The notes under the pieces: generated by a model
Seen by the model: the letters and a program-made list of their open reading frames with translations, nothing else
Databases searched by the model: none
What the model was told of the DNA's origin: nothing
In this document: positions 1 through 64,000 of the stretch, in pieces
Layout of the letters: every line of letters begins with the position of its first letter
Position numbering within the stretch: position 1 is the stretch's first letter
Assembly: GCA_041488455.1 (NCBI GenBank)
Contig: JBGPPG010000002.1
Span: 8,662-72,661, forward strand
Direction: 5' to 3'
DNA from: Gemmatimonadota bacterium
GTDB taxonomy: Bacteria > Gemmatimonadota > Gemmatimonadetes > Gemmatimonadales > GWC2-71-9
DNA: 64,000 nt
Program-made: the position numbers and the translations under genes

Positions 1-440
1 CCGAGGAAGTGGCGCGCCGCCCACTCCTCGGGCGGAGCCGCGCGCGCCTCGGCGACGACCTCGGCGAACCTCCGCACGGCGCCCCGCACCACGCGCCCCG
101 CCCGGCCGTCGGGCAGCAGCACGCCATCAGGCACGAGCGCGGCGCGCGCGCGTAGCGGCAACCGTACCGTGCCGCCGGCCACGGCGACTTCCGCTCCGTC
201 ACTCCACGCACGGGCCCGGTCGTTCCACGCCTCGCTCTCGCGCCGCGTCCACTCCCGCACGTATCCCCGGTTGAGCCACCCTTCGTAACCGTCGCGATCG
301 AGCCGCACGCGCCGCCACTCGACCTTGGCCTCGAGCACCACGGCGGTATCCCCCAGGACGAGCTGCGAGAGCTGCTCGGCCCGGAGGCTGGGCTCGGCCA
401 GGAGCGGAGTGACGGCGGAGAGGGAGACGACGGCGGTCAG
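1..440 (-). CDS. NlpC/P60 (C40) family peptidase with N-terminal SH3b-like domain, partial (continues past window start)
   Basis: My own minus-strand translation is open from 473 to the window edge: LTAVVSLSAVTPLLAEPSLRAEQLSQLVLGDTAVVLEAKVEWRRVRLDRDGYEGWLNRGYV...PEEWAARHFL. This is an SH3b-type pattern leading into the region that precedes the catalytic C40 domain. GC3-rich codons. Absent from the ORF track because it has no canonical start and no stop in the window. Start tentatively placed at CTG 440-438. Confidence 0.5.
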   Translation of the reverse strand, partial: MTAVVSLSAVTPLLAEPSLRAEQLSQLVLGDTAVVLEAKVEWRRVRLDRDGYEGWLNRGYVREWTRRESEAWNDRARAWSDGAEVAVAGGTVRLPLRARAALVPDGVLLPDGRAGRVVRGAVRRFAEVVAEARAAPPEEWAARHFL

Positions 441-622
441 GTGGACGCCCGTCCGGCTTTGGCGGCGCAGGTCTCACACCGCGTGACGCCGCGGAAGGTG
501 CAGATGAGACAGATGAAGGTGCCGCAGTCCGCGCAGGGGTAGCCCTCGGAGGCGCGCTCCTCACGGCCGCAGGCGCGGCAGCGCATCGCGTCTTTTTCCT
601 GGGGCTCGTGGCGCTGCGTCAT
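437..622 (-). CDS. small cysteine-rich zinc-ribbon protein (61 aa, 8 Cys in four CxxC pairs)
   Basis: ORF track 437..622. Contains CRAC-x12-CADC-x4-CLIC-x8-CETC. GC3-rich codons. Starts 8 nt after the stop of the NtrC-like gene. Confidence 0.55.
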   Translation of the reverse strand: MTQRHEPQEKDAMRCRACGREERASEGYPCADCGTFICLICTFRGVTRCETCAAKAGRAST

Positions 623-630
623 TCGAAGGC

Positions 631-1977
<1,347 letters not shown>

Positions 1978-2064
1978 CTACCACGACCCGGCCAACGGAT
2001 GGGCCTCGCAAGAGGGTGCTTTCCTTTGACACCTTCATCACTTCACAAGTTAGCACTGACTGTC

Positions 2065-2093
2065 AAAAAACGGGAACAGCGAGGAGGACCCCG
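2065..2093 (-). terminator. weak intrinsic terminator candidate after the lipid kinase gene
   Basis: Minus strand reads CGGGG-13 nt-TTCCCG followed by TTTTTT. The stem is short (4-5 bp). The T6 run is unusual in this GC-rich DNA. Confidence 0.25.
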
Positions 2094-2100
2094 CCGGCTC

Positions 2101-3000
2101 TCACGCCGGCACCATCACCCGGATCGCTCCCGGCACCACACTGGCCGTAAAGGGCGTCTCCCCGTCCGGCTCCCCGTCGAGCTGCACCGGCTCCGGCGTG
2201 GCCGTACGCACGGTGATCTCCCGTCCGCGGGCGTAGGCGACCAACCCCTTGGGGATCGGGCGGTCCGGCCCGGCGCGGAGCAGCTGCCACACCGCACGGA
2301 CGCTCTGGGCCACGCTGTCGGCCCGCATCACCACGACGTCCAGCTGGCCGTCGTCGGGCGAGATCCCCGCACCCAGCCGGACATACGGCGGGAATATCTC
2401 GCCGCAGTTGGCCACCAGGATCATCGCCGCGTTCGCGTCGTACTCCGCGCCGTCCACCGTGATGTGGTGCGGCGTGCTTCGCACGTCCACGATGAGCCGC
2501 AGGGTCGTGGCGACGTAGGCGGCCATTCCCCAACGGCGCTTGTGCTCGGACGCCGTCCCCGCCATCACTCGCGCATCCATGCCGGCGCCGCACGCCACCG
2601 CGAAATAGCGCGTACCGCTCGGCCGCTCCATCCGGCCCAGGTCGATGCGGCGCGCTCGGCCCCGCACCAGCACTTCCGCCGCGCGCGCGGGAGATGCAGG
2701 GATCCGGAGATTGCCCGCCAGCAGATTGCCGGTGCCGCCGGGCACGACGCCGAGGGCCACTTGGGTGCCCACCAGCGCAGCGGCCGCCTGCATGGTGGTC
2801 CCGTCGCCCCCGAACACCGCGACCATGTCGACCGCCTCCCGCACGCCGTACTCCGCCAGGCGGCGCGCATCGCCCGGTCCGCCGGTGGCGACGAGCTCGG
2901 TGCGCCAGCCCGCAGCCCGGAGCGCGTCGCGCACGACGTTCACGGCGACCGGCTCCGTCCGGGCCGCGGCCGGGTTGGTGATGAGAAGTGCGGTGGCCAA
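2101..3000 (-). CDS. diacylglycerol kinase family lipid kinase (YegS/DagK-like)
   Basis: N-terminus ATALLITNPAAA and the GGDGT motif (VAVFGGDGTTM). TTG start 1 nt after the tamB stop. Confidence 0.85.
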   Translation of the reverse strand: MATALLITNPAAARTEPVAVNVVRDALRAAGWRTELVATGGPGDARRLAEYGVREAVDMVAVFGGDGTTMQAAAALVGTQVALGVVPGGTGNLLAGNLRIPASPARAAEVLVRGRARRIDLGRMERPSGTRYFAVACGAGMDARVMAGTASEHKRRWGMAAYVATTLRLIVDVRSTPHHITVDGAEYDANAAMILVANCGEIFPPYVRLGAGISPDDGQLDVVVMRADSVAQSVRAVWQLLRAGPDRPIPKGLVAYARGREITVRTATPEPVQLDGEPDGETPFTASVVPGAIRVMVPA

Positions 3001-3001
3001 G

Positions 3002-6000
3002 CTAAAACTCCCGCTCCCAGAAGACGTCGGCGCCGATCTGATAGCGGCTCGTGGAGAGATAGCTGTTGTATCCGGCCACGGTGCACGAGCTGAAGGTCGG
3101 CTCGAAGCTGGTCTGGAACCGCCACGCCTGGCTGAAGCGGTACTCGAAGGTTGCGCCGAAATTCTGCGCGCCGAACGAGTTCGACTGCGAGGCTCCCCCG
3201 CAGAAGCCGGCGTTCAGCGTGACGAAGCTCTTGCTCCCGATCCGCCAACCGAACGCGAAGCGGCTCACGGCCGCACCGCCCGCGGTCGCGATGCCCGGCT
3301 GGAACTCGACGTAGTCGATCGGAACGCCGAGGTCCGAGATGAGGAAGCGCTCGACCTCGCTGGAGAACGCGGCCACGACATTCTGGAGCGCCGACTGGTT
3401 GATCTGGCCCGACGCGACCGCGTCTCCGGCCGGTGAGCCGAAGATCAGATAGGACGCGAGATCGGTCTCGGGAATCGGCGGCCGCACAGGGCTCTCCAGC
3501 GCGAGCTTGGGGGCGTAGAGGGTCCCGGTGATTCGCGCTACCACCGGGATCTCCTCGTTGGTACGCACGGTCCGCACGATGTGCTGCGCCGTGATGTCGA
3601 GCTCGGCGTTGAGATCCGGCGTGCCGAAGTACCGCACGGTTCCCTGGTTTACGGTGAAGTCGCGGGTCACCGGCCCGATTTTGAGCGCGTAGGTCCCCCG
3701 CACCGCCTCGAGCGTGCCCACCGGCCGGTACTCCCGCTTGAGCTTGCTCACCGTGAGCTGCCCCGCGAGCTGGATGTTGGCCTCCGTGGACCGGAGGAAG
3801 AAGCCCTCGCCCACCGTGAGTGCGAGCGAGTCCACCGTGAGCGAGTCGAGAAAGCGGTTCTGGAAGCCGGCGCCCAGATTGGCCCGCCGGACGAGTGACG
3901 TGTCCACCAGATCCGCGATCGTCGGGTCCTCGAGGTTGATGATCTGCTTGTTGATCAGGTCCGCGAAGTACAGGAAGCCCTGATTCACCGTGGCGCTGCC
4001 GGACGCATGCGCCGCGAGCACCGGCCCGCGGAGCTGCACTTTCCCGGTGGCGGTGAGGCTCAGAAAGTTGCGAATGTTGAGCGCCTGGAACCGGCTCGCG
4101 TCCAAGTCGAAGTTGAGGAGCGGGTGTGAGAGGCTGTCGAAGCGGAGGCCGCCGGTGATTTCCAGGGTGCCGCCGCCGCTCGTCACCAGCCCGTAGGGGA
4201 TCAGCAGGGAGTCGCCGCGCAACTCGCCCCGGGCGAGGATCGCGGCGTACCGCACGCCGATACCGGGGATGGTCATCGCACCCCGGCTCACGTTGGCGAA
4301 GCCGCCCACCTGGGGGTGAGCCCACGTGCCGCTCACCTGCGCCTCCGCGACGACCTGGCCTTCGACGTCCTTGATCCCGGGAAGGACGGCTTCCAGAAGC
4401 CCGAGGTCTGCGCTGTCCGCGCGTGCCCGCACGGTGAGGGGGCCGTCGAGCTGCCGCCGCGTGACGCCGGTAAATCCGAGGTCGAGGGGCAGGTTGGCGT
4501 TGACCTCCAGCACCTCGGTGCCGGTGCGGAAGATGCCCGCGTGCGCGTCGAGGCGCCGACTATCGTACTTGATGATGGTGTGCGCGAACGGGGCGTGGAA
4601 GTCGCCGAAGATGGCATCCTCGAGCCAGGCGCTCCCCTCGGCCTTCGGCTCACGGGCCGTGCCGCCGAGCGCGAGCGTGAAGCCGACCTTGCCGGACGTG
4701 CCGGCGGTGTCGCGCTGGATGAGCCCGTAGACATCCTGGAGATCGATACCGAACGCGTCGAGCGAGAGCGCCCCGGGAGCGTCGCCGGGCAGGCTGCCCC
4801 GCGCGGTGATCCGGCCCGTCCCGTCCCTGGCCTCGAGGACGAACGGCGTGAGCCCCGGCGCGGAGTCCGACATGGTCAGGAGCGCCGGTGCCTTCAGCCG
4901 CCAGCTCCCGGTCGCGAGCTGGGCGTCGAGGCTCTCGACCGCGAGCAACCGGCGCTCGCCCTGCCGCCACCAGTGCCCGCCACCCGCGAGCCGGGACGGC
5001 ACCTCGTTCCCGATCGCCACGCCGCCGTTCCACTCGAGCGAGTCGGCGAGGCCCCGGGCCTGGAGACTTACGTGACGGAAGACCCGCTCGCGCATGCCGA
5101 GCGAGTCGATGCCGAACGCGGCCGTGATCACCGGGCGGGTGCCGCCCACGTAGGTGAAGGCGCCGATCGCGGTCTGAGCCCGGAGCGTGCTCCACGCCAG
5201 GTTCCGCCCCTGGAACGACGCCGCGAGATCCAGCGAGTCCAGGCTGCGCCCCAACGTGAGGGAGCCTCTCGCGGCGCCGTCCAGCGGCCGGGAGTCGGCC
5301 GCGGTGTCCCGCACGAGCCCGGTCCATGCAACCAGCACCGAGTCGAACACGCCGAGGCTGTCGGTCTGGATGTCGAACGCCATCCTGCCCTCGTACGGCC
5401 GGCTCCAGCCGAGGGTGCCGCGGCCGCGGGCTGTGACCTTGGCCAGCCTGCCGTCGAGCGTGTCCACCGTGATCAGGCTGTCGTGGACCGCCACGCGCGC
5501 GACCAGCGTGTCGAGCGGGAGGTCCCGCAGGCGCCCCGGGCCGAGCGCCAGGGTCAACCGCCCGTCGGGCGCGCGGGCGGTATCGGTCACGCCCGTCACA
5601 TCCAGCGTCCCGTTCAGGCTGGTCGTCGGACCGGTCGCGCGCAGGGCTGCGAGATCGAAGTGGCGGAACTCGAGCCTGAGATCCTCCGCTTCCCAGCGGG
5701 GCGGGAGCACGGCGATCGTGCCCTTCGCGTCCACCGTGCCGATCGCGCCGCTTACCGAGGCATCCACGGCCAGGTGCGCCAGCGCCCCGTTGAGCCGGAC
5801 ACGGCCGGTCAGGTCGCCCTTGCTCACCACCGCCGGGAATGCGCGCCGGATGCCCTCGAACGAGAGCGGCTCGAGCGCCACGTCGGCGTCCAGCCGCAAC
5901 GTGTCGCGCCGGGTGTCCAGATGCACCGTTCCCTCGATCACGCTGATAGGCCGGTCCTGGTCCTGATGCTGCGCCGTGCCGACGAAGGTCACGTTGCGCA

Positions 6001-7405
6001 GCGGCCCGTTCAGGGTGCCCGTGGCCTGGAGCCGGCCCGGCACGATGATCGCCGGCGCCAGGCGGCGGACGGTGCCGAGGTCCACGTCGGACTCGCTCAC
6101 GGCGAGATCACGGAACGCCAGGCCGTTCGTCGGCGTGACGCTCACGCGACCCTCCGCGGCGATGTGCGTCACCGGCTTGCCCGCCACTTCCTCGTCGGCG
6201 TAGTCCCAATCGACCTTGACATCCAGCGCATCGAGGAAGCCTGCGCCCGCGGTCGAGCCGGAGAGCGTCCCGAAGAACGGGAGGTCCGAGACGAACGGGC
6301 GGATCTCGTCGAGGTCGAGGTCCTTGTGCGTGAGCTTCAGGTCGCGGATGCCGAGGCCGCGCCGGTGGTCGTCGAGCGCGGTGAGCTGGCCGTCGATCCG
6401 GGTCGGGCCGCGCGCCAGGTGGAGGTCGGTGACCACGAACGCGGTCCGCATGCCGCTTTCGGAGTGCGCCGCCACGGTCCCGCGTCCCGTGAAATCCGGA
6501 AAGTTGGGCGAGATCCACCTGAGGTCGATGAGGCTAGCCTGGGTCGCGACGACCTGGAAGTCGTACAGCGTGGTGTCGTGCGGCCAGGTCACCGCGCCTC
6601 CACCCGTGAAACGGGTGTGCGGCAAGGCCCCGCGGCGGAGACTGAACACAACGCTGTCGCCCCGCAGGCGCACGCGCCCCGCCGCGTCCCGGACCACGAT
6701 CTGCGGATCGCTCACGCGCGTCGCGAGGGTGTCCAGATCCACCAGGAACGGCCGATGGTCGGGCGTGCTGATGCGCATGCGCGCCATGGTCGTCGTGATC
6801 TGCGTGAACTCGATCACCCTCCGGAGGCCCTCGGGGCCCGACTCGATCACCCGTCCGGGCTTGGTCCGCTCGGCGGCGAGCGCCGAGTCCCGCTCGGCCT
6901 GGGTCGTGAGCCGAGGCGGAGGGGACCACGGGAGCAGCAGGCGGAACGTGCCGTCGCGCACGCGGAGGTCGCGGAACTCGATCAGCGGTGGCGTGCCGCC
7001 GCCCGGGCCGCCCAGCCGCAGCACGTCCTCGTAGTTCATCCGTCCGTTCGCGTGCTTGATGAGCTGGATCGTGGGCCGCTCCACTTGGAGACGGGCCAGC
7101 ACGAAGCGGCGGGCGAGGAAGTTGGGGAACCGGTACGCGACGCGGACGTGCGGCAGGTCGGCGAGCAGCGCGCCGGAGGTGTCGCGGACCACGAGCCCCT
7201 CGATCGTCAGATCGTAGAGAAATGACCCCGAGACCGACCCGACCTGCACCGATCCATTGAGGGCCCGGCTCAGCTCGCTCGACACGGTCCGCGCCAGCAG
7301 GTCGCGCCCGGGCGGCGAGAGCACCAGCGCCGTCACCACGCCGAGGATGCCGGCCAGCGTCCCCAGCAGCACGACGAACACGAAGCGCGCGATCCGGCGG
7401 CGCAT
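3002..7405 (-). CDS. tamB: translocation and assembly module protein TamB (AsmA-like, DUF490 C-terminus)
   Basis: 1467 aa with an N-terminal membrane anchor (RFVFVVLLGTLAGILGVVTALVL) and a long beta-rich repetitive body. It lies immediately downstream of an Omp85 gene with a 1-nt TGATG stop/start overlap. Confidence 0.88.
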   Translation of the reverse strand: MRRRIARFVFVVLLGTLAGILGVVTALVLSPPGRDLLARTVSSELSRALNGSVQVGSVSGSFLYDLTIEGLVVRDTSGALLADLPHVRVAYRFPNFLARRFVLARLQVERPTIQLIKHANGRMNYEDVLRLGGPGGGTPPLIEFRDLRVRDGTFRLLLPWSPPPRLTTQAERDSALAAERTKPGRVIESGPEGLRRVIEFTQITTTMARMRISTPDHRPFLVDLDTLATRVSDPQIVVRDAAGRVRLRGDSVVFSLRRGALPHTRFTGGGAVTWPHDTTLYDFQVVATQASLIDLRWISPNFPDFTGRGTVAAHSESGMRTAFVVTDLHLARGPTRIDGQLTALDDHRRGLGIRDLKLTHKDLDLDEIRPFVSDLPFFGTLSGSTAGAGFLDALDVKVDWDYADEEVAGKPVTHIAAEGRVSVTPTNGLAFRDLAVSESDVDLGTVRRLAPAIIVPGRLQATGTLNGPLRNVTFVGTAQHQDQDRPISVIEGTVHLDTRRDTLRLDADVALEPLSFEGIRRAFPAVVSKGDLTGRVRLNGALAHLAVDASVSGAIGTVDAKGTIAVLPPRWEAEDLRLEFRHFDLAALRATGPTTSLNGTLDVTGVTDTARAPDGRLTLALGPGRLRDLPLDTLVARVAVHDSLITVDTLDGRLAKVTARGRGTLGWSRPYEGRMAFDIQTDSLGVFDSVLVAWTGLVRDTAADSRPLDGAARGSLTLGRSLDSLDLAASFQGRNLAWSTLRAQTAIGAFTYVGGTRPVITAAFGIDSLGMRERVFRHVSLQARGLADSLEWNGGVAIGNEVPSRLAGGGHWWRQGERRLLAVESLDAQLATGSWRLKAPALLTMSDSAPGLTPFVLEARDGTGRITARGSLPGDAPGALSLDAFGIDLQDVYGLIQRDTAGTSGKVGFTLALGGTAREPKAEGSAWLEDAIFGDFHAPFAHTIIKYDSRRLDAHAGIFRTGTEVLEVNANLPLDLGFTGVTRRQLDGPLTVRARADSADLGLLEAVLPGIKDVEGQVVAEAQVSGTWAHPQVGGFANVSRGAMTIPGIGVRYAAILARGELRGDSLLIPYGLVTSGGGTLEITGGLRFDSLSHPLLNFDLDASRFQALNIRNFLSLTATGKVQLRGPVLAAHASGSATVNQGFLYFADLINKQIINLEDPTIADLVDTSLVRRANLGAGFQNRFLDSLTVDSLALTVGEGFFLRSTEANIQLAGQLTVSKLKREYRPVGTLEAVRGTYALKIGPVTRDFTVNQGTVRYFGTPDLNAELDITAQHIVRTVRTNEEIPVVARITGTLYAPKLALESPVRPPIPETDLASYLIFGSPAGDAVASGQINQSALQNVVAAFSSEVERFLISDLGVPIDYVEFQPGIATAGGAAVSRFAFGWRIGSKSFVTLNAGFCGGASQSNSFGAQNFGATFEYRFSQAWRFQTSFEPTFSSCTVAGYNSYLSTSRYQIGADVFWEREF

Positions 7406-9498
7406 CAGAACGGCTGCCCCACCGAGAACTGGAACGTCAGCGGTACCCCGAAGATCCGATTCCGCCGGTCCACCGAGAACCCGTCCTGGACCTTCGTGAG
7501 GGCGCCGGTCGAGTCGGTCTTGAAGAGGGCGCCCGGCAGCAGGGAGTACGGGTTGTACGCGATGTCCAGCCGGGCCGGGCCGAGCGGCGTGGCGATGCGG
7601 AGGCCGAACCCGGGCGTGAGGCGGAGCCGGGCCGGCGCGAGGTCGGTGCGGCCGCGCTCCCAGAGCATCCCGGCGTCGAGGAACGCCGCGAGCCGCATCC
7701 TGGAAGGGAAGATTGGCGAGGGGAGGCGCAGCTCCACGTTGCCCACGGCCAGCGCGTTGCCACCGGTGGGCGCCACCTGGACCGAATCGGGCGACAGCCG
7801 GTCCGGTGTGACGGCCTGCGCCAGCGCCGTCGAGGTCACCACGTAAACCACCGGTCCCAGCTCGTTCCGGCCGAAGCCGCGCACGTCGTTCGGACCGCCG
7901 GCGTAGAAGCGCTGCTCCGGCGGCACGAAGGCGTTCGTCTGGTTGCCCAGCGCCACCGCCGGCGAGAAGATGAGCCCGCCCCGAAGCCGCCAGCTCAGGA
8001 CCACGCTACCGCCGAGCGGCCGGTACCAGGCCGCGTCCCCTAGCACCCGGGTAAACTGCTGAAACGCCGACGACCCGATGAGCTTGGAGGCGTAGGTCAC
8101 TTCCAGCGTCGCGTTGGAGCCCCGGGTCGGATCGATTGGGCTGTTCGCCCGCGGGCGGCTTATGCGCGCGGTGAGGGCGGCCAGGAGCCGGCGCTGCTGG
8201 AGCTGGTCGATCACGTCGGGCGTGCACGCGTTGAAGAACGCGCAGAAGCTCGCGGGCGTGGCCTCGGTCCGGCCGTAGGAGATGGTGTAGGCGATGGAGA
8301 CGGGGTACTGCCGCCGCGGAGTCTCGTGCAGCAGCTCGACCGTGGTGCCGATGTCGGTGCGGACATACACCTTGAACTCCGACCGCCGCTCGGCGAACGC
8401 CGAGAGACTCAGCGTGTTGGTGGGCGAGAGGAACGCCGGCCGGCGCAGCGTGGCGGCGAGCTGGTAGTTGAAGCGGGAGGACCCGATCGAGTCCTCGCGG
8501 GACACGCTGCAGATGTTCTTGTCGAACCCGAAGTCGAACGGGCGTCCGACGCCGATCCGCGAGACGTTGCCGGTAATGTCGAGCACCCGCCCCTGGCCGA
8601 GAAAATTGCGCACCGTCCAGTTGGCCTGGGTCCGGAAGCATTCGGTCGTGGCGTACCCCACGCCGGCCCGCACCCTGAACGGCGGGCTCTCGCTCACGCG
8701 AACCAGGATCGGGACCGAGTCTCCGGGCGTGTAGTTCGCCGAGTCGATGTCCACCGTGGCCGAGCGGACGAGATCGCTCTTGTACAGGTTCCGCTGGCTC
8801 TGGAACATCTCGTCCCGGGAGAACGGCCGCCCGGCCCGCGCCACGAGCAGATCCCGCACCACGGCCGAGTCCACCCGCTTCACGCCCTCCACTCGGACGG
8901 TGCTGAAGCGCGCCCGCCGGCCGGGCGACACGTCGAGTGTCAGGTCGGCGGTATACTGGTCGCGGCTGCTCACGAACCCGGCATAGACCGCGGCTTCCGG
9001 AAAGCCCCGGTTCTTGAGCCGCGTGGCGATGGTGTCGGCGGTGGCCTGCATGAGATACCGGTTGAACACCTGCCCCTCGTGGAGCGGCAGATCGAGGAGC
9101 AGCCGCTTCTTCGGCTGCTCGGGGATCGAGTCCAGCCCGTTGATCGCCAGGCTGGTGACGATGACCGGCCTGCCTTCCTCGATCCGGAACGTGACGTACA
9201 CGTCGCGGTCGGTCCGGCGGACCGTCGTGTCCACGGCAACGTCGGGAAAGCCGCTTCGCTTGTACAGCACCTCGAGCCGGAGCACATCGCGGCGGAATTC
9301 TGTCTCATCGAAATAACGCTTCTCACCCAACCCGATCCACCGGACCAACGGAAAGGTCGCGAACCAGCTCGACTGGGTGGTGCCGATCGCCGCGGAGAGC
9401 GTGGTCTTGTTGATGGAGGCGTTGCCTTCGAACTTGAGCTGTCGCACCACCCTCGGCTGCTCCTGCGCAGCCGCGGGCCGGGGCGCGAGCCCGACCAA
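7405..9498 (-). CDS. Omp85 family outer membrane protein assembly factor (BamA/TamA-like, POTRA repeats + beta-barrel)
   Basis: POTRA-like N-terminal repeats (VRQLKFEGN..., INGLDSIPE...) and an Omp85 barrel ending in the terminal F (FQFSVGQPF). Paired with tamB. The true start is probably upstream of the TTG at 9498 (see finding). Confidence 0.88.
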   Translation of the reverse strand: MVGLAPRPAAAQEQPRVVRQLKFEGNASINKTTLSAAIGTTQSSWFATFPLVRWIGLGEKRYFDETEFRRDVLRLEVLYKRSGFPDVAVDTTVRRTDRDVYVTFRIEEGRPVIVTSLAINGLDSIPEQPKKRLLLDLPLHEGQVFNRYLMQATADTIATRLKNRGFPEAAVYAGFVSSRDQYTADLTLDVSPGRRARFSTVRVEGVKRVDSAVVRDLLVARAGRPFSRDEMFQSQRNLYKSDLVRSATVDIDSANYTPGDSVPILVRVSESPPFRVRAGVGYATTECFRTQANWTVRNFLGQGRVLDITGNVSRIGVGRPFDFGFDKNICSVSREDSIGSSRFNYQLAATLRRPAFLSPTNTLSLSAFAERRSEFKVYVRTDIGTTVELLHETPRRQYPVSIAYTISYGRTEATPASFCAFFNACTPDVIDQLQQRRLLAALTARISRPRANSPIDPTRGSNATLEVTYASKLIGSSAFQQFTRVLGDAAWYRPLGGSVVLSWRLRGGLIFSPAVALGNQTNAFVPPEQRFYAGGPNDVRGFGRNELGPVVYVVTSTALAQAVTPDRLSPDSVQVAPTGGNALAVGNVELRLPSPIFPSRMRLAAFLDAGMLWERGRTDLAPARLRLTPGFGLRIATPLGPARLDIAYNPYSLLPGALFKTDSTGALTKVQDGFSVDRRNRIFGVPLTFQFSVGQPF

Positions 9499-9674
9499 GA
9501 GAGCGAGAAGCCCGGTTCCGGGAATTCGGAGGCCGGTGGGGGCGCGGCGGGCGAAGTGGATCGGAATTCCGCGCTCCGGGGGAGGGAGGACCGGCCCCGG
9601 AACCTCCGGCCGGCGATTGACGCGATGCTCTAAGCTCCTTAGTTTGACGGCCTTACGCTCCTAAGTCAACGCCA

Positions 9675-11219
9675 ATGGGCCTACCCCGGCCGCCGCTTCT
9701 GCTGGTCCTCGTCCTCTCCGCATGCGGCGGCGCGGCCACCTCCTCACCCACGACCCTCGATTACTACTTCGCCTCGGACCCGCGCTCGCTCGATCCCGCG
9801 CTGTCCACCGACGTGCCGACCGGTGAGGTTGCGGCCCTGCTGTTCGAGAACCTGACCCGCTTCGACGTGGACGGCAGCCTCGTGCCCGGCCTCGCGCGCA
9901 GCTGGGACACGGACCGGGCGGGAACCACCTACACCTTCCACCTCCGGAAGGGCCCCACCTTTCACGACGGGCGGATGATCTCCTCCCGGGATGTCCGGGC
10001 CTCGTTTCTCCGGGCGCTGGCCCCGGGATCCACCGGCGGCAGGGGCTGGCCGCTCTTCCCCATCCGCGGCGCCCGTGCCTACTCGGCGAACCAGGCGGAC
10101 TCGGTCGAGGGCATCCGGGTTCCCGACGACACGACGGTGGTGCTGACACTCGAGGAGCCGCTCAACATCTTCCCCAAGTTGCTCGCGATGCCGGTGGCCG
10201 CCATCCTGCCCGCCACCGTCCCCTCGGACTTCGACCAGCATCCAACCGGCAGCGGGCCGTGGCGCTTCATCTCCTGGTCGCACGACGACCAGATCATCCT
10301 CGCGAAGAACCCCCGCTACTGGAACGGAGCCCCGCACATGGACACGCTCCGGATCCGGATCATCCCGGAGCCGCTCACCCGAGCTGCGGAGTACGAGGCC
10401 GGACGGCTGAGCGTGGTCGAAGTACCGTTCGGCGAGACGAAGCGGTGGGAGGAGGAGCATCGCACGGAGCTCGACCGCAGGCCCGCGCTTCGCGACCTCT
10501 ATATCGCGATCAACACCACCCGCGGACCGCTCAAGGACCCGCGGGTGCGCCGGGCGTTGAACCAGGCCGTGGACGTCGGCACCCTGCTCGGGAACATCAT
10601 GGCCGGCCGCGGGATTCGGGCCGCCGGCGCGATCCCGCCCAGCCTCGCGGGCTACGACTCGGCCCGCGCGCCCTATGGCTTCGATCCCGCCAAGGCCGGG
10701 CAGCTCCTGGCGGAGGCCGGCTATTCCAGGGGGTTCTCGGTGCAGCTGTGGCGGTCGCATCTGCCGGAGTACGCCCGGATCGCGCAGGCGGTGCAGCAGA
10801 GCCTGGCTCAGATCGGCGTGACGGTGGAGATCGTCGAGCGGGATGCGGCGAGCGCGCGTGCGGCCGCGCGGAACGGAGAGGCCGACCTCTTTCTCTCCGA
10901 CTGGTACGCGGACTACCCCGACGCGGAGAATTTCACTTACCCGTTGTTTCACTCGAAGAACAAGGGCGCGGGCGGCAACTACGCGTTCCTGGCCGACCCG
11001 GAGCTCGACAGCCTCATCGTGCGGATGCGCGCGACCCAGGACGACACCGAGAAGACCCGGCTCGCCCGGACGATCGACGCGCGCGTGTTCGATCTGGCGC
11101 CGTGGATCTTCCTCTGGTTCCCGGTGGACCTGTGGGCCGTGCGTCCCGAGCTCACCGGGTGGCGCATTCCGGCGATCTACACGGCCCAGCGGTGGACCGA
11201 CGTGCGGCGGGTGCGGTGA
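9675..11219 (+). CDS. ABC transporter substrate-binding lipoprotein, peptide/nickel family 5 (OppA/DppA-like)
   Basis: Lipobox LVLSAC at the N-terminus. Family-5 SBP length and sequence pattern (YTFHLRKGPTFHDG, WRFISW...ILAKNPRYW). Confidence 0.88.
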   Translation: MGLPRPPLLLVLVLSACGGAATSSPTTLDYYFASDPRSLDPALSTDVPTGEVAALLFENLTRFDVDGSLVPGLARSWDTDRAGTTYTFHLRKGPTFHDGRMISSRDVRASFLRALAPGSTGGRGWPLFPIRGARAYSANQADSVEGIRVPDDTTVVLTLEEPLNIFPKLLAMPVAAILPATVPSDFDQHPTGSGPWRFISWSHDDQIILAKNPRYWNGAPHMDTLRIRIIPEPLTRAAEYEAGRLSVVEVPFGETKRWEEEHRTELDRRPALRDLYIAINTTRGPLKDPRVRRALNQAVDVGTLLGNIMAGRGIRAAGAIPPSLAGYDSARAPYGFDPAKAGQLLAEAGYSRGFSVQLWRSHLPEYARIAQAVQQSLAQIGVTVEIVERDAASARAAARNGEADLFLSDWYADYPDAENFTYPLFHSKNKGAGGNYAFLADPELDSLIVRMRATQDDTEKTRLARTIDARVFDLAPWIFLWFPVDLWAVRPELTGWRIPAIYTAQRWTDVRRVR

Positions 11220-12136
11220 CGCGGATCCTCGCCGGCCGCGCGCTGCTCCTCGTCCCCACGCTGCTTGGCGTTCTGCTGGTCACCTTCCTGCTGCTCTACG
11301 TGGCACCCGGCGATCCGGTCCAGGCGATGGTCGGCGAGCGGGCCGATCCCGAAACGCTCGCGCGGCTCCGGGCCGAGCTCCATCTCGACGACCCGCTGCC
11401 GAAACAGTTTGTCCACTACGTGGGTGGCGTGCTCCGCGGAGACCTTGGCACCTCGTACATCACCCGCCGGCCGATTCTCGGTGACCTGCTGGAGCGGTTT
11501 CCGGCGACGCTACGCCTCGCGGGAGCGGCCATGCTGTTCGCCACCCTGACCGGTGTCGCCATCGGCGTGTACGGCGCCTGGCGGCCGCGCGGCTGGGTGG
11601 ATCGCGCCAGCGCACTCGCCGCCTACCTGGGGGTGTCCTTCCCGGTGTACTGGGTGGGGCTGCTCCTCATCCTGGTGTTCGCGGTCATGCTCCGCTGGTT
11701 TCCGCCTTCGGGCTATGGCGGGCTCGCCTATCTCGTCCTCCCGGCCCTGACGCTGGGCATGCGCTCGGTTGCGTTCCTCTCGCGCATGACCCGCGCGGCG
11801 ATGCAGGAGGTGCTCCAGAGCGACTTCGTGCGCACCGCGAGGGCCAAGGGGCTCACTGAGACCGCAGTCGTCCTGCGGCACGGACTCCGCAACGCACTCC
11901 TACCCGTCATCACGGTCCTCGCGCTCGACTTCGGGAGCTATCTGACCGGCTCCATCCTCACCGAGACGATCTTCTCCTGGCCGGGCGTGGGACGCTACGT
12001 GCTCACCGCGATCGAAAAGCGAGACCTGCCCGCCGTGCAGGGCAGCATCCTCTTTTTGAGCCTGGTCTTCGTCCTGGTGAACCTCGCGGTGGACCTGCTC
12101 TACGCGAAGGCGGACCCGCGGGTGGCGTACGAGTAG
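11216..12136 (+). CDS. ABC transporter permease (DppB/OppB-like)
   Basis: GTG start in a GTGA overlap with the SBP stop. N-terminus TRILAGRALLLVPTLLGVLLVTFLLL. EAA-loop region FVRTARAKGL. The upstream part of track ORF 10259..12136 is a frame artefact. Confidence 0.88.
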   Translation: MTRILAGRALLLVPTLLGVLLVTFLLLYVAPGDPVQAMVGERADPETLARLRAELHLDDPLPKQFVHYVGGVLRGDLGTSYITRRPILGDLLERFPATLRLAGAAMLFATLTGVAIGVYGAWRPRGWVDRASALAAYLGVSFPVYWVGLLLILVFAVMLRWFPPSGYGGLAYLVLPALTLGMRSVAFLSRMTRAAMQEVLQSDFVRTARAKGLTETAVVLRHGLRNALLPVITVLALDFGSYLTGSILTETIFSWPGVGRYVLTAIEKRDLPAVQGSILFLSLVFVLVNLAVDLLYAKADPRVAYE

Positions 12137-12203
12137 GCCCGGCGGCGGGAAGTCACCGGCCGCCCCGCGACGGAACCACCCCGCGAGGCTCGGCCGCCTC
12201 GCC

Positions 12204-13691
12204 ATGGCGGTCGCTCTCTTATCCGTTCCGCCGCTCCTCCGACCCGACGCGCTCCCGGCCCAGACTCCGCTCGCCCGCCTGCTGGATCGCCGGCTCGATG
12301 CGGCTCCGCTGAAGCGGTTCCTCTGGGGACTGGCCGTCGCTGACGACCGGGGCCGCCTGCTCTACGGTCGTAACGCGGACCGGCTCTTCGTGCCGGCGAG
12401 CACGGCGAAGGTGTTCGTGAGCGCGGTGGCCGCGGCGCGACTCCCCCCCGACGGAACGGTGCGCACCAGCGTGTATGCGACCGGACCGGTCGCCGCCGGC
12501 GTCGTCGAGGGCGACCTCGTGCTCTACGGCCGCGGCGATCCCACGATGGACCGCCGCTGCTACGGAGTGGACACGACCCGGGCGTTCGCCTGCCACGCGG
12601 ATCCGGCCGCCCCGCTTCGGCTGCTGGCGGACTCGCTCAGGGCGCTCGGCATCCGCGCCGTGAAGGGCGACGTGGTGGGGGACGGGAGCTGGCTCGAGTC
12701 CATGCTGGTGCATCCGGCCTGGCAGGGGTACGACCTCAACTGGTGGTACGCGGCTCCAGTTTCCGGCCTTGGTTTCAACGACAACAGCGTGGACATCAGC
12801 TGGAGCCCCGGCCCCGCGGGCGAGCCCGTACGGATCTCGTTCGCACCCAAGCTTGGTGACGTGGAGCTCGAGAACCGGACGCTCGTGGTCCCCGGCGACA
12901 TCGGTACTACGCTCGACTTCTTCCGCGACGCAGGCACGCACCGGATCCGCGCCGAAGGCCAGGTGCCGCAGGGTGCCGGCGGCGGGACCGAGCACTTCGC
13001 GCTGCCGGACCCCAACCTCTACGCGGCGTGGGCCTTCGCGGCGGCGCTGGCCGACGCGGGAGTGACCGTGCGCGGCGTGGTGCGCTCGACCACCGACTCC
13101 AGCGCGTACCGCCCGGCGCGGAGCACCGCGCCCCTCGCCGAAGTTGAGTCCCGTCCGTTTCGCGACTGGGTCTTCCCCATCCTGAACAGCAGCCAGAACT
13201 GGTTCGCCGAGATGTTGCTCAAGCAGCTCGGCCGCCGCTTCGGGCGCGAGGGCTCGTGGGCCGAGGGCCTCGCGGTCGAGCGGCGGTTCCTGGTGGATTC
13301 CGTCGGGCTCGACTCGACGCAGGTCGCACTAGCGGACGGCTCGGGGCTGGCGTGGCTCAACAAGGTGAGTCCGCTCGCGCTGGTGGGCCTGCTCCAGTAC
13401 GCACACCGGCGCCCCGGGATGGAGCCCTTCCTCGCGGCGCTGCCGCGGTCGGGATCGCGCGGGTCGCTGCGACGCCGGTTCCTCGGCACGAGTCTCGAGG
13501 GCCGGATCGCGGCCAAGCCCGGGAGCCTCACGGGTGTGAGCAGCCTGGCGGGCTACCTCGACCTCGCCGACGGCCGCCGAATTACTTTTGCCATCGTGGC
13601 GAATCACCATACGCTCGGCAACGGGGCAATGGCGGCCGCGCTCGACAGTCTGGTGCAGGACATCGCGCGGGGGCTCGGGCAACGGCGCTGA
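12204..13691 (+). CDS. dacB: D-alanyl-D-alanine carboxypeptidase/endopeptidase, PBP4 family (peptidase S13)
   Basis: SxxK motif in PASTAKVF. PBP4-type domain order. KxG-type motif near the C-terminus (AAKPGSLTGVSSLAGY). Confidence 0.82.
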   Translation: MAVALLSVPPLLRPDALPAQTPLARLLDRRLDAAPLKRFLWGLAVADDRGRLLYGRNADRLFVPASTAKVFVSAVAAARLPPDGTVRTSVYATGPVAAGVVEGDLVLYGRGDPTMDRRCYGVDTTRAFACHADPAAPLRLLADSLRALGIRAVKGDVVGDGSWLESMLVHPAWQGYDLNWWYAAPVSGLGFNDNSVDISWSPGPAGEPVRISFAPKLGDVELENRTLVVPGDIGTTLDFFRDAGTHRIRAEGQVPQGAGGGTEHFALPDPNLYAAWAFAAALADAGVTVRGVVRSTTDSSAYRPARSTAPLAEVESRPFRDWVFPILNSSQNWFAEMLLKQLGRRFGREGSWAEGLAVERRFLVDSVGLDSTQVALADGSGLAWLNKVSPLALVGLLQYAHRRPGMEPFLAALPRSGSRGSLRRRFLGTSLEGRIAAKPGSLTGVSSLAGYLDLADGRRITFAIVANHHTLGNGAMAAALDSLVQDIARGLGQRR

Positions 13692-13715
13692 GCCCCGCGC
13701 CAGGAAGGAGGGACG

Positions 13716-14201
13716 ATGCTGCTCCTGCTGGTGCGTCACGCCGACGCGGGCGATCGCGACCCCGCCCAGTGGCCCGACGACACGCTCCGCCCCCTTACCG
13801 AGAAGGGGCGGAAGGTTCACGGGAAGGTGACCAAGTCGCTGCGCGAGACCGGTCTCGTTCCCGAGCTGGTGCTCACGAGCCCGTGGCTGCGCGCCGCGCA
13901 GACCGCCGAGGTCATGACCCAGGGGCTCGGCTTGGCGCCGCCGATTCCGTGTCCCCCGCTCGCCACGGAGCCGGATCTCCAGGCGCTGGACGCCGTCGTG
14001 GGGTCTCGAAAGGGGAAGGCGGTCGTGGCGCTGGTGGGCCACTCGCCATGGATCGAAGAGCTGGCCGCGATGCTACTCACCGGGAGCGCGAAGGGAATGG
14101 CGGTGGACTTCCCCAAGAGCGGCGTGCTGTGTGCCGAAGCGGAGAGGGTCTCGGCGGGAGGGGGGATCCTGAGATTTCTCCTGAGACCCAAGATGCTGTA
14201 A
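13716..14201 (+). CDS. sixA: phosphohistidine phosphatase SixA (histidine phosphatase superfamily)
   Basis: N-terminal LLLLVRHADAG (RHG-type motif). Second catalytic His in ALVGHSPW. 161 aa. Confidence 0.8.
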   Translation: MLLLLVRHADAGDRDPAQWPDDTLRPLTEKGRKVHGKVTKSLRETGLVPELVLTSPWLRAAQTAEVMTQGLGLAPPIPCPPLATEPDLQALDAVVGSRKGKAVVALVGHSPWIEELAAMLLTGSAKGMAVDFPKSGVLCAEAERVSAGGGILRFLLRPKML

Positions 14202-14210
14202 CTGCCGCCG

Positions 14211-15239
14211 TCAATCGTCCTTCTGCCCGAAGATCGCCAGGTTGGACGAGTGCCCCGGGTTGACCTTCATCTTCGGGTTGATGTAGTGCACGGCGTTGTT
14301 CACCGCAATGCAGGCCTCCGAGGCGCCGGTGGCGATCAGCTTGAGCTTGCCGGGGTAGCTGGTGACGTCCCCCGCGGCGAAGATCCCCGGGACGTTCGTC
14401 GCCATGACCTGGTCCACCTTGATGTCCGCCTTGTCCGTGTCCAGGCCCCATTCGTTGATGGCACCAAGATCGGAGTGAAAGCCCAGGAGTGGGATGACGG
14501 CGTCCACGTCGAGCGTCTCCTCCTCCTTGGTCTTGCTCTGGAAGATCGTGACCCGGTCGATCCGGTCGCTCCCGTGCAGCGCCTTCACCTCCCAGAACGT
14601 GCGGACCTCGCACCGGCCGGCCGCGCACAGCTCCTGTACCTGCTTCACGGTCGCGCCGTGAGCCCGGAAGTGGTCGCGGCGGTGGATCAGTCGGACCGAC
14701 TTGGCGATCCCCTGAAGGTTCACGGCCCAGTCGAATGCCGAGTCGCCGCCGCCCACCAGCAACACGTTCCGGCCGGCGAATAACTTCGGGTCCACGACCT
14801 TGAAGTAGAGCCCCTTCTCCTCGTAGCGCTCCTCGCCCTCGATGCCAAGCTTCCGCGGCTCGAACGCTCCGATCCCCGCGCAGATGATCACCGTACGGCT
14901 GGGATAGACCCCGTCAGTGGTCTCGAGCAGGAAATGGCTCTTGCCGTTCTCCTCCGCTCGGCGGAGCCCCGTCACCACCTCCCCGAGATGCGTGGGCGCA
15001 CCGAACTGGAGCGCCTGCTCCACCATCCCCGAGACCAGATCCTTGGCGAGCACCTTGGGGAAGCCGGCCACGTCGAAGATGTACTTCTCCGGGTACAGTG
15101 CCTGAAGCTGGCCACCCAGCGCCGGCAGCGCGTCGATGATGCGCGCCGTCGCGGCGCGCATGCCGGCGTAGAAGGCGGCGAACAGGCCGGTCGGGCCCCC
15201 GCCGATGATCGAGATGTCGCGCAGGTCGTGCTCGGGCAT
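14211..15239 (-). CDS. ferredoxin-NADP+ reductase, thioredoxin-reductase-like type
   Basis: Starts at ATG 15239: MPEHDLRDISIIGGGPTGLFAAFYAG (FAD GxGxxG), then a second nucleotide-binding motif VLLVGGGDSAFDWA. The longer track ORF to 15977 is an N-terminal artefact. Confidence 0.85.
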   Translation of the reverse strand: MPEHDLRDISIIGGGPTGLFAAFYAGMRAATARIIDALPALGGQLQALYPEKYIFDVAGFPKVLAKDLVSGMVEQALQFGAPTHLGEVVTGLRRAEENGKSHFLLETTDGVYPSRTVIICAGIGAFEPRKLGIEGEERYEEKGLYFKVVDPKLFAGRNVLLVGGGDSAFDWAVNLQGIAKSVRLIHRRDHFRAHGATVKQVQELCAAGRCEVRTFWEVKALHGSDRIDRVTIFQSKTKEEETLDVDAVIPLLGFHSDLGAINEWGLDTDKADIKVDQVMATNVPGIFAAGDVTSYPGKLKLIATGASEACIAVNNAVHYINPKMKVNPGHSSNLAIFGQKDD

Positions 15240-15326
15240 TGTCCGTCCGCTGAGAAGCAATGAGGCCAAGCGCGGGAATATACAGCGCTGGGTGGTCCGG
15301 ATCAGCCGTTCTGATACCTTACACCC

Positions 15327-15872
15327 ATGCCCATCTACACCCGTACCGGCGATACCGGCACCACCGGCCTTTTCGGGGGCGGCCGGGTGCCCAAGGACCA
15401 CCCACGGGTCGCCGCCTACGGCGACGTGGACGAGCTGAACGCGGCGGTCGGGCTTGCCCGCGCGACCCCGCCCGCCGACCTGGCCGACCCCCTCCTCGAG
15501 TCGGTCCAGCGCGACCTCTTCGCCCTCGGCGGCCACCTTGCCTCGCCCGACCCGGCCAAGGTCGCGAAAGCCCTGGAGCGTGCCACGCTGTCGCCCGAGC
15601 GAATCCGGGAGTTCGAGATGGTGATGGACGCCGCCGACCAGGAGATCGGCCCGCTGAAGGCGTTCATCCTCCCGGGCGGCGCCCCCAAGGCAGCCTTTCT
15701 CCACCTCGCCCGGACCGTCTGCCGGCGGGCCGAGCGGAGCGTAGTCGCCCTGGCGCGGCAGAGCGACGTGCCCGAGCTCTTTCTCGTCTATCTGAATCGG
15801 CTCTCCGACCTTCTGTTCACCCTCGCGCGCCTGGCCAACCACCGGGTCGGCGGCGGCGACGTGGAATGGTGA
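15327..15872 (+). CDS. ATP:cob(I)alamin adenosyltransferase, PduO type
   Basis: Hallmark N-terminus MPIYTRTGDTGTTGLFGG. 181 aa helical-bundle size. Confidence 0.9.
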   Translation: MPIYTRTGDTGTTGLFGGGRVPKDHPRVAAYGDVDELNAAVGLARATPPADLADPLLESVQRDLFALGGHLASPDPAKVAKALERATLSPERIREFEMVMDAADQEIGPLKAFILPGGAPKAAFLHLARTVCRRAERSVVALARQSDVPELFLVYLNRLSDLLFTLARLANHRVGGGDVEW

Positions 15873-16990
15873 CCGTCCGCCACGCGCTCGGCAGCTATCC
15901 CGTCGAGGTCGAGGCCGGCGCGCTCGGCCGTCTTCGCGCGCTCGCGACGGCGCACGCCGGCGGGCGACGCCTGGCACTCATCACCGAGTCCACAGTCGGC
16001 CCTTTGTTCGATGCCTTCCGACGGGGATCGGGGCCGTGGCACGCGGCGGCCGGCGCCAAGGCGGACCTGCCGGACTTCGCCGCCGAGCTGGTCGTGCCGG
16101 CCGGAGAGACGTCCAAGAACCGGGCTCAGTGGGCCGCCCTCTCCGATCAGCTGCTCGACTGCGGCTTCGGCCGCGACAGCGCCATCGTCGCGCTGGGGGG
16201 CGGCGTGATCGGCGATCTCGCGGGCTTCGTCGCCGCGACATACCTCCGGGGCATTCCCTGCCTTCAGGTGCCGACCACCCTCCTCGCGATGCTGGACGCC
16301 TCGGTCGGCGGCAAGACCGGCGTGGACACGCCGCACGGCAAGAACCTGATCGGCGCATTCCATCCGCCGGTCGCAGTGGTCGCCGATCCGCTGGTCCTCC
16401 GCACCCTGCCGGAGCGGGAGTACCGCGCTGGACTAGCCGAGGCGGTGAAGCACGGGCTCATCGCCGACGCCGGCTACTTCGCCTGGCTGGGTGCGTCGGC
16501 GGATGCGATCACTCGGCGGGACGAGGCCACGCTCGCGACGCTCGTCCGCCGGAGCGTGGAGATCAAGGCGGCCGTGGTGGGCGAGGATGAGCGGGAAAGC
16601 GGACGGCGAGCCATCCTCAACGCGGGCCATACGGTCGCCCACGCGGTCGAGCACGCCTCCGGCTACGCTCTCGCCCACGGCGAGGCGGTCGCGCTCGGTC
16701 TGGTCGCCGAGTGCGAGCTGGCGGAGGCCATGGGAATCGGGCGGCGCGGACTCGGCGCGGAGGTGGCGGGGCTGCTCCGTCGACTTGGCTTGCCGGTCAG
16801 GCTGAATGCGGCGCTTCCACGCGACCGGGTCCTGGCCGCGATGGCCGCCGACAAGAAGAATCGCGCAGCCCGGGTGCGGTTCGCGCTTCCGCGCGACGTC
16901 GGCACCATGTTTCCGGGCGAGCGGTGGACGGTGGCGGCGGAGGAGCAGGCGATCGCCTCGGTGCTGGACGGCCTCAGCCGGGGGGCCTGA
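15866..16990 (+). CDS. aroB: 3-dehydroquinate synthase
   Basis: ATG at 15866 overlaps the previous stop by 7 nt. Motifs GGGVIGDLAGFVAATYLRGI, DASVGGKTG, GHTVAHAVE. Confidence 0.9.
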   Translation: MVTVRHALGSYPVEVEAGALGRLRALATAHAGGRRLALITESTVGPLFDAFRRGSGPWHAAAGAKADLPDFAAELVVPAGETSKNRAQWAALSDQLLDCGFGRDSAIVALGGGVIGDLAGFVAATYLRGIPCLQVPTTLLAMLDASVGGKTGVDTPHGKNLIGAFHPPVAVVADPLVLRTLPEREYRAGLAEAVKHGLIADAGYFAWLGASADAITRRDEATLATLVRRSVEIKAAVVGEDERESGRRAILNAGHTVAHAVEHASGYALAHGEAVALGLVAECELAEAMGIGRRGLGAEVAGLLRRLGLPVRLNAALPRDRVLAAMAADKKNRAARVRFALPRDVGTMFPGERWTVAAEEQAIASVLDGLSRGA

Positions 16991-17131
16991 GTCGCCTTCC
17001 GGAGCGGTTTCGGAGGGGTTCGGGGCGGGCTCCGGGCCCGAACGTCACTTATCCCCACGAAAATGGTGCGGTGGAGAAAGGGAGGAACCGATTCCTGATG
17101 AATGTTTTGTGATGTGGAAAACACCTCTTGC

Positions 17132-17160
17132 TTGACCGATCCGGCGCCCCTCCGTATATT
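17132..17160 (+). promoter_or_regulatory. sigma70-type promoter candidate for the sigma factor gene
   Basis: TTGACC (17132-17137), 17-nt spacer, TATATT (17155-17160). An AT-rich stretch lies directly upstream. About 80 nt before ATG 17246. Confidence 0.5.
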
Positions 17161-17245
17161 CAAGAGCCGCAACGGCTTACGACGCAGTCCCCTTGATTTG
17201 ATCTCCACAATCGGTCGTTAGGTCAACCCTCGCTCGGGGTGGTCT

Positions 17246-18142
17246 ATGCCTGTCGTCCGCAACAACGGGAATCCCCGCCCGCTGTTCCGCACCGCTCCCT
17301 CCAGCGCGTTCGACCAATACCTGCTCGACATCCAGAAGCTCCCGATGATCACGGACCCTGAGGAGGAAAAGCGGTTGGCGCGGCGCGCGCAGGCAGGTGA
17401 CGCGACGGCCGCTGAACGCCTGGTGACGGCCAACCTCCGATTCGTCATCTCCTACGTCAAGAAGTATCAGGGACACGGGCTCGAGCTTTCCGAGCTGGTC
17501 GCGATCGGTAACGAGGGACTGCTCAAGGCCGTTCGCAAATTCGATCCGGAGCACGGCGTCAAGTTCATCTCGTATGCGGTGTGGTGGGTACGCCAGGCCG
17601 TCCTCAAAGCCCTTGCCGAACAGACTCGCAGCGTCCGGATCCCCCTCAATCAGAACTCGGCGCTGATCCGTATGTCCCGCGCGGAGAGCTTCCTCGCCCA
17701 GGAGCTTGGCCGTGAGCCGACCGACCACGAGGTCGCGCTGGCGCTCAACGACACGGTGGACAACATCCGCGCCGCCCGCCGGATGACCGGGGCCGAGGTG
17801 TCGCTGGACGCCCCGGTCGAGCGGCAGGACCGGGCGTCGAGCACCTTCGGTGAGCGGGTGGCAGGCACGGGCCACGGCGAGATCGAGGAGATGACCGACA
17901 GCCGCCTGCGCCGGGAGTTCATCGAACGGCTCTTCGAGCGGCACCTGACACCGCGTGAGCGCAAGATCCTCTCCCTCTACTACGGACTGGAGGAGGGCTC
18001 GGAGGCGCTTACGCTGGAGAAGATCGGCGCGCTGCTCGGGGTCACCCGCGAGCGCATCCGCCAGATCCGGGAGCGGGCATTCGAGAAGCTGCGGGAATCG
18101 CCGGACGTGAAGTCGTTGAAGGAGGGATGGGTGGCAGCGTAG
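17246..18142 (+). CDS. RNA polymerase sigma factor, sigma70 family (RpoD/RpoS-like, lacks region 1.1)
   Basis: Region 2 (NLRFVISYVKKYQGHGLELSELVAIGNEGLLKAVRKFDP, FISYAVWWVRQAV), region 3, and region 4 HTH (LTLEKIGALLGVTRERIRQI). Confidence 0.9.
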   Translation: MPVVRNNGNPRPLFRTAPSSAFDQYLLDIQKLPMITDPEEEKRLARRAQAGDATAAERLVTANLRFVISYVKKYQGHGLELSELVAIGNEGLLKAVRKFDPEHGVKFISYAVWWVRQAVLKALAEQTRSVRIPLNQNSALIRMSRAESFLAQELGREPTDHEVALALNDTVDNIRAARRMTGAEVSLDAPVERQDRASSTFGERVAGTGHGEIEEMTDSRLRREFIERLFERHLTPRERKILSLYYGLEEGSEALTLEKIGALLGVTRERIRQIRERAFEKLRESPDVKSLKEGWVAA

Positions 18143-18302
18143 CAGCTATTAGCCGTTAGCCGTTAGCCCTTAGCCGTAGACTGGGGCCCTCCGCGAGCGT
18201 CGCGGGGGGCCTCGTTTCATTCGGAGCCTGAGCAGCTAACGGCTGAAGGCCAACGGCGAACAGCTGCCAGCCTTTAGCTAATGGCTAACGGCTAACGGCT
18301 AT
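18142..18302. repeat. heptamer-array inverted repeat element, TTAGCCG flavour
   Basis: Left arm: TTAGCCG TTAGCCG TTAGCCC TTAGCCG (18149-18176). Central GC hairpin: GGCCCTCCGCG-AGCGT-CGCGGGGGGCC (18185-18211). Right arm: ten in-register heptamers of CGGCTAA type (18233-18302). Confidence 0.85.
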
Positions 18303-18311
18303 CTTACACCC

Positions 18312-18983
18312 ATGCCCCCGTACCCGTTGCCTCTCTTTCCCCTCCAGGTTGTCCTGTTCCCGGGCACGCCGCTCCCGCTGCACATCTTCGAGCCGCGCTA
18401 CCGGCAGATGCTCGCGGATTGTCTCACGGGTGAGTCGCGGTTCGGTGTCGTGGGCCCGGGACGGGACGGCGAGGCACCCGACGTGGGCGCCGTGGGCTGC
18501 GCCGCGGAGATCCAGGGCAACGAGCAGCTCCCCGACGGGCGCTCGAACATCCTGGTCGTGGGCGGCGCCCGCTTCGTGGTGCAGCGGATGCTGGATGACC
18601 CGGCGCCCTATCACGTCGGCCTGGTGGAGGAGTTCGAAGAGCGGCCGAACACGCTGCCGCCGGCAGAGCCGCTGAGCGAGGTCCGGGATCTCTTCGCGCG
18701 GTACTACGAGATCTACCGATCGCTTCAGGATGTGGAGCCCGAGCGGCCTGACCTGCCGGAGGATCCCGTTCCGCTCAGCTTCACCATCAGCGCAGCGGTG
18801 GACTGCGACCCGGACCTCAAGCGGCGGCTCCTCGCGACGCGCGCCACCGACGAGCGGGTCGCCCTTTTGATGCGCCTCATTCCCGTGCTCACCCGGTCAC
18901 TCGAGTCGGCGCTCCGGGTGCACCATCGGGCGCGCCGCAACGGGAAGGGCAACATCCACTCGGTCCTCCCGGCCGATTCATGA
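18312..18983 (+). CDS. LON peptidase N-terminal (substrate-binding) domain protein
   Basis: PLFPLQVVLFPGTPLPLHIFEPRYRQM is the typical start of a LON N-terminal domain. No ATPase or protease part. Confidence 0.85.
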   Translation: MPPYPLPLFPLQVVLFPGTPLPLHIFEPRYRQMLADCLTGESRFGVVGPGRDGEAPDVGAVGCAAEIQGNEQLPDGRSNILVVGGARFVVQRMLDDPAPYHVGLVEEFEERPNTLPPAEPLSEVRDLFARYYEIYRSLQDVEPERPDLPEDPVPLSFTISAAVDCDPDLKRRLLATRATDERVALLMRLIPVLTRSLESALRVHHRARRNGKGNIHSVLPADS

Positions 18984-20413
18984 GCCCGGCGCTGCTCGAC
19001 GCGCTGAGCGGCATCGTCGGGCCCCGCTGGGTTCGGCACCGCAAGGCGGAGCTCACGACCTACGCCATGGACGGGTTGCCCACGCACGAGTCGCTACCGG
19101 GCGCCGTCGTCATGCCGGCGAGCCGAGCGGAAGTCGTCCAGGTCGTCCGCCTGCTCCATCTCCTTCAGGTGCCCTTCGTGGCCCGCGGCGCGGGCACCGG
19201 GCTCTCAGGCGGCGCGCTCGCGGACCCCGGGACGGTGCTGCTCGTGCTCACGCGGATGAATCGCATCGTCCGGGTGGACCGAACGGCCCGGCGGGCCGTC
19301 ATCCAGCCCGGCGTAGTGAACGCGCGCCTGTCCGAGGCCGTGGCCCCGCTCGGTCTCCAGTACGTTCCCGACCCGTCGAGCCAGGCCGCCTGCACCGTCG
19401 GCGGCAACGTCGCCGAAAACGCGGGCGGCCCGCACTGCCTCAAGTACGGGGTCACCACCAACCACGTGGTAGAGCTGGAGGTGGTGCTGCCCGATGCGAG
19501 CGTGGTGCGGCTCGGGTCGCCGCAGGGTGACCCGTGGGGTCCTGACCTGGTGGGACTCTTCGTCGGCAGCGAGGGCATGTTCGGCGTCGCGACCGAGATC
19601 ACCGTGCGGCTCGAGCCGATTCCGGCCGCCGTGCGCACCATGCTGGCCGACTTCTCCAGCGTGCGCGGCGCGAGCGAGGCGGTCTCTGCGATCATCGCCT
19701 CGGGCGTGGTGCCCGCGGCGCTCGAGATGATGGACCAGGCGTGCGTGCAGGCGGTCGAGGCGTCCATCTACGCCGCCGGCTATCCCACCGACGCCGCCGC
19801 GGTGCTGCTGGCGGAGGTGGACGGGACACCGGAGCAGGTCGAGGCGGAGGCGATGCTGGTGGAGGAAATCCTGCGCGCGCGCGGGGCCCGCGGGGTGAGG
19901 AGCGCCTCGTCCCCGGCCGATCGCGCCCGCCTCTGGCAGGGCCGCAAGAAGGCCTTCGGCGCGATGGGCCGCATCGCCCCCGATCTCGCGGTGCAGGACG
20001 CCGTGGTGCCCCGCTCCGCGCTGCCCGACATCCTCGACCGGATCGCCGAGATCCGCGGGCGGCACGCGCTCTCGATCAGCAACGTCTTCCACGCCGGCGA
20101 CGGAAACCTGCACCCGAACATCAGCTTCGACCGGCGCGATCCGGCGCTGGCCGCGCGCGTGCGCGAGGCGAGCCGGGAGATCATGGCGGTGTGCGTCGCC
20201 GCGGGCGGCAGCATCACCGGCGAGCACGGAGTGGGCAACGACAAGATGGGATACATGCCCTGGATCTTCGATGCCGAGACGCTCGGCGCCATGCAGGCAG
20301 TGCGCCGCGTGTTCGATCCGGACGAGCGCTGCAATCCGGGCAAGATGCTGCCAGAGCGGTCTTGCCGCGAATGGCGCGCCGCATCCGGAGCGCGGCGACA
20401 GGAGGCACCGTGA
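18980..20413 (+). CDS. glcD: glycolate oxidase subunit GlcD (FAD-linked oxidase)
   Basis: FAD-binding PCMH domain (VARGAGTGLSGGA). C-terminal FAD-oxidase domain (GEHGVGNDKMGYM). Followed by glcE and glcF. Confidence 0.88.
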   Translation: MSPALLDALSGIVGPRWVRHRKAELTTYAMDGLPTHESLPGAVVMPASRAEVVQVVRLLHLLQVPFVARGAGTGLSGGALADPGTVLLVLTRMNRIVRVDRTARRAVIQPGVVNARLSEAVAPLGLQYVPDPSSQAACTVGGNVAENAGGPHCLKYGVTTNHVVELEVVLPDASVVRLGSPQGDPWGPDLVGLFVGSEGMFGVATEITVRLEPIPAAVRTMLADFSSVRGASEAVSAIIASGVVPAALEMMDQACVQAVEASIYAAGYPTDAAAVLLAEVDGTPEQVEAEAMLVEEILRARGARGVRSASSPADRARLWQGRKKAFGAMGRIAPDLAVQDAVVPRSALPDILDRIAEIRGRHALSISNVFHAGDGNLHPNISFDRRDPALAARVREASREIMAVCVAAGGSITGEHGVGNDKMGYMPWIFDAETLGAMQAVRRVFDPDERCNPGKMLPERSCREWRAASGARRQEAP

Positions 20414-21615
20414 TCTTCGCCCGCCTGCGCGCGTTGCTCGGGCCCGCGGCCGTGGATCGCGACTCCGACAACGTTCCCCGCGTGACCCCCGACTCCACCG
20501 ATGCGCTGGCGCTGGTCTGCCGGCTCGCCTACGACGAGGGCTGGAAGATCCGGGTCGAGGGGCTCGCCTCCTGGCTCCCGGCCGACGCCCCGGCGGACCT
20601 GGCCGTGAGCACCCGGGCCCTGGACGAAATCGTCTCGGTAAATCCCGCCGACCTCGTGGCCACGGTGCAGGCCGGCGCGCCCATGGACGCCATCCGCCGG
20701 CGACTGGCCGAGCACGGCATGTGGCTCGCCGTGGACCCGCCTGGGCGGCCGGAGCGCACGCTGGGCTCGGTGATCGCGACCGGCACCAGCGGCCCGCTCC
20801 GGCACGGATTCGGCCCCGTTCGCGATCACATCCTGGGCTGCACGGTGGTAACCGGCGACGGGCGGATCGTGAAGCCGGGCGCCCGGGTCGTGAAGAACGT
20901 CGCCGGGTACGATTTGACCAAGCTGCACGTGGGGAGCTTCGGGGGTTTCGGCATCCTCACCGAGGCCCACCTGCGCCTCCGGGCGGCGCCGCGAGCGGAC
21001 GTCACGCTCGTCTGCCGCGGCAGCCGGGACGCACTCACCGCGGCCGCGCGTGACCTCCTCGAGGCGCACGCCGCGCCGGCAGCCCTGGAGCTCGTGTCTC
21101 CGGCCCTCGCGAGCGAGTCGGAGTGGGTGCTCGCCGCGCGGTTCCTCGGCGTGGACGCCGCGGTGCAGGGAGACGTGCGCCGCCTGCCGGCGGAGACTGA
21201 CGCGGTGTGGGAGCAGCTCCCGGCGGACCGGACCGCCGCCTTCTGGGCGCTCCTGGCGCGCGGCAGCCTGAGCGGGCCGATCACGTTCCGGCTCGGCGTG
21301 CTGGCCTACGGACTGGACGACACCCTCGACCTTCTCGCCCACGATCTCGACGACGGCATCATCGCGGCCGGTGCCGGCAGCGGGTCGCTCCGCTGGACTG
21401 GCGACGGGCCGATCGAGCGCCTGCGTGCAGTGCGCCGCGCCGCCGCCGCGCGAGAGATCCCCATGACCCTGGAGCGCGCGCCCTGGGCGGTCCGCCGGAC
21501 GCTGGGCCACTTCGGCGCGTACCGCGAGGGCCTCGGCCCGCTGGTGGACCGCCTGCGCGACACGTTCGATCCCAAACAGGCGTTGAGCGTGGCGCTGGAG
21601 GGCAGTGAGAAGTGA
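20410..21615 (+). CDS. glcE: glycolate oxidase FAD-binding subunit GlcE
   Basis: GTG start in a GTGA overlap with the glcD stop, with GGAGG 5 nt upstream. FAD-binding domain (KNVAGYDLTKLHVGSFG). The upstream part of track ORF 19741..21615 is an artefact. Confidence 0.82.
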   Translation: MIFARLRALLGPAAVDRDSDNVPRVTPDSTDALALVCRLAYDEGWKIRVEGLASWLPADAPADLAVSTRALDEIVSVNPADLVATVQAGAPMDAIRRRLAEHGMWLAVDPPGRPERTLGSVIATGTSGPLRHGFGPVRDHILGCTVVTGDGRIVKPGARVVKNVAGYDLTKLHVGSFGGFGILTEAHLRLRAAPRADVTLVCRGSRDALTAAARDLLEAHAAPAALELVSPALASESEWVLAARFLGVDAAVQGDVRRLPAETDAVWEQLPADRTAAFWALLARGSLSGPITFRLGVLAYGLDDTLDLLAHDLDDGIIAAGAGSGSLRWTGDGPIERLRAVRRAAAAREIPMTLERAPWAVRRTLGHFGAYREGLGPLVDRLRDTFDPKQALSVALEGSEK

Positions 21616-21632
21616 GAGGTGAGAACTGAGAG
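21605..21632 (+). repeat. heptamer array, GTGAGAA flavour, single arm (4 units)
   Basis: GTGAGAA GTGAGAG GTGAGAA CTGAGAG followed by GGGG. It contains the glcE stop codon (TGA 21613-21615) and ends 8 nt before the glcF start. Confidence 0.8.
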
Positions 21633-21640
21633 GGGCGGCG

Positions 21641-22918
21641 GTGGCTGAGATTGCGTCGGGCTACGACGCGCTGGACCCGTGCGTCCATTGCGGCTTCTGT
21701 CTGCCCGCCTGCCCGACTTACCTGGCCACGGGTGACGAGGCGGACAGCCCGCGCGGGCGCATCGTGCTCATGCGGGCGCTGGAGCGCGGGGAGCTCGACG
21801 CCGAGGACGACGGACTGGTCTCGCACCTGGACGCGTGTCTGGGGTGCCGCGGCTGCGAGCCGGTCTGCCCCTCGGGCGTCGGCTACGGCCGCGGGCTCGA
21901 GGCGGCACGTGAGCAGTTGTTCCGGACCCGCGGGCTCCCCGCGCTTGCCCGTCTCGGGCTTGGCGTCTTCCGGAGCCGGGCACTTTGGCGGGCGCTCTTC
22001 GGTGCGGGCTGGCTGCTCCGCGAGACCGGCATCCCCGCCCGGCTCGCAGGCGAGAGCGGCTTCGGCTTCACCATGGCGATGCTGGCGGCAACGGGGGACG
22101 GGCGGCATCGGCGGGCCCGAGCGGCGGCGACGGGGGCTTCGAAGGGCGCGTCAGTGCGCGGCAGCCCTATGGCTCCGTCAGTCGTCCTCTTTCGCGGCTG
22201 CGTGATGCAAGGACTGTTCGCCCACGTGCACGACGCCACCCGGCGCACGCTGGAGGCCAACGGCTATGAGGTGCGCGAGGCGGAGGGGCAGGCCTGCTGC
22301 GGCGCGCTGCACGAGCATGCAGGGGACCGCGCGGGCGCGGCCGCGCTCGCGGTGCGCAACGTGGCCAGCCTCCTCGACGCAGCCGATTGGATCGTCGTGA
22401 ACAGCGCCGGGTGCGGCGCGCTGCTCAAGGACTACGGCCACCTCCTCGGCACCGACGCCGGCACCCGGTTCGGGGCCAAGGTGCGCGACGTCTCCGAGCT
22501 GCTGGCCGAGCGGGGACCGAGGCCGGGGGGACCGCTTCCGCTCGAGGTGGCCTACGACGCGCCCTGCCATCTCCAGCACGCGCAGCGGGTGCAGGCCGCA
22601 CCGCTCGCGGTCCTCGGCGCGATCCCCGGCCTCCGGCTCCGACTGCTTCCAGGGTCGGATCGGTGCTGCGGCGGCGCGGGCATCTATTCGCTGCTTCACC
22701 CCGGGCTCGCGCGCTCGGTGCTCGACGACAAGCTTCGCGCCTTCCGCGCCGCCGAGCCCGCGCTCGACGCAGTGACCACCGGCAACCCCGGCTGTCTGAT
22801 GCAGATCGGCGCGGGGCTCCGAGCTTCAGGACTCGGAATCCCCGCGGTGCATCCGGTGGAGCTGCTCGACCGATCGTACGCAGCCGGAGGCGTGTACAAG
22901 GAACTGCGCGAACAGTAA
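21641..22918 (+). CDS. glcF: glycolate oxidase iron-sulfur subunit GlcF
   Basis: Two 4Fe-4S motifs (CVHCGFCLPACP, CLGCRGCEPVCP) and C-terminal CCG domains (NSAGCGALL, GNPGCLMQI). Confidence 0.9.
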   Translation: MAEIASGYDALDPCVHCGFCLPACPTYLATGDEADSPRGRIVLMRALERGELDAEDDGLVSHLDACLGCRGCEPVCPSGVGYGRGLEAAREQLFRTRGLPALARLGLGVFRSRALWRALFGAGWLLRETGIPARLAGESGFGFTMAMLAATGDGRHRRARAAATGASKGASVRGSPMAPSVVLFRGCVMQGLFAHVHDATRRTLEANGYEVREAEGQACCGALHEHAGDRAGAAALAVRNVASLLDAADWIVVNSAGCGALLKDYGHLLGTDAGTRFGAKVRDVSELLAERGPRPGGPLPLEVAYDAPCHLQHAQRVQAAPLAVLGAIPGLRLRLLPGSDRCCGGAGIYSLLHPGLARSVLDDKLRAFRAAEPALDAVTTGNPGCLMQIGAGLRASGLGIPAVHPVELLDRSYAAGGVYKELREQ

Positions 22919-22991
22919 GAGGTGAACAGTGAACAGGGGGTTGGGCGCGGTAGGGAGCCGCCCCGTTTACTGTTCACTGCTCACTGTTCAC
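22908..22991. repeat. heptamer-array hairpin element, GTGAACA flavour
   Basis: Left arm: GCGAACA GTAAGAG GTGAACA GTGAACA GGGGG. A 20-nt centre. Right arm: CCCCG TTTAC TGTTCAC TGCTCAC TGTTCAC. The glcF stop TAA (22916-22918) lies inside the second unit. Confidence 0.85.
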
Positions 22992-23001
22992 GTTTCTTGC
23001 C

Positions 23002-23670
23002 ATGACCCGGGCCATCCTCTTCGACTTCAACGGCGTCATCATCGACGACGAGCCGCAACACTGCGAGGCGCTCACCGCGACACTTGCCGAGTACGATATC
23101 CCGCTCGACCGGGAGGCGTACTACCGCGAGTATCTCGGGTTCGACGATCGCGAGTGCTTCCGGTTCACCTTCGAGCGGCACGGCCGGCCGACGGACGCCG
23201 CGGCGCTCTCCGAGGCGATCGAGCGGAAGGCGCGTCACTATGCCTCGGCGATCCACTGCTCGATGACGCTGGTCCCCGGGGCTGCGGAGTTCGTCCGCGC
23301 GGCCGCGGCGGACGGCCTCGCGCTCGCGGTGGTGTCGGGCGCGCTCCGGCGGGAGATCGAACTGGTGCTCGACGCGGCGGGGCTGCGGCCGCACTTCGGC
23401 GTGGTGATCGCCGCGGAGGACGTGTCCGCCTGCAAGCCGGACCCACAGGGGTACACGCGCGCCCGCCGGGAGCTGGGACTCGAGCCCGGGCGCTGCGTGG
23501 TGGTCGAGGACTCGCTCCCGGGGCTGGCGGCTGCGCGGGCGGCGGGACTCCGCTGCGCCGTGCTGACGACGTCCCACCCGGCCGACGCGCTCGGGGCCGC
23601 GGACGCGGTGTGGCCCGACCTCGCCGGGCGCAAACCATCCGACTTGCCGTGGGCCGATGCCGCCGCGTGA
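23002..23670 (+). CDS. HAD superfamily hydrolase (beta-phosphoglucomutase/phosphatase-like, subfamily IA)
   Basis: Motif I in AILFDFNGVIIDDE. Downstream HAD motifs (VVSGA..., VVVEDSLPGLAAARAAG). Confidence 0.82.
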   Translation: MTRAILFDFNGVIIDDEPQHCEALTATLAEYDIPLDREAYYREYLGFDDRECFRFTFERHGRPTDAAALSEAIERKARHYASAIHCSMTLVPGAAEFVRAAAADGLALAVVSGALRREIELVLDAAGLRPHFGVVIAAEDVSACKPDPQGYTRARRELGLEPGRCVVVEDSLPGLAAARAAGLRCAVLTTSHPADALGAADAVWPDLAGRKPSDLPWADAAA

Positions 23671-24646
23671 GCTGCCGTACGATCGCGCGCGGCTCGACCG
23701 TCTGCGTCGCGGCGCCGTGATCGTCGTCGGCGAGCCGGCGGTCTTCTGGGTCGACGGACCGGCCGCGCTTACCTGCCTCCAGGGCCTCCTCACCAACGAT
23801 CTGGACAAGCCGGGCGAGCACAGCCTGATCTACGGCGCGCTCCTCACGCCCAAGGGCGCGATCGTAGTGGACTATTGGGTCTTCCGCGAGCCGGAGCGGT
23901 TCGCGCTGGTGGCCCCGATCGAGGGGCGGCTTGCATCCCACGAGCTGTTCCGCCGGCAGGTGCCGCCACGGCTCGCCCGCATCGCGGACGCGACCGGCCA
24001 GGTGGAGGTCGCGTGGCTGCTGGGGTCGCAGGCGTTCGCCGCGCTCGCGCGCTCGCCCATCCAGCCCATCCCCGATGCCGCCGGTCGCACGGCGACGCTC
24101 GAGTATCCCGAGGGCCGCCTGCTGCTCGGCCTCGCACCGGAGACGGCGCCGTTCGCGGCGGTGGCCCTCGGGCCGCGCGGCGGGATCCGCCAGTTCGCCG
24201 CGGCGCTGGCGGCGGTGGGGGTCGAGCCTGGGACGCCGGAGGACGCGGAGGCCGCCCGGATCCTGGCCGGCTGGCCGGCCCTGGGCGCGGAGATCGACGA
24301 GCGGACGCTCCCGCAGGAAGTCCGCTTCGACCAGCTGGGAGGCGTCTCCTATACCAAGGGCTGCTATGTGGGGCAGGAGACCGTGGCGCGGCTCCACTTC
24401 CGCGGGCACACCAACCGCGAGCTACGGGGCCTCGTGTGGCGAAGCCCGGCGCCGCTCGAGGGCGACGCGGTCACGGCGTCGGGACGCGCGGTCGGAAGCG
24501 TGCGCTCCACGCTCGTGCTCGACGACCGGCTGCTGGGACTCTCGCCCATTCGCCGGGAGGTGGGCCTGGGCGCCGAGGTCGAGGCGGGCGGGCGGGCGGC
24601 GCGGGTGGTCGCATTGCCCTTCGCGGCGGAGGATCTCGACGGCTGA
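23657..24646 (+). CDS. ygfZ: folate-binding protein YgfZ (GcvT-like fold)
   Basis: GcvT-like N-terminal part and the YgfZ signature KGCYVGQETVARLHFRG. The start is uncertain (14-nt overlap with the HAD gene). Confidence 0.8.
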   Translation: MPPRELPYDRARLDRLRRGAVIVVGEPAVFWVDGPAALTCLQGLLTNDLDKPGEHSLIYGALLTPKGAIVVDYWVFREPERFALVAPIEGRLASHELFRRQVPPRLARIADATGQVEVAWLLGSQAFAALARSPIQPIPDAAGRTATLEYPEGRLLLGLAPETAPFAAVALGPRGGIRQFAAALAAVGVEPGTPEDAEAARILAGWPALGAEIDERTLPQEVRFDQLGGVSYTKGCYVGQETVARLHFRGHTNRELRGLVWRSPAPLEGDAVTASGRAVGSVRSTLVLDDRLLGLSPIRREVGLGAEVEAGGRAARVVALPFAAEDLDG

Positions 24647-24660
24647 GGGGCGGAAACGAC

Positions 24661-24693
24661 CGAGCCCCGGTAGAGCGTGCTCCCCGGGGCTCG
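24661..24693. terminator. bidirectional hairpin between convergent ygfZ and the small lipoprotein gene
   Basis: Perfect 10-bp inverted repeat CGAGCCCCGG (24661-24670) / CCGGGGCTCG (24684-24693) with a 13-nt loop. No clear U-tract. Confidence 0.45.
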
Positions 24694-24724
24694 CGGCGAC
24701 AGTGCGACGATCGCGCTTGCGCGC

Positions 24725-24904
24725 TTACATCTTCTTGCTGGTGTCCCGCGCCATGGTGCTGTCGTGATGCATCATCGTGCTGTCCATGCCGCCGGCGGCG
24801 GGTGCGGCGGCCGGCGCTTCGGACGAAGCCGGGGCCTCCGCTTTCTTCTCGCCTGCACAGGCCATAACCGCGAGCGCCGCGGCCAGGCAAAGTGTCTTCA
24901 TCAT
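24725..24904 (-). CDS. small lipoprotein with His/Met-rich C-terminus (59 aa)
   Basis: MMKTLCLAAALAVMACAG (signal peptide plus lipobox). AAGGAG lies 6 nt upstream of the ATGATG. C-terminus GGMDSTMMHHDSTMARDTSKKM. The longer 82-aa track form was not preferred. Confidence 0.6.
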   Translation of the reverse strand: MMKTLCLAAALAVMACAGEKKAEAPASSEAPAAAPAAGGMDSTMMHHDSTMARDTSKKM

Positions 24905-24983
24905 GTGTTGCTCCTTCGAGGGGTTGGGTGTCCAGTAAAATGTAGCGCGCATGCCGTCACTGTCGTCCGGCATACGGCGTGCG

Positions 24984-25011
24984 AAGGTAAGGCGCTATCG
25001 GCGTTTGTCAA
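24984..25011 (-). promoter_or_regulatory. sigma70-type promoter candidate for the small lipoprotein gene
   Basis: Minus strand: TTGACA (25011-25006), 16-nt spacer, TACCTT (24989-24984). Confidence 0.35.
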
Positions 25012-25148
25012 GCCGCCGTGGGGGGCCGATTTAGCAATGTCGGGTGCGGCCCTGGCCCTGCCGGACTTGCCCCGGCGGCCCCATACGGCCACGTTCCGCC
25101 AAGAGGAACCCCGGCGCGGTGCCGGGGCCTCCGAGTCGAGGTAACTTC

Positions 25149-26624
25149 GTGAAATCGCACAGCATCGAGCCCCGGACCTTCGGGGAGCTCCGCAACAGTC
25201 CCTGGGCCGATCCCCCCCTCCGCGGGCGCACAGTCCGGGACGAAATCCGCGCCAATCTTGTAACCCGGCTCACGGCCGGAGAGGAGCTGTTCCCCGGCAT
25301 CGTCGGCTACGAGGACACCATCCTCCCCCAGCTCGTGAACGCGCTCCTGGCGCGGCATCACTTCATCCTGCTGGGCCTGCGCGGGCAGGCGAAAAGCCGG
25401 ATCCTGCGCCAGCTGGTGTCCCTCCTCGACGAGCGCGTTCCGATCGTGGCGGGTAGCGAGGTGAACGATGACCCGTTCGCGCCCATCTCCAAGTACGCCC
25501 GGGACCGCCTTGGCGAGTGCGGCGACGCGACGGCGATCGGATGGCTCGATCGCTCGCAGCGCTACGTCGAGAAGCTCGCCACGCCCGACGTGACCATCGC
25601 CGACATCATCGGGGACGTGGATCCTATCAAGGCCGCGCGCGGCGGGCATCTGCTCTCCGACGAGCTGACCATGCACTTCGGGCTCCTGCCCCGCGCCAAT
25701 CGCGGCATCTTCGCGATCAACGAGCTGCCGGATTTGAGCGGCAAGGTGCAGGTCGGCCTGTTCAACATCATGCAGGAAGGTGACGTCCAGATCAAAGGCT
25801 ATCCGGTGCGTCTCCCGCTCGACGTGCTGCTCGCGTTCACGGCCAACCCCGAGGACTACACCGCGCGCGGCAAGATCATCACCCCGCTGAAAGACCGCAT
25901 CGGATCCGAGGTGATCACCCATTACCCCCGCACCGTGCAGCTCGGCATGGAGATCACGGCGCAGGAGGCGTGGACCCGGCGGGACGGGCCGGAGGTGGAC
26001 GTACCCGACTTCATCCTGGAGCTGGTCGAGCGCGTGGCCTTCGAGGCCCGCGAGGACAAGCGGGTCGACCGCCGCTCCGGCGTGAGTCAACGGCTCCCGA
26101 TCAGCGTGCTGGAGAGCGTCGTCTCGAACGCGGAGCGCCGGGCGATCGCGCTGGGCGAGCGGCGCGCCGTGCCCCGCGTCAGCGACGTCTACGCCGCCAC
26201 ATCCGCTATCACCGGCAAGCTCGAGCTCGAGTATGAGGGTGAGCTCCAGGGTGGGGACGCCATTGCCCGCGAGCTGATCCGCCGCGCCGCCGGGCGCGTG
26301 CTCGATGAGCGGGCCGGCGGCGCCGACCTCAGCCGGATCGTCGCCTGGTTCGATCAGGGCGGCGCGCTCAAGATCTCGGGTGACGAGCGCGCCGAGGTCT
26401 GCGTGAAGGGATTCGGCGTGGTGCCCGGGCTCGTGGACGTCGTGAGCGACGTCGGCCTGGCACCGCGCGGCGACGCCGGCTACGGCGTGGCCGCATGTGA
26501 GCTGGTGCTGGAGGGCCTCGCGGCCCAGAAGCGCATCAGCCGGAGCGAGGAGTTGGGCTACACCCGGGCAAAGCCGGAGAGACGGGATCCGGGGTACGGG
26601 AAAGGTGGGATTTCCTTCGGGTAA
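25149..26624 (+). CDS. AAA+ ATPase of the ChlI/MoxR-like (Mg-chelatase-like) group, partner of a vWA protein
   Basis: Walker A-like LLGLRGQAKS. Walker B region GIFAINELPDL. Start assigned to GTG 25149, with GAGG about 8 nt upstream (the track ORF begins at 25044). A vWA/MIDAS protein is encoded nearby on the same strand. Confidence 0.72.
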   Translation: MKSHSIEPRTFGELRNSPWADPPLRGRTVRDEIRANLVTRLTAGEELFPGIVGYEDTILPQLVNALLARHHFILLGLRGQAKSRILRQLVSLLDERVPIVAGSEVNDDPFAPISKYARDRLGECGDATAIGWLDRSQRYVEKLATPDVTIADIIGDVDPIKAARGGHLLSDELTMHFGLLPRANRGIFAINELPDLSGKVQVGLFNIMQEGDVQIKGYPVRLPLDVLLAFTANPEDYTARGKIITPLKDRIGSEVITHYPRTVQLGMEITAQEAWTRRDGPEVDVPDFILELVERVAFEAREDKRVDRRSGVSQRLPISVLESVVSNAERRAIALGERRAVPRVSDVYAATSAITGKLELEYEGELQGGDAIARELIRRAAGRVLDERAGGADLSRIVAWFDQGGALKISGDERAEVCVKGFGVVPGLVDVVSDVGLAPRGDAGYGVAACELVLEGLAAQKRISRSEELGYTRAKPERRDPGYGKGGISFG

Positions 26625-26722
26625 GCAGTGAACGGTGAGCAGTGAACGGGGAACTCCGCGTTGCACGGAGTCCCCCGTTTACGGTTTACTGTTTACCGTT
26701 CACTTCACTGTTCACCGTTTGC
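26621..26722. repeat. heptamer-array hairpin element, GTGAACA flavour, exactly filling a convergent intergenic gap
   Basis: Left arm: GTAAGCA GTGAACG GTGAGCA GTGAACG. Central hairpin: GGGGAACTCCG-CGTTGCA-CGGAGTCCCCC. Right arm: seven TGTTCAC-type units to 26722. The TAA stop (26622-26624) is inside unit 1. The opposite gene's stop is at 26723-26725. Confidence 0.88.
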
Positions 26723-27346
26723 CTACTTCCATCCCCTCCTCCTCGCCTCGCCGACGATCAGCTCTGCCGCCCCGTCGTACCCCAGCCGCTCGGTGTTGAG
26801 CACGATGTGATACCCCACGGGATCGGCCCAGTCGCGGGAGTAGTGCTCTCGGTGGTACCGCTCCCGCTGGGCGTCCGTCTGCAGCGTCACCCGTTCGGCT
26901 TCCTTGAAATCGAGCCCCAGCCGCTCCGCCGTGACCTTGATCCGAAAGCCTTTCGACGCGACCAGCTTCACATGCAGTGCGTCCCGCTCCCGTGCCAGCA
27001 CCGCCGGTGCCGCCCGGCCGACCAGCACCACCCGTCCCGCCCGCGCCGCTTCCTCGACCACCGCCTCGGTGATCCGCACCAGGGTGGCCTCGGACAGCTC
27101 CGGCACCGTGCCCGTGGCCGGGGGAAAGAGCTCCGGCGTGGACGTGGCGAGCACCCGCGCGAGCCGCTCGATGAAGCTCGGCGTCCGTTCCTCGATGCCG
27201 GCCATTTCCTCCGCCGAGATCCCGGTACGCGCCGCGACCCGCTCGAGCAGCTCGTTGTCCACCAGCCGCCACCCGAGCGCGTCGGCCACGCGCCCCGCGA
27301 CCTCAGAGCCGCCGGCGCCGTACTGGCGGGAGACGGTGATCAGCAT
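26723..27346 (-). CDS. cytidylate kinase-like family protein (P-loop NTPase)
   Basis: N-terminus MLITVSRQYGAGGSEVAGRVADALGW is typical of the cytidylate-kinase-like family. 207 aa. Confidence 0.8.
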   Translation of the reverse strand: MLITVSRQYGAGGSEVAGRVADALGWRLVDNELLERVAARTGISAEEMAGIEERTPSFIERLARVLATSTPELFPPATGTVPELSEATLVRITEAVVEEAARAGRVVLVGRAAPAVLARERDALHVKLVASKGFRIKVTAERLGLDFKEAERVTLQTDAQRERYHREHYSRDWADPVGYHIVLNTERLGYDGAAELIVGEARRRGWK

Positions 27347-27353
27347 GGTCCGC

Positions 27354-28610
27354 TCACGGTCGCGTCCGCCCCAGATACCAGGCGACCCCTGCCACGATCA
27401 GGCAGCACGCCGCGCCGCCCAGCCCGATGGAATAGCGCACGCCGAGGTGCTCCGCCACGATGCCAGCCTGGAACGAGCCGATCGGCGCCAGTCCGAGGAC
27501 CAGGAACGAGTAGACGCCCATCACCCGGCCGCGGAGATGGTCCGGCGCCTGGATCTGGAGCAGCGTGTTCCCTAGGATCCCGTTGGCCGCCATCGTCCAC
27601 CCTGCGAGCGTGAACAGGCCGAGTGATGCCGAGAAGCTCGACACCACCGCGATGCAGGCCAGCGTGGCGCCGAAGAGCGATGACGCGGCGATCAGCAGCC
27701 GCTCCTTCCGGTACCGCTTCCCGAACCCGGCCAGGCCCAGCGCTCCAGCCGCCGCGCCGACGCCGATCGCCGAGACCAGCGCGGCGTATCCCGACGCTCC
27801 GACCTTGAGCACGTCGCGGGCGAAGACCGGGGCCATGATCATGAAGGGGAACCCGAAGATGGCGAAGCCCGCGATGAGCACCACCAGCGCGCGGGGCCAC
27901 CGGTTGTCCAGCACGTAGCGGAAGCCCTCTTTCATCGCGGCGAGTGCGTTCGGGCGGGAGCCCGACGCGGGCGGCGCGGTCCGCATCATGACCAGGCTGG
28001 CCACGACGGCGAGGTAGCTCGCGGCGTTGGCGAAGAAGCAGGCCGCCAGCCCGAACGCCGCGATCAGGGCCCCGGCCACCGCGGGGCCGATCACGCGCGC
28101 CACGTTGAACCCCATCGAGCTGAGGGCCAGCGCATTCATCAGATCTTCCCGCTCCACCAGATCTACCACCAGCGCCTGGCGGGTCGGCACCTCGAACGCC
28201 GAGAGCAGCCCCGCGAACACGGCGAGCGCCATGATCCAGTGGACCGTGATCCAGTGGAACACCGTCAGGATGGCGAGGGCGAGGGCCTCGAGCAGCATCA
28301 GAGACTGGAGCAGCAGGACGAACCGCCGCTTGTCCACCCGGTCGGCCACGACACCCCCATAGAGCGTGAGTAGCAGGATCGGAAGCGAGCCGAGCGTCGT
28401 CACCAGCCCGACTGCGAACGGCGAGTTCGTCAGCTCGAGCACCAGCCAGCCGAGGGCTACCTGCTGCATCAGCGTGCCGCAGAGCGACACGAACTGACCG
28501 ATGAGAAAGAGGCGGAAGTTCCGGTGGCGGAGGGCGGCGAAGGTGGAGCGGAGCCGGAGAGCGGCGGCCCTGGGCAGGGCGGACGCGGCGGCGGTTATGG
28601 CGATGGACAC
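27354..28610 (-). CDS. MFS transporter (EntS/MFS_3-like)
   Basis: LRHRNFRLFLIGQFVSLCGTLMQQVALGWLVL and about 12 predicted TM segments. Start placed at GTG 28610, because the track's N-terminal extension translates the heptamer repeats (PFTVHC...LPFTVYC). Confidence 0.8.
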   Translation of the reverse strand: MSIAITAAASALPRAAALRLRSTFAALRHRNFRLFLIGQFVSLCGTLMQQVALGWLVLELTNSPFAVGLVTTLGSLPILLLTLYGGVVADRVDKRRFVLLLQSLMLLEALALAILTVFHWITVHWIMALAVFAGLLSAFEVPTRQALVVDLVEREDLMNALALSSMGFNVARVIGPAVAGALIAAFGLAACFFANAASYLAVVASLVMMRTAPPASGSRPNALAAMKEGFRYVLDNRWPRALVVLIAGFAIFGFPFMIMAPVFARDVLKVGASGYAALVSAIGVGAAAGALGLAGFGKRYRKERLLIAASSLFGATLACIAVVSSFSASLGLFTLAGWTMAANGILGNTLLQIQAPDHLRGRVMGVYSFLVLGLAPIGSFQAGIVAEHLGVRYSIGLGGAACCLIVAGVAWYLGRTRP

Positions 28611-28619
28611 CGGACAACA

Positions 28620-28701
28620 GTAAACGGTGAACGGTAAACAGTGAACAGGGCCACGGCAGTGAACCGTGAACGGTAAGCGGTGAACAGGGGGTCCGGCCCC
28701 C
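28620..28701 (+). repeat. heptamer array, GTGAACA flavour, two direct blocks of four units plus a G5/C5 mini-hairpin
   Basis: Block 1: GTAAACG GTGAACG GTAAACA GTGAACA GGG. An 11-nt linker. Block 2: GTGAACC GTGAACG GTAAGCG GTGAACA. Then GGGGGTCCGGCCCCC. All units share the same orientation. Located between divergent gene starts. Confidence 0.85.
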
Positions 28702-28808
28702 AGAGGGTCCGCGTTGAACCTTCCGGGGATCGGGGGTAGCATTGAGAAGGCAGGGGATGCCTCCAATGCCCCGTGTTCGCGGTTCTACTCACCGTCCACC
28801 TCTCGGCC

Positions 28809-30098
28809 ATGCGCTTCACCACGTACTCCAAGTTCGTCCCCGAGCTGGCTGACGCCGTCAATCTCCAGGGTCTGCTCGACCAGCTGAGCGACTTCCTCCT
28901 CCAGTCCGGCTTCGCCGGGCAGGGCCAGTCGTTCTGGCAAGACGAGATGGAAGACGGGGACCGCTCGCTGGAGGCGCTCAAGCAGGCCGTGCTCAAGGCG
29001 CTGATGGACTCCGGCCAGCTCACCCCGGAGATGCTCAAGGTCCTTCGGGGCGAGGGCACCGGCGACCCGGAGCGCGACAAGGAGATCGAGCGGCAGCTGG
29101 GCGAGCTGCTGGACCGGATCGTACAGCGGCTGATCGACGAGGGGTACCTGAACGTCACCCAAGCGCCCCAGGTGCCGGGGGGGTACCAGTCCATGTTCGG
29201 CCCGGGCGGCAAGGCCCAGTCCGCCGCCCAGCAGGTGCAGTTCAACCTGACCGAGAAGGGCATCGATTTCCTCGGCTACAAGACCCTCAAGAACCTGCTC
29301 GGGAGCGTGGGCAAGTCGAGCTTCGGAGCTCACGAGACCCCGTATCTCGCCACCGGCGTCGAGACCGAGGGAACCAGCAAGCCGTACGAGTTCGGCGACG
29401 TGCTCAACCTCGACGTCCCCGCCACACTCGGCAGCGCCATCGCGCGCGAGGGGCTGGGCGTCCCGCTCAATCTCGAGTACGAAGATCTGATGGTGAGCCA
29501 GGCCGAGTACCGCTCGTCCTCCGCGACCGTGCTCATGCTCGACTGCTCCCACTCGATGATCCTCTACGGCGAGGACCGCTTCACCCCGGCCAAGAAGGTG
29601 GCCCTCGCCCTGACCCACCTGATCCGCACCCAGTTCCCGGGAGACAGTCTCCGCGTCGTTCTCTTCCACGACTCGGCCGAGGAGATTCCGCTCAGCGCCC
29701 TCGCCGCGGCGCAGGTCGGTCCCTACCACACCAACACCGCCGAGGGGCTCAAGCTGGCCCGCCGCATCCTGCTGGGCCAGAAGAAGGACATGCGCCAGAT
29801 CATCATGATCACGGACGGCAAGCCGTCCGCGCTCACCATGCCCGACGGCCGGATCTACGTGAACTCGATGGGGCTCGACCCGCAGATCCTGGCCGCCACC
29901 TACCGCGAGGTCGCCAACTGCCGGCGCAGCGGCATCATGATCAACACATTCATGCTGGCGCGCGACCGGAGCCTGGTGGAGTTCGTCAAGCAGGTGGCGG
30001 CCATCTGCAAGGGGAAGGCGTACTTCACCAATACGATGACGCTCGGACAGTTCATTCTCATGGACTTCATGAAGCGGAAGACGCGGAGAGTGAGCTGA
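28809..30098 (+). CDS. von Willebrand factor type A (vWA) domain protein with MIDAS motif
   Basis: Start at MRFTTYSKF (ATG 28809). MIDAS DxSxS in [14 protein letters not shown]-terminal vWA fold signature ([11 protein letters not shown]). Confidence 0.8.
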
Positions 30099-30796
30099 CC
30101 CAGTCGACCGCCCGGGAGCTGGCCGCGCTCGAGCGGGCGATCGTAAGCTGTGAACGCTGTCCCCGCCTGGTCGCGTACCGACAGCGGGTGGCCCGCACCA
30201 AGAAGCGGGAATTCCAGGACTGGACCTATTGGGGACGGCCGGTGCCCGCGTTTGGCGACCCCCGAGCGCGGCTCCTGATCGTGGGTCTCGCGCCCGCCGC
30301 GCACGGCGCCAACCGCACCGGGCGGATGTTCACCGGCGACTCCAGCGGCGACTGGCTCTACGACGCGCTGCACCGCTACGGCTTTGCCGATCGAGCCGAG
30401 TCCCGGAGCTGGGACGACGGCCTCACGCTCACCGGCTGCTGGATCACCGCCGCTGCCCGCTGCGCTCCCCCCGACAACAAGCCCACCCGCGAAGAGCTGG
30501 TCCGCTGCCGGCCCTACCTCGAGCGCGAGGTTGGGCTCCTTAGCTCGGTGAAGGTCGTGCTGGCGCTCGGCCGCGTGGCCTGGGAGACCTGGCTCCGCGC
30601 GAGCGGATGGTGGGAGCGGCTTCCGCCGGCCAAGCGGCCCCCGTTTTCGCACGGTGCCGAGACGACGCTGCCCGACGGGCGGATCCTGCTGGTTTCCTAC
30701 CACCCGAGCCGGCAGAACACCAACACCGGGAAGCTCACCCGGGAGATGTGGTATGGGATATTCGAGCGGGCGAGGGAGCTGGTGGGAACGGCGTGA
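30095..30796 (+). CDS. uracil-DNA glycosylase, family 5 (UDGb-like) / family 4-5 Fe-S UDG
   Basis: Motif GLAPAAHGANRTGRMFTGD (the GLAPA variant typical of family 5). The C-terminal HPS motif (SYHPSRQN). The N-terminal CERCPRL Cys pair lies upstream of the first canonical start (GTG 30188), so the start is tentatively placed at CTG 30095. Confidence 0.7.
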   Translation: MTQSTARELAALERAIVSCERCPRLVAYRQRVARTKKREFQDWTYWGRPVPAFGDPRARLLIVGLAPAAHGANRTGRMFTGDSSGDWLYDALHRYGFADRAESRSWDDGLTLTGCWITAAARCAPPDNKPTREELVRCRPYLEREVGLLSSVKVVLALGRVAWETWLRASGWWERLPPAKRPPFSHGAETTLPDGRILLVSYHPSRQNTNTGKLTREMWYGIFERARELVGTA

Positions 30797-30850
30797 AAAG
30801 TGAGAAGGGAGAAGGCGGGTCCTCTCCCTTCTCACCTCTCACTTCTCACT
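30793..30850. repeat. heptamer-array hairpin element, GTGAGAA flavour
   Basis: Left arm: GTGAAAA GTGAGAA GGGAGAA. Centre: GGCGGGTCC. Right arm: TCTCCCT TCTCACC TCTCACT TCTCACT. The UDG stop (TGA 30794-30796) and the M48 gene stop (30846-30848, minus) both lie inside terminal units. Confidence 0.88.
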
Positions 30851-32306
30851 TCCCGCCCGCCACCACCCGCTTGTATTGCCGTCCCGGCCGCAGCGTGGCG
30901 TCCGGACCGTCCAGCCCGTTGATCAGCGCCACCTCCTCGATCTTCACCGTCGAGGGGTACCGCTGGTGGAACTGCGTGAGCGTCATCTCCTGGTCCACCT
31001 TCACCAGATCGATCCGCGCCGGGCGCACGTTGAGCGCCGCGGGGTCCTTGAGCTCGCGGAAGCTCCCGGCAGTCGTCCGGAAAGCCTGGTCGTACGCCTT
31101 GAGACCGCCGGCGCCCGTGTACCCCAGGATGCCGTAGGTGTTCCCGGCGTGTGAGACAAAGGTCACCAGGCCCTCCACCTGCCCCTGCTCCGTCTGGGCA
31201 GCGAAGTAGCTCGACGCCGCCGGCAGCCCATTGATGGACTGCGTCGTTCCCTGGCCGGCCTGTACGCCTTGCTGCGAGAGGAACTGACGCGCGGCGTCCG
31301 CCGGGGCGGTCTTTCCCGCGAGCTGGAGCTGGATTATCGCGTCCTGGTTCGGGCTCGCGCCCACCACGGCATCGGCCGTGTTCTGCGTCTTCCAGCCGTC
31401 GGGAAACTGGAGCTGGAAGCGGAGATCCGGGTGGAGGAACGCGGGGCCCTGGAAGAACCCCTGCCGCGGATCCTCGCCGTAGACCATCCCGTCGATCCGC
31501 TGGAGGTACTCGTCCCGCAGAACAACCGCGTTGCTCAAGTCCTTGTGCAGGGTGTCCAGACGGCCCTCGGTGGTCTTGATCCGGTTGCCGGGATCGGGGT
31601 GGGTCGAGAGCCACTCCGGCACCCGCCCCCGCCCGCCGCCGCCGCTCAGCTGGCTCAGGGCCTGGAGCGTCTGGAACATGTTGATCATCTGCCGGACGTC
31701 GTACCCCTGGTTCAACGCATAGCGGAAGCCCGCCAGGTCGGCCTCGTTCTCCGCGTCCCGCCCGTACTTGAGGAACAGGACGCCAAGCCCCTGGCCGAAC
31801 GCGCCACTGAGCTGGGCCACGGTGGAGTTCAGAATTGAGCCGACCCCAAGCCCGATCTGGGCGATCTGGGCCCGGGAGATCTGCTGCACCGAGTGCCGGT
31901 TGGTCACGTGTCCGATCTCGTGCCCGACCACGGTGGCGAGCTCCGCCTCGTTGGTGATGGACGTCATGAGCCCGCGGGTCACGAAGATGAACCCGCCTGG
32001 CAGCGCGAACGCGTTGACCGCGGCGTCGTTGACGATGTGGAACTCCCAGGGGAGCTGGGGCCGCTCGGAGGCCGCGGCCATCTTCATGCCGATGCCCGCC
32101 ACGTAGGCCTGGATCGCCGCGTCATTGTAGTACCCGATGCTCTGGGCAACGCTCTGGGCGTTCTGCCGGCCCATGTCGATCTCCTGGGCCTCGGACACCA
32201 GGGAGAGCTCGCTCTTGCCGGTGACGGGGTTGACGGCGCACCCCAGCGCCCCGCCGGCGCCGAGCGAAAGACAGATGAGAGCGGTTAGTCGATGCATTGG
32301 CAGCAT
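30846..32306 (-). CDS. M48 family metallopeptidase lipoprotein (BepA/YcaL-like)
   Basis: Signal peptide plus lipobox (LSLGAGGALGCAV). HExxH in VVGHEIGHV. The second ATG at 32297 has a better-spaced GAGGA and may be the real start. Confidence 0.85.
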   Translation of the reverse strand: MLPMHRLTALICLSLGAGGALGCAVNPVTGKSELSLVSEAQEIDMGRQNAQSVAQSIGYYNDAAIQAYVAGIGMKMAAASERPQLPWEFHIVNDAAVNAFALPGGFIFVTRGLMTSITNEAELATVVGHEIGHVTNRHSVQQISRAQIAQIGLGVGSILNSTVAQLSGAFGQGLGVLFLKYGRDAENEADLAGFRYALNQGYDVRQMINMFQTLQALSQLSGGGGRGRVPEWLSTHPDPGNRIKTTEGRLDTLHKDLSNAVVLRDEYLQRIDGMVYGEDPRQGFFQGPAFLHPDLRFQLQFPDGWKTQNTADAVVGASPNQDAIIQLQLAGKTAPADAARQFLSQQGVQAGQGTTQSINGLPAASSYFAAQTEQGQVEGLVTFVSHAGNTYGILGYTGAGGLKAYDQAFRTTAGSFRELKDPAALNVRPARIDLVKVDQEMTLTQFHQRYPSTVKIEEVALINGLDGPDATLRPGRQYKRVVAGGK

Positions 32307-32342
32307 CCTCGCAACGATTGATCCGAGAATCTACATCAAGAA

Positions 32343-32371
32343 GGGCCGGAGGACTCTAGGTCCTCCGGCCC
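32343..32371 (-). terminator. strong hairpin terminator candidate at the end of the tad operon
   Basis: Perfect 12-bp stem GGGCCGGAGGAC / GTCCTCCGGCCC with a 5-nt loop, 27 nt after the stop at 32398. Followed on the minus strand by CTTCTTGATG. Confidence 0.6.
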
Positions 32372-32397
32372 GGTCCCGCCTGCCCCCTGGGAAATGG

Positions 32398-33117
32398 TCA
32401 GCGCTTGCGCTTGGGGGGGGCGGTGTGCGCCTTGGCAGCCGCGTCCGAGTCGGACGGCTCGGCCGCCGCGCTCTCGGTCACCGCCGGCGCCGGGGCCTGG
32501 GCCGTCTCGTTCAGCCGGTCGGCGAGGGTGAAGGTGCTGCGGCCCGCGGCGTCCACGCCCAGTCCGGCCCGGGTAGAGCCCGCCCGGTCGGCGAACACGA
32601 TGTTGGCGGCGCCGTCCGGAGAGATCCCCAGTACCGTTCGGGTCTTCCCCATTTCGTCCGCGAACGCCATCGAGCCGCTCTGGTCCGGCAGCAGCGCGAA
32701 CACCGCGCGCGGACGCCCGGCCACATCCGAGAACGAGACGCCGGAGGTCCCGTCCTGGAGCAGACTGAGCTTGACCCGAGGCCGGCCGGCGGAATCCTGG
32801 AGCACCAGCCGCACGGCGCTGTCGTCGCCGATCCCCCATGCGCCGCGAACGGTGCCGACCGCGTCCCGGAGAATGAACCGGCGGGCGGCGACCTCCTCGG
32901 CGACGCTGCCGGGAGCCCCGTGCCGGCCGCTGGCCCACACCAGTGCCACGATGAGCCCGAGCAGCACCGCCAGGCCCATGAACGCGTACGAGCTGTATCG
33001 GCGCAGCCGGCGATTTTCCCGCTCCAGCGCCTCCAGCCGGTGAAGGAATACGACCTCGGGGCGGTGCCGCGCCTGCTCTTCCGGAGTGGGGACGTGGGGG
33101 CCCGGCGTGCCGGTCAC
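32398..33117 (-). CDS. single-pass membrane protein with five ~22-aa beta-hairpin-like repeats (uncharacterised)
   Basis: GTG 33117 in a GTGA overlap with the upstream ATPase stop, with AGGAGG 4 nt upstream. TM segment YAFMGLAVLLGLIVALVWA. Repeats of the pattern h-x-h-x-D-x-x-G-x-x-R (see finding). The track ORF extends to 33342 as an artefact. Confidence 0.65.
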   Translation of the reverse strand: MTGTPGPHVPTPEEQARHRPEVVFLHRLEALERENRRLRRYSSYAFMGLAVLLGLIVALVWASGRHGAPGSVAEEVAARRFILRDAVGTVRGAWGIGDDSAVRLVLQDSAGRPRVKLSLLQDGTSGVSFSDVAGRPRAVFALLPDQSGSMAFADEMGKTRTVLGISPDGAANIVFADRAGSTRAGLGVDAAGRSTFTLADRLNETAQAPAPAVTESAAAEPSDSDAAAKAHTAPPKRKR

Positions 33118-34454
33118 GAGTCCTCCTGCGGGGCATCGAGGAAGTAGGAGTTGCACGCCCGCTCGAGCAGGTCCGGCGTGAGCCGGGCCGGCGCGTCGAC
33201 GTACCGGACCAGGTCGAGAAAGTGGTCCAGCACGTCTCGTGGGTGGCAGTTGCGGGGAGTGATCCCGCGGGTCCCGTAATAATGCTCGTACAGCTGCGGC
33301 ACCGCCCAATCCTCGAACGGAATCTCCCGCTCGGCGCAGCACCGGCGGAAGATCTCCTCGTACGATTCCTCCGTCGGGCCGAGCACGTGCAGCTTGTAGT
33401 GAATCCGGCGGAGGAACGCCTCTTCCACCAGCTCGTGGGGCGAGAGATTGGTCGAGAAAATCAGCAGCGAGTCGAACGGCACCGGGAACTTGCTCCCGGT
33501 GTGCAGCGACAGATAGTCGATCCGCTTCTCGAGCGGCACGATCCAGCGGTTGAGCAGATCGCGCGGCGCGGTGCGCTGCCGCCCGAAGTCGTCGAGGATC
33601 AGCACGCCGCCGTTCGCCTTCAGCTGGAACGGGGCCTGGTACATCTTGGCGTACGCGTCGAACTGCAGGTCGAGCTGGTCTAGTGTCAGCTCACCGCCGG
33701 TGATCACCACCGGCCGCCGGACCAGCACGTAGCGGCGGTCGTGCTCGGGCACGTGCTTGAGCCAGGTCGGCCCGTCGCCGTCGGGTTCCGGGTCGATTTC
33801 CGCCACCTCGTGGTGGTAGACCGGGTCGTAGAGCACGAGGATCTGCCCCTCGACCTCGAGCGCGTACGGGATGTACAGGTTCCCGCCCAGCAGCCCCGAG
33901 ATCGTCTCGGCGATGAGCGTCTTGCCGTTACCGGGGCCACCGTACAGAAACAGTGACTTGGCCGAGTTGATCGCGGGGCCGAGCATCTCGAGCACCGGAT
34001 CGCCGATCACCATCTGCCGGAACCCCACCCGCACTTCCTCCCGCGTCACGTGCACCCGCGAGATCGACTGGTAGTGGCACCACTCGCGGTACTGCTCCAG
34101 CGGCACCGGGGCCGGGCCGACGTACTGGCTCGACTCGAGCGCCTCTCGAGCGCGGGTGCGGCCCTCGCCCGTGAGGTCGAACATGTAGCCGCCCCGCCCG
34201 GCGCCGCGGCTGCCCCGCACTTCGACCAGCCGCCGCTGCTGGAGGGCCAGGAGCTGCTCGTCCAGGAAGGGGAACGGCAGCTTGATCGTCTCCATCAGCT
34301 GCTGGCCGGTGCGTGGGCCCTGGAGGTACAGCGTCTTGAGCATCAGGTCCACGACGAACTCGGCCGAGAGCCCCGTTTCGGCCAGGGTCTCGGGCAGCGG
34401 CGGCCGGAGCGGCTCCCCGGCGCGTCCTGCCTTGGGTGCGGTCGTGGCGGTCAC
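33114..34454 (-). CDS. orphan AAA+ ATPase with N-terminal winged-helix-like domain (uncharacterised)
   Basis: Walker A LYGGPGNGKTL. Walker B GVLILDDFGRQ. Start preferred at GTG 34454 (GTGA overlap with the DUF192 stop, GAGGAGG 7 nt upstream) rather than the track start at 34475. Confidence 0.75.
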   Translation of the reverse strand: MTATTAPKAGRAGEPLRPPLPETLAETGLSAEFVVDLMLKTLYLQGPRTGQQLMETIKLPFPFLDEQLLALQQRRLVEVRGSRGAGRGGYMFDLTGEGRTRAREALESSQYVGPAPVPLEQYREWCHYQSISRVHVTREEVRVGFRQMVIGDPVLEMLGPAINSAKSLFLYGGPGNGKTLIAETISGLLGGNLYIPYALEVEGQILVLYDPVYHHEVAEIDPEPDGDGPTWLKHVPEHDRRYVLVRRPVVITGGELTLDQLDLQFDAYAKMYQAPFQLKANGGVLILDDFGRQRTAPRDLLNRWIVPLEKRIDYLSLHTGSKFPVPFDSLLIFSTNLSPHELVEEAFLRRIHYKLHVLGPTEESYEEIFRRCCAEREIPFEDWAVPQLYEHYYGTRGITPRNCHPRDVLDHFLDLVRYVDAPARLTPDLLERACNSYFLDAPQEDS

Positions 34455-34813
34455 GGGCGTGCCTCCTCGGTCCACACGATGTGATCACCTTCGCGCGTGC
34501 CGCTCACGGCAAGCGTACCCGCCGGCAGCTCCAGCGCGGCGGCCGCCCCGCGGTGCCACCCAGTACGGGCGCCGGGCCGGAGGTCCGTATAGGCCGCGAC
34601 GACGGTGCCGTCCCGGTCGAGGAAAGCCACGTCCAGCGCGAACCGCATCCCCAGCATATGCACGGCCCGGCACGGCTCCAGCAGCAGCCCCTCTCCGGGC
34701 TCCAGCCGCTGCCGTCCCAGCAATCCCTTGAAGCGCGACCACCAGCCGTCGGCGACGGCGATCCGGTCGCCAAGGACCGGCCCTCGGTGGTTCGTGGCCC
34801 GCAGGACGCGCAT
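34451..34813 (-). CDS. DUF192 family protein
   Basis: 120 aa: MRVLRATNHRGPVLGDRIAVADGWWSRFKGLLGR...GLLLEPCRAVHMLGMRFALDVAFLD, matching the DUF192 pattern. ATG lies 2 nt after the tadC stop. Confidence 0.75.
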   Translation of the reverse strand: MRVLRATNHRGPVLGDRIAVADGWWSRFKGLLGRQRLEPGEGLLLEPCRAVHMLGMRFALDVAFLDRDGTVVAAYTDLRPGARTGWHRGAAAALELPAGTLAVSGTREGDHIVWTEEARP

Positions 34814-34815
34814 GC

Positions 34816-35748
34816 TCAGTAGTTCCCGAGCGTCTCGAAGATCTGGATCAGCGCCGGGCCGAGAATGACCACGAACATGGCCGGAAAGATGAAGAGCACG
34901 AGCGGGAAGACCAGCTTGATCGTGGTCTTGGCCGCCGCCTCCTCGGCCCGCTGCCGCCGCTTGGTCCGCAGCGTGTCTGCCTGCACCCGGAGAGCCTGCG
35001 CGATCGACGTACCGAACCGGTCCGTCTGGATCAACATCGCCATGAGCGACTTGATATCGTCGAGTCCGGTGCGCTCGCCCATGTTGCGGAAGGCTTCTTC
35101 GCGGCCCGTGCCCGCCCGGATCTCGAGGTTCACGAGCGCGAGCTGCTCGCTCAAGACGGGGCTCAGCCGCTCGATTTCCTCCGAGACCCGCACCAGTGCC
35201 TGATTGAGCCCGAGACCGGCCTCGACGCAGACGACCATCAGATCGAGGGCGTCCGGGAGAGCCTTCTGCATCTCCTTCTGTCGGGTGCGGATGCGCCCGT
35301 TGACGTATACGGACGGCCCGACGTATCCGAGCCCTGCGAACCACAGGGTCCCGATCAGCGCGGTGAAGCTGGTAGGTCCGATGAATCCCAGGATGGTGAG
35401 CGCGCTGAACCCCATGGCGATCGGGAGCGCGATCCGGGCTCCGAGGAAGATCGGAACCGCGGCCGGGCTGGTGTACCCGGCTTGAAGCATCCGCAACCGG
35501 AGCTGCGGGAGGTCCTTCTGCGTCGGCTCGATCCGCTCGCCCAGCGCCTGCACCAGCGAGCCCAGCCGCTCCGCGCGGGCCTGCCGGCGGCGGCGGAGGA
35601 TCGACTCGGGCACGGCCGTCTCGGTCCCCTCCAGCTCCGCCAACCGGGCATTGATCGCGCTCTGCTGCCCCGGCGCCACTTCGCCGAGGAACAGCACGAC
35701 GAGCGTGACCGACAGAGCGATGAGCGCGAGGGCAACGAGTAGGATCAC
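34816..35748 (-). CDS. tadC: Tad pilus inner-membrane platform protein TadC (GspF-like)
   Basis: T2SS-F domain architecture with TM segments. Position after tadB. Confidence 0.85.
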   Translation of the reverse strand: MILLVALALIALSVTLVVLFLGEVAPGQQSAINARLAELEGTETAVPESILRRRRQARAERLGSLVQALGERIEPTQKDLPQLRLRMLQAGYTSPAAVPIFLGARIALPIAMGFSALTILGFIGPTSFTALIGTLWFAGLGYVGPSVYVNGRIRTRQKEMQKALPDALDLMVVCVEAGLGLNQALVRVSEEIERLSPVLSEQLALVNLEIRAGTGREEAFRNMGERTGLDDIKSLMAMLIQTDRFGTSIAQALRVQADTLRTKRRQRAEEAAAKTTIKLVFPLVLFIFPAMFVVILGPALIQIFETLGNY

Positions 35749-35755
35749 GTGCGCC

Positions 35756-36745
35756 TCAGATCTCGATGTCCACGATACGGCGGATCCAGTAGTACCCGAC
35801 GACTTGCATGACCGCCGCGACCGTCACCATCAGCTTGCCCAGCGGATGGGTGAACAGGAGCTGCATGTAGCTGGGGTTGAGCATGTAGATGAGCGTGCCC
35901 ACGATGATCGGTAGCAGCGCCAGCGTGTAGCCGGTGAACCGGCCCTGCGCCGTGTAGACCCGGAGCTGCCGGCGGATCGTGAACCGTGCCCGGATCACGC
36001 TCGCGAGATTGTCCAGCACCTCCGCCAGGTTGCCGCCGACCTCGCGCTGGATCAGGATCGCCGTCACCAGGATCCGCGCGTCCACCAGGTCCACCCGGTC
36101 CGCCATCGCGATGATCGCGTCGTCGAACGGGAGACCGAACCGCTGCTCCTCGAAGGTCTGCTGGAACTCGCCCGCGATCGGCTGGCTCGCTTCTTCGGCC
36201 ACCATCTTGAGGCCCGCCGAGAGTGGATGGCCGGCGCGGATCGTCCGGGCCAGCAAGTCGATGGCCTCGGGCAGCCCGGACTCGAACGCCTCGCTACGCA
36301 GCTTCCGTCTCCGTCGCAGGTAGAAGATGGGAAGAAAGGCCCCGAACGCGGCGGCGAGCACGGCGAGGGGCATTATGTTGGTGGCGACCAGCACGGCAAT
36401 CCCGAGACCCATCCCGAGGCCCGCCGATATGAGCGCCAGTGTCTCCACCCGCCACGGCAGACCGGCCTGCTGGATCAGGATCCCGAGGTCGCGAAGGCTG
36501 GGCGTGAACGCCCCCAGCGACCGCATCCACGCCGGCTGCTGATCCGCCGGGCGCCTGAGGAGGCCGCCTGAGCCGCTCAGTGCTTCCTGGTCGAGGACCG
36601 CGAGGCTCTTGAGCTCCTTGACCATCTGCTTCCGGCGGCGCCCCTCCTGCACGACCTCGAGCAGGAGGGCAAGCCCCAGCGTCCCGAGCACGACCGTGAG
36701 GAAGACGAGCCCGGCGGAGAGCAGGGAGGTCGAGGGCAGGCTCAC
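35756..36745 (-). CDS. tadB: Tad pilus inner-membrane platform protein TadB (GspF-like)
   Basis: T2SS-F-like membrane protein. 4-nt overlap with the cpaF/tadA stop. Confidence 0.85.
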
Positions 36746-38190
36746 CAGCGACCCCCGCCGGCGGCGCGGTTGCCGCCTTCGCCGCGGTTCATGAAGAGCA
36801 GCGGACCGAGGTCGATGCCGTAGGCCTTGAGCCGGTCGGTGAACTTCGGCCGGATGCCCGAGGCCCGGAACCGGCCGAGGACCTTCTCATCCTCGCCGAT
36901 GCCCATGCGCTCGAACACGAAGATGTCCTGCATGGTGATCACGTCGCCTTCCATACCGGAGATTTCGGCAATCTGGATCACCTTGCGCGAGCCGTCGCTC
37001 AACCGGCTCACCTGGATCACGACCTGCACCGCGCTCGCGATCTGCTGCCGCACCGCACGCTCCGCCAGATCGAGGCTCGACATCGAAACCATCGTCTCGA
37101 TGCGGCTCAGGGCGTCGCGGGGGCCGTTGGCGTGCACCGTGGTGACGGATCCGTCGTGGCCGGTGTTCATAGCCTGGAGCATGTCCACCGCTTCGCCGCC
37201 GCGGCACTCACCCATGATGATCCGGTCGGGCCGCATGCGGAGGGCGTTGATGAGGAGCAGGCGCTGGGGTACTTCGCCCGTGCCCTCGATGTTGGCCGGG
37301 CGGGTCTCCAGGCGGACCACGTGCGGCTGCTTGAGCTGAAGCTCCGCCGAGTCTTCGATCGTAACGATGCGCTCCGTCACCGGGATGAACCCGGAGAGGA
37401 CGTTCAGTAGCGTCGTCTTGCCGGCGCCCGTGCCGCCCGAGATGATCACGTTGAGCCGGGCGCGCACGATGCCCTTGAGCAGCTCGAGCATCGGCTCGGT
37501 GAGGCTCTCCTTGGCCAGGAGGTCCTCGCCGCTCAGGGCGTCGCGCTTGAATTTGCGGATCGACAGGTGGGGCCCGTCGATCGCCAGCGGCTTGATGATC
37601 GCGTTGACACGGGACCCGTCGGCCAGGCGGGCGTCCACCATGGGCGAGGAGTCGTCGATCCGCCGGCCCACCGCCGAGACGATCCGGTCGATGACCTGGA
37701 GCAGGTGCCTGTCGTCCTGGAAACGGACGTCGGTCGTCTCCAGTTTGCCGTAGCGCTCGATGTACACCTGTTTGTAGGTGTTGACGAGGATGTCGGACAC
37801 TTCCTGGTCCTGCATCAGTGGCTCGATCGGCCCCAGCCCGAAGATCTCGTCCAGCACCTGCCGCACCAGCTCTTCCCGCTCCTCGAAGTTGAGCGGAGCG
37901 GACTCCTGCGCCAGCAGATCGTGGACGACCTTGCGGATCGCGTCCACCACCTGATCCCGCGACAGCTTGTCGAGACTCGAGAGGTTGAGCCGCTCGATCA
38001 GCTTCCGGTGGACCCGGCCCTTGATCTCCTGGAAGAAATGCTGCTTGGCCCCGGAGACGACGGGCGTGTCCAACCGCACCGGTGGTGTCGGTTGCGACGG
38101 CGGTTCCGTCGCCCGCTCCCAGGGCAGCTTGAAGCGCGTGTCGGTCGTATTCCTGGCCTTCGCGCCGTCCTTATCCGCGGGCTCCGTCAT
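36742..38190 (-). CDS. cpaF: Tad pilus secretion ATPase CpaF/TadA
   Basis: Walker [13 protein letters not shown], Asp box, Walker B, His box ([12 protein letters not shown]). Typical CpaF length. Confidence 0.93.
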
Positions 38191-39428
38191 CCTTCGTCTC
38201 CTGGCTTGCGCGCGAGCTTGCCCATCAGCGTTCCCATGAGCCGGCTCGCGCTCCCGCGGGGCCGGTCCTTCGCTGCTCCCAGCCCGGCGATCTGCGCGCC
38301 GAGCGCCTTCACGTCCTTGGTGTACTTGGAGCTGCCGTTGAGCACGATCGGCTTGCCCGCGTTGATCGAGCGGATCACCGCCTCGTAGTCGTTGCTCAGT
38401 GTCCAGAACACCTTGAGGCCCAGGGTCTGCTCGACCTCCTTGAGCCCGATCTCCTCGTCCGGCTGGTACCGGTTCACGATCAATCGGGTCTGCTCCAGGC
38501 CCCGCGGCAGGACCCGCTTGAGCAGGGGCAGGCCGCGCTGGACATTCCGCAGAGACGGCAAGTCCAGGGCCACCATCAGCAAAACGAGCTCCGACTGGTC
38601 GAAGGCCGCGAGCGTGGTCGGCGCGAACGACTTCGGCGTATCCACGATCACGTACTCGTAGTGGAGCTTGAGGAACTGGATGATCTTACGGATCTCGTCC
38701 GCCGAGGCGATCTCGCTCCGCTCCGGGTGGAACGGCGCCGACAGCAGGTGCACCCCCGACTGGTGCTGCTCGATGTACGAGGCTAGCAGCCCGGCGTCCA
38801 TCCGGTGGAAGTTCTGCACCATGTCCACCAGGTTGAACCGCGGGCGCACGCCCAGGAGCACCGCCACCTCGCCCAGCTCGAGATCGAGATCCACCAGGAG
38901 CGTCCGCTTCCCGGTGAGGCGGTGGAGCACGATGGCGAGGTTGGTAGCGAGTGTCGTGGCCCCGGTGCCGCCCTTGGCCCCGAAGACCGAGAAGACCTGA
39001 CCCGGCTTGCGGGCCGACTCGGTGGCGCGTCCCAGCAGCACGATGACCCGCTGGAGGGCGGCCGCCAGCGCGTCCGGCTCGACCGGCTTCTGGAGGTAGT
39101 CGGAAACGCCCGCCCGCATGGCGGCGAGAAGCAGGGACTGCGAGAGCGAGGGCCCGAAGGCCAGGACCCGCTGGCCCGCATGCGACTCCGCCAGGAACTG
39201 GATCAGCTTGACCCCGACATCGGGGTCGTCCTCCAGGTCCACGAGCAGGAGGTCGGGGGCCGCGTGGCGGAGCGCGCGGATCTGCTCCTCGCCGAAGTCG
39301 GCGAACTTGAGCGCCAGCTCCTGCGCGATCCGGAAACCCTTCCCGCTCTCGGTCAGCGCTTCGCGGAGACGGTCACGGAACCGAATGTCGGTCGAGATGA
39401 TGGCGACCCGAATCTGGGACTCGGTCAC
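38187..39428 (-). CDS. cpaE: CpaE/TadZ pilus localisation protein (REC-like domain + MinD/ParA ATPase)
   Basis: N-terminal receiver-like domain ([14 protein letters not shown]). Deviant Walker [18 protein letters not shown]. Confidence 0.88.
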
Positions 39429-39451
39429 GGTGACACGTCTCTTTCTCTAGC

Positions 39452-40831
39452 CTACTCGACCAACTGCAGCTTCTTGATGAGCGAGCCGGTCGGTGACCCC
39501 GGCGGGGGCACGGTCCCCACGCTCTTCGCGAAGAAGAGGAGCCGCCCGTTGATCGCGGAGGTGAGCGGATCCACGTTGTCCACGAACACCACCGCAAAGT
39601 TGTTGAACTGGATGTTGCTCATGCCGGTGTTCACCTGACTCGGATTGAACAACGGCACGGTGATCACCCGAGCGCTGTTCTGCCAGCCCGTGTAGTCGCC
39701 GGTGCACGAGCCCCCGACCAGCTGCTTCACGGCGCCGGTGGTCACGCCGGTGATTGGGTCGGTGGACGAGGCCCAGCAGGCGTTCGGGTCCTGCCCGAGG
39801 AGCCGCTGCACGGCGGCGCTGGTTGAGTCCACGATGGCCGCCGAGTCCGCCGGTGGCGCGGTGGCGGTGCTCGGAAGTGGAGCGCTGAGCCCGATGGGGG
39901 CCGGGTTGCAGTGGTCGATGTTCCAGGCCTGCCAGGCGGCCGGGTTGCCCGGGTCCGACCCCAGGTACGCCTGCGCCTGGCTGCTGTCTACCGGCAGCGT
40001 GACGTTGTGCGTGAACGCGGGGTTCGCCTGCTGGCTCCACTGGTTCTGCGTGTTCAGGATCACCGGCCGGCCGTAGTCGTTCAGGTACTGGCTGCCCGCC
40101 GGATCTCCCCCCATCGGTGCGCCCAGCCCGCTGCCGTTCCGGAAGGGACTGCCGTAACCGGTGGTGCCGGCGGGATCACCCGGGCCGTTGAACCGGGAGT
40201 ACGGGTCTCCATTGTACTTCCAGTCCTCCGGAGCGATGCCCGACGGGTCGGTGTCGTCGAGCCGGTTCCCGTTCGCGTCGGCGCCGGTCGTTGAGTTCCA
40301 CATGTCCGACATGGCCAGTGGCTTCACGCACTTCGCTGTGCCCGCGTTCACCACCTGCGCGGCGGCCTTCGCGCTCACGGTCACGGAGTCGAAGTTGGCA
40401 CCCCAGACCTTGAAGTACTGCGCGAACCAGGTCCGAATGGGCCGCCGGATGAACACCCGGACCTTCTGGCTGTCGGAGAGGACCTGCACGTAGGCATCGG
40501 GCGCGTTCGCGAGCTTGATGCTCCCCCCGGCCGAGTCGGAGCGAATCACCCCGTTCGTGTCGATCATCTCGGTGCCCATGTAGTTGCGGGCGGCGTACTC
40601 CACCGCCTCGGCCACTGCCGAATCGAGGTTGGTCCCGAGACTCGCGTTCATGAACTCCTGCGCGCCCGCCAGTGCGGCAGCGTCCGCCACCCGTTGGGCG
40701 TCGGCCCGCACCTTGAGCAGCATCCCCATGTCGACCGCCAGCGCCGCCATCCCCAGCAGCGCGGCCATCGACAGCGCGACGAATACCGTCGTCGCGCCCC
40801 GCCGTTCCAGTCCTCTGCGCTTCATACGCAT
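39452..40831 (-). CDS. TadG-like pilus assembly protein (TadE/G-like N-terminal hydrophobic segment)
   Basis: N-terminus RGATTVFVALSMAALLGMAALAVDMGMLLKVRADAQRVADAAALAGA is typical of TadG-family pseudopilins. Confidence 0.75.
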   Translation of the reverse strand: MRMKRRGLERRGATTVFVALSMAALLGMAALAVDMGMLLKVRADAQRVADAAALAGAQEFMNASLGTNLDSAVAEAVEYAARNYMGTEMIDTNGVIRSDSAGGSIKLANAPDAYVQVLSDSQKVRVFIRRPIRTWFAQYFKVWGANFDSVTVSAKAAAQVVNAGTAKCVKPLAMSDMWNSTTGADANGNRLDDTDPSGIAPEDWKYNGDPYSRFNGPGDPAGTTGYGSPFRNGSGLGAPMGGDPAGSQYLNDYGRPVILNTQNQWSQQANPAFTHNVTLPVDSSQAQAYLGSDPGNPAAWQAWNIDHCNPAPIGLSAPLPSTATAPPADSAAIVDSTSAAVQRLLGQDPNACWASSTDPITGVTTGAVKQLVGGSCTGDYTGWQNSARVITVPLFNPSQVNTGMSNIQFNNFAVVFVDNVDPLTSAINGRLLFFAKSVGTVPPPGSPTGSLIKKLQLVE

Positions 40832-40855
40832 ACGCCTCCTCAGGCCCCTCTACCT

Positions 40856-42259
40856 CTACTGCGGTTGCTGCGGCGCCGGCGCCGGCTCCTGCGGCGTGCT
40901 CGGGACCGTGCCCGGCGCGGGCTTCTTGAATGTCTTGGACCAGGGCCAGTCGCCCGGCTCGCCGGTGGGAAGCGCCGGCGGCCGGTCGCTCGCCACCACC
41001 AGGTGGGGCGAGACCAGCACCAGAAGCTCGGTCCGCTTCTGCTGCAGGTTCTTCGACCGGAACAGCTGCCCCAGGATCGGAATGTCTCCCAGGAACGGAA
41101 TCTTCGTGATGTTGTCGGTGACGGTGTTGTCGAGCAGCCCCGCGATGGCGAGATACTGGCCCTCCCGCAGCTCCACCTCGGTCTCCGCCCGCCGGGTCGT
41201 GATCGTCGGGATAGTGAACCCGCTGATCACGAGGCCGTTGGCGAAGTCGAGGGCCGAGACCTCGGGCGCCAGCTTGAGCCGGATGGCCCCGCTGCGGGTG
41301 ATCGTCGGCGTGAACCGGAGCCGCACGCCGAACTCCTCGAACTGGACGCCGATCGCGTTGGACGCCCCGCCGCCCTGCACCGCCGGGAAGGGGAACCGGC
41401 CGCCCGCGAGGAAGTAGGCCTCCTTGCCGGGGAGCGTCATCAGGTTGGGCTCAGCCAGGTCGCGGAAGTCGCCCCGCTGCTCGGCCGCGTTGATCAGCGC
41501 CTGGAGCTGCGGGTTCCCGGGCAGGTTGTCCAGCAGGAAGCTCACCGTCGTGGCCGTAGCACTCGGATCGGTCGAGCTGGTGTAGTTGCCGTTGTCGCTC
41601 AGGATCTGCGGGTTCACCGTTTGGAGCTGGGTGCTCCACCGCTTGAGCAGGGAGCGGTTGATCTCCGCGAAGCGGACCCGGAGCAGCACCTGGACCGCCG
41701 GCGGTGCCACCAGGTTGTCGATGATCGTGGCCCCGGAGCCGCGGGCGATGTCGATCGCCCGGCCCACGGAGCCCGGATCCTTCACGTTGCCGCTCAATGT
41801 CACGGAGTTGCCGCTCGCGGTCACCGTGATCTGCTCGTCGGGCATGAGCTGGCGGAGATACCGCTCCAGCGCCGGCGCGTCGGCGGTCACTTCAACGGAG
41901 TACACCTTGACCTGGGTGGAGTTGTCCCAGATGAGAAGCGTGGTGGAGCCGAGGCCCTTGCCGTTGATCACGACTTCGGTCGGCGAGACGATCGTCGCTT
42001 CGCAGATGCTCGGGTCGCCCACCGAGAAGCGCTGAAGCGCTACCGGGTTGACCAGCAGCACCGAGGCCCCCTTGGACACCGAGATCACCCGCTCCGGCTG
42101 GCTGAAGACCTGCTGGGCCCTGAGCGCGGGCGCGGCGGCCACCGCCAGAAGGATGAGTCCCGGCAGGCACCGGGATAGGGACGACCGAACCCGACCACGC
42201 AGACGCTGGCTCACGGCGCTCCCATCCGCTGGGGTTGACGTCGGACCTGCTCGGACCAC
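40856..42259 (-). CDS. cpaC: Tad secretin CpaC/RcpA
   Basis: N-terminal pilus-formation domain (ISVSKGASVLLVNPVALQRFSVGDPSICEA). C-terminal secretin domain (IPILGQLFRSKNLQQKRTELLVLVSPHLV). Confidence 0.9.
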   Translation of the reverse strand: MVRAGPTSTPADGSAVSQRLRGRVRSSLSRCLPGLILLAVAAAPALRAQQVFSQPERVISVSKGASVLLVNPVALQRFSVGDPSICEATIVSPTEVVINGKGLGSTTLLIWDNSTQVKVYSVEVTADAPALERYLRQLMPDEQITVTASGNSVTLSGNVKDPGSVGRAIDIARGSGATIIDNLVAPPAVQVLLRVRFAEINRSLLKRWSTQLQTVNPQILSDNGNYTSSTDPSATATTVSFLLDNLPGNPQLQALINAAEQRGDFRDLAEPNLMTLPGKEAYFLAGGRFPFPAVQGGGASNAIGVQFEEFGVRLRFTPTITRSGAIRLKLAPEVSALDFANGLVISGFTIPTITTRRAETEVELREGQYLAIAGLLDNTVTDNITKIPFLGDIPILGQLFRSKNLQQKRTELLVLVSPHLVVASDRPPALPTGEPGDWPWSKTFKKPAPGTVPSTPQEPAPAPQQPQ

Positions 42260-43107
42260 TAGAACTTCTGCAACGAGCGCACACCACCCCGGAAGACCTC
42301 GATCACCGTCTGCGACGGCTCCGGCACGCTCAGCTCCCGCACCGCTGCGGCGGTCCGCGGCCGCGGGGCGGCGGCACGATTGGCGGGCGGCCCGAACAGG
42401 AGCGCGCTCACGCGGGTGCCCCGCGTCTCCACGTGGAGCGTGTCGAGCATGTTCCGGAGGGCGAGCTGGATCCGGCCCTGGTTCGCGGCCAGCGCGAGGG
42501 TCTCCGCCTGCTCCGGCGTCACCAGGAGCGTCACGACCGGGACCGTCTGCGCCTTGCCTTCCTTATCCTGCTGGATGGACTGACCTGCCGCGAGGGTCTT
42601 CACATTCTGCATGATGACCCGGGTGGACTGCTCCTTCGAGCCGCTGGCGTCGTTCATGGTGAGCAGCACGTCCACGCGGGTCGAGGGGAGCACGAAGCCA
42701 GCCACTCCGACCACTTGGTCCACCGCCACGCTCAGCGCGCGCATGCCTTGGTCGATGATCACGGGGAGGCCCCCGCCGGCGCCCCGGCGCGCCAGCTTGC
42801 CCTCGAGGAGCGGCTCGTTCTCCTGGACGGGGGTGATCAATCCCCGGCCCAGGGCCTCAGGGATGCTGCCGATGAAGCCGAGCGGGACCGCGCCTCCCAC
42901 CCATTCGACCGTCTTCACGTCACGCTCGCCGAGCACCGTGCCCAGCGGCAGATCGTGCGCGGCCACGACCACTTCGGCGTTCTTGGGCCCGGAGGAAATC
43001 AGCGGTCGGGCCTGCTGGCGGATGTACTGCATCGCCAGGTATGCGGCTGCGCCGCCGGAAATTACGGCGAGCGCCAGCAAGATGAACGGTCGGTTCTTAC
43101 GTGCCAT
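42259..43107 (-). CDS. cpaB: Flp pilus assembly protein CpaB/RcpC (SAF domain)
   Basis: N-terminal anchor MARKNRPFILLALAVISGGAAAYLA and a SAF-like domain. 1-nt overlap with the cpaC start. Confidence 0.88.
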   Translation of the reverse strand: MARKNRPFILLALAVISGGAAAYLAMQYIRQQARPLISSGPKNAEVVVAAHDLPLGTVLGERDVKTVEWVGGAVPLGFIGSIPEALGRGLITPVQENEPLLEGKLARRGAGGGLPVIIDQGMRALSVAVDQVVGVAGFVLPSTRVDVLLTMNDASGSKEQSTRVIMQNVKTLAAGQSIQQDKEGKAQTVPVVTLLVTPEQAETLALAANQGRIQLALRNMLDTLHVETRGTRVSALLFGPPANRAAAPRPRTAAAVRELSVPEPSQTVIEVFRGGVRSLQKF

Positions 43108-43116
43108 AACGCTCCC

Positions 43117-43524
43117 TCACTCGTTCCGCATGGTGAACGAGCTGACGATCTGGATCGTGCCGAACGCGCTCCTGAAGAACATGAACGAGTACGGGAACCG
43201 CACCGTCGCCGTCTGTGGGAGGCCGGTCGCCTTCCAGTTCGCGCCGGTCTGGCTGAAGTCGACTGTTGCCACCGTCGTATCCACCCCCGCCTGAGCCAGC
43301 CGGAACATCACGAAGTCGTGCACCTGCTGCTCGGTGATGGTCGGGTCCGCTATCACCGCCTGGCGGGCCCCCTCGCGCGTCGCATCGCTCACCCTCTGAT
43401 CGATATTCCAGACCCGGGCGAACTCGATGATGCCCAGCAGCAGCATGAGCAGGATCGGAAGAATCAGCGCGAACTCCAGGAGCGCCTGCCCCTTGGTCTC
43501 GGCCCGCAACGCGCGCAGCCTCAT
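43117..43524 (-). CDS. tadE: TadE-like minor pilin/pseudopilin
   Basis: ATG 43524 in an ATGA overlap with the tadV stop. GQALLEFALILPILLMLLLGIIEF is the TadE N-terminal motif. Confidence 0.82.
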   Translation of the reverse strand: MRLRALRAETKGQALLEFALILPILLMLLLGIIEFARVWNIDQRVSDATREGARQAVIADPTITEQQVHDFVMFRLAQAGVDTTVATVDFSQTGANWKATGLPQTATVRFPYSFMFFRSAFGTIQIVSSFTMRNE

Positions 43525-44069
43525 GACATCAGCCCTCCCGCAAACCACCACAGCAAGCTGCCTGCCGCGATCGCGATCCCATAGGGCACCGTGAGCCGCT
43601 CTCCACCGGCGGCGGTCAGGCTGGCCGGCCGCCGCCCGAAGGTCACCCAGCTGACGATGAGCGATCCGCACGCCCTGAGCGTCGGCAAGAGCACGCCGCG
43701 CCGGGCCGCCTCCACCACCGCGACCAGGCCGCCGATCACAGCAATGACCAGCGACGCCGAAGCCAGATCGCCCGGCCCCATGAACGCCCCGACCGCCATT
43801 AGCAGCTTGGCGTCCCCTCCGCCAAGCACGCCTGCGACGAAGAACGGCAGCGCCAGGAGCAGCGCCAGGGCAACGCCAAGCACCCCACTCAGCACCACAC
43901 CCGGTCCCATCCACGCCCGGATGACCAATCCCGCGATGACCCCGCCCATGGTGAGCCAGTTCGGAATCCGCCGCGATTTGAGATCCGTCCAACTGGCCCC
44001 GAGCATCACCAGAACGAGCAGGACGCTCGCGGCCGTTTGCTGCACGCCAAAGATACGCATCAGGTACAA
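43521..44069 (-). CDS. tadV: prepilin peptidase CpaA/TadV (A24 family)
   Basis: Polytopic membrane protein with the catalytic Asp motifs WTDLKSRRIPN and GGGDAKLL. Start at TTG 44069 or ATG 44060. Confidence 0.85.
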   Translation of the reverse strand: MYLMRIFGVQQTAASVLLVLVMLGASWTDLKSRRIPNWLTMGGVIAGLVIRAWMGPGVVLSGVLGVALALLLALPFFVAGVLGGGDAKLLMAVGAFMGPGDLASASLVIAVIGGLVAVVEAARRGVLLPTLRACGSLIVSWVTFGRRPASLTAAGGERLTVPYGIAIAAGSLLWWFAGGLMS

Positions 44070-44140
44070 GGCCGTCAGCAGGGCAAGAACGAAAGATCTG
44101 CCCCTGCCCGGCTGCCGGTGGCCTTACCTTCCGCTCAAGC

Positions 44141-44329
44141 TCACGGAAAGGCTGCGCCCGGCGCGTTGTTCAGCACGCTGGCCGCGTTGTTGAACACGTT
44201 GCCGATGCTATTCCTGAGCACCAGCAGGATCGCGACGAGCCCTACCGCGACGAGCGCGATGATCAGGGCGTACTCCACGAGGCCCTGACCGGCCTCATCG
44301 CTCCAGAACGTCCGCCACAACGACTGCAT
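44141..44329 (-). CDS. flp: Flp family type IVb pilin
   Basis: 62 aa. Flp motif GQGLVEYALIIALVAV (G/xxxxEY). GAGGAGG Shine-Dalgarno upstream of ATG 44329. The track ORF's N-terminal extension was rejected. Confidence 0.9.
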   Translation of the reverse strand: MQSLWRTFWSDEAGQGLVEYALIIALVAVGLVAILLVLRNSIGNVFNNAASVLNNAPGAAFP

Positions 44330-44887
44330 GCATCCTCCTCGGCCGTCCGGCCAGGCGGGTGGGAAGTTGGGTCCCCGAACGTTCGGCGGGGTCCCTCGCG
44401 GGCAGGCCACCGTTGGCCCACCGTCAACGACTGTGCAGATTCTGAGGGGTCCAGCGGTGTCGCAAGTTCGACCGACCCCGGGCGCAAGTCATGTGCCCCT
44501 CTGGAACCGCCGCGGTATTGTGCACTCAACGTCTTACGCCACAGGCAATTGAGACATGATGCGGCCACCGGCCCGGACATCGCTTCACCCGCCGTTGGAG
44601 GCGTCCGCGAGGCGGGCCGGTCGTCGCAGCCGCACAACGGTCCCCTCGCACGCAGGCGTCGCAAGGGATCCGGAAGTCTTTCAGCACCTGCCGGATATCG
44701 CCGGCTCAGCCGGCCATCCGGGTGCCGCAAATCTTCTCAACTTTGCCCCGGCGCGACAGATCAGAATTGCGGCGCCTATGCAACAGGCGGCACTACAAGG
44801 CTACCGGCTTTTCGGGCCCCTCAACGCCCTGCAGGCGGCCCAAATCGTGCTTCCCCGCCCGGGATCATCAACTCCATCCCCGCGCAC

Positions 44888-45574
44888 TTGAACCGACCAC
44901 CGGAGGGGCCCATTCGGACCGCCACCCGCCCGCGGCTCGCTGGTACGCACCATTGGAGCGACTGGCTCGGGCTCGCTGCATTTTCCGCGCTCGCGGTCAG
45001 CCTCTGGCGGCGCGCCCCCGAGTTCGGGCTGGCGGTCATCCCCGCCTTCTCGGCGGAGCTGCTCGTAGCCGCCAGCTTCCTCTTGCGCGGACCGGCCCGG
45101 CGCACCTCGGTCGGGTGGCTTCCACGCGTCGTCGCGTACGCCCACACCTTCCTGCCGATGGTATTTCTGGAGCTGGCCGGCGCCTATCACCCCGAATGGC
45201 TCACCCGCACCGCCAACCCGGCGCTCGCGACCACCGGAGGGCTGGTCTGGCTGTTTGGGGCGTTGTTGGCCCTGTGGCCATTGTGGCAGCTTCGGCGGGC
45301 GTTCAGTGTGGAGCCCCAGGCCCGGGAGCTGGTCACGACCGGGCCCTACCGCTTTGCGCGTCATCCAATCTACGCTGCGTACGCATTCGTCAATGCCGGG
45401 CTTTGGCTTCGCCACCCGACGTTGCCGTTCGGAACGGTACTCCTGGTCTGGTTCGGCCTCCTGATACTCAGGATCCGGTACGAGGAGCGGATCCTTGAGA
45501 CCACCTTTCCTGCCTACGCCGCCTACCGGGCTCGGGTAGGCGCCTTTGGTCCCCGGCCTGGCCTGACCCGATGA
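44888..45574 (+). CDS. isoprenylcysteine carboxyl methyltransferase / phospholipid methyltransferase family membrane protein
   Basis: TM segments and the signature GPYRFARHPIYAAYAFVNAGLW. Start uncertain: TTG 44888 is proposed, and the upstream part of track ORF 44549..45574 is not protein-like. Confidence 0.68.
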   Translation: MNRPPEGPIRTATRPRLAGTHHWSDWLGLAAFSALAVSLWRRAPEFGLAVIPAFSAELLVAASFLLRGPARRTSVGWLPRVVAYAHTFLPMVFLELAGAYHPEWLTRTANPALATTGGLVWLFGALLALWPLWQLRRAFSVEPQARELVTTGPYRFARHPIYAAYAFVNAGLWLRHPTLPFGTVLLVWFGLLILRIRYEERILETTFPAYAAYRARVGAFGPRPGLTR

Positions 45575-47130
45575 CCGGGGACCGCCAGCGGCCGAAGCCA
45601 TCCCTCTTCGACATCATTTTCGTCATTTGGGCCGTCGTGATTCCCGTCGGCTTCAGCGGCCGGCTCCTGAGTAGCGACGGGGACCTGGCGCGGCACCTCC
45701 GCCTCGGCGAGCTCATGCTGAGCCAGCACGCTATTCTGCGCACCGATGTCTTCTCATTCACGGCGGGGGGGAAGCCCTTCCTCGCGTTCGAGTGGGGCAG
45801 CGAAGTGGCGTACGCGGCAGCCGAGCGACTGGGCGGGCTCGCTCTGGTCGCGGTCCTCGCGGGTCTCCTGCTCGCGCTCACGTTCGCCCTCGTTGCCCGC
45901 TTCATAGTACGCCGGGGCGGCGACCCATTCCTCGCCTACTTGGTAAGCACGGCGGTTGCGGTGCTCACTGCGGGCCACTGGCTGGCGCGGCCCCATCTGT
46001 TCACGTTGGTCTTCGTGGTCCTGCTGCTCGAGCTCCTGGAGCGCGACGAACCCGCCCCGCTTTGGCTCTACCCGCTCCTCTTCGCCGTCTGGGCCAACCT
46101 CCACGGCGGCTTCACCTATGGCTTGATCCTGATCGGGGCGTACCTGGTCGGCGATCTTCTGGAGGCCTGGCAGGCGGCGGACCCCGGGCCGCGGCTCGCA
46201 TCCGCGCGCCACCGGGCACTGGCCTTGTGCCTCGCGGTTCTCGCGACCCTGGCGAACCCGAACGGGATCGGGCTGCTGGCTCACGTGGTGGCCTTTTTCG
46301 GGCAGCAGGACATCCTGCGTCAGACCAACGAGTTCCTGTCGCCCAACTTCCACACGATCAACGGCAAGATCTTCCTCCTGGTGCTGATCGCCGTCATCGG
46401 AGCCCTCGCGCTCTGCGGACGGCGGCCCGGCTGGGCCCGGCTGCTCGTGATTCTGGGCAACATCGCCATGGCGCTGGTATCCCAGCGGAACATCGAGCTG
46501 TTCGCCATCGCGGCGCTCCCGCTCGTTGCCCTGCACGTGGATCGCGAGTGGCGCGCTCTGCCGATTCTCGGGCGGGCGCGGAGCGTGTTCCAGCGGGAGT
46601 ACCGCGGCGCCTATTCCGGGCTCGCGGCCGGGCTCGTGGCCGCACTGCTGGTCGGGCTGGGGCTGCTTCACGGGCGCGTCGCGGAGATTCAGCTCATCGA
46701 GGATCGGTTCGACCCCGCGGCGTTTCCCGCCGCCGTTGCCGAGCGGGGGCGGCAGGCGGGTGTGACGGGGCCGATATTCAACGAGTTCATCTGGGGCGGA
46801 TGGATCATGCATGAGTGGCCCGAGATGCCGGTGTTCATCGACGGGGGCACGGACCACTACGGCCAGGCGCTCTTCAACGAGTACCTCCAGGTGTGGAATC
46901 TCGAGCCCGGCTGGCGTGACGTCCTGACCCGGTGGAAGATCCGCTGGGTGCTGGTGGATCCGAATACGCCCCTCGCACACGAGTTGGTGCGGGAGCCCGG
47001 TTGGGGCCTGTGGTATTGCGACTCGGTGGGCGTGATGCTGGAGCACGCCCTCGACGCGCCGGACACCGGGTCGGCGGGTCTCCAGACGCTCGGCCGGTGC
47101 TCGGCGCCGCCGGGCCGCACTCCGCGCTGA
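45571..47130 (+). CDS. polytopic membrane protein, GT-C-like glycosyltransferase candidate
   Basis: ATGA overlap with the previous gene. More than 10 TM segments. Acidic first-loop motif SSDGDLARHLRLGE, a large C-terminal soluble domain. Function inferred from architecture only. Confidence 0.55.
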   Translation: MTGDRQRPKPSLFDIIFVIWAVVIPVGFSGRLLSSDGDLARHLRLGELMLSQHAILRTDVFSFTAGGKPFLAFEWGSEVAYAAAERLGGLALVAVLAGLLLALTFALVARFIVRRGGDPFLAYLVSTAVAVLTAGHWLARPHLFTLVFVVLLLELLERDEPAPLWLYPLLFAVWANLHGGFTYGLILIGAYLVGDLLEAWQAADPGPRLASARHRALALCLAVLATLANPNGIGLLAHVVAFFGQQDILRQTNEFLSPNFHTINGKIFLLVLIAVIGALALCGRRPGWARLLVILGNIAMALVSQRNIELFAIAALPLVALHVDREWRALPILGRARSVFQREYRGAYSGLAAGLVAALLVGLGLLHGRVAEIQLIEDRFDPAAFPAAVAERGRQAGVTGPIFNEFIWGGWIMHEWPEMPVFIDGGTDHYGQALFNEYLQVWNLEPGWRDVLTRWKIRWVLVDPNTPLAHELVREPGWGLWYCDSVGVMLEHALDAPDTGSAGLQTLGRCSAPPGRTPR

Positions 47131-47143
47131 GGCCAGACGCCGC

Positions 47144-48304
47144 ATGGAGGACGCGACGGTGGCGCCCCCGGCCGAACGCCGCCTGAGCCCTTGGCGGATC
47201 CTGGCGGTGGCGGGCGTCTGGGAGGTGCTCGGCCTGGTCGCCTGGGCGATCTCGCCGGCCAGCCACTTCCTGAACATTGCGCTATGCGGCAGCCTGCTGT
47301 TGATCTTCGCCGAGCCTGATCTCGCCCGAGCGGGGCGAACCCTGCTGCTCGGCGCCGGTTTCGGCCTCGTCTGGGGCATCGCGCACCGCGGGGACCTCGG
47401 CGCTCTGCCTACCCATCCGGCGACTCTGGGGGCTTTGCTCGGCCTCGGCGCACTGGCCGACCTGGTACTGCACCCTCCGCAAGACGGCAGCGTCTCCCTG
47501 GCCGCGTTCGGGATTCCCGGGATCGTCCTGGTGGCTGTGCCGGTGATTCTCAGCATCCGGGGTCCGATGACGCAGGACGCCGTGCTGCTCGAGGCCGATC
47601 GTGCTCTCGGCGGACTCTCGAGCTACGCCGTGGCCGGCGTGTTCGGGACCTGGCCCGCGCTGGCGGCGCTTTCCCGGCTCGCCTACGTGTCGCTGCCGGT
47701 CGAGGTCGCCGTGGTGGCGCTGGTGGCGATCCGGAGCGCCCTCCCGACCATGCGGCCCGGCCGCATCATGCTGGTGTGCCTGCTCACGGGCTTCGTGGGT
47801 GCCGCGCTCTACCGGATCTGCCCGGCGACCGGGCCCGTGTACGCATTCCCGGGCTTCCCGAGCGAGCGTCCCGGAGCCCTCCCGCTGGCGGCGATGCAGG
47901 TCCCTCCAGCCTTTCCCCGCAACGCGATTCCCTCGCTCCATTTCGCCTGGGCGTGGATCGTCTGGCGCGCGGCCCGGCCCGTTCGCTGGCTCCGCTCGGC
48001 GACGCTCCTCTGGCTCGTCGGAATCAGCATCGCAGCCCTCGGGTTCGGCGAGCACTATTTGATCGATCTGATCGTGGCCGTCCCGTTCGTGACAACCCTG
48101 GAGGCCCTTGTGGCACCTGCACGCTGGTATCGGCCTCTCGCGGGCGCGCTCGTGACCCTGGCGTGGCTGGTTTACCTGGGCACGAGCGGCCGGCTGTCTC
48201 CCGCCGTCGGCTGGGTGGCGGTCATCGCGACTCTGGCCATCGGGCTGTGGGTGGCGCCCCGCCGCCCCTACGCCGCGCCGGCCCTCGCAGGAGAAGCCGC
48301 GTGA
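47144..48304 (+). CDS. PAP2 superfamily membrane protein (PAP2_3/Aur1-like motifs)
   Basis: Polytopic. Motifs AIPSLHFAWA and FGEHYLIDLIVAVPF resemble the PSxH and HYxxD motifs of PAP2_3-type phosphotransferases. Confidence 0.6.
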   Translation: MEDATVAPPAERRLSPWRILAVAGVWEVLGLVAWAISPASHFLNIALCGSLLLIFAEPDLARAGRTLLLGAGFGLVWGIAHRGDLGALPTHPATLGALLGLGALADLVLHPPQDGSVSLAAFGIPGIVLVAVPVILSIRGPMTQDAVLLEADRALGGLSSYAVAGVFGTWPALAALSRLAYVSLPVEVAVVALVAIRSALPTMRPGRIMLVCLLTGFVGAALYRICPATGPVYAFPGFPSERPGALPLAAMQVPPAFPRNAIPSLHFAWAWIVWRAARPVRWLRSATLLWLVGISIAALGFGEHYLIDLIVAVPFVTTLEALVAPARWYRPLAGALVTLAWLVYLGTSGRLSPAVGWVAVIATLAIGLWVAPRRPYAAPALAGEAA

Positions 48305-48945
48305 CGTCACGCGCCGAGGTGCCCGTTGGCGGCGCGGCGTTGGTCAGGGAGGACGTTCTCCTTCGGGTCGTGTTCCTGGTCTCTGGCTTCGCCGCGATTC
48401 TCTACCAGGTGGTCTGGCAGCGCACGCTGTTCACCCTCATCGGAATTACGATCGAGGCCGTGACGCTCATCGTCACCGCCTTCATCCTGGGCCTCGGGAT
48501 CGGAAGCCTCCTGGGGGGCAGGCTCTCCCGAGCGGAACCTCGCCGGCTTGTCCTCCGCTTCGCCGCGGTGGAGCTCGGTGTCGGCCTGTTCGGGGCGATC
48601 TCGCTGCCGCTGCTGCACGCCGTCGGGCGGTGGACGCTGGGCCTGCCGCCGGCGGCGACCGCCGCGGTCACATTCGCCGCGATCCTCCCGCCGACCATGG
48701 GGATGGGGGCAACCCTGCCGATTCTCGTCGCCTACTACGTCCGCCGGTTCGGCAATGTCGGCAGTGCGGTCGGCGGCCTCTACTTCATCAACACCCTCGG
48801 CTCCGCCGTCGCGGCGTTCGCGGCCGCCTACTCCCTGATGCCACTGCTGGGGCAGACCCGCGTGGTGTGGCTGGCGGCCGGTTGCAACCTGATCGTCGCG
48901 GCGACAGCGGCACTAGGCCTGCGCGGGAAGGCGAGGCAGCCGTGA
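48301..48945 (+). CDS. membrane module paralogous to the N-terminus of spermidine-synthase-like fusion proteins (no catalytic domain)
   Basis: GTG in a GTGA overlap with the previous stop. SGFAAILYQVVWQRTLF, GATLPILVAYY and LYFINTLGSAVAAF parallel the N-terminal half of the next gene. Confidence 0.65.
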   Translation: MTSRAEVPVGGAALVREDVLLRVVFLVSGFAAILYQVVWQRTLFTLIGITIEAVTLIVTAFILGLGIGSLLGGRLSRAEPRRLVLRFAAVELGVGLFGAISLPLLHAVGRWTLGLPPAATAAVTFAAILPPTMGMGATLPILVAYYVRRFGNVGSAVGGLYFINTLGSAVAAFAAAYSLMPLLGQTRVVWLAAGCNLIVAATAALGLRGKARQP

Positions 48946-50507
48946 GCATGACCCTCGCCCTCGCAGTCGCCGCGCTCAGCGGGTTCGTCGCGCTGTCGTA
49001 CGAGATTCTCTGGTACCGGCTCTTCGCCTTTGCGGCGGGCGGCACCGCTCCGGCGTTTGCCCTGCTGCTCGGCTTCTACCTGTACGGGCTCGCCGCGGGG
49101 GGGCTGCTGGCGCGCAGGATCTGCCGGGGCAAGGCCGCCGGAGCGAGCCGTCAGCGCCTTCTCGCCCTGGCCGCCTTCACCGTGGCCGCCAACGCGGTCG
49201 GCTACCTCGTGGTACCTGCACTCACGTCGGCCTGCACGATTGGGGGCTGCTTTATCGCCCTTCCGGCAGTTGCGCTCTCGACGGTGTTGCTGGGGGCGAC
49301 GCTGCCCCTGGTGAGCCACGCCGCGATTCCGCCCGACTGGCAGGCGGGCTCGCGCCTTTCGATCCTCTACTTCGCCAACATCCTGGGCTCGGCGGCGGGG
49401 AGCCTGATCACTGGCTACGGATTGATGGAGTGGTGGCCGTCCAGCCGCATCGCGGTGTTCATCGCGCTGGTGGGGCTGGGGCTGGCGGCCGTGTTCCTGC
49501 GCGCCGGCCGCGCGCCGGCGGCCGCCTATGTCGGGCTGGTGCTCGCGGCGGCAGGCTCGGTCCTGGCCACGCCGCGACTCTTCGACCAGCTCTACGAAAA
49601 GCTGCTGTTCAAGCAGCGTTTTCGCCCCGAGCTCCGGTTCGCGAACACGCTGGAGAACCGGGCCGGCGTGATCAACATCATGCCGTCGGGCCGGGTGTTC
49701 GGCGGCGGCGTCTATGACGGATACGCGCGGATCGATCTCGTGAGCGACCCCAACCTGCTCGTGCGGGTGGTGGCGATTCCGGCGTTCCATCCGCAGCCGA
49801 AGCGCGTCCTCGCGATCGGTCTCTCGATGGGCGCCTGGGAGCAGATCCTGGCGAACCTGCCGGGCGTCGAGCACCTCACCGTGGTCGAGATCAATCGGGG
49901 ATACCTCGCGCTGATCCCGCGGTACCCCGACGTCGCGAGCCTGCTGCACAACCCCAAGGTGACGATCGTCATCGACGACGGACGCCGCTGGCTCAATCAT
50001 CATCCCGACGAGCGCTTCGATCTGATCGTCGCCAACATCTCCTTCCATTGGCGCGAGCACGCGACCAACCTGCTCTCCCGCGAGTTCCTCGAGCTCATGC
50101 GCAACCATCTCGCCCCGGGCGGGGTGTATTACTACAACACGACGTCTTCAGCCGATGCCCTCAAGACGGCGTTCACGGTGTTCCCCTACGGCCTGCGGTT
50201 CATGAACTTCGCCGCGGTGAGCGACAGCCCCCTCCCGTTCGACACCGATGCCTGGCGACGAGGCCTCGAGGCGCTGCGGATCGACGGCCGCCCCGCCCTG
50301 GATCTCACGGACCCCGCACACCAGCGCCGGCTGGACCAGATTCTCGCGCTCGCCGACCCGGCCATCGCGCCACCCACCGGCATGCCGGCGCCGACGGTCG
50401 AATCACGGGAGGACGCCCTCCGGGGCGCAGGCGCGGCGCGCGTGATCACCGACGACAACATGGCTACGGAGTGGAGGGTGTGGACGCTGGGCGCCTGGGA
50501 CCCCTGA
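48942..50507 (+). CDS. fused polytopic membrane / spermidine synthase-like (class I SAM-fold) protein
   Basis: GTG 48942 in a GTGA overlap (or ATG 48948). N-terminal TM module (SGFVALSYEILWYRLFA). C-terminal Rossmann-like part (RVLAIGLSMGAWEQILANLPGVEHLTVVEINRGY, DLIVANISFHW). Confidence 0.72.
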   Translation: MSMTLALAVAALSGFVALSYEILWYRLFAFAAGGTAPAFALLLGFYLYGLAAGGLLARRICRGKAAGASRQRLLALAAFTVAANAVGYLVVPALTSACTIGGCFIALPAVALSTVLLGATLPLVSHAAIPPDWQAGSRLSILYFANILGSAAGSLITGYGLMEWWPSSRIAVFIALVGLGLAAVFLRAGRAPAAAYVGLVLAAAGSVLATPRLFDQLYEKLLFKQRFRPELRFANTLENRAGVINIMPSGRVFGGGVYDGYARIDLVSDPNLLVRVVAIPAFHPQPKRVLAIGLSMGAWEQILANLPGVEHLTVVEINRGYLALIPRYPDVASLLHNPKVTIVIDDGRRWLNHHPDERFDLIVANISFHWREHATNLLSREFLELMRNHLAPGGVYYYNTTSSADALKTAFTVFPYGLRFMNFAAVSDSPLPFDTDAWRRGLEALRIDGRPALDLTDPAHQRRLDQILALADPAIAPPTGMPAPTVESREDALRGAGAARVITDDNMATEWRVWTLGAWDP

Positions 50508-50520
50508 GCAGCGGGTAAAG

Positions 50521-52323
50521 TCAGGCGCCGCGCGGCGCCGACGCAGCGCGGCGATCCCGCACGGCGATGAGAGCCCAGAGCACGCCGAACAGCACGACAC
50601 CGGCTAGAAACCGCGGGTCCGCGATCTGGAGGTGCATCCCGCTCAAGGAGCCTGTCCGTATCTCCAACGTCCCGGGATCGGCCGACGGCGGCGGCCCGGT
50701 GCGTGCGGCGCCCGCCGGAATCTCGCCGTAGACCAGATATTCCCCCTCCTCCGCGATCAGCTCGTACCCCTCGAAGAGCCGCGCCAGCTCCGGATCGCGC
50801 CCGAAGTAGCGGATGTACTGGAAACGCCGGAGTCCGTTCCGGGGCACATCGTGCGCGGGCCGGAGCACCAGCAGTAGCGCGGGCCTGGCCTGGAGCAGGT
50901 CTTGCCGCACCGCGTCCCACATGAACCGCTCCGGCATCGCCATCTCGGCCGGGTCCCGGTAGTCGAGTGGGGCTCCCGCGACGAGGGCGTCCCAGTAGCT
51001 GGCCGGCAGCAGCCAAAGGTGGGGGAAGCGCGACGCCAGACGTACGCCCGCATAGGTGATGAGCGGGAAGGCGCCGTCGAGATGATAGGACAGGACGCCG
51101 ACCGGCCGGCCGGCCGCGTGGGACCGGATGAATCGGGCGCGCGCATACAGGTCCTCCCGGGCCTCGCGCTCGGACGGACTGCCGCCCAGCGCGTCGATCG
51201 CGGCCCCCCCCAACGTCAGGAGCGCGAGCGTGAGTGCCGCAGCCCGGGAGACCTGGCTGTAGACCCGCTCGCTGAGGCGCACCGCCCGGGGCGGCCCGTC
51301 GAGAGCGATGAGCCCAAGCAGGACGTACGCGAGGGCCTCGGCGGGATAGAAGTGATATGGAAGGCCCTTCTGCTGAGCCACCCCAGCCAGATAGCAGCCG
51401 ACGACCCCAGTCGTGAGCACCGCGGTGAGAATCTGATCGCGCTCGTATCGCTGGAGCGCCACGTGCGCCAGGAGCGCCAGAAAGACCACAGCGGCGCCGG
51501 GCGCGAACAGAATCAGGGACGAAAGCGGCTCACGCAGGTAGCGGACGTACGTGGGCCCCAGCTCCATCGCCACCTTGAAGTATTCCGGCGTGAGCAGGGC
51601 GATCGCGCCGACGTAGGCGGCCAGCAGCGCGAATGTGCCGGCCAGCTCCGGGCTGAGCCGCCAACGGTCGGCGGGTCGGCGCAGGCGCTGGTAGCCCTCG
51701 AGGGCCAGCCATGCGAGCCCGAAATGCGGCTTGAGCGCGAGCGCAAGGCCGGCGAGGAGCCCAATGGCCGCCGCCTCATAGAACCGCACGGCGGGCGCGC
51801 GCCCGGCTACCCGCGCGGCCACGAGGAGCAGGTAAGGAGCGAGCAGCGCCAGCACGAAGTGCTCGCGCTGTCCGAAGTCGTCGCCGGAGAACGGGAACAG
51901 CGCGAAGAAGAGCAGGAGGAGGAGCCAGCGTCTGAACGCTGGATCGTCGCGCACGAGATAACGGCCAACCAGGCGAGCGCAGAAGCAGAACAGCGCCACG
52001 ACGACCGCGAACGTGGCCACCCGATAGACGAAGAACTCGGAGAGGTGCCACGCTCGCGCCAGGAACGCCACCCCGACATTGAGCCAGACGATCAGGGGCG
52101 GATTGATCTCGACGATGTCACGATAGAGCCGGGCACCATCCAGCACTCTCCCGCCCGCGTAGAGCAGGAACGCCATGTCCGGAGACGCCGCGCGCGACAC
52201 CTGGGCGGCGAGCGTCAGCGCGCCGAGCGCGAACAACGCCGCCCGGAAGAGCGATCGATGGCCGGCTTCGCCGTTTACCAATCGGCCTCGGCCGCCGAGC
52301 GGACGACCCGCGGCGATCCGCAT
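50521..52323 (-). CDS. polytopic GT-C glycosyltransferase, GT87/DUF2029-like (polyprenol-P-mannose-dependent mannosyltransferase-like)
   Basis: First-loop motif DMAFLLYAGGRVLDGARLYRDIVEINPPL resembles the DUF2029/PimE-like signature. Many TM segments. TTG 52281 is the likelier start (7-nt overlap instead of 49). Confidence 0.6.
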   Translation of the reverse strand: MRIAAGRPLGGRGRLVNGEAGHRSLFRAALFALGALTLAAQVSRAASPDMAFLLYAGGRVLDGARLYRDIVEINPPLIVWLNVGVAFLARAWHLSEFFVYRVATFAVVVALFCFCARLVGRYLVRDDPAFRRWLLLLLFFALFPFSGDDFGQREHFVLALLAPYLLLVAARVAGRAPAVRFYEAAAIGLLAGLALALKPHFGLAWLALEGYQRLRRPADRWRLSPELAGTFALLAAYVGAIALLTPEYFKVAMELGPTYVRYLREPLSSLILFAPGAAVVFLALLAHVALQRYERDQILTAVLTTGVVGCYLAGVAQQKGLPYHFYPAEALAYVLLGLIALDGPPRAVRLSERVYSQVSRAAALTLALLTLGGAAIDALGGSPSEREAREDLYARARFIRSHAAGRPVGVLSYHLDGAFPLITYAGVRLASRFPHLWLLPASYWDALVAGAPLDYRDPAEMAMPERFMWDAVRQDLLQARPALLLVLRPAHDVPRNGLRRFQYIRYFGRDPELARLFEGYELIAEEGEYLVYGEIPAGAARTGPPPSADPGTLEIRTGSLSGMHLQIADPRFLAGVVLFGVLWALIAVRDRRAASAPRGA

Positions 52324-54044
52324 GCGCCGGGAGTCATGGGGCGCACCATGCGCGCGAGCGTGTAGTCCATTCCCTCAAGCAAGTCGGTGGGGCAGAGCCC
52401 GGTTGCCCCGCGCAGCCCCTCCCCAAGACCGCGCGATCGAAGCGTCAGGACCCAGACGGCTGGGTCGGCGGCCGCTCGGATCCGGCGACCCTCGTTCGTC
52501 ATCCAGTTCGTGTCCGGCGCCGCGCCGGTCAGACCCACGCCGTGGCGCCACTGGGCACCGTGCGAGAGTCCGACGACCTCGTGTCCGCCCCACAGCGGAT
52601 AGACCAGGCTGTCACCCTCGTCGTGGATCGCGTGCGATCGGGGTGGGGCGTTCTCGAATGCCGGGCCCCCGAAGCTCGCAAGCCGCGCCATGCGGGCCAA
52701 CCGGACCGTATCGGGAGCCCGCCAATCGGTGGTGTAGAAGGTCCAGCCCGGCAGCGCTTCGGCGAACAGGTAGATCGCGTCCCCGGGTGCCCGGCGCTCC
52801 CGATACGTCCGGGCTGCCTCCGGGATGCTCTCGAATGCCCGGTGCCGCGCGAGCCAGCTGTCGAGGAGGACGGGAGAGCCGAACAGGCACACCCCGGTCA
52901 GGCCGGCCACAGCCGGTCGCCGGGCGGGTGGGAAGGACCGGACAAGCCCCAGCCCGCCCGCGGCAGCCGCCAACATGAGGAAGGGAACCGAGAACAGCAT
53001 CGTTCGCCCGGCAAGCGGGTACTTGCCCAGGAGCGACGCCGCGACCGCGACGGCGACCGGGGCATAGAGCAACGCAGCGCGCATGGCGCCCGCCCAACGC
53101 GCGAGCCGACTCATACCGAACGCGAGGAGGAAGAGAAACGGTGCGCTTCCCAGATCCACAGCCAGCTGGAGAGTTCCGGGAGCGCCGGGCTCGGTTGCAC
53201 CGCCGAAGAAGGTCTGCCAGACGACCTCGCGGGTGCCCTGCCATGCGCGCGCGAGCAGGCCGGGCCGCCAGAGCGTGAGGAGGCTGTCTTCCCAGAAGTG
53301 TCGGATGTAGGGATTCTCTTCCGCGGGGCGGTAAATCCACAGGTACGCTGCGGCGAACGAGAACAGGGCTGCCGCGCCCGCCGCTGCCAGCACGGGGCGG
53401 GGTGGTCGCTGCGCTCCTGGTGCCGCCGCCAGAGCCAGCAGCACCCCAGCCAGAACGAAGATGGCGGGAGTCGACAGCCACACGGCCACGACGCCGGCCA
53501 GCGTCAGCCGCCGCGCCGCGCGCGGATCGCCCGGCGCCTCCAGCCAGTCGAGCGCCCACCACACGAGCGCCAACGCGACCACGGCGTCGAGCGAGTACGG
53601 CTTCACCTGGCGGCAGTACTGGAGCAGCAGCGGGGAGACCGCGGCGATCCCGAGCGCGATTGCCGCGCCCGGCGGGCCGATCACCCTTCGCCCTACGAGC
53701 CATAGGAGCGGAAGCACGGTGATGCTGGCGAGAAACGGCAACAGCCTCAACGAGTACTCGTTCACGCCGCCGATCAGGGTGACGAGCTTCTCGGCCCAGA
53801 GGAAGAGCAGCGGCGCCGACTGGTCATAGCCCAGCGGGCGGGTGAGACCGATCCACGAGCTGCCGGCGATGTCGAGCGACAGCCGAGCCTCGTCGAGAAG
53901 GAGCGGAGGGCGTGAGAAGTACTGGACGCTGTACATGCCCACGGCCACGAGTCCCGCCAGCCCCGCCAACGCGCGCGGCCAGTCGAATCCCGGCGTCGGC
54001 CGATCGCCCACGTTCGCCCGCGCGTCCGCGGCGGCGGTCGCCAC
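52275..54044 (-). CDS. polytopic GT-C glycosyltransferase, ArnT/PMT-like (GT39/GT83-like)
   Basis: N-terminal loop LLLDEARLSLD (DE motif). About 12 TM segments. A C-terminal soluble domain. Lies directly downstream of a GT2 polyprenyl-phosphate glycosyltransferase. Confidence 0.65.
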   Translation of the reverse strand: MATAAADARANVGDRPTPGFDWPRALAGLAGLVAVGMYSVQYFSRPPLLLDEARLSLDIAGSSWIGLTRPLGYDQSAPLLFLWAEKLVTLIGGVNEYSLRLLPFLASITVLPLLWLVGRRVIGPPGAAIALGIAAVSPLLLQYCRQVKPYSLDAVVALALVWWALDWLEAPGDPRAARRLTLAGVVAVWLSTPAIFVLAGVLLALAAAPGAQRPPRPVLAAAGAAALFSFAAAYLWIYRPAEENPYIRHFWEDSLLTLWRPGLLARAWQGTREVVWQTFFGGATEPGAPGTLQLAVDLGSAPFLFLLAFGMSRLARWAGAMRAALLYAPVAVAVAASLLGKYPLAGRTMLFSVPFLMLAAAAGGLGLVRSFPPARRPAVAGLTGVCLFGSPVLLDSWLARHRAFESIPEAARTYRERRAPGDAIYLFAEALPGWTFYTTDWRAPDTVRLARMARLASFGGPAFENAPPRSHAIHDEGDSLVYPLWGGHEVVGLSHGAQWRHGVGLTGAAPDTNWMTNEGRRIRAAADPAVWVLTLRSRGLGEGLRGATGLCPTDLLEGMDYTLARMVRPMTPGACGSPRVVRSAAEADW

Positions 54045-54047
54045 GCC

Positions 54048-54818
54048 CTATCCGCGGGTCACCGCGCGCTCGACGCCCGCCTGGCCCAGCACAGCCGCCG
54101 CGTCGGCCGGTTGCCCCGGGGGCACGATCAGGTTGAACCGGAGGATGTGCCAGAGCGCCGCAACCCCGTCCCGCCAGCCGATCTTCTTCCCCTCAGCGTA
54201 CGTCCGGCCGGAGTAGGAGATCGACACCTCCCAGATCCGCGCCCCGACCTGCGCCAGCCGCGCCGTGAGCTCGGGCTCGAACCCGAACCGGTCGCTGGTG
54301 AGCACCAGCGATTTCATGAGCGGCGCCCGCACCATCTTGTAGCACGTCTCCATGTCGGTCAGGTTCAGATCGGTGAACATGTTCGACAGGAGCGTCAGCA
54401 CGCTGTTGCCGACCGAGTGCCAGAAGTAGAGCACGCGGTGGTCGCCGCCGAGAAACCGGGAGCCGAACACCGCATCCGCCTTCCCGTCGCGAATCGGCTG
54501 GAGGAGCCGGGGCAGCTCCGCCGGGTCGTACTCCAGGTCGGCGTCCTGCACCACGATCACGTCGCCCGTCGCCCGGGCGATCCCGGTCCGGATCGCGGCG
54601 CCCTTGCCGCGGTTCCGCGGGTGGTGGAGCACGACGTCCACGACGCCCTCCTCGCGCAGCCCCTCCAGGAGCGCACCCGAGCCATCCGCCGACGCATCGT
54701 TGACCGTGATGAGCTCGAGGTTGAGCGGCACCGCGCGGACCCGCCGCACCAGGTCAGCCACGGTGCGGGCCTCGTTATAAACCGGAATGATGACGGACAC
54801 GCGCTGGGACGGAGTCAT
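54048..54818 (-). CDS. GT2 family polyprenol-phosphate glycosyltransferase (Dpm1/Ppm1/ArnC-like)
   Basis: [14 protein letters not shown], a DAD motif ([11 protein letters not shown]), and about 250 aa without a TM domain. Confidence 0.85.
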
Positions 54819-54917
54819 GGCTCCTTGGCTGCGTTGGGGGCGACGCCGAGCATCAGGCCGTGAGCAAAGATCGTAAGCTCCTCGCCGGCGATCCAGACCC
54901 TCCCCGGGGCGGCAACT

Positions 54918-56183
54918 TCAGCTCTTCGGCTCGAGCCCCGCCGCCCGGCGACACGGTTCCGCATAGGCCGGCTCCACCGCCGCGCACAGCGTCCGGCGCT
55001 CTGCGGAAGACGCGAAGTTGGTCAGCACGCCCGCGGTCGTCCGGTAGCACGCTTCCTTCCAGCCGGCCGGTGACGCCGCGCAGAACCGCACCGCCCGCCC
55101 CCCGGACCAGTCCATCTGTACCAGCGCGCGAGCCGCACCGGCGGCGCAATCCTGGCCAAGCTCAGGCCGGCCCCGCCCGCATTGCTCGATGATCCACCCG
55201 TCATCGCGTTGGAGCAGCCCTGTGACCTGGAACCCGACGCTCTCATAGCAGAGCCCCACGCGGCCGCCGGGCGCCTGATCGCAGGTGCGCAACGCCGCTG
55301 CCGCCTCGAAGTTCCGGGACCGAAGGATGACGAATCCCTGAAAGACCCAACACTCTGCCCCGTAGGGATCCTCAAATCGGTCGCACGGGCTGTAGGGATC
55401 CTTCGGGTCGATCGCGAGCTGATGCCCCGAACCCAAGGCGTGGCCCGCATGGCTTCCGTGGTCCACGCCGGCATGATGGGCGTGCCCGCCCGCGCCATCG
55501 AGTTTCGATTCCCCCAACGCCGAGTTGATCGCCTCCATGAACGCACCGGAATAGCACGGTCCCGCACGGCCTCCGGACAAGCCGTCGCAGTCGTGGAGCG
55601 CCGCCTCGAGATCGAAACCCGTCGCGCCAAGCACCCCGTGGCCCAAGCCGTGGATGCACTCGTGCACCGGGCCCGGCCGCTCCTCGCTCCCCGCCCCGAG
55701 GCACATACGCTCGAGCTCCGCCATATCGACCCGGCCCCGTGTCTGCACCGCGGCCTCGACGACCCCGTGAAAGCAGCCGGAGGCGAAGTCGGACCGGCAC
55801 TGCCGGATCACCGATGCATCACCACCGTTCGCCGCGACCGCCATTCGGCCCAGGGCGTGGGCCAGCTGATGCCCGCCCCGCAGCACCGTGCTGTCCTCGG
55901 CGGCGGCCCGATCGAGTGCATCCAGTGCTGCCGGCAGGCCGTCCCGCTGGAGCGCGCCGAACGCTGCCGCAACGCGGAGGTCGCTCGCCGTGGGCCGGGT
56001 CCAGTCGATCGCACCCGGCTGGTGCCCGGCGGCGGCAGCTCGCCCCGGTGTGAGCCGGCGGCTCAGGAGCGCGCCGACCAGCGCCCCGTCAGCGAAGAGC
56101 AACAGGGCGATGAAACCGAGGAACCATTGGCGACGCCGCCCCAGTGACGTCCCGCTATGGGCTTCGTTTGGGGGGCTAGTCAC
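54918..56183 (-). CDS. membrane-anchored cysteine-pair repeat protein with His-rich insert (uncharacterised)
   Basis: N-terminal TM WFLGFIALLLFADGALVGALL. Eight Cys pairs, six of them exactly C-x10-C, each followed by an aromatic-x-G motif. Insert GGHAHHAGVDHGSHAGHALGSGH. Confidence 0.65.
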   Translation of the reverse strand: MTSPPNEAHSGTSLGRRRQWFLGFIALLLFADGALVGALLSRRLTPGRAAAAGHQPGAIDWTRPTASDLRVAAAFGALQRDGLPAALDALDRAAAEDSTVLRGGHQLAHALGRMAVAANGGDASVIRQCRSDFASGCFHGVVEAAVQTRGRVDMAELERMCLGAGSEERPGPVHECIHGLGHGVLGATGFDLEAALHDCDGLSGGRAGPCYSGAFMEAINSALGESKLDGAGGHAHHAGVDHGSHAGHALGSGHQLAIDPKDPYSPCDRFEDPYGAECWVFQGFVILRSRNFEAAAALRTCDQAPGGRVGLCYESVGFQVTGLLQRDDGWIIEQCGRGRPELGQDCAAGAARALVQMDWSGGRAVRFCAASPAGWKEACYRTTAGVLTNFASSAERRTLCAAVEPAYAEPCRRAAGLEPKS

Positions 56184-56401
56184 AGGCGGATCCCAACGCT
56201 GCCATTAATAGTATACGTGACTACTACTATCGAAAGAGACATGGCCCATCGTGGGTTGAGGCGTGTCCCGACCCGTGCCGATCGCTCCCCGCCCGCCAAG
56301 CCGCTGACTGGAAACGGGTTATCAGGATGGCGGCAAGCCAGGTCGAAAATCACTAAGCGACCACACCTGTAACTTATTGATAAACATTGCGTTATATTTG
56401 C

Positions 56402-56431
56402 TTGACTTCGCTAGTACCGCCCGGGTAATTC
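56402..56431 (+). promoter_or_regulatory. sigma70-type promoter candidate immediately upstream of ptrB (would give a near-leaderless mRNA)
   Basis: TTGACT (56402-56407), 18-nt spacer, TAATTC (56426-56431). ATG at 56439. No Shine-Dalgarno in between. Confidence 0.3.
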
Positions 56432-56438
56432 CGCTGTC

Positions 56439-58571
56439 ATGCACGAGAAACCCGTTTCTGCCGACCGCCTCCGCCGCCTTCCCTCAGGCTCAGCTGCCGC
56501 CCTGAGTCTGCCAGTTCCGAGCCGCCACCGGCCCCAGCTGGCGGCCGACCCGGAGCCACCCCGTGCGCGGCCCGTCTCCTGGTTCGAGCAGCGGCACCAG
56601 GACGTCCGGGAAGACGAATTCCACTGGCTCCGGAACCGCTGGGATCCATCGGTGCTCACCTACCTCGGGGCCGAGAACGCCTACGCGGACGCCGCGATGG
56701 TGCACACCCAGCCGCTCCAGGAGCAGCTGTACCGGGAGCTGATCGGACGGACCGAGGAGACCGACACCTCGGTCCCGGAGCCGCTGGACGAATGGCTCTA
56801 CTATACGCGCGTCGAACCCGGCCGGCAGTATCCCGTCCATTGCCGCAAACGCGGACTGGACGCCCCGGAGCAGTTGCTGCTCGACCTCAACCAGCTCGCC
56901 GCAGGTCACCCGCACCTTCGCCTCGGCGCGAGCGAGCCGAGCCCCGATCACCGCTATCTCGCCTTCGCGGTGGACTTCTCCGGCGATGAGTCCCACACCC
57001 TCTTCATCCGTGACCTCGCCACCGGTGAGCTCTTGCCGCAGCGCATCGGGAGCGCTGCGCCCTCGCTGGCCTGGGCCGACGACGGCTCTCTCTTCTACGT
57101 GGTGGTGGACGAAGCCCGGCGGCCCTGCGCGTTGCTCCGGCACCGTCCTGGCACCGACCCCGCGGATGACGTCCAGGTGTACGCCGAGGCAGACGAGGCG
57201 TTCGTTCTCGACGTGGCGCGGAGCCGGAGCCGCCGCTGGATCTTCCTCGAGAGCGCGAGCGGCACCACTACCGAAATCCGGGGTATCCGGACCGACCGGC
57301 CGGAGGTCGACCCGGTCGTGCTGCTGCCGCGCCAGGCCGGCGTGGAGTACGCGATCGCACACCGAGCGGATCGCTTCTACATCCTCACGAACCGGGACGC
57401 GGAGAACTTCCGCGTCGTCGAGGCTCCGGAGGCCGAGCCTCACTGCTGGCGCGAGCTGCTGCCGCACCGCCCTGCGGTGAAGCTCGACGCGATCGACGCC
57501 TTCCGGGACCATCTGGCGGTCTGGGAGCGGGAGGACGGTCTGCCGCGGGTTCGAATCGTGGAGCTTGCGAGCGGGGCGGAGCACCGGATCGAGCTTCCCG
57601 AACCCGCGTACACCATCCACCGCGCGGCCAACCCGGAGTTCGCCACCTCCGTGCTGCGGCTCGCCTACGCGTCGCTGGTGACACCGTTCACTGTCGCTGA
57701 CTACGACATGACCACCCGCGCGCTCGATATCCGCAAGCGGACCCCCGTTCGCGGCTACGATCCCTCGCGGTACCTCGCGGAACATCTCACCGCCACGGCG
57801 CCGGACGGCACGGCGGTGCCCGTGTCGCTGGTCTACCGCTGGCCCTTCCCGCTCGACGGGAGCCGGCCCGCGCTGCTGCTGGGGTACGGAGCGTACGGCG
57901 CCTCGTTCGACGCCGCGTTCTCACCCCACTTCCTGAGCCTGCTCGACCGGGGCTTCGTCGTGGCGATCGCGCACGTGCGAGGGGGCGAGGAGCTGGGCCG
58001 GCGCTGGTACGAGGGCGGACGGCTGCTCCAGAAGCGGAACAGTTTCACCGATTTTATCGCAGCGGCAGAGCATCTGATCGCGGAGGGCTACACGGCCGTG
58101 GACCGGCTCGCGATCAACGGAGCGAGCGCGGGTGGGCTCCTGATGGGCGCGGTGACGAACCTCCGCCCCGACCTCTTTCACGCGGTCGTGGCGGAGGTGC
58201 CATTCATGGACGTGCTGAACACGATGCTCGACCCGTCCCTGCCGCTCACCGTCCCGGAGTACGAGGAGTGGGGTGATCCGGCAGATCCGGCGGCGTATGC
58301 CTATATGCGGTCCTATTCACCCTACGACAACATCGAGAGCAAGGCGTACCCGCACATGCTGCTCACGGCCGGGCTCAACGATCCCCGCGTGGCCTACTGG
58401 GAGCCGGCCAAATGGACCGCCCGCCTCCGCGCCCGCAAGACCGACCGCAACCGGCTCCTGCTCCGTACCAACCTGGGCGCCGGCCACGCCGGCGCCTCGG
58501 GCCGCTACGACGCGCTGCGCGAAGTGGCCTTCAAATACGCTTTCATCCTGGACGTGCTGGGACTCGACTGA
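56439..58571 (+). CDS. ptrB: oligopeptidase B / S9A prolyl oligopeptidase family serine peptidase
   Basis: N-terminal beta-propeller region (DEFHWLRN...YLGAENAY). Catalytic Ser in NGASAGGLLMG. C-terminal GAGHAGASGRY motif. Confidence 0.9.
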   Translation: MHEKPVSADRLRRLPSGSAAALSLPVPSRHRPQLAADPEPPRARPVSWFEQRHQDVREDEFHWLRNRWDPSVLTYLGAENAYADAAMVHTQPLQEQLYRELIGRTEETDTSVPEPLDEWLYYTRVEPGRQYPVHCRKRGLDAPEQLLLDLNQLAAGHPHLRLGASEPSPDHRYLAFAVDFSGDESHTLFIRDLATGELLPQRIGSAAPSLAWADDGSLFYVVVDEARRPCALLRHRPGTDPADDVQVYAEADEAFVLDVARSRSRRWIFLESASGTTTEIRGIRTDRPEVDPVVLLPRQAGVEYAIAHRADRFYILTNRDAENFRVVEAPEAEPHCWRELLPHRPAVKLDAIDAFRDHLAVWEREDGLPRVRIVELASGAEHRIELPEPAYTIHRAANPEFATSVLRLAYASLVTPFTVADYDMTTRALDIRKRTPVRGYDPSRYLAEHLTATAPDGTAVPVSLVYRWPFPLDGSRPALLLGYGAYGASFDAAFSPHFLSLLDRGFVVAIAHVRGGEELGRRWYEGGRLLQKRNSFTDFIAAAEHLIAEGYTAVDRLAINGASAGGLLMGAVTNLRPDLFHAVVAEVPFMDVLNTMLDPSLPLTVPEYEEWGDPADPAAYAYMRSYSPYDNIESKAYPHMLLTAGLNDPRVAYWEPAKWTARLRARKTDRNRLLLRTNLGAGHAGASGRYDALREVAFKYAFILDVLGLD

Positions 58572-58575
58572 GCCG

Positions 58576-59025
58576 TCAGCGGCCGATTGCCCGCCGCTGG
58601 GGCACCGAGGCGGCGCCCAGCTGCTCCATCATGCCGAGCGTGTCCCAGTTCACCCAGGTCTCCACGATGCGTCCGCCGGCGATCCGATGGATCGAGATGC
58701 CGGTGACCCGGACCTGCCGTCCGTTGGGCGGCAAGCCGCGCAGCGCACCGCGGTGGGTGCCCTGACCGGTCCACCGGGTGATGACCCGGTCGCCGGCGGC
58801 GAGCATTTCGTCGATGGCGAAGCGCAAATCGGGGAAGGCCCGCCGATACATCTTGGCGAGCTGCTTCACCCCTTCCGGGCCCGGAGGGACTTCAGGGCTG
58901 ACGGGATCGTGATTGACGTAGTCGGGAGAGTAGAGCTCGTCCGCCGTGTCGAGGTTGCCGTTGTTCCAGATGTCGTCGAAGCTACGGCGCGCGAGCGCCA
59001 ATATGGATTCAGTGAGCATGAACAC
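58576..59025 (-). CDS. SnoaL-like ester cyclase family protein
   Basis: FDDIWNNGNLDTADELYSPDYVNHDP and the overall ~150-aa NTF2-like pattern. Confidence 0.78.
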   Translation of the reverse strand: MFMLTESILALARRSFDDIWNNGNLDTADELYSPDYVNHDPVSPEVPPGPEGVKQLAKMYRRAFPDLRFAIDEMLAAGDRVITRWTGQGTHRGALRGLPPNGRQVRVTGISIHRIAGGRIVETWVNWDTLGMMEQLGAASVPQRRAIGR

Positions 59026-59040
59026 CTCGTTAGAGCCATT

Positions 59041-59814
59041 CTAGGCCGCCCTCACCCCCGCCCGTCCCAGCCACCGGTCGAGGAGACCTTCCCAGCCGAG
59101 GGTCTGGCGGATTTCGCCGGGCCGCGCGCCGAAGAGGCGCACCGCCTGGCGGCTGAGTGACGAGTGGTCGCTGTACCCGCACTCCACCGCGATCGTGAGC
59201 AGCGACGTTTGCCGCTCCCGCTGCAGGCGCAGGGCCGCGTACACCGCGTGGGCGGCGGCGAGCCATGCACCCGGTCCGGGCAGCTCAGCGCGCTGGAACC
59301 AGTTCCGCACGGTCCGCTCGGGCCGGCCCAGGGCCTGGAGTAATCCGTGGAGCCGGGGGTACGCCGGCGCCTGCCGGAAGATGTCCACGATGAGGCCGCG
59401 GAGCATCGGCGGGGGCGCCACGCCGCGCACCGTCAGCCAGTCTTCCAGCTCGTGCGTGAGGCTTGCGGGGTCGGTGAGCACCGCCTGGAGCGTCTCCCGC
59501 GGCGGCGCGTCGTCGCCCAGCACAGCGCGGATATGAAGCGGCGCCGCGAGCCGGGCCGCCTCGTGCGGATCCACGCCGGTAGCGCCGCGCACCCGGAGCA
59601 CCACCGGTGCGGCGGGGAAGCGGACGCGGAGCCTGGGCGCGAGCGCCGCGACGTCACTCCATCCGTCGTGCCCCGCCAGCTCGATGGCCAGCACGGAGCC
59701 GAGCGGAAGATCGGGCGCGTGGAGCGCATCGAGGTTCGCCACCTCCTCGAAACGCGCATAGGGAGGCGTGAGACGGAAGACGGTCGGGGTCGGCCCGGTG
59801 TGCGCATCCTGCAT
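59041..59814 (-). CDS. AraC family transcriptional regulator
   Basis: C-terminal double HTH (IAVECGYSDHSSLSRQAVRLFGARPGEIR). Immediately upstream of the SnoaL-like gene. Confidence 0.75.
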   Translation of the reverse strand: MQDAHTGPTPTVFRLTPPYARFEEVANLDALHAPDLPLGSVLAIELAGHDGWSDVAALAPRLRVRFPAAPVVLRVRGATGVDPHEAARLAAPLHIRAVLGDDAPPRETLQAVLTDPASLTHELEDWLTVRGVAPPPMLRGLIVDIFRQAPAYPRLHGLLQALGRPERTVRNWFQRAELPGPGAWLAAAHAVYAALRLQRERQTSLLTIAVECGYSDHSSLSRQAVRLFGARPGEIRQTLGWEGLLDRWLGRAGVRAA

Positions 59815-59901
59815 GGCGGCCGGTCCAGCGGAGGGCTGCGTGCACGTTAGCGCCGGAATCGGACGATGGCTAGTAGGGAGCGCCCGACTAGCTTAAGGAC
59901 T

Positions 59902-60501
59902 ATGCCCGCCGACCAACCCATCCGCCGGCTCTGTGTCTTCGCCGGATCCAACTCGGGCACCCGCCCCGAATACGTCACCGCCGCGCGCGCCCTGGGCGAG
60001 GTGATCGCCGCCGAAGGACTCGATCTGGTGTACGGGGGCTCGACCGTGGGACTCATGGGCGAGCTCGCGGCCTCCGTGCTGGAGCACGGCGGCCACGTGT
60101 TCGGCGTCACCGTCACCACCCTCCGCGACCGGGAGCCGCCCAACACCGACATCCCCGATCTCATCGTCGTCGGCTCCATGCACCAGCGGAAATCGCAGAT
60201 GGCGGACATGTCGGACGCATTCATCGCGCTGCCCGGCGGGCTTGGTGCGCTGGAGCAGTTCCTCGAGATCGTGACCTGGGCGCAGCTCGGGTTGCACTCG
60301 AAGCCCTGTGGGATGCTGAATACAGCGGGCTACTTCGACGAGCTGGATCGTTTCCTCGACCACGCGGTGCGAGAGGGGTTCATCACGGAGCAGAACCGGG
60401 AGGGACTGCTGCTCGACGACGACCCGACGCGGCTCGTGGCACGGCTTCGCGCTCACCAGCCGGGTGAGAGCGAGCAGTGGATCGGGAGAACGAACCGCTA
60501 G
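59902..60501 (+). CDS. LOG family cytokinin riboside 5'-monophosphate phosphoribohydrolase-like protein (TIGR00730 type)
   Basis: VFAGSNSG, GGSTVGLMG and the PGGLGALEQFLE motif. Start at ATG 59902 preferred over 59866. Confidence 0.82.
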   Translation: MPADQPIRRLCVFAGSNSGTRPEYVTAARALGEVIAAEGLDLVYGGSTVGLMGELAASVLEHGGHVFGVTVTTLRDREPPNTDIPDLIVVGSMHQRKSQMADMSDAFIALPGGLGALEQFLEIVTWAQLGLHSKPCGMLNTAGYFDELDRFLDHAVREGFITEQNREGLLLDDDPTRLVARLRAHQPGESEQWIGRTNR

Positions 60502-60625
60502 GAGCCTACCGCGCTACCGGCTGGCCAGCCTGGGCCGGTTTGGGCGGCTTGGGGAATCGGCCGCCGATCGCCAGCGTCATCCCCACCCACACCACCGCCG
60601 TGTCCACCCGACCGATGGCTTGCTA

Positions 60626-60640
60626 TGGCCCATCGCTTGC
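60626..60640 (+). promoter_or_regulatory. sigma54 (-24/-12) promoter-like motif upstream of the OM beta-barrel gene
   Basis: TGGCCC-ATCGC-TTGC matches TGGCAC-N5-TTGC with exact GG/GC spacing. It sits in a 290-nt intergenic region about 150 nt before ATG 60792. Confidence 0.35.
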
Positions 60641-60791
60641 GTCAGATTGGTCCGGGTCCGGGGGACGCCGCCCCGCCGTTTCATCAATGAGCGCAACGGT
60701 TTGCGAGATTAGCCGCGCCAGCTGCGGGCACGCCCTGCCGTGGGGGGCGGTCCACGGGCGACGAGTCCGCGCCACAGTGAGGGAGCGATCC

Positions 60792-61451
60792 ATGAAGAGA
60801 GCGCCGGTCCTGCTGGCCCTGCTTGCGCTGCCCGCCGTCCCCCTTGCGGCGCAGGTCTCGGTCGACTTCACGCCGCGCCTCGGGGTCTACGTCCCGCTCA
60901 AGGATCTCACCGTGGGGACCGACGCCACCACAGGCCTCGCCCTGACCCGCCGAGCCGAGACCAAGTTCACGATCGGCGGCCGTCTGGGCGTCTGGGTGGC
61001 TCCGGCCTTCGGCTTCGAGGGCGTCGTGGACTACAACCGCAGCGGGGTCTCTTCCACTCTCGGAGGACTCCCGAATCCTCCCACCCTGAGCTCGCATTTC
61101 TTCTCGACCAGCGGCCGGGCCATGATCCGATTGGGTGCCGGCAGCGGTGTCGCGATGATCCTGAGCGGGGGCGTCGGCCTGGTTGACCGCGGCGGCGATT
61201 TCATCAACGGCGCCAACCCGCCGCTCACTACGCTCAATGGTCGGACCGACATCGCGCCCGCCGCGGGCGTAGCGTTCCTCGTCCGGCTCAGCAGCACCTG
61301 GGCGGCGCGGATCGACGTCGACGGAATCTCCTACCGGGCCGAGTACTCCAACGCGATCCTCGGCTCGACCGGCACGCAGCGGCAGTACGATCTGCTGATC
61401 ACGTTCGGCTTCACCGGACCCGTCAAGAACTACGGCACCCCGGGCGAGTAG
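60792..61451 (+). CDS. small outer membrane beta-barrel protein (OmpW/porin-like)
   Basis: Signal peptide MKRAPVLLALLALPAVPLAAQ. Alternating beta-strand pattern. C-terminal aromatic-rich strand (LLITFGFTG). Confidence 0.72.
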   Translation: MKRAPVLLALLALPAVPLAAQVSVDFTPRLGVYVPLKDLTVGTDATTGLALTRRAETKFTIGGRLGVWVAPAFGFEGVVDYNRSGVSSTLGGLPNPPTLSSHFFSTSGRAMIRLGAGSGVAMILSGGVGLVDRGGDFINGANPPLTTLNGRTDIAPAAGVAFLVRLSSTWAARIDVDGISYRAEYSNAILGSTGTQRQYDLLITFGFTGPVKNYGTPGE

Positions 61452-61481
61452 GAGCCGGCGCGCGGGTATATTTCCCGCGCC

Positions 61482-62359
61482 ATGCGCTCGATCCACACAC
61501 TGCTCCACGGGCTGATCGACTACGCCGGCCTGTTTCCGCCCGCCCAGCTGGACATGGCCGGGGCGGTCGCGGGTTACTCGTCGTATCGGGCCGGCCCCTA
61601 CTGCTGGGCGCTCGGACGCTTCGTCATCCCGGTCGCCCGGCTCGCGGAATTCGCGTCGGCCGCCGCTCCCTGCCTCCCCGCCGCCGGCACACCCTGGAAG
61701 CTCGCCGCCCTCGCGGGGGCCGATCTGCCCGCCGACCTCGTCGCGATCACCGCATTCAATAGTCGCCTGACGGGCCGCGCGCTCGTGGACACGATCGAGC
61801 TGAAGGCGGGAACACCGGACGCGATCGCCGGGGCGCTCGCCGCGGTGGACGCCCGGCTCGACGCGTACGTCGAGATTCCGATCGCCGACGACCCCGCTCT
61901 GCTCGTGGCCGCATTGGCGCGGCACGGCGGCCGCGGCAAGGTGCGCACGGGCGGAGTCACACCGGATGCGTTCCCGGCCCCGGCCGACCTGCTCCGGTTC
62001 CTTCGGCGGTCGCGTGAAGCCGGCGTGCCGTTCAAGGCCACGGCCGGACTGCACCATCCGCTGCGGGGCGCGTACCGCCTCACCTACGCGCCGGACAGCC
62101 CGTGCGCCACGATGTTCGGGTTCCTCAACCTGTTCCTCGCAGCCGCGTTCCTGGACCACGGCCTTGGCTACGCCGAGGGGTTGGCGCTGCTGGAAGAGAC
62201 CTCGGCGGACAGCCTCCGGTTCGAGGAGGAGGGCGTGACCTGGCGCTCCCACCGCCTCGACGACGCCGAGCTGCGCCATGCGCGCCGCCGGAGCGCCCTC
62301 GCCTTCGGCTCCTGCTCGTTCACGGAGCCGATCGACGACCTTCAGGCCCTCAGGCTCCT

Positions 62360-62363
<4 letters not shown>
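61482..62363 (+). CDS. conserved-looking hypothetical protein (293 aa), translationally coupled to fumarylacetoacetase
   Basis: GC3-rich ORF starting MRSIHTLLHGLIDYAGLFPPAQL. I recognise no motif. Its stop overlaps the next gene's GTG (GTGA). Confidence 0.6.
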
Positions 62364-63688
<1,325 letters not shown>

Positions 63689-63757
63689 GGCACAAGGATT
63701 GCCAGTTGCGTGAAGCCAGGAAGGCGGCTGGCGCTAACCCCCGCGAGGTCAACGAGT

Positions 63758-64000
63758 ATGCTGCGATACCTCTATCTCGCCGGTGGCGCCTATCTGGCGA
63801 TCTGCATCGCGGCGCTCCTGCTCCGGACCCCGGCGCCCACGCCGGCGCCGAGACCCGCCCATAGCGGCGGCGGTGCGATCGCGGTCCCGAGCGGCGAGGG
63901 CGACGGCGCATCCTGGTACGCCAGGATGAAGCCCTACTGCAACTCCGTCGAAGTCGAGACGGCCCAGCAGCACTCCCCCGCACCCGACACACCCGACGGG
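63758..64000 (+). CDS. hypothetical membrane-anchored protein, partial (runs off window end)
   Basis: My own translation: MLRYLYLAGGAYLAICIAALLLRTPAPTPAP...WYARMKPYCNSVEVE, open to the window edge. GC3-rich. Not in the ORF track because no stop is present. Confidence 0.4.
   Translation, partial: MLRYLYLAGGAYLAICIAALLLRTPAPTPAPRPAHSGGGAIAVPSGEGDGASWYARMKPYCNSVEVETAQQHSPAPDTPDG

Follow-up and report, generated by a model that had tools for sequence, protein, structure and literature searches.

Introduction

Extragenic palindromes at gene 3′ ends and in convergent spacers are known from REP/BIME elements and bidirectional terminators, whose hairpins protect mRNA 3′ ends; REPs form conserved-sequence families mobilised by RAYT (IS200/IS605-like) transposases and carry a conserved GTAG-type recognition tetranucleotide, and intrinsic terminators have a U-tract. 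Liang, Rudd and Deutscher are said to have found in 2015 that translation is affected by a REP that lies no more than 15 nt from a stop codon. Palindromes can also lie within genes: the Rickettsia palindromic elements (RPE), a conserved mobile family of about 100–150 bp, were reportedly described by Ogata et al. in 2000 as in-frame insertions whose translation yields surface loops or linkers. The STRR heptamers of cyanobacteria reportedly go back to Mazel et al. in 1990.

In many large GC-rich genomes no class of long SSR is more abundant than the heptanucleotides, which are mostly non-coding, at least as Mrazek et al. (2007) are cited in PMC4679880 and PMC4692102, with the dominance ascribed to polymerase slippage (Mrazek 2007 via PMC4679880). 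The GGGAATC repeats of Xanthomonas and the GGGGAYT repeats of Nostoc were described by Rehm et al. (2015, PLoS One; PMC4692102). Those of Xanthomonas are over-represented in non-coding DNA, rare between divergent ORFs, conserved in position and variable in length across species, and form 70–75 “convergent” inverted pairs per genome that are potential stem-loops; their G-rich strand is the coding strand 0–50 bp past or overlapping a stop codon, and the non-coding strand shortly before starts, and transcripts start or stop more often at them (PMC4692102). TAACTGA repeats, known from marine Beggiatoaceae, cyanobacteria and Bacteroidetes, form 169 direct sets and one inverted and for the most part closely precede start codons; their forward strand has stops in three frames and their reverse strand is open, which was seen as a constraint on tolerated sites (MacGregor 2015; PMC4679880). 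Lastly, Geobacter metallireducens carries paired tandem hepta-, octa- and nona-nucleotide sites at dozens of loci (e.g. MTYCTGA ×5, GTTGCTYN ×4), read as regulator binding sites (Aklujkar et al. 2009; PMC2700814).

Heptamer arrays in the window

We analysed a 64,000-nt stretch (the window) that comes from a Gemmatimonadales genome, being syntenic with the MAG contig L081 at 62–85% amino-acid identity. A preliminary description had placed heptamer arrays at six intergenic loci, and TRF together with our own period-7 scan recovered every one of them at those positions. Eight period-7 arrays were observed, against 0.77 ± 0.82 (maximum 3) in 100 dinucleotide-preserving shuffles of the window. The sole other period-7 hit, at 2906–2926, is GC-rich, intragenic and due to chance.

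Four loci, assigned to neither strand, are palindromes that fold into the long hairpins previously proposed (−37 to −95 kcal/mol, z −4.9 to −7.6), and no other inverted repeat in the window ranks above them. The first, a TTAGCCG palindrome at 18142–18304 (fold of 18140–18305, −94.8 kcal/mol, z −7.3), lies between a sigma-70 family gene and a LON-domain gene (start 18312), with a 5′ arm at 18149–18177 and a 3′ arm (GCTAACG) at 18275–18304; the sigma-factor stop (18140–42) lies beside the array as described, with 6 nt between it and the first unit, and the interior holds a terminator-like GC hairpin (18182–18214) followed by TTTCATT. The GTGAACA palindrome at 22908–22992 (22905–22995, −50.2 kcal/mol, z −6.1) separates glcF from a HAD hydrolase gene (start 23002), its arms (22908–22938 and 22961–22992) flanking a G-run, GC centre and C-run, and the glcF stop (22916–18) falls in its first unit. 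Two palindromes occupy convergent spacers. A GTRARCR palindrome fills its spacer entirely (26621–26722; fold of 26615–26725, −57.2 kcal/mol on the plus and −57.5 on the minus strand, z −7.6 and −8.9), with four units in the 5′ arm (26621–26652), about seven in the 3′ arm (26675–26722) and an inner GC hairpin of 10 bp (26650–26678); its neighbours are a cytidylate-kinase-like gene (minus strand, coding range from 26723) and an AAA+-like gene for a 501-aa protein (stop 26622–24), whose earlier label of ChlI-like ATPase has only sub-threshold AAA+ hits behind it. A GTGAGAA palindrome (30793–30854; fold of 30788–30858, −36.9 kcal/mol on the plus and −41.0 on the minus strand, z −4.9 and −5.3) occupies the spacer between the UDG and M48 peptidase genes, and both stops (30794–96, and 30846–48 on the minus strand) are in its terminal units.

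The remaining two loci (21605 and 28616) consist of direct plus-strand arrays without significant folds (z +0.6 and −0.4). The first is made of four GTGAGAA-type units and lacks an opposite arm; it spans 21602–21633, encloses the glcE stop (21613–15) and ends 8 nt before the GTG start of glcF (21641); the purine-rich end of this array (GAGAGGGG) is probably the glcF ribosome-binding site. The other locus (28616–28701) has two GTRAACR arrays (28616–28650 and 28659–28686) and a small GGGGG-TCCGG-CCCCC hairpin (28687–28701), with no reverse-complement arm. It sits in the divergent spacer between an MFS gene (minus strand, start about 28610) and a VWA gene (28773), and a promoter-like TTGAAC-17-TAGCAT for the 28773 gene follows the arrays (28714–28742). 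The orthologous spacer in L081 has arrays of the same unit type and, in addition, a 3′ arm, with the promoter-like site in the centre.

Stop codons and polarity

The preliminary description read these loci as cassettes in which a stop codon in every unit closes all frames and a hairpin ends transcription. Coordinates confirm that five real stops (glcE, glcF, the 501-aa protein, UDG and the M48 peptidase) lie in terminal units, and all three window unit types carry inward-facing stops; frame closure is complete in nine of the ten window arms, the 5′ arm at 30793 closing two frames of three. The direct arrays leave the reverse strand open in every frame, that at 21602–21633 having stops in three plus-strand frames and none on the minus strand.

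In favour of this reading, loci selected by pattern have inward against outward stops at 47 to 5. However, 704 kb of relatives picked regardless of repeats yielded 39 distinct inverted pairs of heptamer arrays, of which 11 have inward-facing and 5 outward-facing stops, and 16 are free of stops on both strands. Elements without stops are translated, either as C-terminal tails, in many relatives that of the gene preceding glcE, or as an in-frame GlcF linker. Period 7 also dominates where stops play no part: the 704 kb hold 136 period-7 arrays and, among the other periods compared (5 to 12), 36 or fewer each (36 of period 8; 16 each of periods 5, 6 and 10; 11 of period 9).

The arms have a polarity that holds whether stops are present or absent. 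G and A prevail in the 5′ arm, C and T in the 3′ arm, with G exceeding C in the 5′ arm of 36 of the 39 pairs and A exceeding T in 30, and the same purine-to-pyrimidine order was found in 39 of 40 pairs from eight other phylum groups. On either strand, a purine-rich arm follows the upstream stop codon and a pyrimidine-rich arm precedes the downstream start, and unpaired arrays mostly keep to this order around stops and starts as well (15 against 5). A purine-rich unit containing T usually spells TGA, TAA or TAG, and 7 is not a multiple of 3, so such arms close every frame; the inward bias of stops follows automatically from the purine-rich 5′ arm. With the stop-free and outward-facing pairs of the unbiased sample, this largely refutes the stop cassette as a general rule. 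We now hold it improbable that the stop codon is the reason for the units; it looks like a by-product rather than the organising principle.

Genomic context and unit diversity

The gene-end location stood for most elements and failed at the 28616 locus, which lies upstream of genes rather than after one. Among 38 pairs placed in context, 17 are tandem, 10 convergent, 3 divergent and 8 intragenic; spacers make up only about 6.5% of the DNA yet hold 30 of the 38, a roughly 50-fold enrichment over coding DNA that bears out the expected non-coding bias and is densest in convergent spacers, 12% of which contain an element against a comparison figure of about 4%. Elements start −24 to +4 nt from the upstream stop, and in the convergent spacers of relatives both stops lie in or at terminal units.

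As terminators, the elements are hairpins at gene ends as had been claimed, but they have no canonical U-tract, and some lie inside the glc operon and one in a divergent promoter region. No such tract was seen after 40 gene-facing stems, whose 10-nt tails have a T fraction of 0.23 over a background of 0.16–0.19, and a GC stem-loop running directly into a U-tract is present only in the inner core at 18182–18214. Nor do co-directional elements fold differently in sense and antisense (mean ddG +0.3 kcal/mol, n = 18), so nothing shows selection at the RNA level.

The unit differs at nearly every locus, with dozens of units within one 20-kb stretch. Published proposals for heptamer repeats include G-quadruplexes (GGGAATC/GGGGATT) and a repeat-recognising protein or global regulator (Geobacter, Nostoc, Beggiatoaceae) (PMC4692102, PMC2700814, PMC4679880, bioRxiv 10.1101/2022.06.06.494920), and the arrays here might likewise be factor-bound sites or form a structure other than a hairpin. 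Some relatives do carry G-tract units (GGGGATT, AGGGGTC, AGTAGGG), and in the window some units recur at nearby loci (GTGAACR three times, GTGAGAA twice). However, the window units GTGAACA, GTGAGAA and TTAGCCG are without a GGG tract, hence their arms cannot form G-quadruplexes, and dozens of units per 20 kb cannot all be the sites of one protein, which leaves a regulatory array with little credence.

Evolution at the glcF junction

The 3′ end of glcF carries a hairpin in nine sampled lineages and in L081, built from at least six different units, and in each lineage the arms are mutually complementary. Elements also lie within operons (e.g. glcDEF) and, in at least 11 related contigs, in frame inside glcF itself. 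The glcF ORFs of L128, L157, L159, L190, L193 and L195 are uninterrupted (415–469 aa, stop to stop) across hairpins in the inter-domain linker; such translated palindromes in an intact ORF belong to the relatives' glcF, not to the window. An unrelated REP-like palindrome (GTCACCCTGAGCGAAGCGAAGGGG) occupies the elements' sites in relatives.

The number of units changes between relatives in 7-nt steps, as had been predicted, with indels within arrays of GGGAGAG (L199/L201) and TACTCCC (L163/L172). Arrays are unchanged between strains 99.6–99.9% identical, so slippage is not fast. One glcF-linker element type has been swapped wholesale between genomes 96–98% identical, with no target-site duplications visible at the boundaries of these alleles.

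Repeated in-frame insertion at one glcF spot, two unrelated alleles there in such similar genomes and the REP-like palindrome at the same sites would suit mobile elements of a MITE-like or REP/RAYT-like kind, with gene ends and tolerant linkers as their insertion sites. Against this, each locus has its own unit, the two alleles are explicable by homologous recombination of an old polymorphism, and there are no shared centres, no target-site duplications and, the arrays themselves apart, no terminal inverted repeats. Neither the window nor about 1.6 Mb of fetched loci holds a full-length copy of a window element, all matches being arm to arm. Within that scope there is no sign of the near-identical multicopy palindrome of 20–40 nt that defines REP/BIME, and the unrelated centres of window loci sharing a unit, with the lack of copies and of duplications at the glcF-linker alleles, speak against a MITE; the whole window has 0 Rfam matches at the gathering threshold. 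On this evidence the window elements are neither a REP nor a MITE family, in agreement with the preliminary description, and a mobile origin is very improbable.

The elements could also be purely neutral or selfish by-products of slippage and quasi-palindrome template switching that do nothing for the cell, selection only removing harmful ones: each locus has an arbitrary unit of its own, the arms show DNA-level symmetry without a sense-strand G·U signature, U-tracts are absent, protein linkers and tails tolerate the elements, one orthologous convergent spacer in L081 retains a decayed array only, and a dedicated study found no function for the Xanthomonas or Nostoc repeats (PMC4692102). We rate this possibility as rather unlikely, given a strong polarity that holds across phyla, the preference for convergent spacers, arrays that are stable between close strains and a hairpin that persists at one junction in many lineages despite turnover of its units.

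Origin and likely role

Our preferred reading, with a probability of about one half, is that these are palindromic heptanucleotide microsatellites, each a locus-specific array, a short GC-rich centre and a reverse-complement array, made and resized in place at gene-boundary hairpins rather than transposed. A short direct repeat would arise in the flank of an existing boundary hairpin, the arms would lengthen by replication slippage in 7-nt steps, and selection for pairing or quasi-palindrome template switching would keep them complementary. Outward growth would halt at sequence unable to change, which would leave the arm ends at the adjacent stop codons or slightly beyond them. A stop-bearing array could overrun the native stop at the cost of a few residues and would keep ribosomes out of the stem, and stop-free units would simply be translated. 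The likely effect is a very stable hairpin at transcript 3′ ends in both directions, where a boundary element may act as a U-tract-independent terminator, a barrier to 3′ exonucleases or a ribosome stop; inside an ORF, translation would silence it. The elements may plausibly serve as hairpins, insulators or terminators.

Several observations sit uneasily with in-place microsatellites. Elements in the glcDEF operon and in frame in glcF are awkward for a terminator, slippage leaves the strong G-over-C polarity unexplained and the terminator analogy explains it only loosely, gradual evolution in place does not predict wholesale replacement at 96–98% identity, and there is neither a U-tract, nor sense/antisense asymmetry, nor fast slippage. 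From the preliminary description, hairpins, gene ends and 7-nt steps are retained, and stop codons as design are given up.

Comparison with described repeats

The window elements are a variant within the known heptanucleotide repeat class: they consist of at least three head-to-tail 7-nt units above chance, and period 7 is over-represented. Their architecture, earlier thought undescribed, has precedents in inverted arrays at stops (PMC4692102) and in all-frame stops (PMC4679880). Palindromic pairing, fixed polarity and stop-codon position are not described in the Mrazek and STRR surveys, as far as the parts consulted go.

Like REPs and terminators, the elements have a purine/A-rich flank, a GC stem and a pyrimidine/T-rich flank, alike on both strands; unlike them, they show neither a conserved-sequence family nor a U-tract. 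The glcF-linker palindromes of the window's relatives work like RPE in being in frame, with locus-specific periodic arms in place of a conserved family. Geobacter sites likewise pair short tandem units on opposite strands at variable distance, but are conserved multicopy families by BLAST, some at fixed distance from IS elements. TAACTGA repeats are also intergenic heptamers with stops in all forward frames and an open reverse strand, and their rotated reverse complement (GTTATCA) resembles the GTNANCA units here; they use one unit across taxa in direct arrays, whereas units here differ and a direct array closely precedes a start at 21602–21633 only. With the Xanthomonas repeats, the elements share non-coding bias, a G-rich coding strand at or over the stop, few divergent locations, a conserved position with varying length, and inverted pairs that abut or overlap stop codons. 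They differ in host phylum and in lacking quadruplex-capable G-tracts and one dominant unit genome-wide: units here are locus-specific, those of the window carry stops and no G-tract, and the relatives bear in-frame intragenic copies.

Arrays and hairpins in the window

Heptamer arrays were confined to six loci of the window (69.6% G+C), 18142-18304, 21602-21633, 22908-22992, 26621-26722, 28616-28701 and 30793-30854, in both Tandem Repeats Finder and an independent period-7 self-match scan of its whole length, the sole exception being a GC-rich chance match at 2906-2926. These loci hold eight arrays, against 0.77 ± 0.82 (maximum 3) expected from 100 dinucleotide-preserving shuffles, and their units (GTGAACA/GTRARCR, GTGAGAA and TTAGCCG) are as the preliminary description gave them. 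The four long hairpins it proposed were likewise recovered, folding at −94.8 kcal/mol (18140-18305, z −7.3 against shuffled controls), −50.2 (22905-22995, z −6.1), −57.2 (26615-26725, z −7.6) and −36.9 (30788-30858, z −4.9), and they are the longest inverted repeats anywhere in the 64 kb. At 21602-21633 and 28616-28701 the arrays are direct, lack an opposite arm and gave no significant fold (z +0.6 and −0.4). Stops in every frame, read in the direction pointing into the hairpin, were also borne out, nine of the ten window arms closing all three frames, whilst the direct arrays leave the opposite strand open in every frame. Rfam returned no match in the whole window at gathering thresholds. The remaining stretches (1-18000 and 31000-64000) are free of heptamer arrays, the chance match aside, despite three convergent and many tandem spacers. 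Neighbouring loci have units in common (GTGAACR three times inside 6 kb, GTGAGAA twice, 9 kb apart), which may reflect local copying between nearby arrays.

Pfam supports the sigma-70, LON-domain, GlcD/E/F-like, HAD, GCV_T, cytidylate-kinase-like, MFS, VWA, UDG and M48 genes of the window, and the 3′ ends placed by our codon-usage gene finder agree with the calls on a near-identical public contig; the finder placed stops exactly but sometimes over-extended starts, with one error against the reference calls (14211-15842). The native stops of glcE, glcF, a 501-aa protein, UDG and M48 do lie inside terminal units, the sigma-factor stop precedes its first unit by 6 nt, and elements fill two entire convergent spacers (26625-26722 and 30797-30845) of the three in the window longer than 13 nt. 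Placement at gene ends therefore holds for the loci with native stops in or near their units, but not for the 28616 locus, whose flanking genes are divergently transcribed and which adjoins a promoter-like TTGAAC-17-TAGCAT (28714-28742). This promoter-like site, upstream of the VWA gene, is conserved, with TAGCTT in place of TAGCAT, in L081 (100-130, minus strand), a Gemmatimonadales MAG contig, where a complete GTGAACR hairpin has it at its centre; the window counterpart has no 3′ arm. The 501-aa protein (25119-26624), previously labelled a ChlI-like ATPase, has sub-threshold AAA+ matches only (AAA_5, Sigma54_activat) and shares 85% identity with its L081 orthologue, far above the 62-72% of its neighbours. 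The VWA-domain protein nearby (28773-30098) hints at a MoxR/ChlI-type pairing of ATPase and VWA protein. Another motif, CCCCGTTATACCTT(N4-8)ATG, is conserved just upstream of the HAD gene ATG, directly after the pyrimidine arm (window equivalent 22992-23001), in L081 and in the related contigs L130, L131, L134, L135, L138, L139, L141, L142, L144 and L167. CCCCGTTATACCTT may be the −10 element of a leaderless or short-leader HAD transcript, in which case the 3′ arm would overlap the promoter of the next gene.

Polarity, not stop content, is conserved

We drew an unbiased sample of 80 metagenome loci (704 kb, 63-75% G+C), anchored on a GlcF homologue (52-87% identity) and on nothing else. Period 7 accounted for 136 arrays of three or more units in this sample, every other period from 5 to 12 for at most 36, and the units were very diverse, one 21-kb stretch carrying six elements, each with a unit of its own. 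Of the 39 distinct inverted pairs, 16 were free of stop codons on both strands of both arms, and the stop-bearing pairs were inward in 11 cases, outward in five and mixed in seven. In 36 of the 39 the 5′ arm was purine-rich, G exceeding C, and its 3′ partner pyrimidine-rich, with A>T polarity in 30; similarly, unpaired arrays after stops were more often purine-rich on the sense strand (7 vs. 3) and those before starts pyrimidine-rich (8 vs. 2). The inward stops of the window are those that a purine-rich unit containing a T usually spells. All-frame stops are thus a genuine property of the window elements, and plausibly let arrays overrun a native stop harmlessly, but elements of the wider sample can do without them, and they are not what is conserved there. 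The idea that a stop codon per unit organises these elements is not supported, given the stop-less and outward-facing pairs, and dedicated stop cassettes, which the window arms on their own would fit, are improbable given that polarity is what persists.

An exact-pattern scan for four GTRARCR units across one genome per species, in which an inverted partner was not demanded, returned at least 120 stretches; those listed include at least 25 in Acidobacteriota (mostly Pyrinomonadaceae), 20 in Gemmatimonadota, 14 in Cyanobacteria, 11 in Bacteroidota and 8 in Chloroflexota, with fewer in Verrucomicrobiota, Planctomycetota and Proteobacteria. In very many of the listed matches, as in the window, an array is followed by a short centre and then by its reverse complement, and the purine-rich arm comes first in 39 of 40 pairs of this unit family across eight phylum groups. 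As the scan selects its own unit family, its unit frequencies and its 47:5 ratio of inward to outward stops are not taken as unbiased. Heptamer hairpins with other, unrelated units also occur in the 8-kb loci around the listed matches, Pyrinomonadaceae having as many as five in one locus. What inverted pairs conserve across phyla is their polarity, not the sequence of the unit, its stop content or its potential for G-quadruplexes. That units are specific to their locus favours local generation over binding-site or transposon models; arrays bound by a factor or forming G-quadruplexes are improbable, and for the window units G-quadruplexes were rejected, as these contain no G-tracts. An intrastrand triplex formed by the excess 3′ units at 26675-26722 was rejected by reasoning, the units lacking the required mirror symmetry.

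Position relative to genes

Assigned from predicted genes, the 39 sampled pairs comprise 17 in tandem spacers (3.6% of 467 such spacers occupied), ten in convergent spacers (12% of 83), three in divergent spacers (4.4% of 68), eight intragenic and one at a contig edge, the ‘divergent’ and ‘intragenic single’ classes being less certain because the gene finder sometimes over-extends starts. As spacers make up only ~6.5% of the sampled DNA, the elements are enriched in them ~50-fold over coding sequence, which upholds the proposed preference for gene ends and spacers; arrays are far rarer in coding DNA, yet not excluded from it, so that the refuting condition set in the preliminary description counts against them only in part. 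Elements start between −24 and +4 nt relative to the upstream stop, and in convergent spacers both gene stops lie in or at terminal units.

Inside reading frames, at least 11 related contigs carry a heptamer hairpin within glcF, lying in the linker that joins the Fe-S domain to the CCG domains, for example at L193:10440-10508, L159:10437-10509, L195:10438-10509, L190:2567-2645, L157:6888-6962 and L128:696-732, and six ORFs of 415-469 aa, stop to stop, run open through it. Units at this site vary by lineage (GAACGCG, GTCAGGA, GGGGATT, GGAATGC, AGGGGTC, GGAACTC) and the period is mostly 7, some lineages carrying period-8, period-10 or unrelated palindromes; the window linker (22085-22186) is GC-rich and folds at −45.7 kcal/mol without periodicity. 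Similarly, a stop-less GGAGTGC/GGAATGC hairpin ~1.3 kb upstream of glcF, where gene order suggests the glcD|glcE junction, is read through to give C-terminal tails of ~30 residues (L173:1190-1272, L185:1781-1864, L192:2087-2179, L201:8694-8775 and L184:1989-2070), and the following gene starts 1-4 nt past the element. Elements in frame have no stops in the frame read. Palindromic elements are thus tolerated in linkers and C-terminal tails, and are therefore a source of new peptide sequence. Another widely recurring GC-rich palindrome (GTCACCCTGAGCGAAGCGAAGGGG..., translated ...VTLSEAKGP...) lies in heptamer-hairpin centres and in frame in GlcF linkers (L133:1637-1769, L133:798-926, L155:492-731, the 3′ end of glcF in L149, L016:2191-2348 and L031:6588-6803) and looks like a separate REP-like element targeting the same hairpin sites.

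Turnover of units and whole elements

A hairpin directly follows the glcF stop in nine sampled lineages and in L081, built from at least six units (GTGAGAA, GGTGAGA/AGGTGAG, TGAGCGG, AGAGTCT, AAGGAGT and AGCTCGT), to which the window adds GTGAACA, and its arms are complementary in every case. Position and pairing at the glcF 3′ end persist while the sequence turns over. L081, which is syntenic with the window at 62-85% amino-acid identity and so places it in the Gemmatimonadales, keeps GTGAACR arrays at the MFS-upstream spacer, has GGTGAGA after glcF and holds merely a decayed array in the convergent spacer. Its glcE|glcF junction (7040-7130, minus strand) carries a period-8 palindrome, GCGGGGCA GTGGGGCA ... 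TGCCCCGC CGCCCCGC, where the window has a direct GTGAGAA array, so both unit length and sequence turn over at a junction.

Variation in unit number, which the preliminary description proposed to look for, was found between relatives, both as copy number (e.g. TAAGGAG ×8 vs. ×6) and as clean 7-nt indels (GGGAGAG in L199/L201, 98% identity; TACTCCC in L163/L172), but no array changed in relative pairs 99.6-99.9% identical, and none differs among the window and the public contigs L001 (99.88% identical to it) and L002 (99.83%). The only indel between the window and L002 is one 11-bp unit at 17005, unrelated to the heptamer arrays, in a tandem repeat of ~11 bp (CGGAGCGGTTT, 17000-17028) upstream of the sigma-factor gene. 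In the glcF linker, two unrelated in-frame alleles, a period-7 GGAATGC element (105 nt) and a period-10 GGTGGAGGTC element (117 nt), are distributed without regard to flank similarity (96.6-97.6%; alignment of L186:9770-9960, L180 and L181 against L190:2514-2700, L177, L184 and L198), a pattern suggestive of either recombination of an old polymorphism or replacement of the whole element.

BLAST of each window element against the window and ~1.6 Mb of fetched DNA returned matches to arms only and never a full-length copy, and MITE and REP models were dropped on these grounds. On this sampling the elements are therefore not a transposing REP or MITE family, and a mobile element of any kind is very improbable.

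Origin and possible function

The elements are best read as palindromic heptanucleotide microsatellites, arising and resized in place at gene-boundary hairpins, for which we put the probability at about one half. Arrays would grow by slippage until their arms meet constrained sequence, arm complementarity would be maintained by selection or template switching, and the resulting strong hairpin could mark a boundary in either direction, whether as a terminator, as a barrier to exonucleases or by blocking ribosome entry. That the same arrays are a purely neutral by-product is possible, if on balance unlikely.

A terminator role, as proposed in the preliminary description, is plausible. Within the region, the most terminator-like hairpin is the core of the 18142 element (18182-18214), but gene-facing stems are followed by no canonical U-tract (10-base T fraction 0.23, background 0.16-0.19) and in this respect differ from canonical intrinsic terminators. 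Co-directional contexts showed no asymmetry between sense and antisense folds (mean difference +0.3 kcal/mol, n = 18) and no excess of G·U pairs on the sense strand. By general analogy, a layout with its GC core between a purine/A-rich and a pyrimidine/T-rich flank reads alike on both strands, as in bidirectional terminators, and pyrimidine-rich RNA on purine-rich DNA is a comparatively weak hybrid. If the hairpins are U-tract-independent bidirectional terminators, they would help to define transcription ends, and improve gene-end annotation, in poorly studied GC-rich soil phyla. Heptanucleotide repeats are the commonest long microsatellites in large GC-rich bacterial genomes and have been the subject of dedicated studies.

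A broader proposal, tentative and rather doubtful, is that periodic palindromes, met here in Gemmatimonadota, Acidobacteriota, Chloroflexota, Verrucomicrobiota, Cyanobacteria and several proteobacterial lineages, form one cross-phylum class of fixed polarity and strand-polar origin, with arm units of 7 and sometimes 8 or 10 nt around a GC centre. Such a class would colonise junctions, protein linkers and C-termini, giving new peptide sequence, and exchange whole elements between close relatives; the strand-polar process might be, for example, reiterative 3′-end synthesis at broken ends that are then joined, or slippage templated by a hairpin.

Comparison with known repeats

Heptanucleotides were identified as the dominant long simple sequence repeats by Mrazek 2007, as cited in PMC4679880 and PMC4692102, with polymerase slippage proposed as their source. 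In Geobacter, tandem hepta- and octanucleotide sites that occur in pairs, one on each strand, have been catalogued (Aklujkar et al. 2009, PMC2700814). In Beggiatoaceae-type TAACTGA arrays (MacGregor 2015, PMC4679880) all three forward frames are stopped and the reverse is open, which was read there as a constraint on array placement, and the direct arrays of the window are alike in their forward stops and open reverse strand. Periodic palindromes of comparable layout are published for Xanthomonas, whose GGGAATC repeats share the architecture in 70-75 ‘convergent’ inverted pairs per genome, with the coding strand carrying the G-rich sequence, which overlaps a stop codon or lies no more than 50 bp from it, and are seldom found between divergent ORFs (Rehm et al. 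2015, PMC4692102). Their position is conserved whilst their length varies between species, transcript starts and stops are commoner there, and their function ‘remains to be elucidated’ (PMC4692102). The earlier view that the window elements match no described family is thus right as regards REP and MITE copies but not as regards architecture, as they resemble the Xanthomonas repeats (PMC4692102) in both inverted-pair layout and stop-codon position. Compared with the descriptions cited, what is new here is that such elements occur in Gemmatimonadales and Acidobacteriota, that a single genome holds such diverse units, that polarity rather than sequence is the conserved property, and that copies lie in frame in a protein linker and tails.

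Follow-up and report, generated by a model that had tools for sequence, protein, structure and literature searches.

Heptamer repeats have been noted as over-represented in bacterial intergenic DNA since 2007, and to our knowledge there is no accepted mechanism for this over-representation. The closest known case to the element described here, and the best studied of this little-studied kind of repeat, is that of the Xanthomonas GGGAATC heptameric repeats, which include, in each genome, 70-75 inverted pairs in convergent arrangement (Rehm et al. 2015, PLoS One, PMC4692102). Like the arrays of the present study, they consist of tandem 7-nt intergenic units, mostly about four per array, that sit very close to the stop codon of the preceding ORF or overlap it; the flanking genes are mostly co-oriented or convergent and seldom divergent. 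They often occur as opposite-strand pairs in which a stem-loop or cruciform is possible, and when related genomes are compared at one junction, the arrays differ in both length and sequence. The Xanthomonas authors centred on G-quadruplex and i-motif formation by a G-rich unit (GGGNATC), whereas the unit studied here, TTAGCCG, has no G-tract. One unit dominates in Xanthomonas, in contrast to the several unrelated unit families per genome found here, and at our locus the arms enclose a separate GC hairpin, predicted to be a terminator, and adjoin a putative leaderless promoter. The phyla also differ, those considered here being Gemmatimonadota and Acidobacteriota.

The TAACTGA repeats of Beggiatoaceae, Cyanobacteria and Bacteroidetes comprise 169 direct sets and only 1 inverted set (MacGregor 2015, PMC4679880). 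Together with the cyanobacterial STRR heptanucleotides, they resemble our arrays in that heptamers are abundant between genes, in tandem sets of 2-6 or more, and that each genome favours units of its own; many of them stand directly upstream of start codons without a Shine-Dalgarno sequence. Almost all TAACTGA sets are direct and oriented to the downstream start, whereas in the class described here mirror pairs predominate and the anchor is the upstream stop. In REPs, a single conserved palindrome of 20-40 nt, ending in GTAG or CGTC, has been dispersed in many copies by a RAYT transposase. The REP/BIME elements of enterobacteria and pseudomonads are likewise intergenic palindromes at gene 3' ends, foldable as RNA or DNA. 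Protection of mRNA 3' ends and nucleoid-protein binding are ascribed to REP/BIME (see also PMC3733652). Our element, by contrast, has no conserved core, its stem is made of tandem units and its changes occur in place. Quasipalindrome template-switch mutagenesis and slipped-strand mispairing are established mutational mechanisms. They predict unit gain and loss, runs of variant units and arm-to-arm correction, as in the mirrored alternation and the switch of unit reported below (loci L001 and L169/170); they are, however, mechanisms rather than element families and leave the preference for 7-8 nt unexplained.

We analysed a heptamer element lying between a sigma factor gene and a LON-domain gene in a 64,000-nt stretch of DNA from an uncultured Gemmatimonadales lineage (Gemmatimonadota), called the window throughout.

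Results

Anatomy of the sigma-LON junction

The two genes and the segments between them are as follows, with the evidence in brackets.

17246..18142, + strand: sigma-70 factor gene, RpoD/RpoS-like, 298 aa, the upstream gene (ORF list, Pfam, NCBIfam)
18143..18177, + strand: left arm, a degenerate CAGCTAT unit and four TAGCCGT/TTAGCCG units (sequence, TRF, lag-7 matches)
18182..18222, + strand: core, a GC-rich stem-loop with T-rich tail, TCGTTTCATTC (terminator scan, folds, ortholog conservation)
18233..18260, + strand: inner right array, CAGCTAA CGGCTGA AGGCCAA CGGCGAA (inverted-repeat search, register statistics, orthologs)
18261..18281, + strand: junction segment, CAGCTGC CAGCCTT TAGCTAA (inverted-repeat search, L168 ortholog)
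18275..18302, + strand: outer right array, TAGCTAA TGGCTAA CGGCTAA CGGCTAT (TRF 18277-18301, inverted repeats, MFE pairing)
18300..18305, + strand: TATCTT, predicted -10 hexamer (TANNNT) of a leaderless promoter (spacing, orthologs, mycobacterial motif)
18312..18983, + strand: gene for a LON substrate-binding-domain protein, 223 aa, the downstream gene (ORF list, Pfam)

The sigma protein matched all of the Pfam Sigma70 regions 1.2, 2, 3 and 4, and its matches to the NCBIfam RpoD/RpoS models were under the equivalog cut-offs; the LON protein matched PF02190 (Pfam, E = 8e-31). The sigma gene ends in TAG (18140-18142), followed at once by the degenerate unit CAGCTAT (18143-18149). The first full left unit begins 7 nt past the stop codon, and TTAGCCG units start at 18149, 18156, 18163 (variant TTAGCCC) and 18170, which gives 4-5 left units overall; TRF placed the repeat at 18149-18177, with 4.1 copies at 90% match. 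The left arm stands in the position of the sigma 3' UTR and supplies TAG in all three frames. The core stem pairs 18185-18196 with 18200-18211 around a GCG loop (hairpin letters GGCCCTCCGCGA/TCGCGGGGGGCC, 18185-18211) and is followed by TCGTTTCATT. The ten right-hand heptamers occupy 18233-18302, and 9 nt, CTTACACCC, separate the last of them from the LON ATG at 18312. The outer right array is the main partner of the left arm, with one inverted repeat reaching 95% over 19 nt, and it covers the spacer and the -35 region of the LON promoter. TATCTT overlaps the final repeat unit and ends 6 nt 5' of the LON ATG.

A first-pass annotation of this DNA, made from the letters alone, had described four TTAGCCG units, a GC hairpin, ten in-register heptamers in the order given above and a distance of 9 nt to the ATG, and all of this, coordinates included, proved exact to the base. 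It had also pointed to a stop codon on both strands of the unit (TAG, TAA), and we found that all three frames close within 25 nt past the sigma stop.

Periodicity and symmetry of the element

The heptamer element at the sigma-LON gap far exceeds chance. Compared with CGGCTAA, the ten right units match at 6, 6, 5, 6, 4, 3, 5, 6, 7 and 6 of 7 positions. For the inner 42 nt, agreement with the outer-unit consensus is 30/42 in register 0 and no more than 14/42 in the other six registers, and none of 20000 shuffles attained the register-0 value. Lag-7 self-matches amount to 42/63 in the right array and 23/28 in the left array, neither being attained in 5000 shuffles.

The arms are reverse-complementary over 35 nt (18150-18184 with 18267-18301, 86%), and an alternative pairing joins the left arm to the inner right array (18142-18174 with 18235-18267, 82%). 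Folding of the whole gap gave -94.8 kcal/mol for RNA (z = -7.0) and -51.3 kcal/mol for DNA (z = -6.6); a partial RNA fold is also stable, at -75 kcal/mol. Units 5-7 (18261-18281) are not merely decayed units, since a short piece of them, CAGCCTTTAGC, is oriented like the left arm and they hold the centre of a second palindrome, TTAGCTAA (18274-18281). The same feature is present in cleaner form in the orthologs L166-L168, with the perfect palindrome AGCCATTAGCTAATGGCT at the orthologous place in L168. The right array also holds a 42-nt internal duplication, six units long. Neither strand of TTAGCCG/CGGCTAA has a run of three G or three C, so the unit cannot form a G-quadruplex, and the element is grouped as a variant with heptamer SSRs in general and set apart from G4 repeats.

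The core hairpin is a predicted terminator

In the terminator scan of 17900-18500 the core hairpin was the sole terminator-like site. Its stem of 12-15 bp with a 3-nt loop lies 43 nt past the sigma TAG (within the ~50 nt of the stop taken as criterion), and its tail TCGTTTCATT, with 6 T in 10 nt, passes a simple scan, the T-tract being interrupted and weak. The tail is kept in the window and in L161, L166 and L167, is near-identical in L168 (TCGTTTCGT) and is shortened in L001. Our tally counts the core hairpin as conserved in 10/12 orthologous junctions, with L169/170 given as carrying a different hairpin in its place and L171 as having no separate core hairpin. The core is conserved among orthologs with U.G wobble on the sense strand; across the 12 orthologs its G.U pairs come to 36 for the sense strand and 19 for the antisense strand, and those of the arms to 28 and 22, with no sense-strand excess in the arms, in a comparison of low power between orthologs that are not independent. 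This sense-versus-antisense comparison was used in place of an MFE-based count (28 G.U vs 8 A.C), which is biased by the folding algorithm.

From these properties we predict the core to be an intrinsic terminator of the sigma gene. As in intrinsic (Rho-independent) and bidirectional terminators, a GC-rich stem-loop stands just past a stop codon and carries a T-rich tail, and two sister elements in the window are placed between convergent genes, as bidirectional terminators are. The difference from intrinsic terminators is that the T-tract is weak and the repeat arms lie outside it, so that, when a transcript terminates correctly, the arms cannot belong to its terminating hairpin. Arrays are missing from many of the window's terminator-like hairpins, for instance that at 32343-32371.

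The LON gene has a putative leaderless promoter

TATCTT stands at the expected place of a -10 hexamer and very probably serves as the -10 box of a leaderless LON mRNA, for which the ATG at 18312 is the predicted transcription start. TATCTT or TAGCTT is found 5-7 nt before the ATG in 12/12 orthologs. In 39 of 55 high-GC homolog loci, 5-7 nt separate the end of a TANNNT hexamer from the start codon, the distances peaking sharply at exactly 6 nt (26 loci), and both motif and spacing are as in mycobacterial leaderless genes (PMC3898074). Upstream of the LON ATG there is neither an in-frame start codon nor a Shine-Dalgarno sequence, CTTACACCC having no purine-rich motif. TANNNT also precedes LON in a relative without array (L004, TATGTT) and in distant lineages; the promoter is therefore ancestral, and the array ends at the -10 box and did not donate it. 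The suggestion of the first-pass annotation that the element provides promoter sequence thus stands as far as TATCTT is a probable -10 box, but not as to its origin in the array.

A sigma-70 promoter scan of 17900-18500 returned no full -35/-10 promoter, and where a -35 hexamer would stand, the orthologs, inspected by eye, had only GCTAA-type sequence, a poor match to TTGACA. As neither scan nor inspection found a -35 match in the array, the idea that it supplies this hexamer was dropped. A phase-variable contingency SSR would switch expression when a different unit number shifts promoter spacing or reading frame. Here unit number differs between species-level relatives, the closest available for this comparison having 93% identity (a metagenome scan reached a maximum of 57%). 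The whole of the array is upstream of the -10 box, and its periodicity means that gain or loss of units leaves the -35 sequence as it was. Elsewhere in the window, arrays of GTTTACY type can supply both hexamers.

Persistence and turnover at orthologous junctions

Twelve orthologous junctions with LON identities of 76-100% were found via the protein database, and any stretch of the gap agreeing with the unit consensus at 5 or more of 7 positions was counted as a unit. In L002 a run of 100 N covers the junction, of which only the edges could be used. The left arm was paired with the right arm in the MFE fold of 12/12 orthologs, and the junctions contain 3-7 left-type and 2-10 right-type units. 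The right array of the window corresponds to that of its closest relative (L161, 93% LON identity) with seven units added, and the expansion of the inner right array is not seen in that relative. L162 exhibits local runs of variant units (CTAAGGG three times, CTAACAG twice), which look typical of slippage. Ongoing expansion and decay, proposed in the first-pass annotation from the unequal arms and degenerate inner units, is borne out by this variation in unit counts, by the seven added units, by the 42-nt internal duplication and by the runs of L162. Copy number is also hypervariable in the glcE-glcF array, with 4 units in the window and about 13 in the 93% relative.

The persistence of the element in this clade is accompanied by joint change of its arms. 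In L169/170 the unit has switched to GCTATCC/GGATAGC in both arms alike, and in L001 an A/G alternation is mirrored in both arms; in L171 the repeat units themselves form the sole hairpin. Expansion of the right arm unmatched by any change of the left is seen in L162 and in the window, so that copying from arm to arm is not a necessity. Among the orthologs, the array is best conserved in its promoter-proximal units GGCTAACGGC, and L004 has a hairpin alone at the junction, without array. Within the fetched loci, TTAGCCGTTAGCC was found solely at the sigma-LON junction.

Mirror-image arrays form a widespread class

Besides the sigma-LON element, the window contains five further heptamer elements. 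In three of these, placed where tandem or convergent genes end, the arms surround a hairpin or form one themselves. The six elements have no common core, and their units and hairpins differ. We then considered a census of 160 loci and the window, 1.37 Mb of related Gemmatimonadota and Acidobacteriota DNA. Heptamer arrays had an inverted partner within 200 nt in 62/112 cases and a direct partner in 5, and scrambled probes gave 0; for octamer arrays, 29/39 had a reverse-complement partner within the same distance. Adjacent array pairs were inverted in 25/26 cases. The genes flanking 22 pairs were tandem in 17, convergent in 2, divergent in 0 and not callable in 3, context figures that over-sample the sigma-LON junction because all census loci were picked around one gene family. 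The proximal arm begins -8 to +9 nt from the stop codon in 12 cases. The sigma-LON element, which had been presented as distinctive, is thus one member of a widespread mirror-array class.

Arm pairs are 93% Watson-Crick (598/645), with 14 G.T and 14 A.C mismatches, and transversion-type mismatches are as common as transition-type ones. A register-shift test of mirrored unit variants was confounded by flank extension and is clear only for L115, L082 and L001. The same units recur across loci of one genome (GTGAAC-type at three and GTGAGA-type at two, in 13 kb), and different units occur within one genome (TTAGCCG, GTGAACA, GTGAGAA). At the sigma-LON junction itself the units found across lineages are TTAGCCG, GCTATCC, GGTAAGC, AGGGAAG and octamers. 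The sequence-specific heptad-binding protein envisaged earlier is not supported, in view of these differences within a genome and between lineages at one junction, and of octamers that have the same mirror architecture. A stop triplet is present in 9/14 proximal-arm units, scored by eye; this is suggestive of stop codons in all frames driving unit choice, but several units have none. A purine-rich bias of the proximal arms was weak (~59% purine) and was dropped.

Rfam at gathering score gave no match in the whole window, and at an E-value threshold over 17000-31500 it gave only chance-level miRNA-like matches on a sister hairpin. A search for tRNA and tmRNA returned nothing relevant, and our literature searches found no earlier description of heptamer repeats in Gemmatimonadetes or Acidobacteria.

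Discussion

The explanation that we favour, and hold tentatively, is that the terminator dyad of the sigma gene has been extended on both sides by slippage-prone 7-nt repeats whose arms are kept complementary at the DNA level, TTAGCCG extending the dyad on the 3' UTR side and its reverse complement CGGCTAA on the side of the LON promoter. Replication slippage would make the arrays grow and shrink, and complementarity would be held mainly by a DNA-level process, either template-switch copying across the palindrome, of the kind that corrects quasipalindromes, or selection that favours a strand-symmetric dyad. The core hairpin would end sigma transcripts and the left arm would stay as a single-stranded 3' UTR; both arms would be present only in read-through RNA, where they would pair over 30 bp or more. 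Such a duplex would hide the LON start region from ribosomes and be a plausible target of double-strand-specific RNases, so that LON would rely for its expression on its own leaderless promoter. The array would fill all the otherwise unconstrained sequence between the stop codon and the -10 box. The selective benefit of the arms is probably weak, if there is any, and the presence of both arms in 12/12 relatives could mean stronger selection than we propose, or a function at the DNA level. The dominance of 7-nt (and 8-nt) units over 5- and 10-nt units is left unexplained by a slippage and dyad model.

The arrays might instead be a neutral, self-perpetuating by-product, terminator hairpins stalling replication and seeding slippage, and palindrome-templated copying mirroring the arrays with no benefit to the cell. 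This is possible, if doubtful. It would fit the 2-3-fold shifts of copy number between relatives at 93% LON identity, the arbitrary unit sequences and their turnover, and arm mismatches that have no G.U bias and are as often of transversion as of transition type; it would also fit the many window hairpins without arrays (such as 32343-32371), the L004 junction, which manages with a hairpin alone, and the unmirrored expansion of the right arm in L162. However, both arms are present in 12/12 orthologs at 76-100% identity, a long persistence for a neutral microsatellite, the arms regain complementarity even where the unit has changed (L169/170), and independent slippage does not predict the recurrence of the same units at different loci of one genome. 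This recurrence, the strand symmetry of the arms, the conservation of the promoter-proximal units GGCTAACGGC and the extent of the right arm, which covers the spacer, the -35 and the upstream region of a conserved leaderless promoter, would suit a protein-binding or structural element in DNA, either a cruciform or a site for a nucleoid-associated or dimeric protein, that marks a boundary or regulates the LON promoter. Three heptamer units make 21 bp, or two helical turns. Such an element is nevertheless quite unlikely, as octamers do not have 21-bp phasing, the arms of the window lie 82 nt apart and would extrude poorly, and the differences between units within a genome and between lineages exclude one sequence-specific reader. 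We consider unlikely as well the broader proposal that 7-8-nt mirror arrays are an actively maintained, strand-symmetric gene-boundary class common to Gemmatimonadota, Acidobacteriota and Xanthomonas, made by hairpin-templated copying that keeps the arms in step through unit change and acting at the DNA level, for example by cruciform or hairpin extrusion that insulates the terminator from the leaderless promoter, rather than as RNA structures or G-quadruplexes.

Two alternative pairings of the left arm (82% and 86%), with stable partial and full folds (-75 and -94.8 kcal/mol), are what an RNA switch would show if, in a sigma-LON co-transcript, the left arm alternated between the inner and the outer right array and so controlled termination or LON translation. 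The inner array, however, is absent in the closest relatives (L161, L001), so that a two-state design is not conserved, and the conserved leaderless-promoter signature of LON would place the right arm outside the normal LON mRNA; with arms that have no sense-strand G.U excess and no match to an Rfam family, a switch appears very improbable. The most improbable of all these explanations is the insertion of a mobile element of MITE or REP/BIME type between the two genes. A palindromic, intergenic element near a gene 3' end, with several copies of similar style in the window, would be in keeping with it, but these copies have no common core and each surrounds a locus-specific hairpin conserved in orthologs, and no terminal inverted repeats with target-site duplication are visible. 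Moreover, TTAGCCGTTAGCC is restricted to the sigma-LON junction among the fetched loci, and this junction is occupied in 12/12 orthologs, which indicates that it was inherited vertically and changed in place.

The comparison of orthologs strongly suggests that the LON-domain genes of Gemmatimonadota are leaderless, a signal that helps the annotation of start codons and promoters in a phylum with almost no transcript mapping. An architecture like that of Xanthomonas recurs here with units that form no quadruplex, in two further phyla and with octamers too, and its presence in arrays without quadruplex-capable units makes a common cause in a dyad or hairpin together with slippage more likely than one in a particular sequence. 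The ortholog series, with its conserved core, jointly changing arms and fixed -10 boundary, offers a system in which the birth and symmetry of palindromic microsatellites can be studied, and it could also address whether mirror arrays insulate neighbouring transcription units.

Anatomy of the sigma-LON element

The gap between the sigma-70 gene and the LON-domain gene carries two mirror-image heptamer arrays around a GC hairpin. The layout described in the first-pass annotation was found to be base-exact on checking against the sequence.

Features of the sigma-LON element and its flanking genes (window coordinates)
17246-18142: sigma-70 ORF with Pfam regions 1.2-4; stop codon TAG at 18140-18142
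directly 3' of the sigma stop TAG: single degenerate unit CAGCTAT
18149-18176: left array, four TTAGCCG-type units (TRF, 4.1 copies, 90% match)
18185-18211: GC stem-loop GGCCCTCCGCGA-GCG-TCGCGGGGGGCC
3' of the stem-loop: T-rich tail TCGTTTCATTC, then a 10-nt linker
18233-18302: right array, ten heptamers in a single register
between the right array and the LON ATG: CTTACACCC
18312: ATG of the LON substrate-binding-domain gene (PF02190)

The terminator scan of 17900-18500 returned the stem-loop with its tail as the sole terminator-like site. The ten right-array units matched CGGCTAA at 6, 6, 5, 6, 4, 3, 5, 6, 7 and 6 of 7 positions, and the inner 42 nt of this array agreed with the outer-unit consensus at 30 of 42 positions in register 0, against at most 14 of 42 in the other registers, a score reached by none of 20000 shuffles. 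The two arms are reverse complements over 35 nt (86%), with an alternative pairing of the left arm to the inner right array (82%). Folded as RNA, the gap gave -94.8 kcal/mol (z = -7.0 versus shuffled sequence) and, folded as DNA, a z of -6.6; no Rfam family matched the element. TTAGCCG as a plain word was not over-represented in the window (5 observed, 3.1 expected), and the signal of the element is its tandem and mirrored layout rather than the frequency of this word.

Other heptamer elements in the window

Tandem-repeat finding and a period-7 scan revealed five further heptamer elements in the window, all within 21.6-30.9 kb and of GTGAGAA and GTGAAC(A/G) types.

Further heptamer elements (window coordinates)
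21604-21633: GTGAGAA array, direct only, at the intra-operon glcE-glcF junction
22910-22991: GTGAACA arms flanking a hairpin, tandem genes
26620-26719: GTGAACG arms flanking a hairpin, convergent genes
28616-28690: pair of direct arrays, divergent region
30786-30852: GTGAGAA arms that are themselves the hairpin, convergent genes (UDG, M48 peptidase)

In three of the five, mirror-image arms at the ends of tandem or convergent genes either flank a hairpin or make up the hairpin themselves, and at 30786-30852 the TGA stop codons of both genes fall within repeat units. The period-7 scan detected no such periodicity in the 13 remaining intergenic regions of more than 40 nt, one of which holds a plain terminator hairpin without repeats (about 32343-32371). 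In the rough gene map, 44411-45570 (1160 nt) and 56103-56651 (549 nt) had no ORF of high third-position GC, and no tRNA, Rfam match or repeat periodicity was found in either.

The glcE-glcF array (GTGAGAA/GGGAGAA), which lies shortly before the start codon of glcF, varies extremely in copy number: the window has 4 units (21604-21631), L161 about 13 (6294-6380), L002 roughly 3 and L003 roughly 7, these last three being loci of relatives around LON-domain homologs. This sister array is as volatile as the sigma-LON element.

Persistence and turnover at orthologous junctions

The source organism is an uncultured Gemmatimonadales whose nearest genome loci show 88-89% LON protein identity. From the protein database and contig look-ups we obtained 12 sigma-to-LON junctions (76-100% LON identity), all of which contained left TTAGCC-type and right GGCTAA-type units (3-7 and 2-10 matches per junction, respectively). 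The left and right arms paired in the MFE fold in all 12, enclosing the core hairpin where present (11 of 12); in L171 the GC core is lost and the hairpin is formed by the units alone. The window's right array is that of L161 (93% identity) with seven units added, and it holds a 42-nt internal duplication. L162 shows local runs, CTAAGGG three times and CTAACAG twice, without a mirror in the other arm, which reads as a slippage signature. The "ongoing expansion and decay" of units proposed earlier is thus borne out by the turnover of unit number in this series and in the glcE-glcF array.

The two arms also evolve in concert. L001 forms a compact, nearly perfect 50-bp hairpin (z = -10.7) in which a TTAGCCG/TTAGCCA alternation of A and G is mirrored in the opposite arm. 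In L169/L170 (1347-1503, 78% LON identity), GCTATCC/GGATAGC replaces TTAGCCG/CGGCTAA in both arms, with two substitutions per unit homogenised through all units of both, a clear example of a palindromic microsatellite evolving in concert.

In L004 (66% identity) only a hairpin is present and the arrays are absent, and more distant relatives have different heptamers or octamers at this junction. Octamer arrays were seen in L081 (1644-1874; mirror pair CGGGAAGG/CTCCCGCC), L085 (113-236; mirror pair GACGGGCG/TCCGCCCG) and L084 (673-709; a single array, no mirror pair seen), at 54-57% LON identity. In three loci of the genome collection, L002 (5847-5946), L012 and L063, some sequence is hidden by runs of 100 N; the one in L002 covers exactly the orthologous repeat element, with readable edges TTAGCCATTA... 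and ...GGCTAACGGCTATCTT.

A class of mirror-paired arrays

The census covered 160 loci around LON-domain homologs and the window (1.37 Mb), all picked around one gene family, so that the sigma-LON junction is over-sampled. Period 7 was the commonest (96 arrays, compared with 38, 43 and 18 for periods 6, 8 and 9). Within 200 nt, 62 of 112 heptamer arrays had a partner that matched their reverse complement at 12 or more of 14 positions, only 5 of 112 had a separate direct partner, and scrambled probes gave 0; orientation was inverted in 25 of 26 adjacent array pairs. Inverted partners were also found for 29 of 39 octamer arrays and for some nonamers, so the phenomenon is not strictly heptad-specific. 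The heptamer units are highly varied (82 canonical units), including AGGGATG, GTCATTT, AGTGATG, AAAGTCT and AGTCGAG in Pyrinomonadaceae and Chloracidobacterium, and GGTAAGC, GTGAGCG and AGGGAAG in Gemmatimonadales.

Array pairs lay between tandem genes in 17 cases, convergent genes in 2 and divergent genes in none, with 3 more not callable, among them the window pair at 30786-30852, convergent by manual ORF inspection. In 12 cases the proximal arm starts at -8 to +9 nt from the upstream stop codon. A strong GC hairpin separates the arms in high-GC genomes; several lower-GC cases have just 4-8 nt between the arms, and there the stem consists of the arrays. The sigma-LON element is no one-off: it belongs to a repeat class that is widespread and poorly understood.

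The predicted LON promoter

In 39 of 55 high-GC loci a TANNNT hexamer stops 5-7 nt short of the LON start codon (26 at exactly 6 nt), with almost no signal at other distances, and the 12 orthologs have TATCTT or TAGCTT, then 5-7 nt, then the LON start. The hexamer recurs throughout Gemmatimonadota and in some loci of Chloroflexota and Dormibacterota. Leaderless mRNAs mapped in M. tuberculosis combine a TANNNT -10 box with transcription that begins at the start codon, and they lack a conserved -35 (PMC3898074). Sequence inspection upstream of the LON ATG revealed no Shine-Dalgarno motif and no in-frame start codon. The hexamer and its spacing carry the signature of a predicted leaderless mRNA, and this phylum-wide signature could improve start-site annotation.

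The element had been suggested to provide promoter sequence. TATCTT does stand in the leaderless -10 position, but the hexamer predates the array: it is also present in array-less lineages such as L004, so the predicted -10 box would be ancestral. The array halts at this box, its final "unit" CGGCTAT being half promoter, and the right arm would therefore be promoter-upstream DNA (spacer, -35 position and beyond). It would thus lie outside the normal LON mRNA, and both arms would occur together only in read-through RNA. The feature first noted is real and was correctly observed, and its interpretation was correct only in part.

A canonical sigma-70 promoter, TTGACC-17-TATATT, was seen at 17132-17160, some 85 nt before the ATG of the sigma gene at 17246, so the genome would use both leadered canonical and -10-only leaderless promoters. 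An MFS transporter gene (28608-28645, - strand) seems to have a leaderless promoter made wholly of repeat units: TTCACT (28645-28640), a 17-nt spacer, TACTGT (28622-28617), 6 nt and GTG (28610-28608). In GTTTACY arrays, -35-like and -10-like hexamers are automatically 23 nt apart (3 x 7 + 2).

RNA or DNA level, and a proposed mechanism

Arm pairs were 93% Watson-Crick (598 of 645), the mismatches being G.T (14), A.C (14) and other (19). Both strands of the 12 orthologs were folded, a low-power comparison of non-independent sequences, giving 28 sense versus 22 antisense G.U pairs in the arms and 36 versus 19 in the core. Given its sense-strand excess, the core looks like a sense-strand RNA hairpin, i.e. 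a terminator. The arms, with near-equal counts, look strand-symmetric, which DNA-level copying or a DNA-level dyad would fit better than selection on one RNA.

The comparisons show directly the layout of the element, its place in the class, its location at 3' ends, arms that persist despite turnover and change together, and the leaderless signature. For the mechanism we tentatively favour a composite reading. Units would be gained and lost by slippage, while arm complementarity would be kept by copying across the palindrome and/or by selection for the dyad. The core would terminate sigma transcription, and the arms would lengthen the dyad such that read-through RNA forms a long duplex, poorly translated and open to processing, insulating the LON promoter; the array would occupy the sequence between stop codon and -10 box that is free of other constraint. 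A purely neutral version of this composite is rather unlikely, and a DNA-level binding or structural role, which the strand symmetry of the arms would suit, is a good deal less probable. An RNA switch is very improbable because its two-state architecture is not conserved and LON is predicted to be leaderless, and a mobile element hardly credible, since no core is shared and the change occurred in place.

Relation to known repeats

The nearest precedent is the GGGAATC heptamers of Xanthomonas. Each genome has about 185 such arrays, mostly four units long, whose mean distance to the upstream ORF is 28 nt and which often overlap its stop codon. Few of them lie between divergent genes, each genome contains 70-75 convergent inverted pairs, and array length differs between species at the same junction; the study describing them emphasised G-quadruplex formation (PMC4692102). 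Beggiatoaceae TAACTGA repeats and the STRRs of cyanobacteria are heptamer arrays of a related kind, but nearly always direct (PMC4679880). The defining features of REP/BIME and of MITE are absent from the elements described here, and no prior description of them in Gemmatimonadota or Acidobacteriota was found in the searchable literature.

In contrast to GGGAATC, the sigma-LON unit cannot form a G-quadruplex, several unit families occur within one genome, and octamers act alike; the element is therefore a variant of the general Xanthomonas-type kind. What makes it valuable is the comparative series, with its implications for the cause of bacterial heptamer repeats; the element argues against G-quadruplex formation as their common cause.

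Follow-up and report, generated by a model that had tools for sequence, protein, structure and literature searches.

A predicted disulfide-stapled helical solenoid family with a near-invariant histidine/methionine set, found from Gemmatimonadota to CPR bacteria

At the head of a minus-strand run of glycosylation genes in a Gemmatimonadota genome lies an open reading frame for a membrane-anchored protein with sixteen paired cysteines and a cluster of histidines. It raises the question of what fold these cysteines define, whether the histidines point to metal binding, and what such a protein might do beside glycosyltransferases. We analyzed it within a stretch of 64,000 nucleotides (the window), together with its homologues. 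With moderate confidence, we explain it as an extracytoplasmic, disulfide-stapled solenoid bearing one or two transition-metal sites and linked, in some lineages, to envelope glycosylation.

The gene, its sequence features and its neighbors

An earlier note on this DNA had described the protein as anchored by one N-terminal transmembrane helix and carrying eight cysteine pairs, six of them enclosing exactly ten residues. The minus-strand reading frame and the anchor were both borne out (Table 1), as was the pairing: the sixteen cysteines form eight consecutive pairs with internal gaps of 7, 14, 10, 10, 10, 10, 10 and 10 residues, in that order, at a period of ~33 aa, and 20-23 residues separate one pair from the next, or 56 where a histidine-rich insert intervenes. 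Cysteine makes up 3.8% of the protein as compared with 0-0.7% of eight proteins encoded nearby, and six or more equal gaps arose in 11 of 200,000 random placements. The motif proposed for these repeats, C-x(7-14)-C-aromatic-x-G, stands in its cysteine part and was overstated in its tail: the residue after the second cysteine is aromatic in 5/8 pairs, glycine occupies position +3 in 4/8, and the full aromatic-x-G occurs in 2/8 only (FHG and YSG). The histidine cluster, GGHAHHAGVDHGSHAGHALGSGH (residues 232-254, nt 55422-55490), does hold 7 His in 23 residues, and was matched in 9 of 20,000 shuffles.

The N-terminus also carries an RRxWF-like sequence, loosely resembling a twin-arginine export motif; export by the Tat pathway was rejected as a general property of the family, because the RR motif is not conserved among the homologues. 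No second copy of the family was detected in the window, where the other cysteine-rich reading frame (21641-22918), which goes undetected by the family HMM, encodes an Fe-S/CCG protein.

Table 1. Coordinates of the gene, its protein segments and its neighbors in the window
Feature	Position	Strand	Remarks
Open reading frame, 421 aa, GTG start	54918..56183	-	Member of an uncurated 'CxHGxGH' disulfide-hairpin solenoid family
N-terminal transmembrane anchor helix, residues 14-44	56052..56144	-	AlphaFold2 helix over a hydrophobic stretch
Linker from anchor to domain, residues 45-71	55971..56051	-	Low confidence, pLDDT <50 at residues 46-58
Capping helices and unit R0, residues 72-118	55830..55970	-	Without Cys pair; invariant H105-x3-H109
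Units R1-R3, residues 119-224	55512..55829	-	Cys pairs 129/137, 161/176, 199/210
Disordered His-rich insert, residues 225-262	55398..55511	-	pLDDT <50 at residues 228-251; clade-specific elaboration
Units R4-R8, residues 263-417	54933..55397	-	Five C-x10-C hairpins, putative scaffold half; Cys pairs 267/278, 301/312, 335/346, 368/379, 400/411
GT2 glycosyltransferase, polyprenyl-phosphate sugar synthase type	54048..54818	-	99-nt gap downstream of the open reading frame
PMT_2-type GT-C glycosyltransferase, 589 aa	52275..54044	-	3-nt gap after GT2
600-aa protein with hydrophobic stretches, probably membrane	50521..52323	-	No Pfam match; overlaps PMT_2 gene end by 49 nt; last in unit
Divergent intergenic region shared with S9 peptidase gene	56184..56438	.	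GC 40-49% in two patches

As had been noted from the sequence, the gene stands at the head of the glycosylation arm, being the first in a co-oriented minus-strand unit of four genes that includes the GT2 and PMT_2 genes. The best NCBIfam matches of the GT2 protein are AglJ, ArnC and PpgS, all far under the cut-offs, and homologues of the 600-aa protein were found at loci L001 and L007 only. The divergent intergenic region upstream is the presumed promoter region, because its GC content falls in two patches. No Rfam element was found upstream of the open reading frame, no sigma-70-like promoter or intrinsic terminator in 50300-56600, and no terminator-like site within the unit. The gene is probably co-expressed with the GT2 and PMT_2-type GT-C genes in the source genome. 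The four-gene unit is faced by two convergent genes, one of PAP2_3 type and one spermine-synthase-like.

Across nine loci of the window's own clade (at least 48% identity), the GT2 gene occurs within 8 kb in seven and a PMT_2 gene in five (L001, L002, L005, L006 and L007). Some relatives are flanked on both sides by sulfatase-like membrane proteins instead. At two very distant loci a PMT_2-like gene adjoins the family member, its stop overlapping the family gene's start in one (L085; 26.7 bits) and its match being weaker in the other (L086; E = 5e-4). Glycosyltransferase adjacency is missing from most clades, including those at ~30% identity, and from 3/4 CPR loci. Clustering of the neighborhoods at 80 genome loci recovered only lineage-specific housekeeping synteny, in the ~30%-identity clades (methylmalonyl-CoA mutase/MeaB, DeoC, aldehyde dehydrogenase, glutamine synthetase and LpxH, identified by reading the sequences), and no universal partner gene emerged across these 80 loci.

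Another conserved cassette is common to L085 and the CPR loci without glycosyltransferase adjacency. It encodes a family member with a single copy of the domain (E = 1e-53 to 1e-63), in 3/4 loci also a small membrane protein, a secreted protein rich in Tyr (10-15%), Thr (10-14%), Pro (10-16%) and Ser (10-12%), and a family member fused to a cupredoxin domain. Elsewhere, a Redoxin/DsbD_2 set adjoins one member of the family (P0162), and a DsbD-like gene lies ~6.5 kb off, at the edge of locus L091.

Predicted fold and extent of the family

An AlphaFold2 run on a 100-sequence alignment gave a model with mean pLDDT 88.3 and pTM 0.81, in which an all-helical domain follows the anchor helix and the disordered linker, and in which the His-rich segment (residues 228-251) is the sole internal region of low confidence. 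Each hairpin consists of a short helix of ~8 residues, a loop of ~8 residues and a long helix of ~16 residues. One cysteine ends the short helix and its partner lies in the first turn of the same hairpin's long helix, which places the pairs across the hairpin loops in disulfide-compatible positions, as the earlier note had supposed for its helical repeats. Units R3-R8 are mutually homologous and in register by profile-profile comparison of their sub-alignments (hhalign, 85-97%), R1 and R2 being more diverged. Because of this helix layout and the homology among units, we read the domain as a hairpin solenoid; in the model it is an alpha/alpha solenoid of about nine units of ~33 residues each, eight of which are probably pinned by one disulfide apiece, going by helix positions and conservation.

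The homologues bear cleavable signal peptides or lipoprotein signals, which argues for an extracytoplasmic domain in a compartment that permits disulfides. Arg clusters flank the anchor on both sides, making the positive-inside rule ambiguous for it.

Among the 50 matches listed, Foldseek against the PDB gave generic HEAT/ARM/TPR solenoids only (best E = 0.03, TM ~0.2). Membership of the TPR/HEAT/ARM families was rejected on account of this weak and generic likeness and the absence of Pfam repeat-profile matches. A LanC-like alpha/alpha toroid, considered because GxxG and CHG motifs are present, was rejected as well, there being no Pfam LANC_like match and open solenoids being the top Foldseek matches. 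At E ≤ 1 the window protein has no match in Pfam or NCBIfam, and no model from either recurs across 66 diverse family members; searches of PDB sequences returned nothing meaningful for the window protein and, for the family profile, no match at E ≤ 10. No confident match to a known family arose from these three sources. Neither Pfam nor the PDB profile search placed the protein among the type-3 copper proteins (tyrosinase/hemocyanin), and the cupredoxin models PF13473 and PF00127 are absent from it. Cluster look-ups of the homologues returned no informative names, and a description of the family was not found in the literature on the HGxGH motif, on Cx10C or on combinations of His-brace, cupredoxin and helical repeats.

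Scanning with the family HMM recovered 5,478 clusters at 50% identity (E ≤ 1e-3), 3,286 of these at E ≤ 1e-10, a lower bound that sets the family at no fewer than 5,478 clusters. Its close clade consists of 136 clusters, all named 'hypothetical' and some labelled Gemmatimonadales; what a further homologue search with a diverse profile recovered was mostly this clade again. Among GTDB representative genomes there were 548 confirmed matches; the 80 of these that were listed come mostly from Gemmatimonadota (including Longimicrobium) and Binatia, with a few from Nitrospirota, Thermodesulfobacteriota, Dehalococcoidia and Actinomycetota. A large branch of the family belongs to CPR bacteria, and a nearby TBP gene makes it probable that one locus is archaeal. 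From Gemmatimonas, the loci yielded paralogues only, in MAGs assigned to Gemmatimonas aurantiaca (L025 and L055).

Members are defined by HxxxH followed by GC-x-HG, C-x-HG-x-GHG and C-x-x-G-x-F-M-E, plus eight or nine Cys pairs, and the window protein has all of these elements. The ninth C-x10-C pair, seen in many distant homologues, is N-terminal to the region corresponding to residues 72-118. Most representatives have a single CxHGxGH in each copy of the domain, the exact pattern being missing from some tandem copies. Spanning Gemmatimonadota to CPR and built on a rare architecture in which each helical hairpin has one predicted disulfide staple, this large family is covered by no Pfam or NCBIfam model; no solved structure is related to it by sequence, and its members have been assigned no function.

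Fusions to other domains recur in the family. Cupredoxin_1 and/or plastocyanin-type domains are present in 9/20 longer representatives, and a widespread CPR architecture of ~830 aa, named simply 'cupredoxin domain-containing protein' in annotation, joins a cupredoxin to two copies of the solenoid domain. A cupredoxin-fused architecture was matched by the query in at least 240 CPR clusters, Cupredoxin_1 being present in most of those listed. The fusion also occurs in low-GC lineages other than CPR. The partner domain is genuinely homologous to cupredoxins, being related to plastocyanin, amicyanin and nitrite reductase (E ~1e-5 to nitrite reductase and plastocyanin), and it lacks the type-1 Cys ligand and has HWPASNxHPTH...HDH instead. 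When it is aligned with plastocyanin, conserved histidines match two of the copper-ligand histidines, and a further histidine lies beside the gapped Cys ligand. In ~11 fused members the mature chain starts with His. One member of 3,580 aa combines a GH3 glycosidase domain with nine copies of the solenoid domain.

A candidate metal site and competing explanations

Conservation was scored over ~550 domain instances in three groups: the close clade, diverse representatives, and CPR members including tandem copies. The sixteen cysteines emphasized in the earlier note are each 96-100% conserved. Also conserved are residues that it had passed over, H105, H109, H139, H178, H182 and M216 (98-100%) and E217 (90-100%), together with G213 (99-100%) and, more variably, E143 (49-100%). 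Aligned by Cys position, these residues fall at +2/+6 of four successive long helices (H105/H109, H139/E143, H178/H182 and S212/M216, with E217 beside M216), and they are predicted to form a two-column ladder along one face of the stack. Within R1-R3 the ladder reads H139/E143, C176-x-H178-G-x-G-H182-G and G213-x-F-M216-E217; in R4-R8 the conserved residues are chiefly Cys, Gly and Q282. Five histidines, a methionine and a glutamate are conserved as tightly as an enzyme active site.

The histidine cluster, from which metal binding had originally been suggested, is a less general feature. The insert contains at least three His in 93% of close-clade members and 50% of diverse representatives, and the short CPR loop has 0-2; by these sequence comparisons the insert is a clade-specific elaboration and not a universal element, and the stronger signal for a metal comes from the set H105/H109/H139/H178/H182/M216/E217. 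His-rich loops and linkers do recur at differing positions in the family, including linkers that run from N-terminal membrane domains to the solenoid.

On the explanation that we favor, the protein would be a single-pass membrane protein whose C-terminal 350 residues lie in the periplasm, with the fold held by one disulfide per unit, from the short helix's last residue to the long helix's first turn. The ladder of H105/H109, H139/E143, H178/H182 and S212/M216 with E217 would form one or two transition-metal sites, the C-terminal five units would serve as a rigid scaffold, and the flexible His-rich loop past the fourth long helix, which Gemmatimonadota and some other lineages have gained, may help to capture metal as an accessory arm. 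His and Met are the typical ligand set of periplasmic copper. The likeliest candidate metal is copper, in view of this ligand chemistry, of the fusions to cupredoxins and of the family's His-rich appendages. The protein would probably act on, or beside, the envelope glycoconjugate handled by the GT2 and PMT_2 genes, a functional tie that gene neighborhoods and the GH3 fusion suggest for some lineages. Several observations stand against these assignments. Copper-homeostasis genes (CopA, CopC/D, Sco, PCuAC or multicopper oxidase) were not found beside family members at the loci surveyed, a cupredoxin domain is lacking from the window protein, Met216 could be a plain core residue, and what the histidines bind could be heme or a substrate instead of a metal ion; the link to glycosylation has to be set against the many clades and CPR loci that lack the adjacency.

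The same neighborhoods would suit a metal-free periplasmic helical-repeat adaptor that binds the acceptor, whether protein or glycan, for the neighboring GT-C in trans, with the histidine patch as its ligand groove. PMT_2-type GT-C genes adjoin family members in three very distant lineages, the GH3 fusion fits a glycan-related role, the Foldseek neighbors among the matches listed are protein-binding solenoids throughout, and a comparable arrangement is known from the TMTC enzymes, members of the GT-C/PMT clan with lumenal TPR repeats (PMC7801869). We nevertheless consider such an adaptor unlikely: five histidines and a methionine that stay near-invariant over more than 550 copies at <30% identity would be unusual for a binding groove, the glycosyltransferase neighbor is missing from most family clades, and the cupredoxin fusions and His-rich tails would be left unexplained.

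A more ambitious version of the metal-site explanation holds that these proteins make up a hitherto unrecognized class of copper-dependent enzymes outside the cytoplasm, in which a His5/Met centre on the disulfide-stapled solenoid, often with a His-lined cupredoxin partner domain, would oxidatively modify envelope glycoproteins or glycans alongside GT-C glycosyltransferases. One candidate substrate would then be the tyrosine-rich 'YYTPP' surface protein encoded between two CPR family members. We regard this joint proposal as quite unlikely.

Invariant His and Met residues with Gly neighbors would also suit a COA7-like heme-binding redox protein, which might pass electrons, for example, to reduce the disulfides of copper-site assembly factors. 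COA7 offers a precedent that combines disulfide-tethered repeats, His/Met heme ligation and copper-site biogenesis (PMC8892353); an electron-transfer role would fit the cupredoxin fusions, and the Redoxin/DsbD_2 set near P0162 and the DsbD-like gene at L091 point the same way. Such a protein is very unlikely here, given that neither sequence nor detectable fold relates the family to COA7 or Hcp and that no heme-handling genes were found as neighbors; moreover, five histidines and a methionine spread over four adjacent parallel helices would exceed the need of one heme and would not resemble a heme sandwich.

The protein might instead be the glycoprotein acceptor of the adjacent GT2/GT-C enzymes, its conserved residues being merely structural. 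Its position as first gene in a unit with GT2 and PMT_2, the Thr, Pro and Ser residues in the disordered linker (residues 45-71), and the Tyr/Thr/Pro/Ser-rich secreted protein flanked by CPR family members, which resembles an O-glycosylation target, are consistent with this; yet the linker is short and not markedly enriched in Ser/Thr, most family members have no glycosyltransferase neighbor, and substrate status would leave the invariant His and Met unaccounted for, making this explanation highly improbable. Scarcely credible, finally, is that the paired cysteines are Zn or Fe-S ligands rather than disulfides, as sixteen invariant cysteines and the RRxWF-like N-terminus might suggest, since the RR motif is not kept in the family, many homologues have Sec-type or lipoprotein signals, and the modeled pairs bracket a 10-residue hairpin loop in the geometry of a staple, one per hairpin over a solenoid of roughly 100 Å, and do not cluster in fours.

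If the candidate site does bind copper, the solenoid would add a new kind of scaffold to envelope copper chemistry, both in soil phyla that have been little studied and in CPR bacteria, about whose surface biology next to nothing is known. The recurring link to PMT_2-type GT-C enzymes would also offer a way into bacterial systems that glycosylate proteins or lipids and whose acceptors are unknown.

Comparison with known systems

CopC/PcoC, CusF and PCuAC resemble the window protein in their extracytoplasmic location, in the combination of His and Met as candidate ligands and in their His-rich flexible segments. In type-3 copper sites, where six histidines, three to each copper, converge on one binuclear centre, the sequence shows HxxxH and then another His; the window protein has this pattern twice (H105/H109/H139, and H178/H182 with a His of the loop), copper binding being putative. 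These known copper proteins are beta-sandwiches or a four-helix bundle, whereas the window protein is predicted to be a helical solenoid and has no Pfam match to their families; a single binuclear centre is disfavored, because the ladder would span four parallel helices. Cupredoxins of the Cupredoxin_1 (PF13473) and plastocyanin types meet the family as fusion partners of the solenoid domain in CPR and low-GC lineages.

TMTC1-4, O-mannosyltransferases of the GT-C/PMT clan that carry about ten lumenal TPR repeats (PMC7801869), and bacterial proteins combining PMT_2 with TPR repeats share with our system a non-cytoplasmic helical-repeat solenoid associated with a PMT_2-type GT-C. The window's solenoid differs in being a separate polypeptide, in not being TPR by sequence, in its predicted disulfide staples and invariant His/Met patch, and in an association that holds in some clades only.

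The closest parallel in design lies with HcpB/HcpC and COA7, which, like the window protein, build alpha/alpha hairpins in an oxidizing compartment (periplasm or IMS) with a disulfide per hairpin, predicted in our case. HcpB and HcpC have a ~36-residue period and C-x7-C. The earlier note had been reminded of Sel1-like/Helicobacter cysteine-rich proteins while remarking that the spacing differs, and this remark was accurate: the window protein has a ~33-residue period with gaps of 7, 14 and six times 10, and C-x10-C dominates family-wide. The kinship itself found no backing. No Sel1 or TPR Pfam model matched any of 66 members (E ≤ 1), the family profile had no PDB match, and the 50 Foldseek matches listed include neither Hcp nor COA7; the likeness is for these reasons an analogy and not membership, and the CxHGxGH/GxFME signature is the family's own. 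Hcp proteins and COA7 are the documented cases of disulfide-tethered alpha/alpha repeats, and COA7 in addition binds heme b through His/Met axial ligands and has a role in copper-site assembly (PMC8892353). Disulfide-tethered helical repeats are accordingly known as an idea, and what is new in this family is the near-invariant His/Met site and its recurrent fusion to cupredoxin domains.

Cysteine pairs and domain architectures of the family

Most of the distant homologues in the family alignment carry 18-20 cysteines, as compared with 16 in the clade of the window's protein. Their extra pair is a ninth C-x10-C, located N-terminal to the HxxxH helix (alignment columns before H105), and the window's clade has lost it.

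Two mutually unrelated multi-TM extensions were found fused N-terminal of the domain, within the N-terminal 120-250 aa (P0151/P0152/P0165/P0170/P0200 and P0143/P0166/P0255/P0259), and in both types a His-rich linker comes next. The motif 'WDAxxH...NPSH' occurs in one type and 'HFxVAGxHFxxW...SRTVGxPFGP' in the other; neither extension had a Pfam match. In the secreted, 3,580-aa member P0121, nine tandem copies of the domain precede the N-terminal domain of a GH3 glycoside hydrolase (E 6e-61), as well as LRV/HEAT repeats, with PIG-L and FG-GAP proteins encoded among its neighbours.

Gene neighbourhoods

Some Gemmatimonadales relatives, at 48-55% identity, have the family gene closely flanked on both sides by ~520-aa membrane proteins, at least one of which is sulfatase-like (alkaline-phosphatase superfamily), and GT2, methyltransferase, PMT_2 and PAP2 genes lie close by. 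Of the two genes converging on the glycosylation unit in the window, the spermine-synthase-like gene was found again near family members in loci L001 and L086, and PAP2_3 in L001 and the P0113 contig.

A cassette common to CPR bacteria is conserved across four loci. It comprises a single-domain family member of 374-395 aa, a ~85-aa membrane protein (found in 3/4 loci), a two-copy family member fused to cupredoxin, and a secreted Cys-repeat protein with abundant Tyr, Thr, Pro and Ser ('YYTPP'; Tyr 10-15%), which could be a target of glycosylation or oxidative cross-linking.

Thiol-redox genes also occur near cupredoxin-fused members: a divergently oriented set of Redoxin (TlpA-like), DUF3179 and DsbD_2 adjoins P0162, and a DsbD_TM/DsbD_2 gene lies ~6.5 kb from another fused member, at the locus edge. 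These genes may be a sign of a need for extracytoplasmic thiol-redox maintenance.

Coordinates of features in the window and at loci around family members
Feature	Location	Strand
Family gene flanked by ~520-aa membrane proteins	L002 6421-10816; contig of P0113	
PAP2_3 and spermine-synthase-like genes, converging on glycosylation unit	window 47144-48304 and 48630-50507	+
CPR cassette	L090 2751-9496	
CPR cassette	L091 2660-9493	
CPR cassette	L092 1922-9490	
CPR cassette	L085 3625-10811	
Redoxin/DUF3179/DsbD_2 set beside P0162	L088 326-2060	
DsbD_TM/DsbD_2 gene	L091 1-545	
P0121	L087 9001-19743	
Divergent intergenic region, family gene / S9 prolyl-oligopeptidase-family gene	window 56184-56438	
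Second 16-Cys ORF, 425 aa	window 21641-22918	+
Tad/Flp pilus cluster (TadG-like, secretin RcpA/CpaC, RcpC/CpaB, TadE-like)	window 39452-44069	-

Other features of the window

The divergent intergenic region contains two patches down to 40-49% GC, as opposed to 70% in the genome, with neither an Rfam match nor a sigma-70-like consensus. The second 16-Cys ORF was undetected by the family HMM, ruling it out as a second family copy. It carries two CxxCxxCxxxCP ferredoxin-type motifs and C-terminal motifs containing CC, which, on a reading of the sequence, identify it as a putative GlcF/HdrD-like Fe-S protein. The Tad/Flp pilus cluster, downstream of the family-gene region, is unrelated to the Cys-pair protein finding.

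Predicted mature N-termini of cupredoxin-fused members

The fused cupredoxins contain HWPASNxHPTH...HDH and lack the Cys ligand. In fused low-GC members (P0131, P0162, P0163, P0172, P0176, P0177, P0183, P0187, P0198, P0228 and P0250), His is the first residue of the predicted mature chain, directly after the signal peptide, with predicted cleavage, for example, between ...PVFA and HSLV or between ...LVFA and HGDEQH. Such His-first mature chains recall histidine-brace copper sites.
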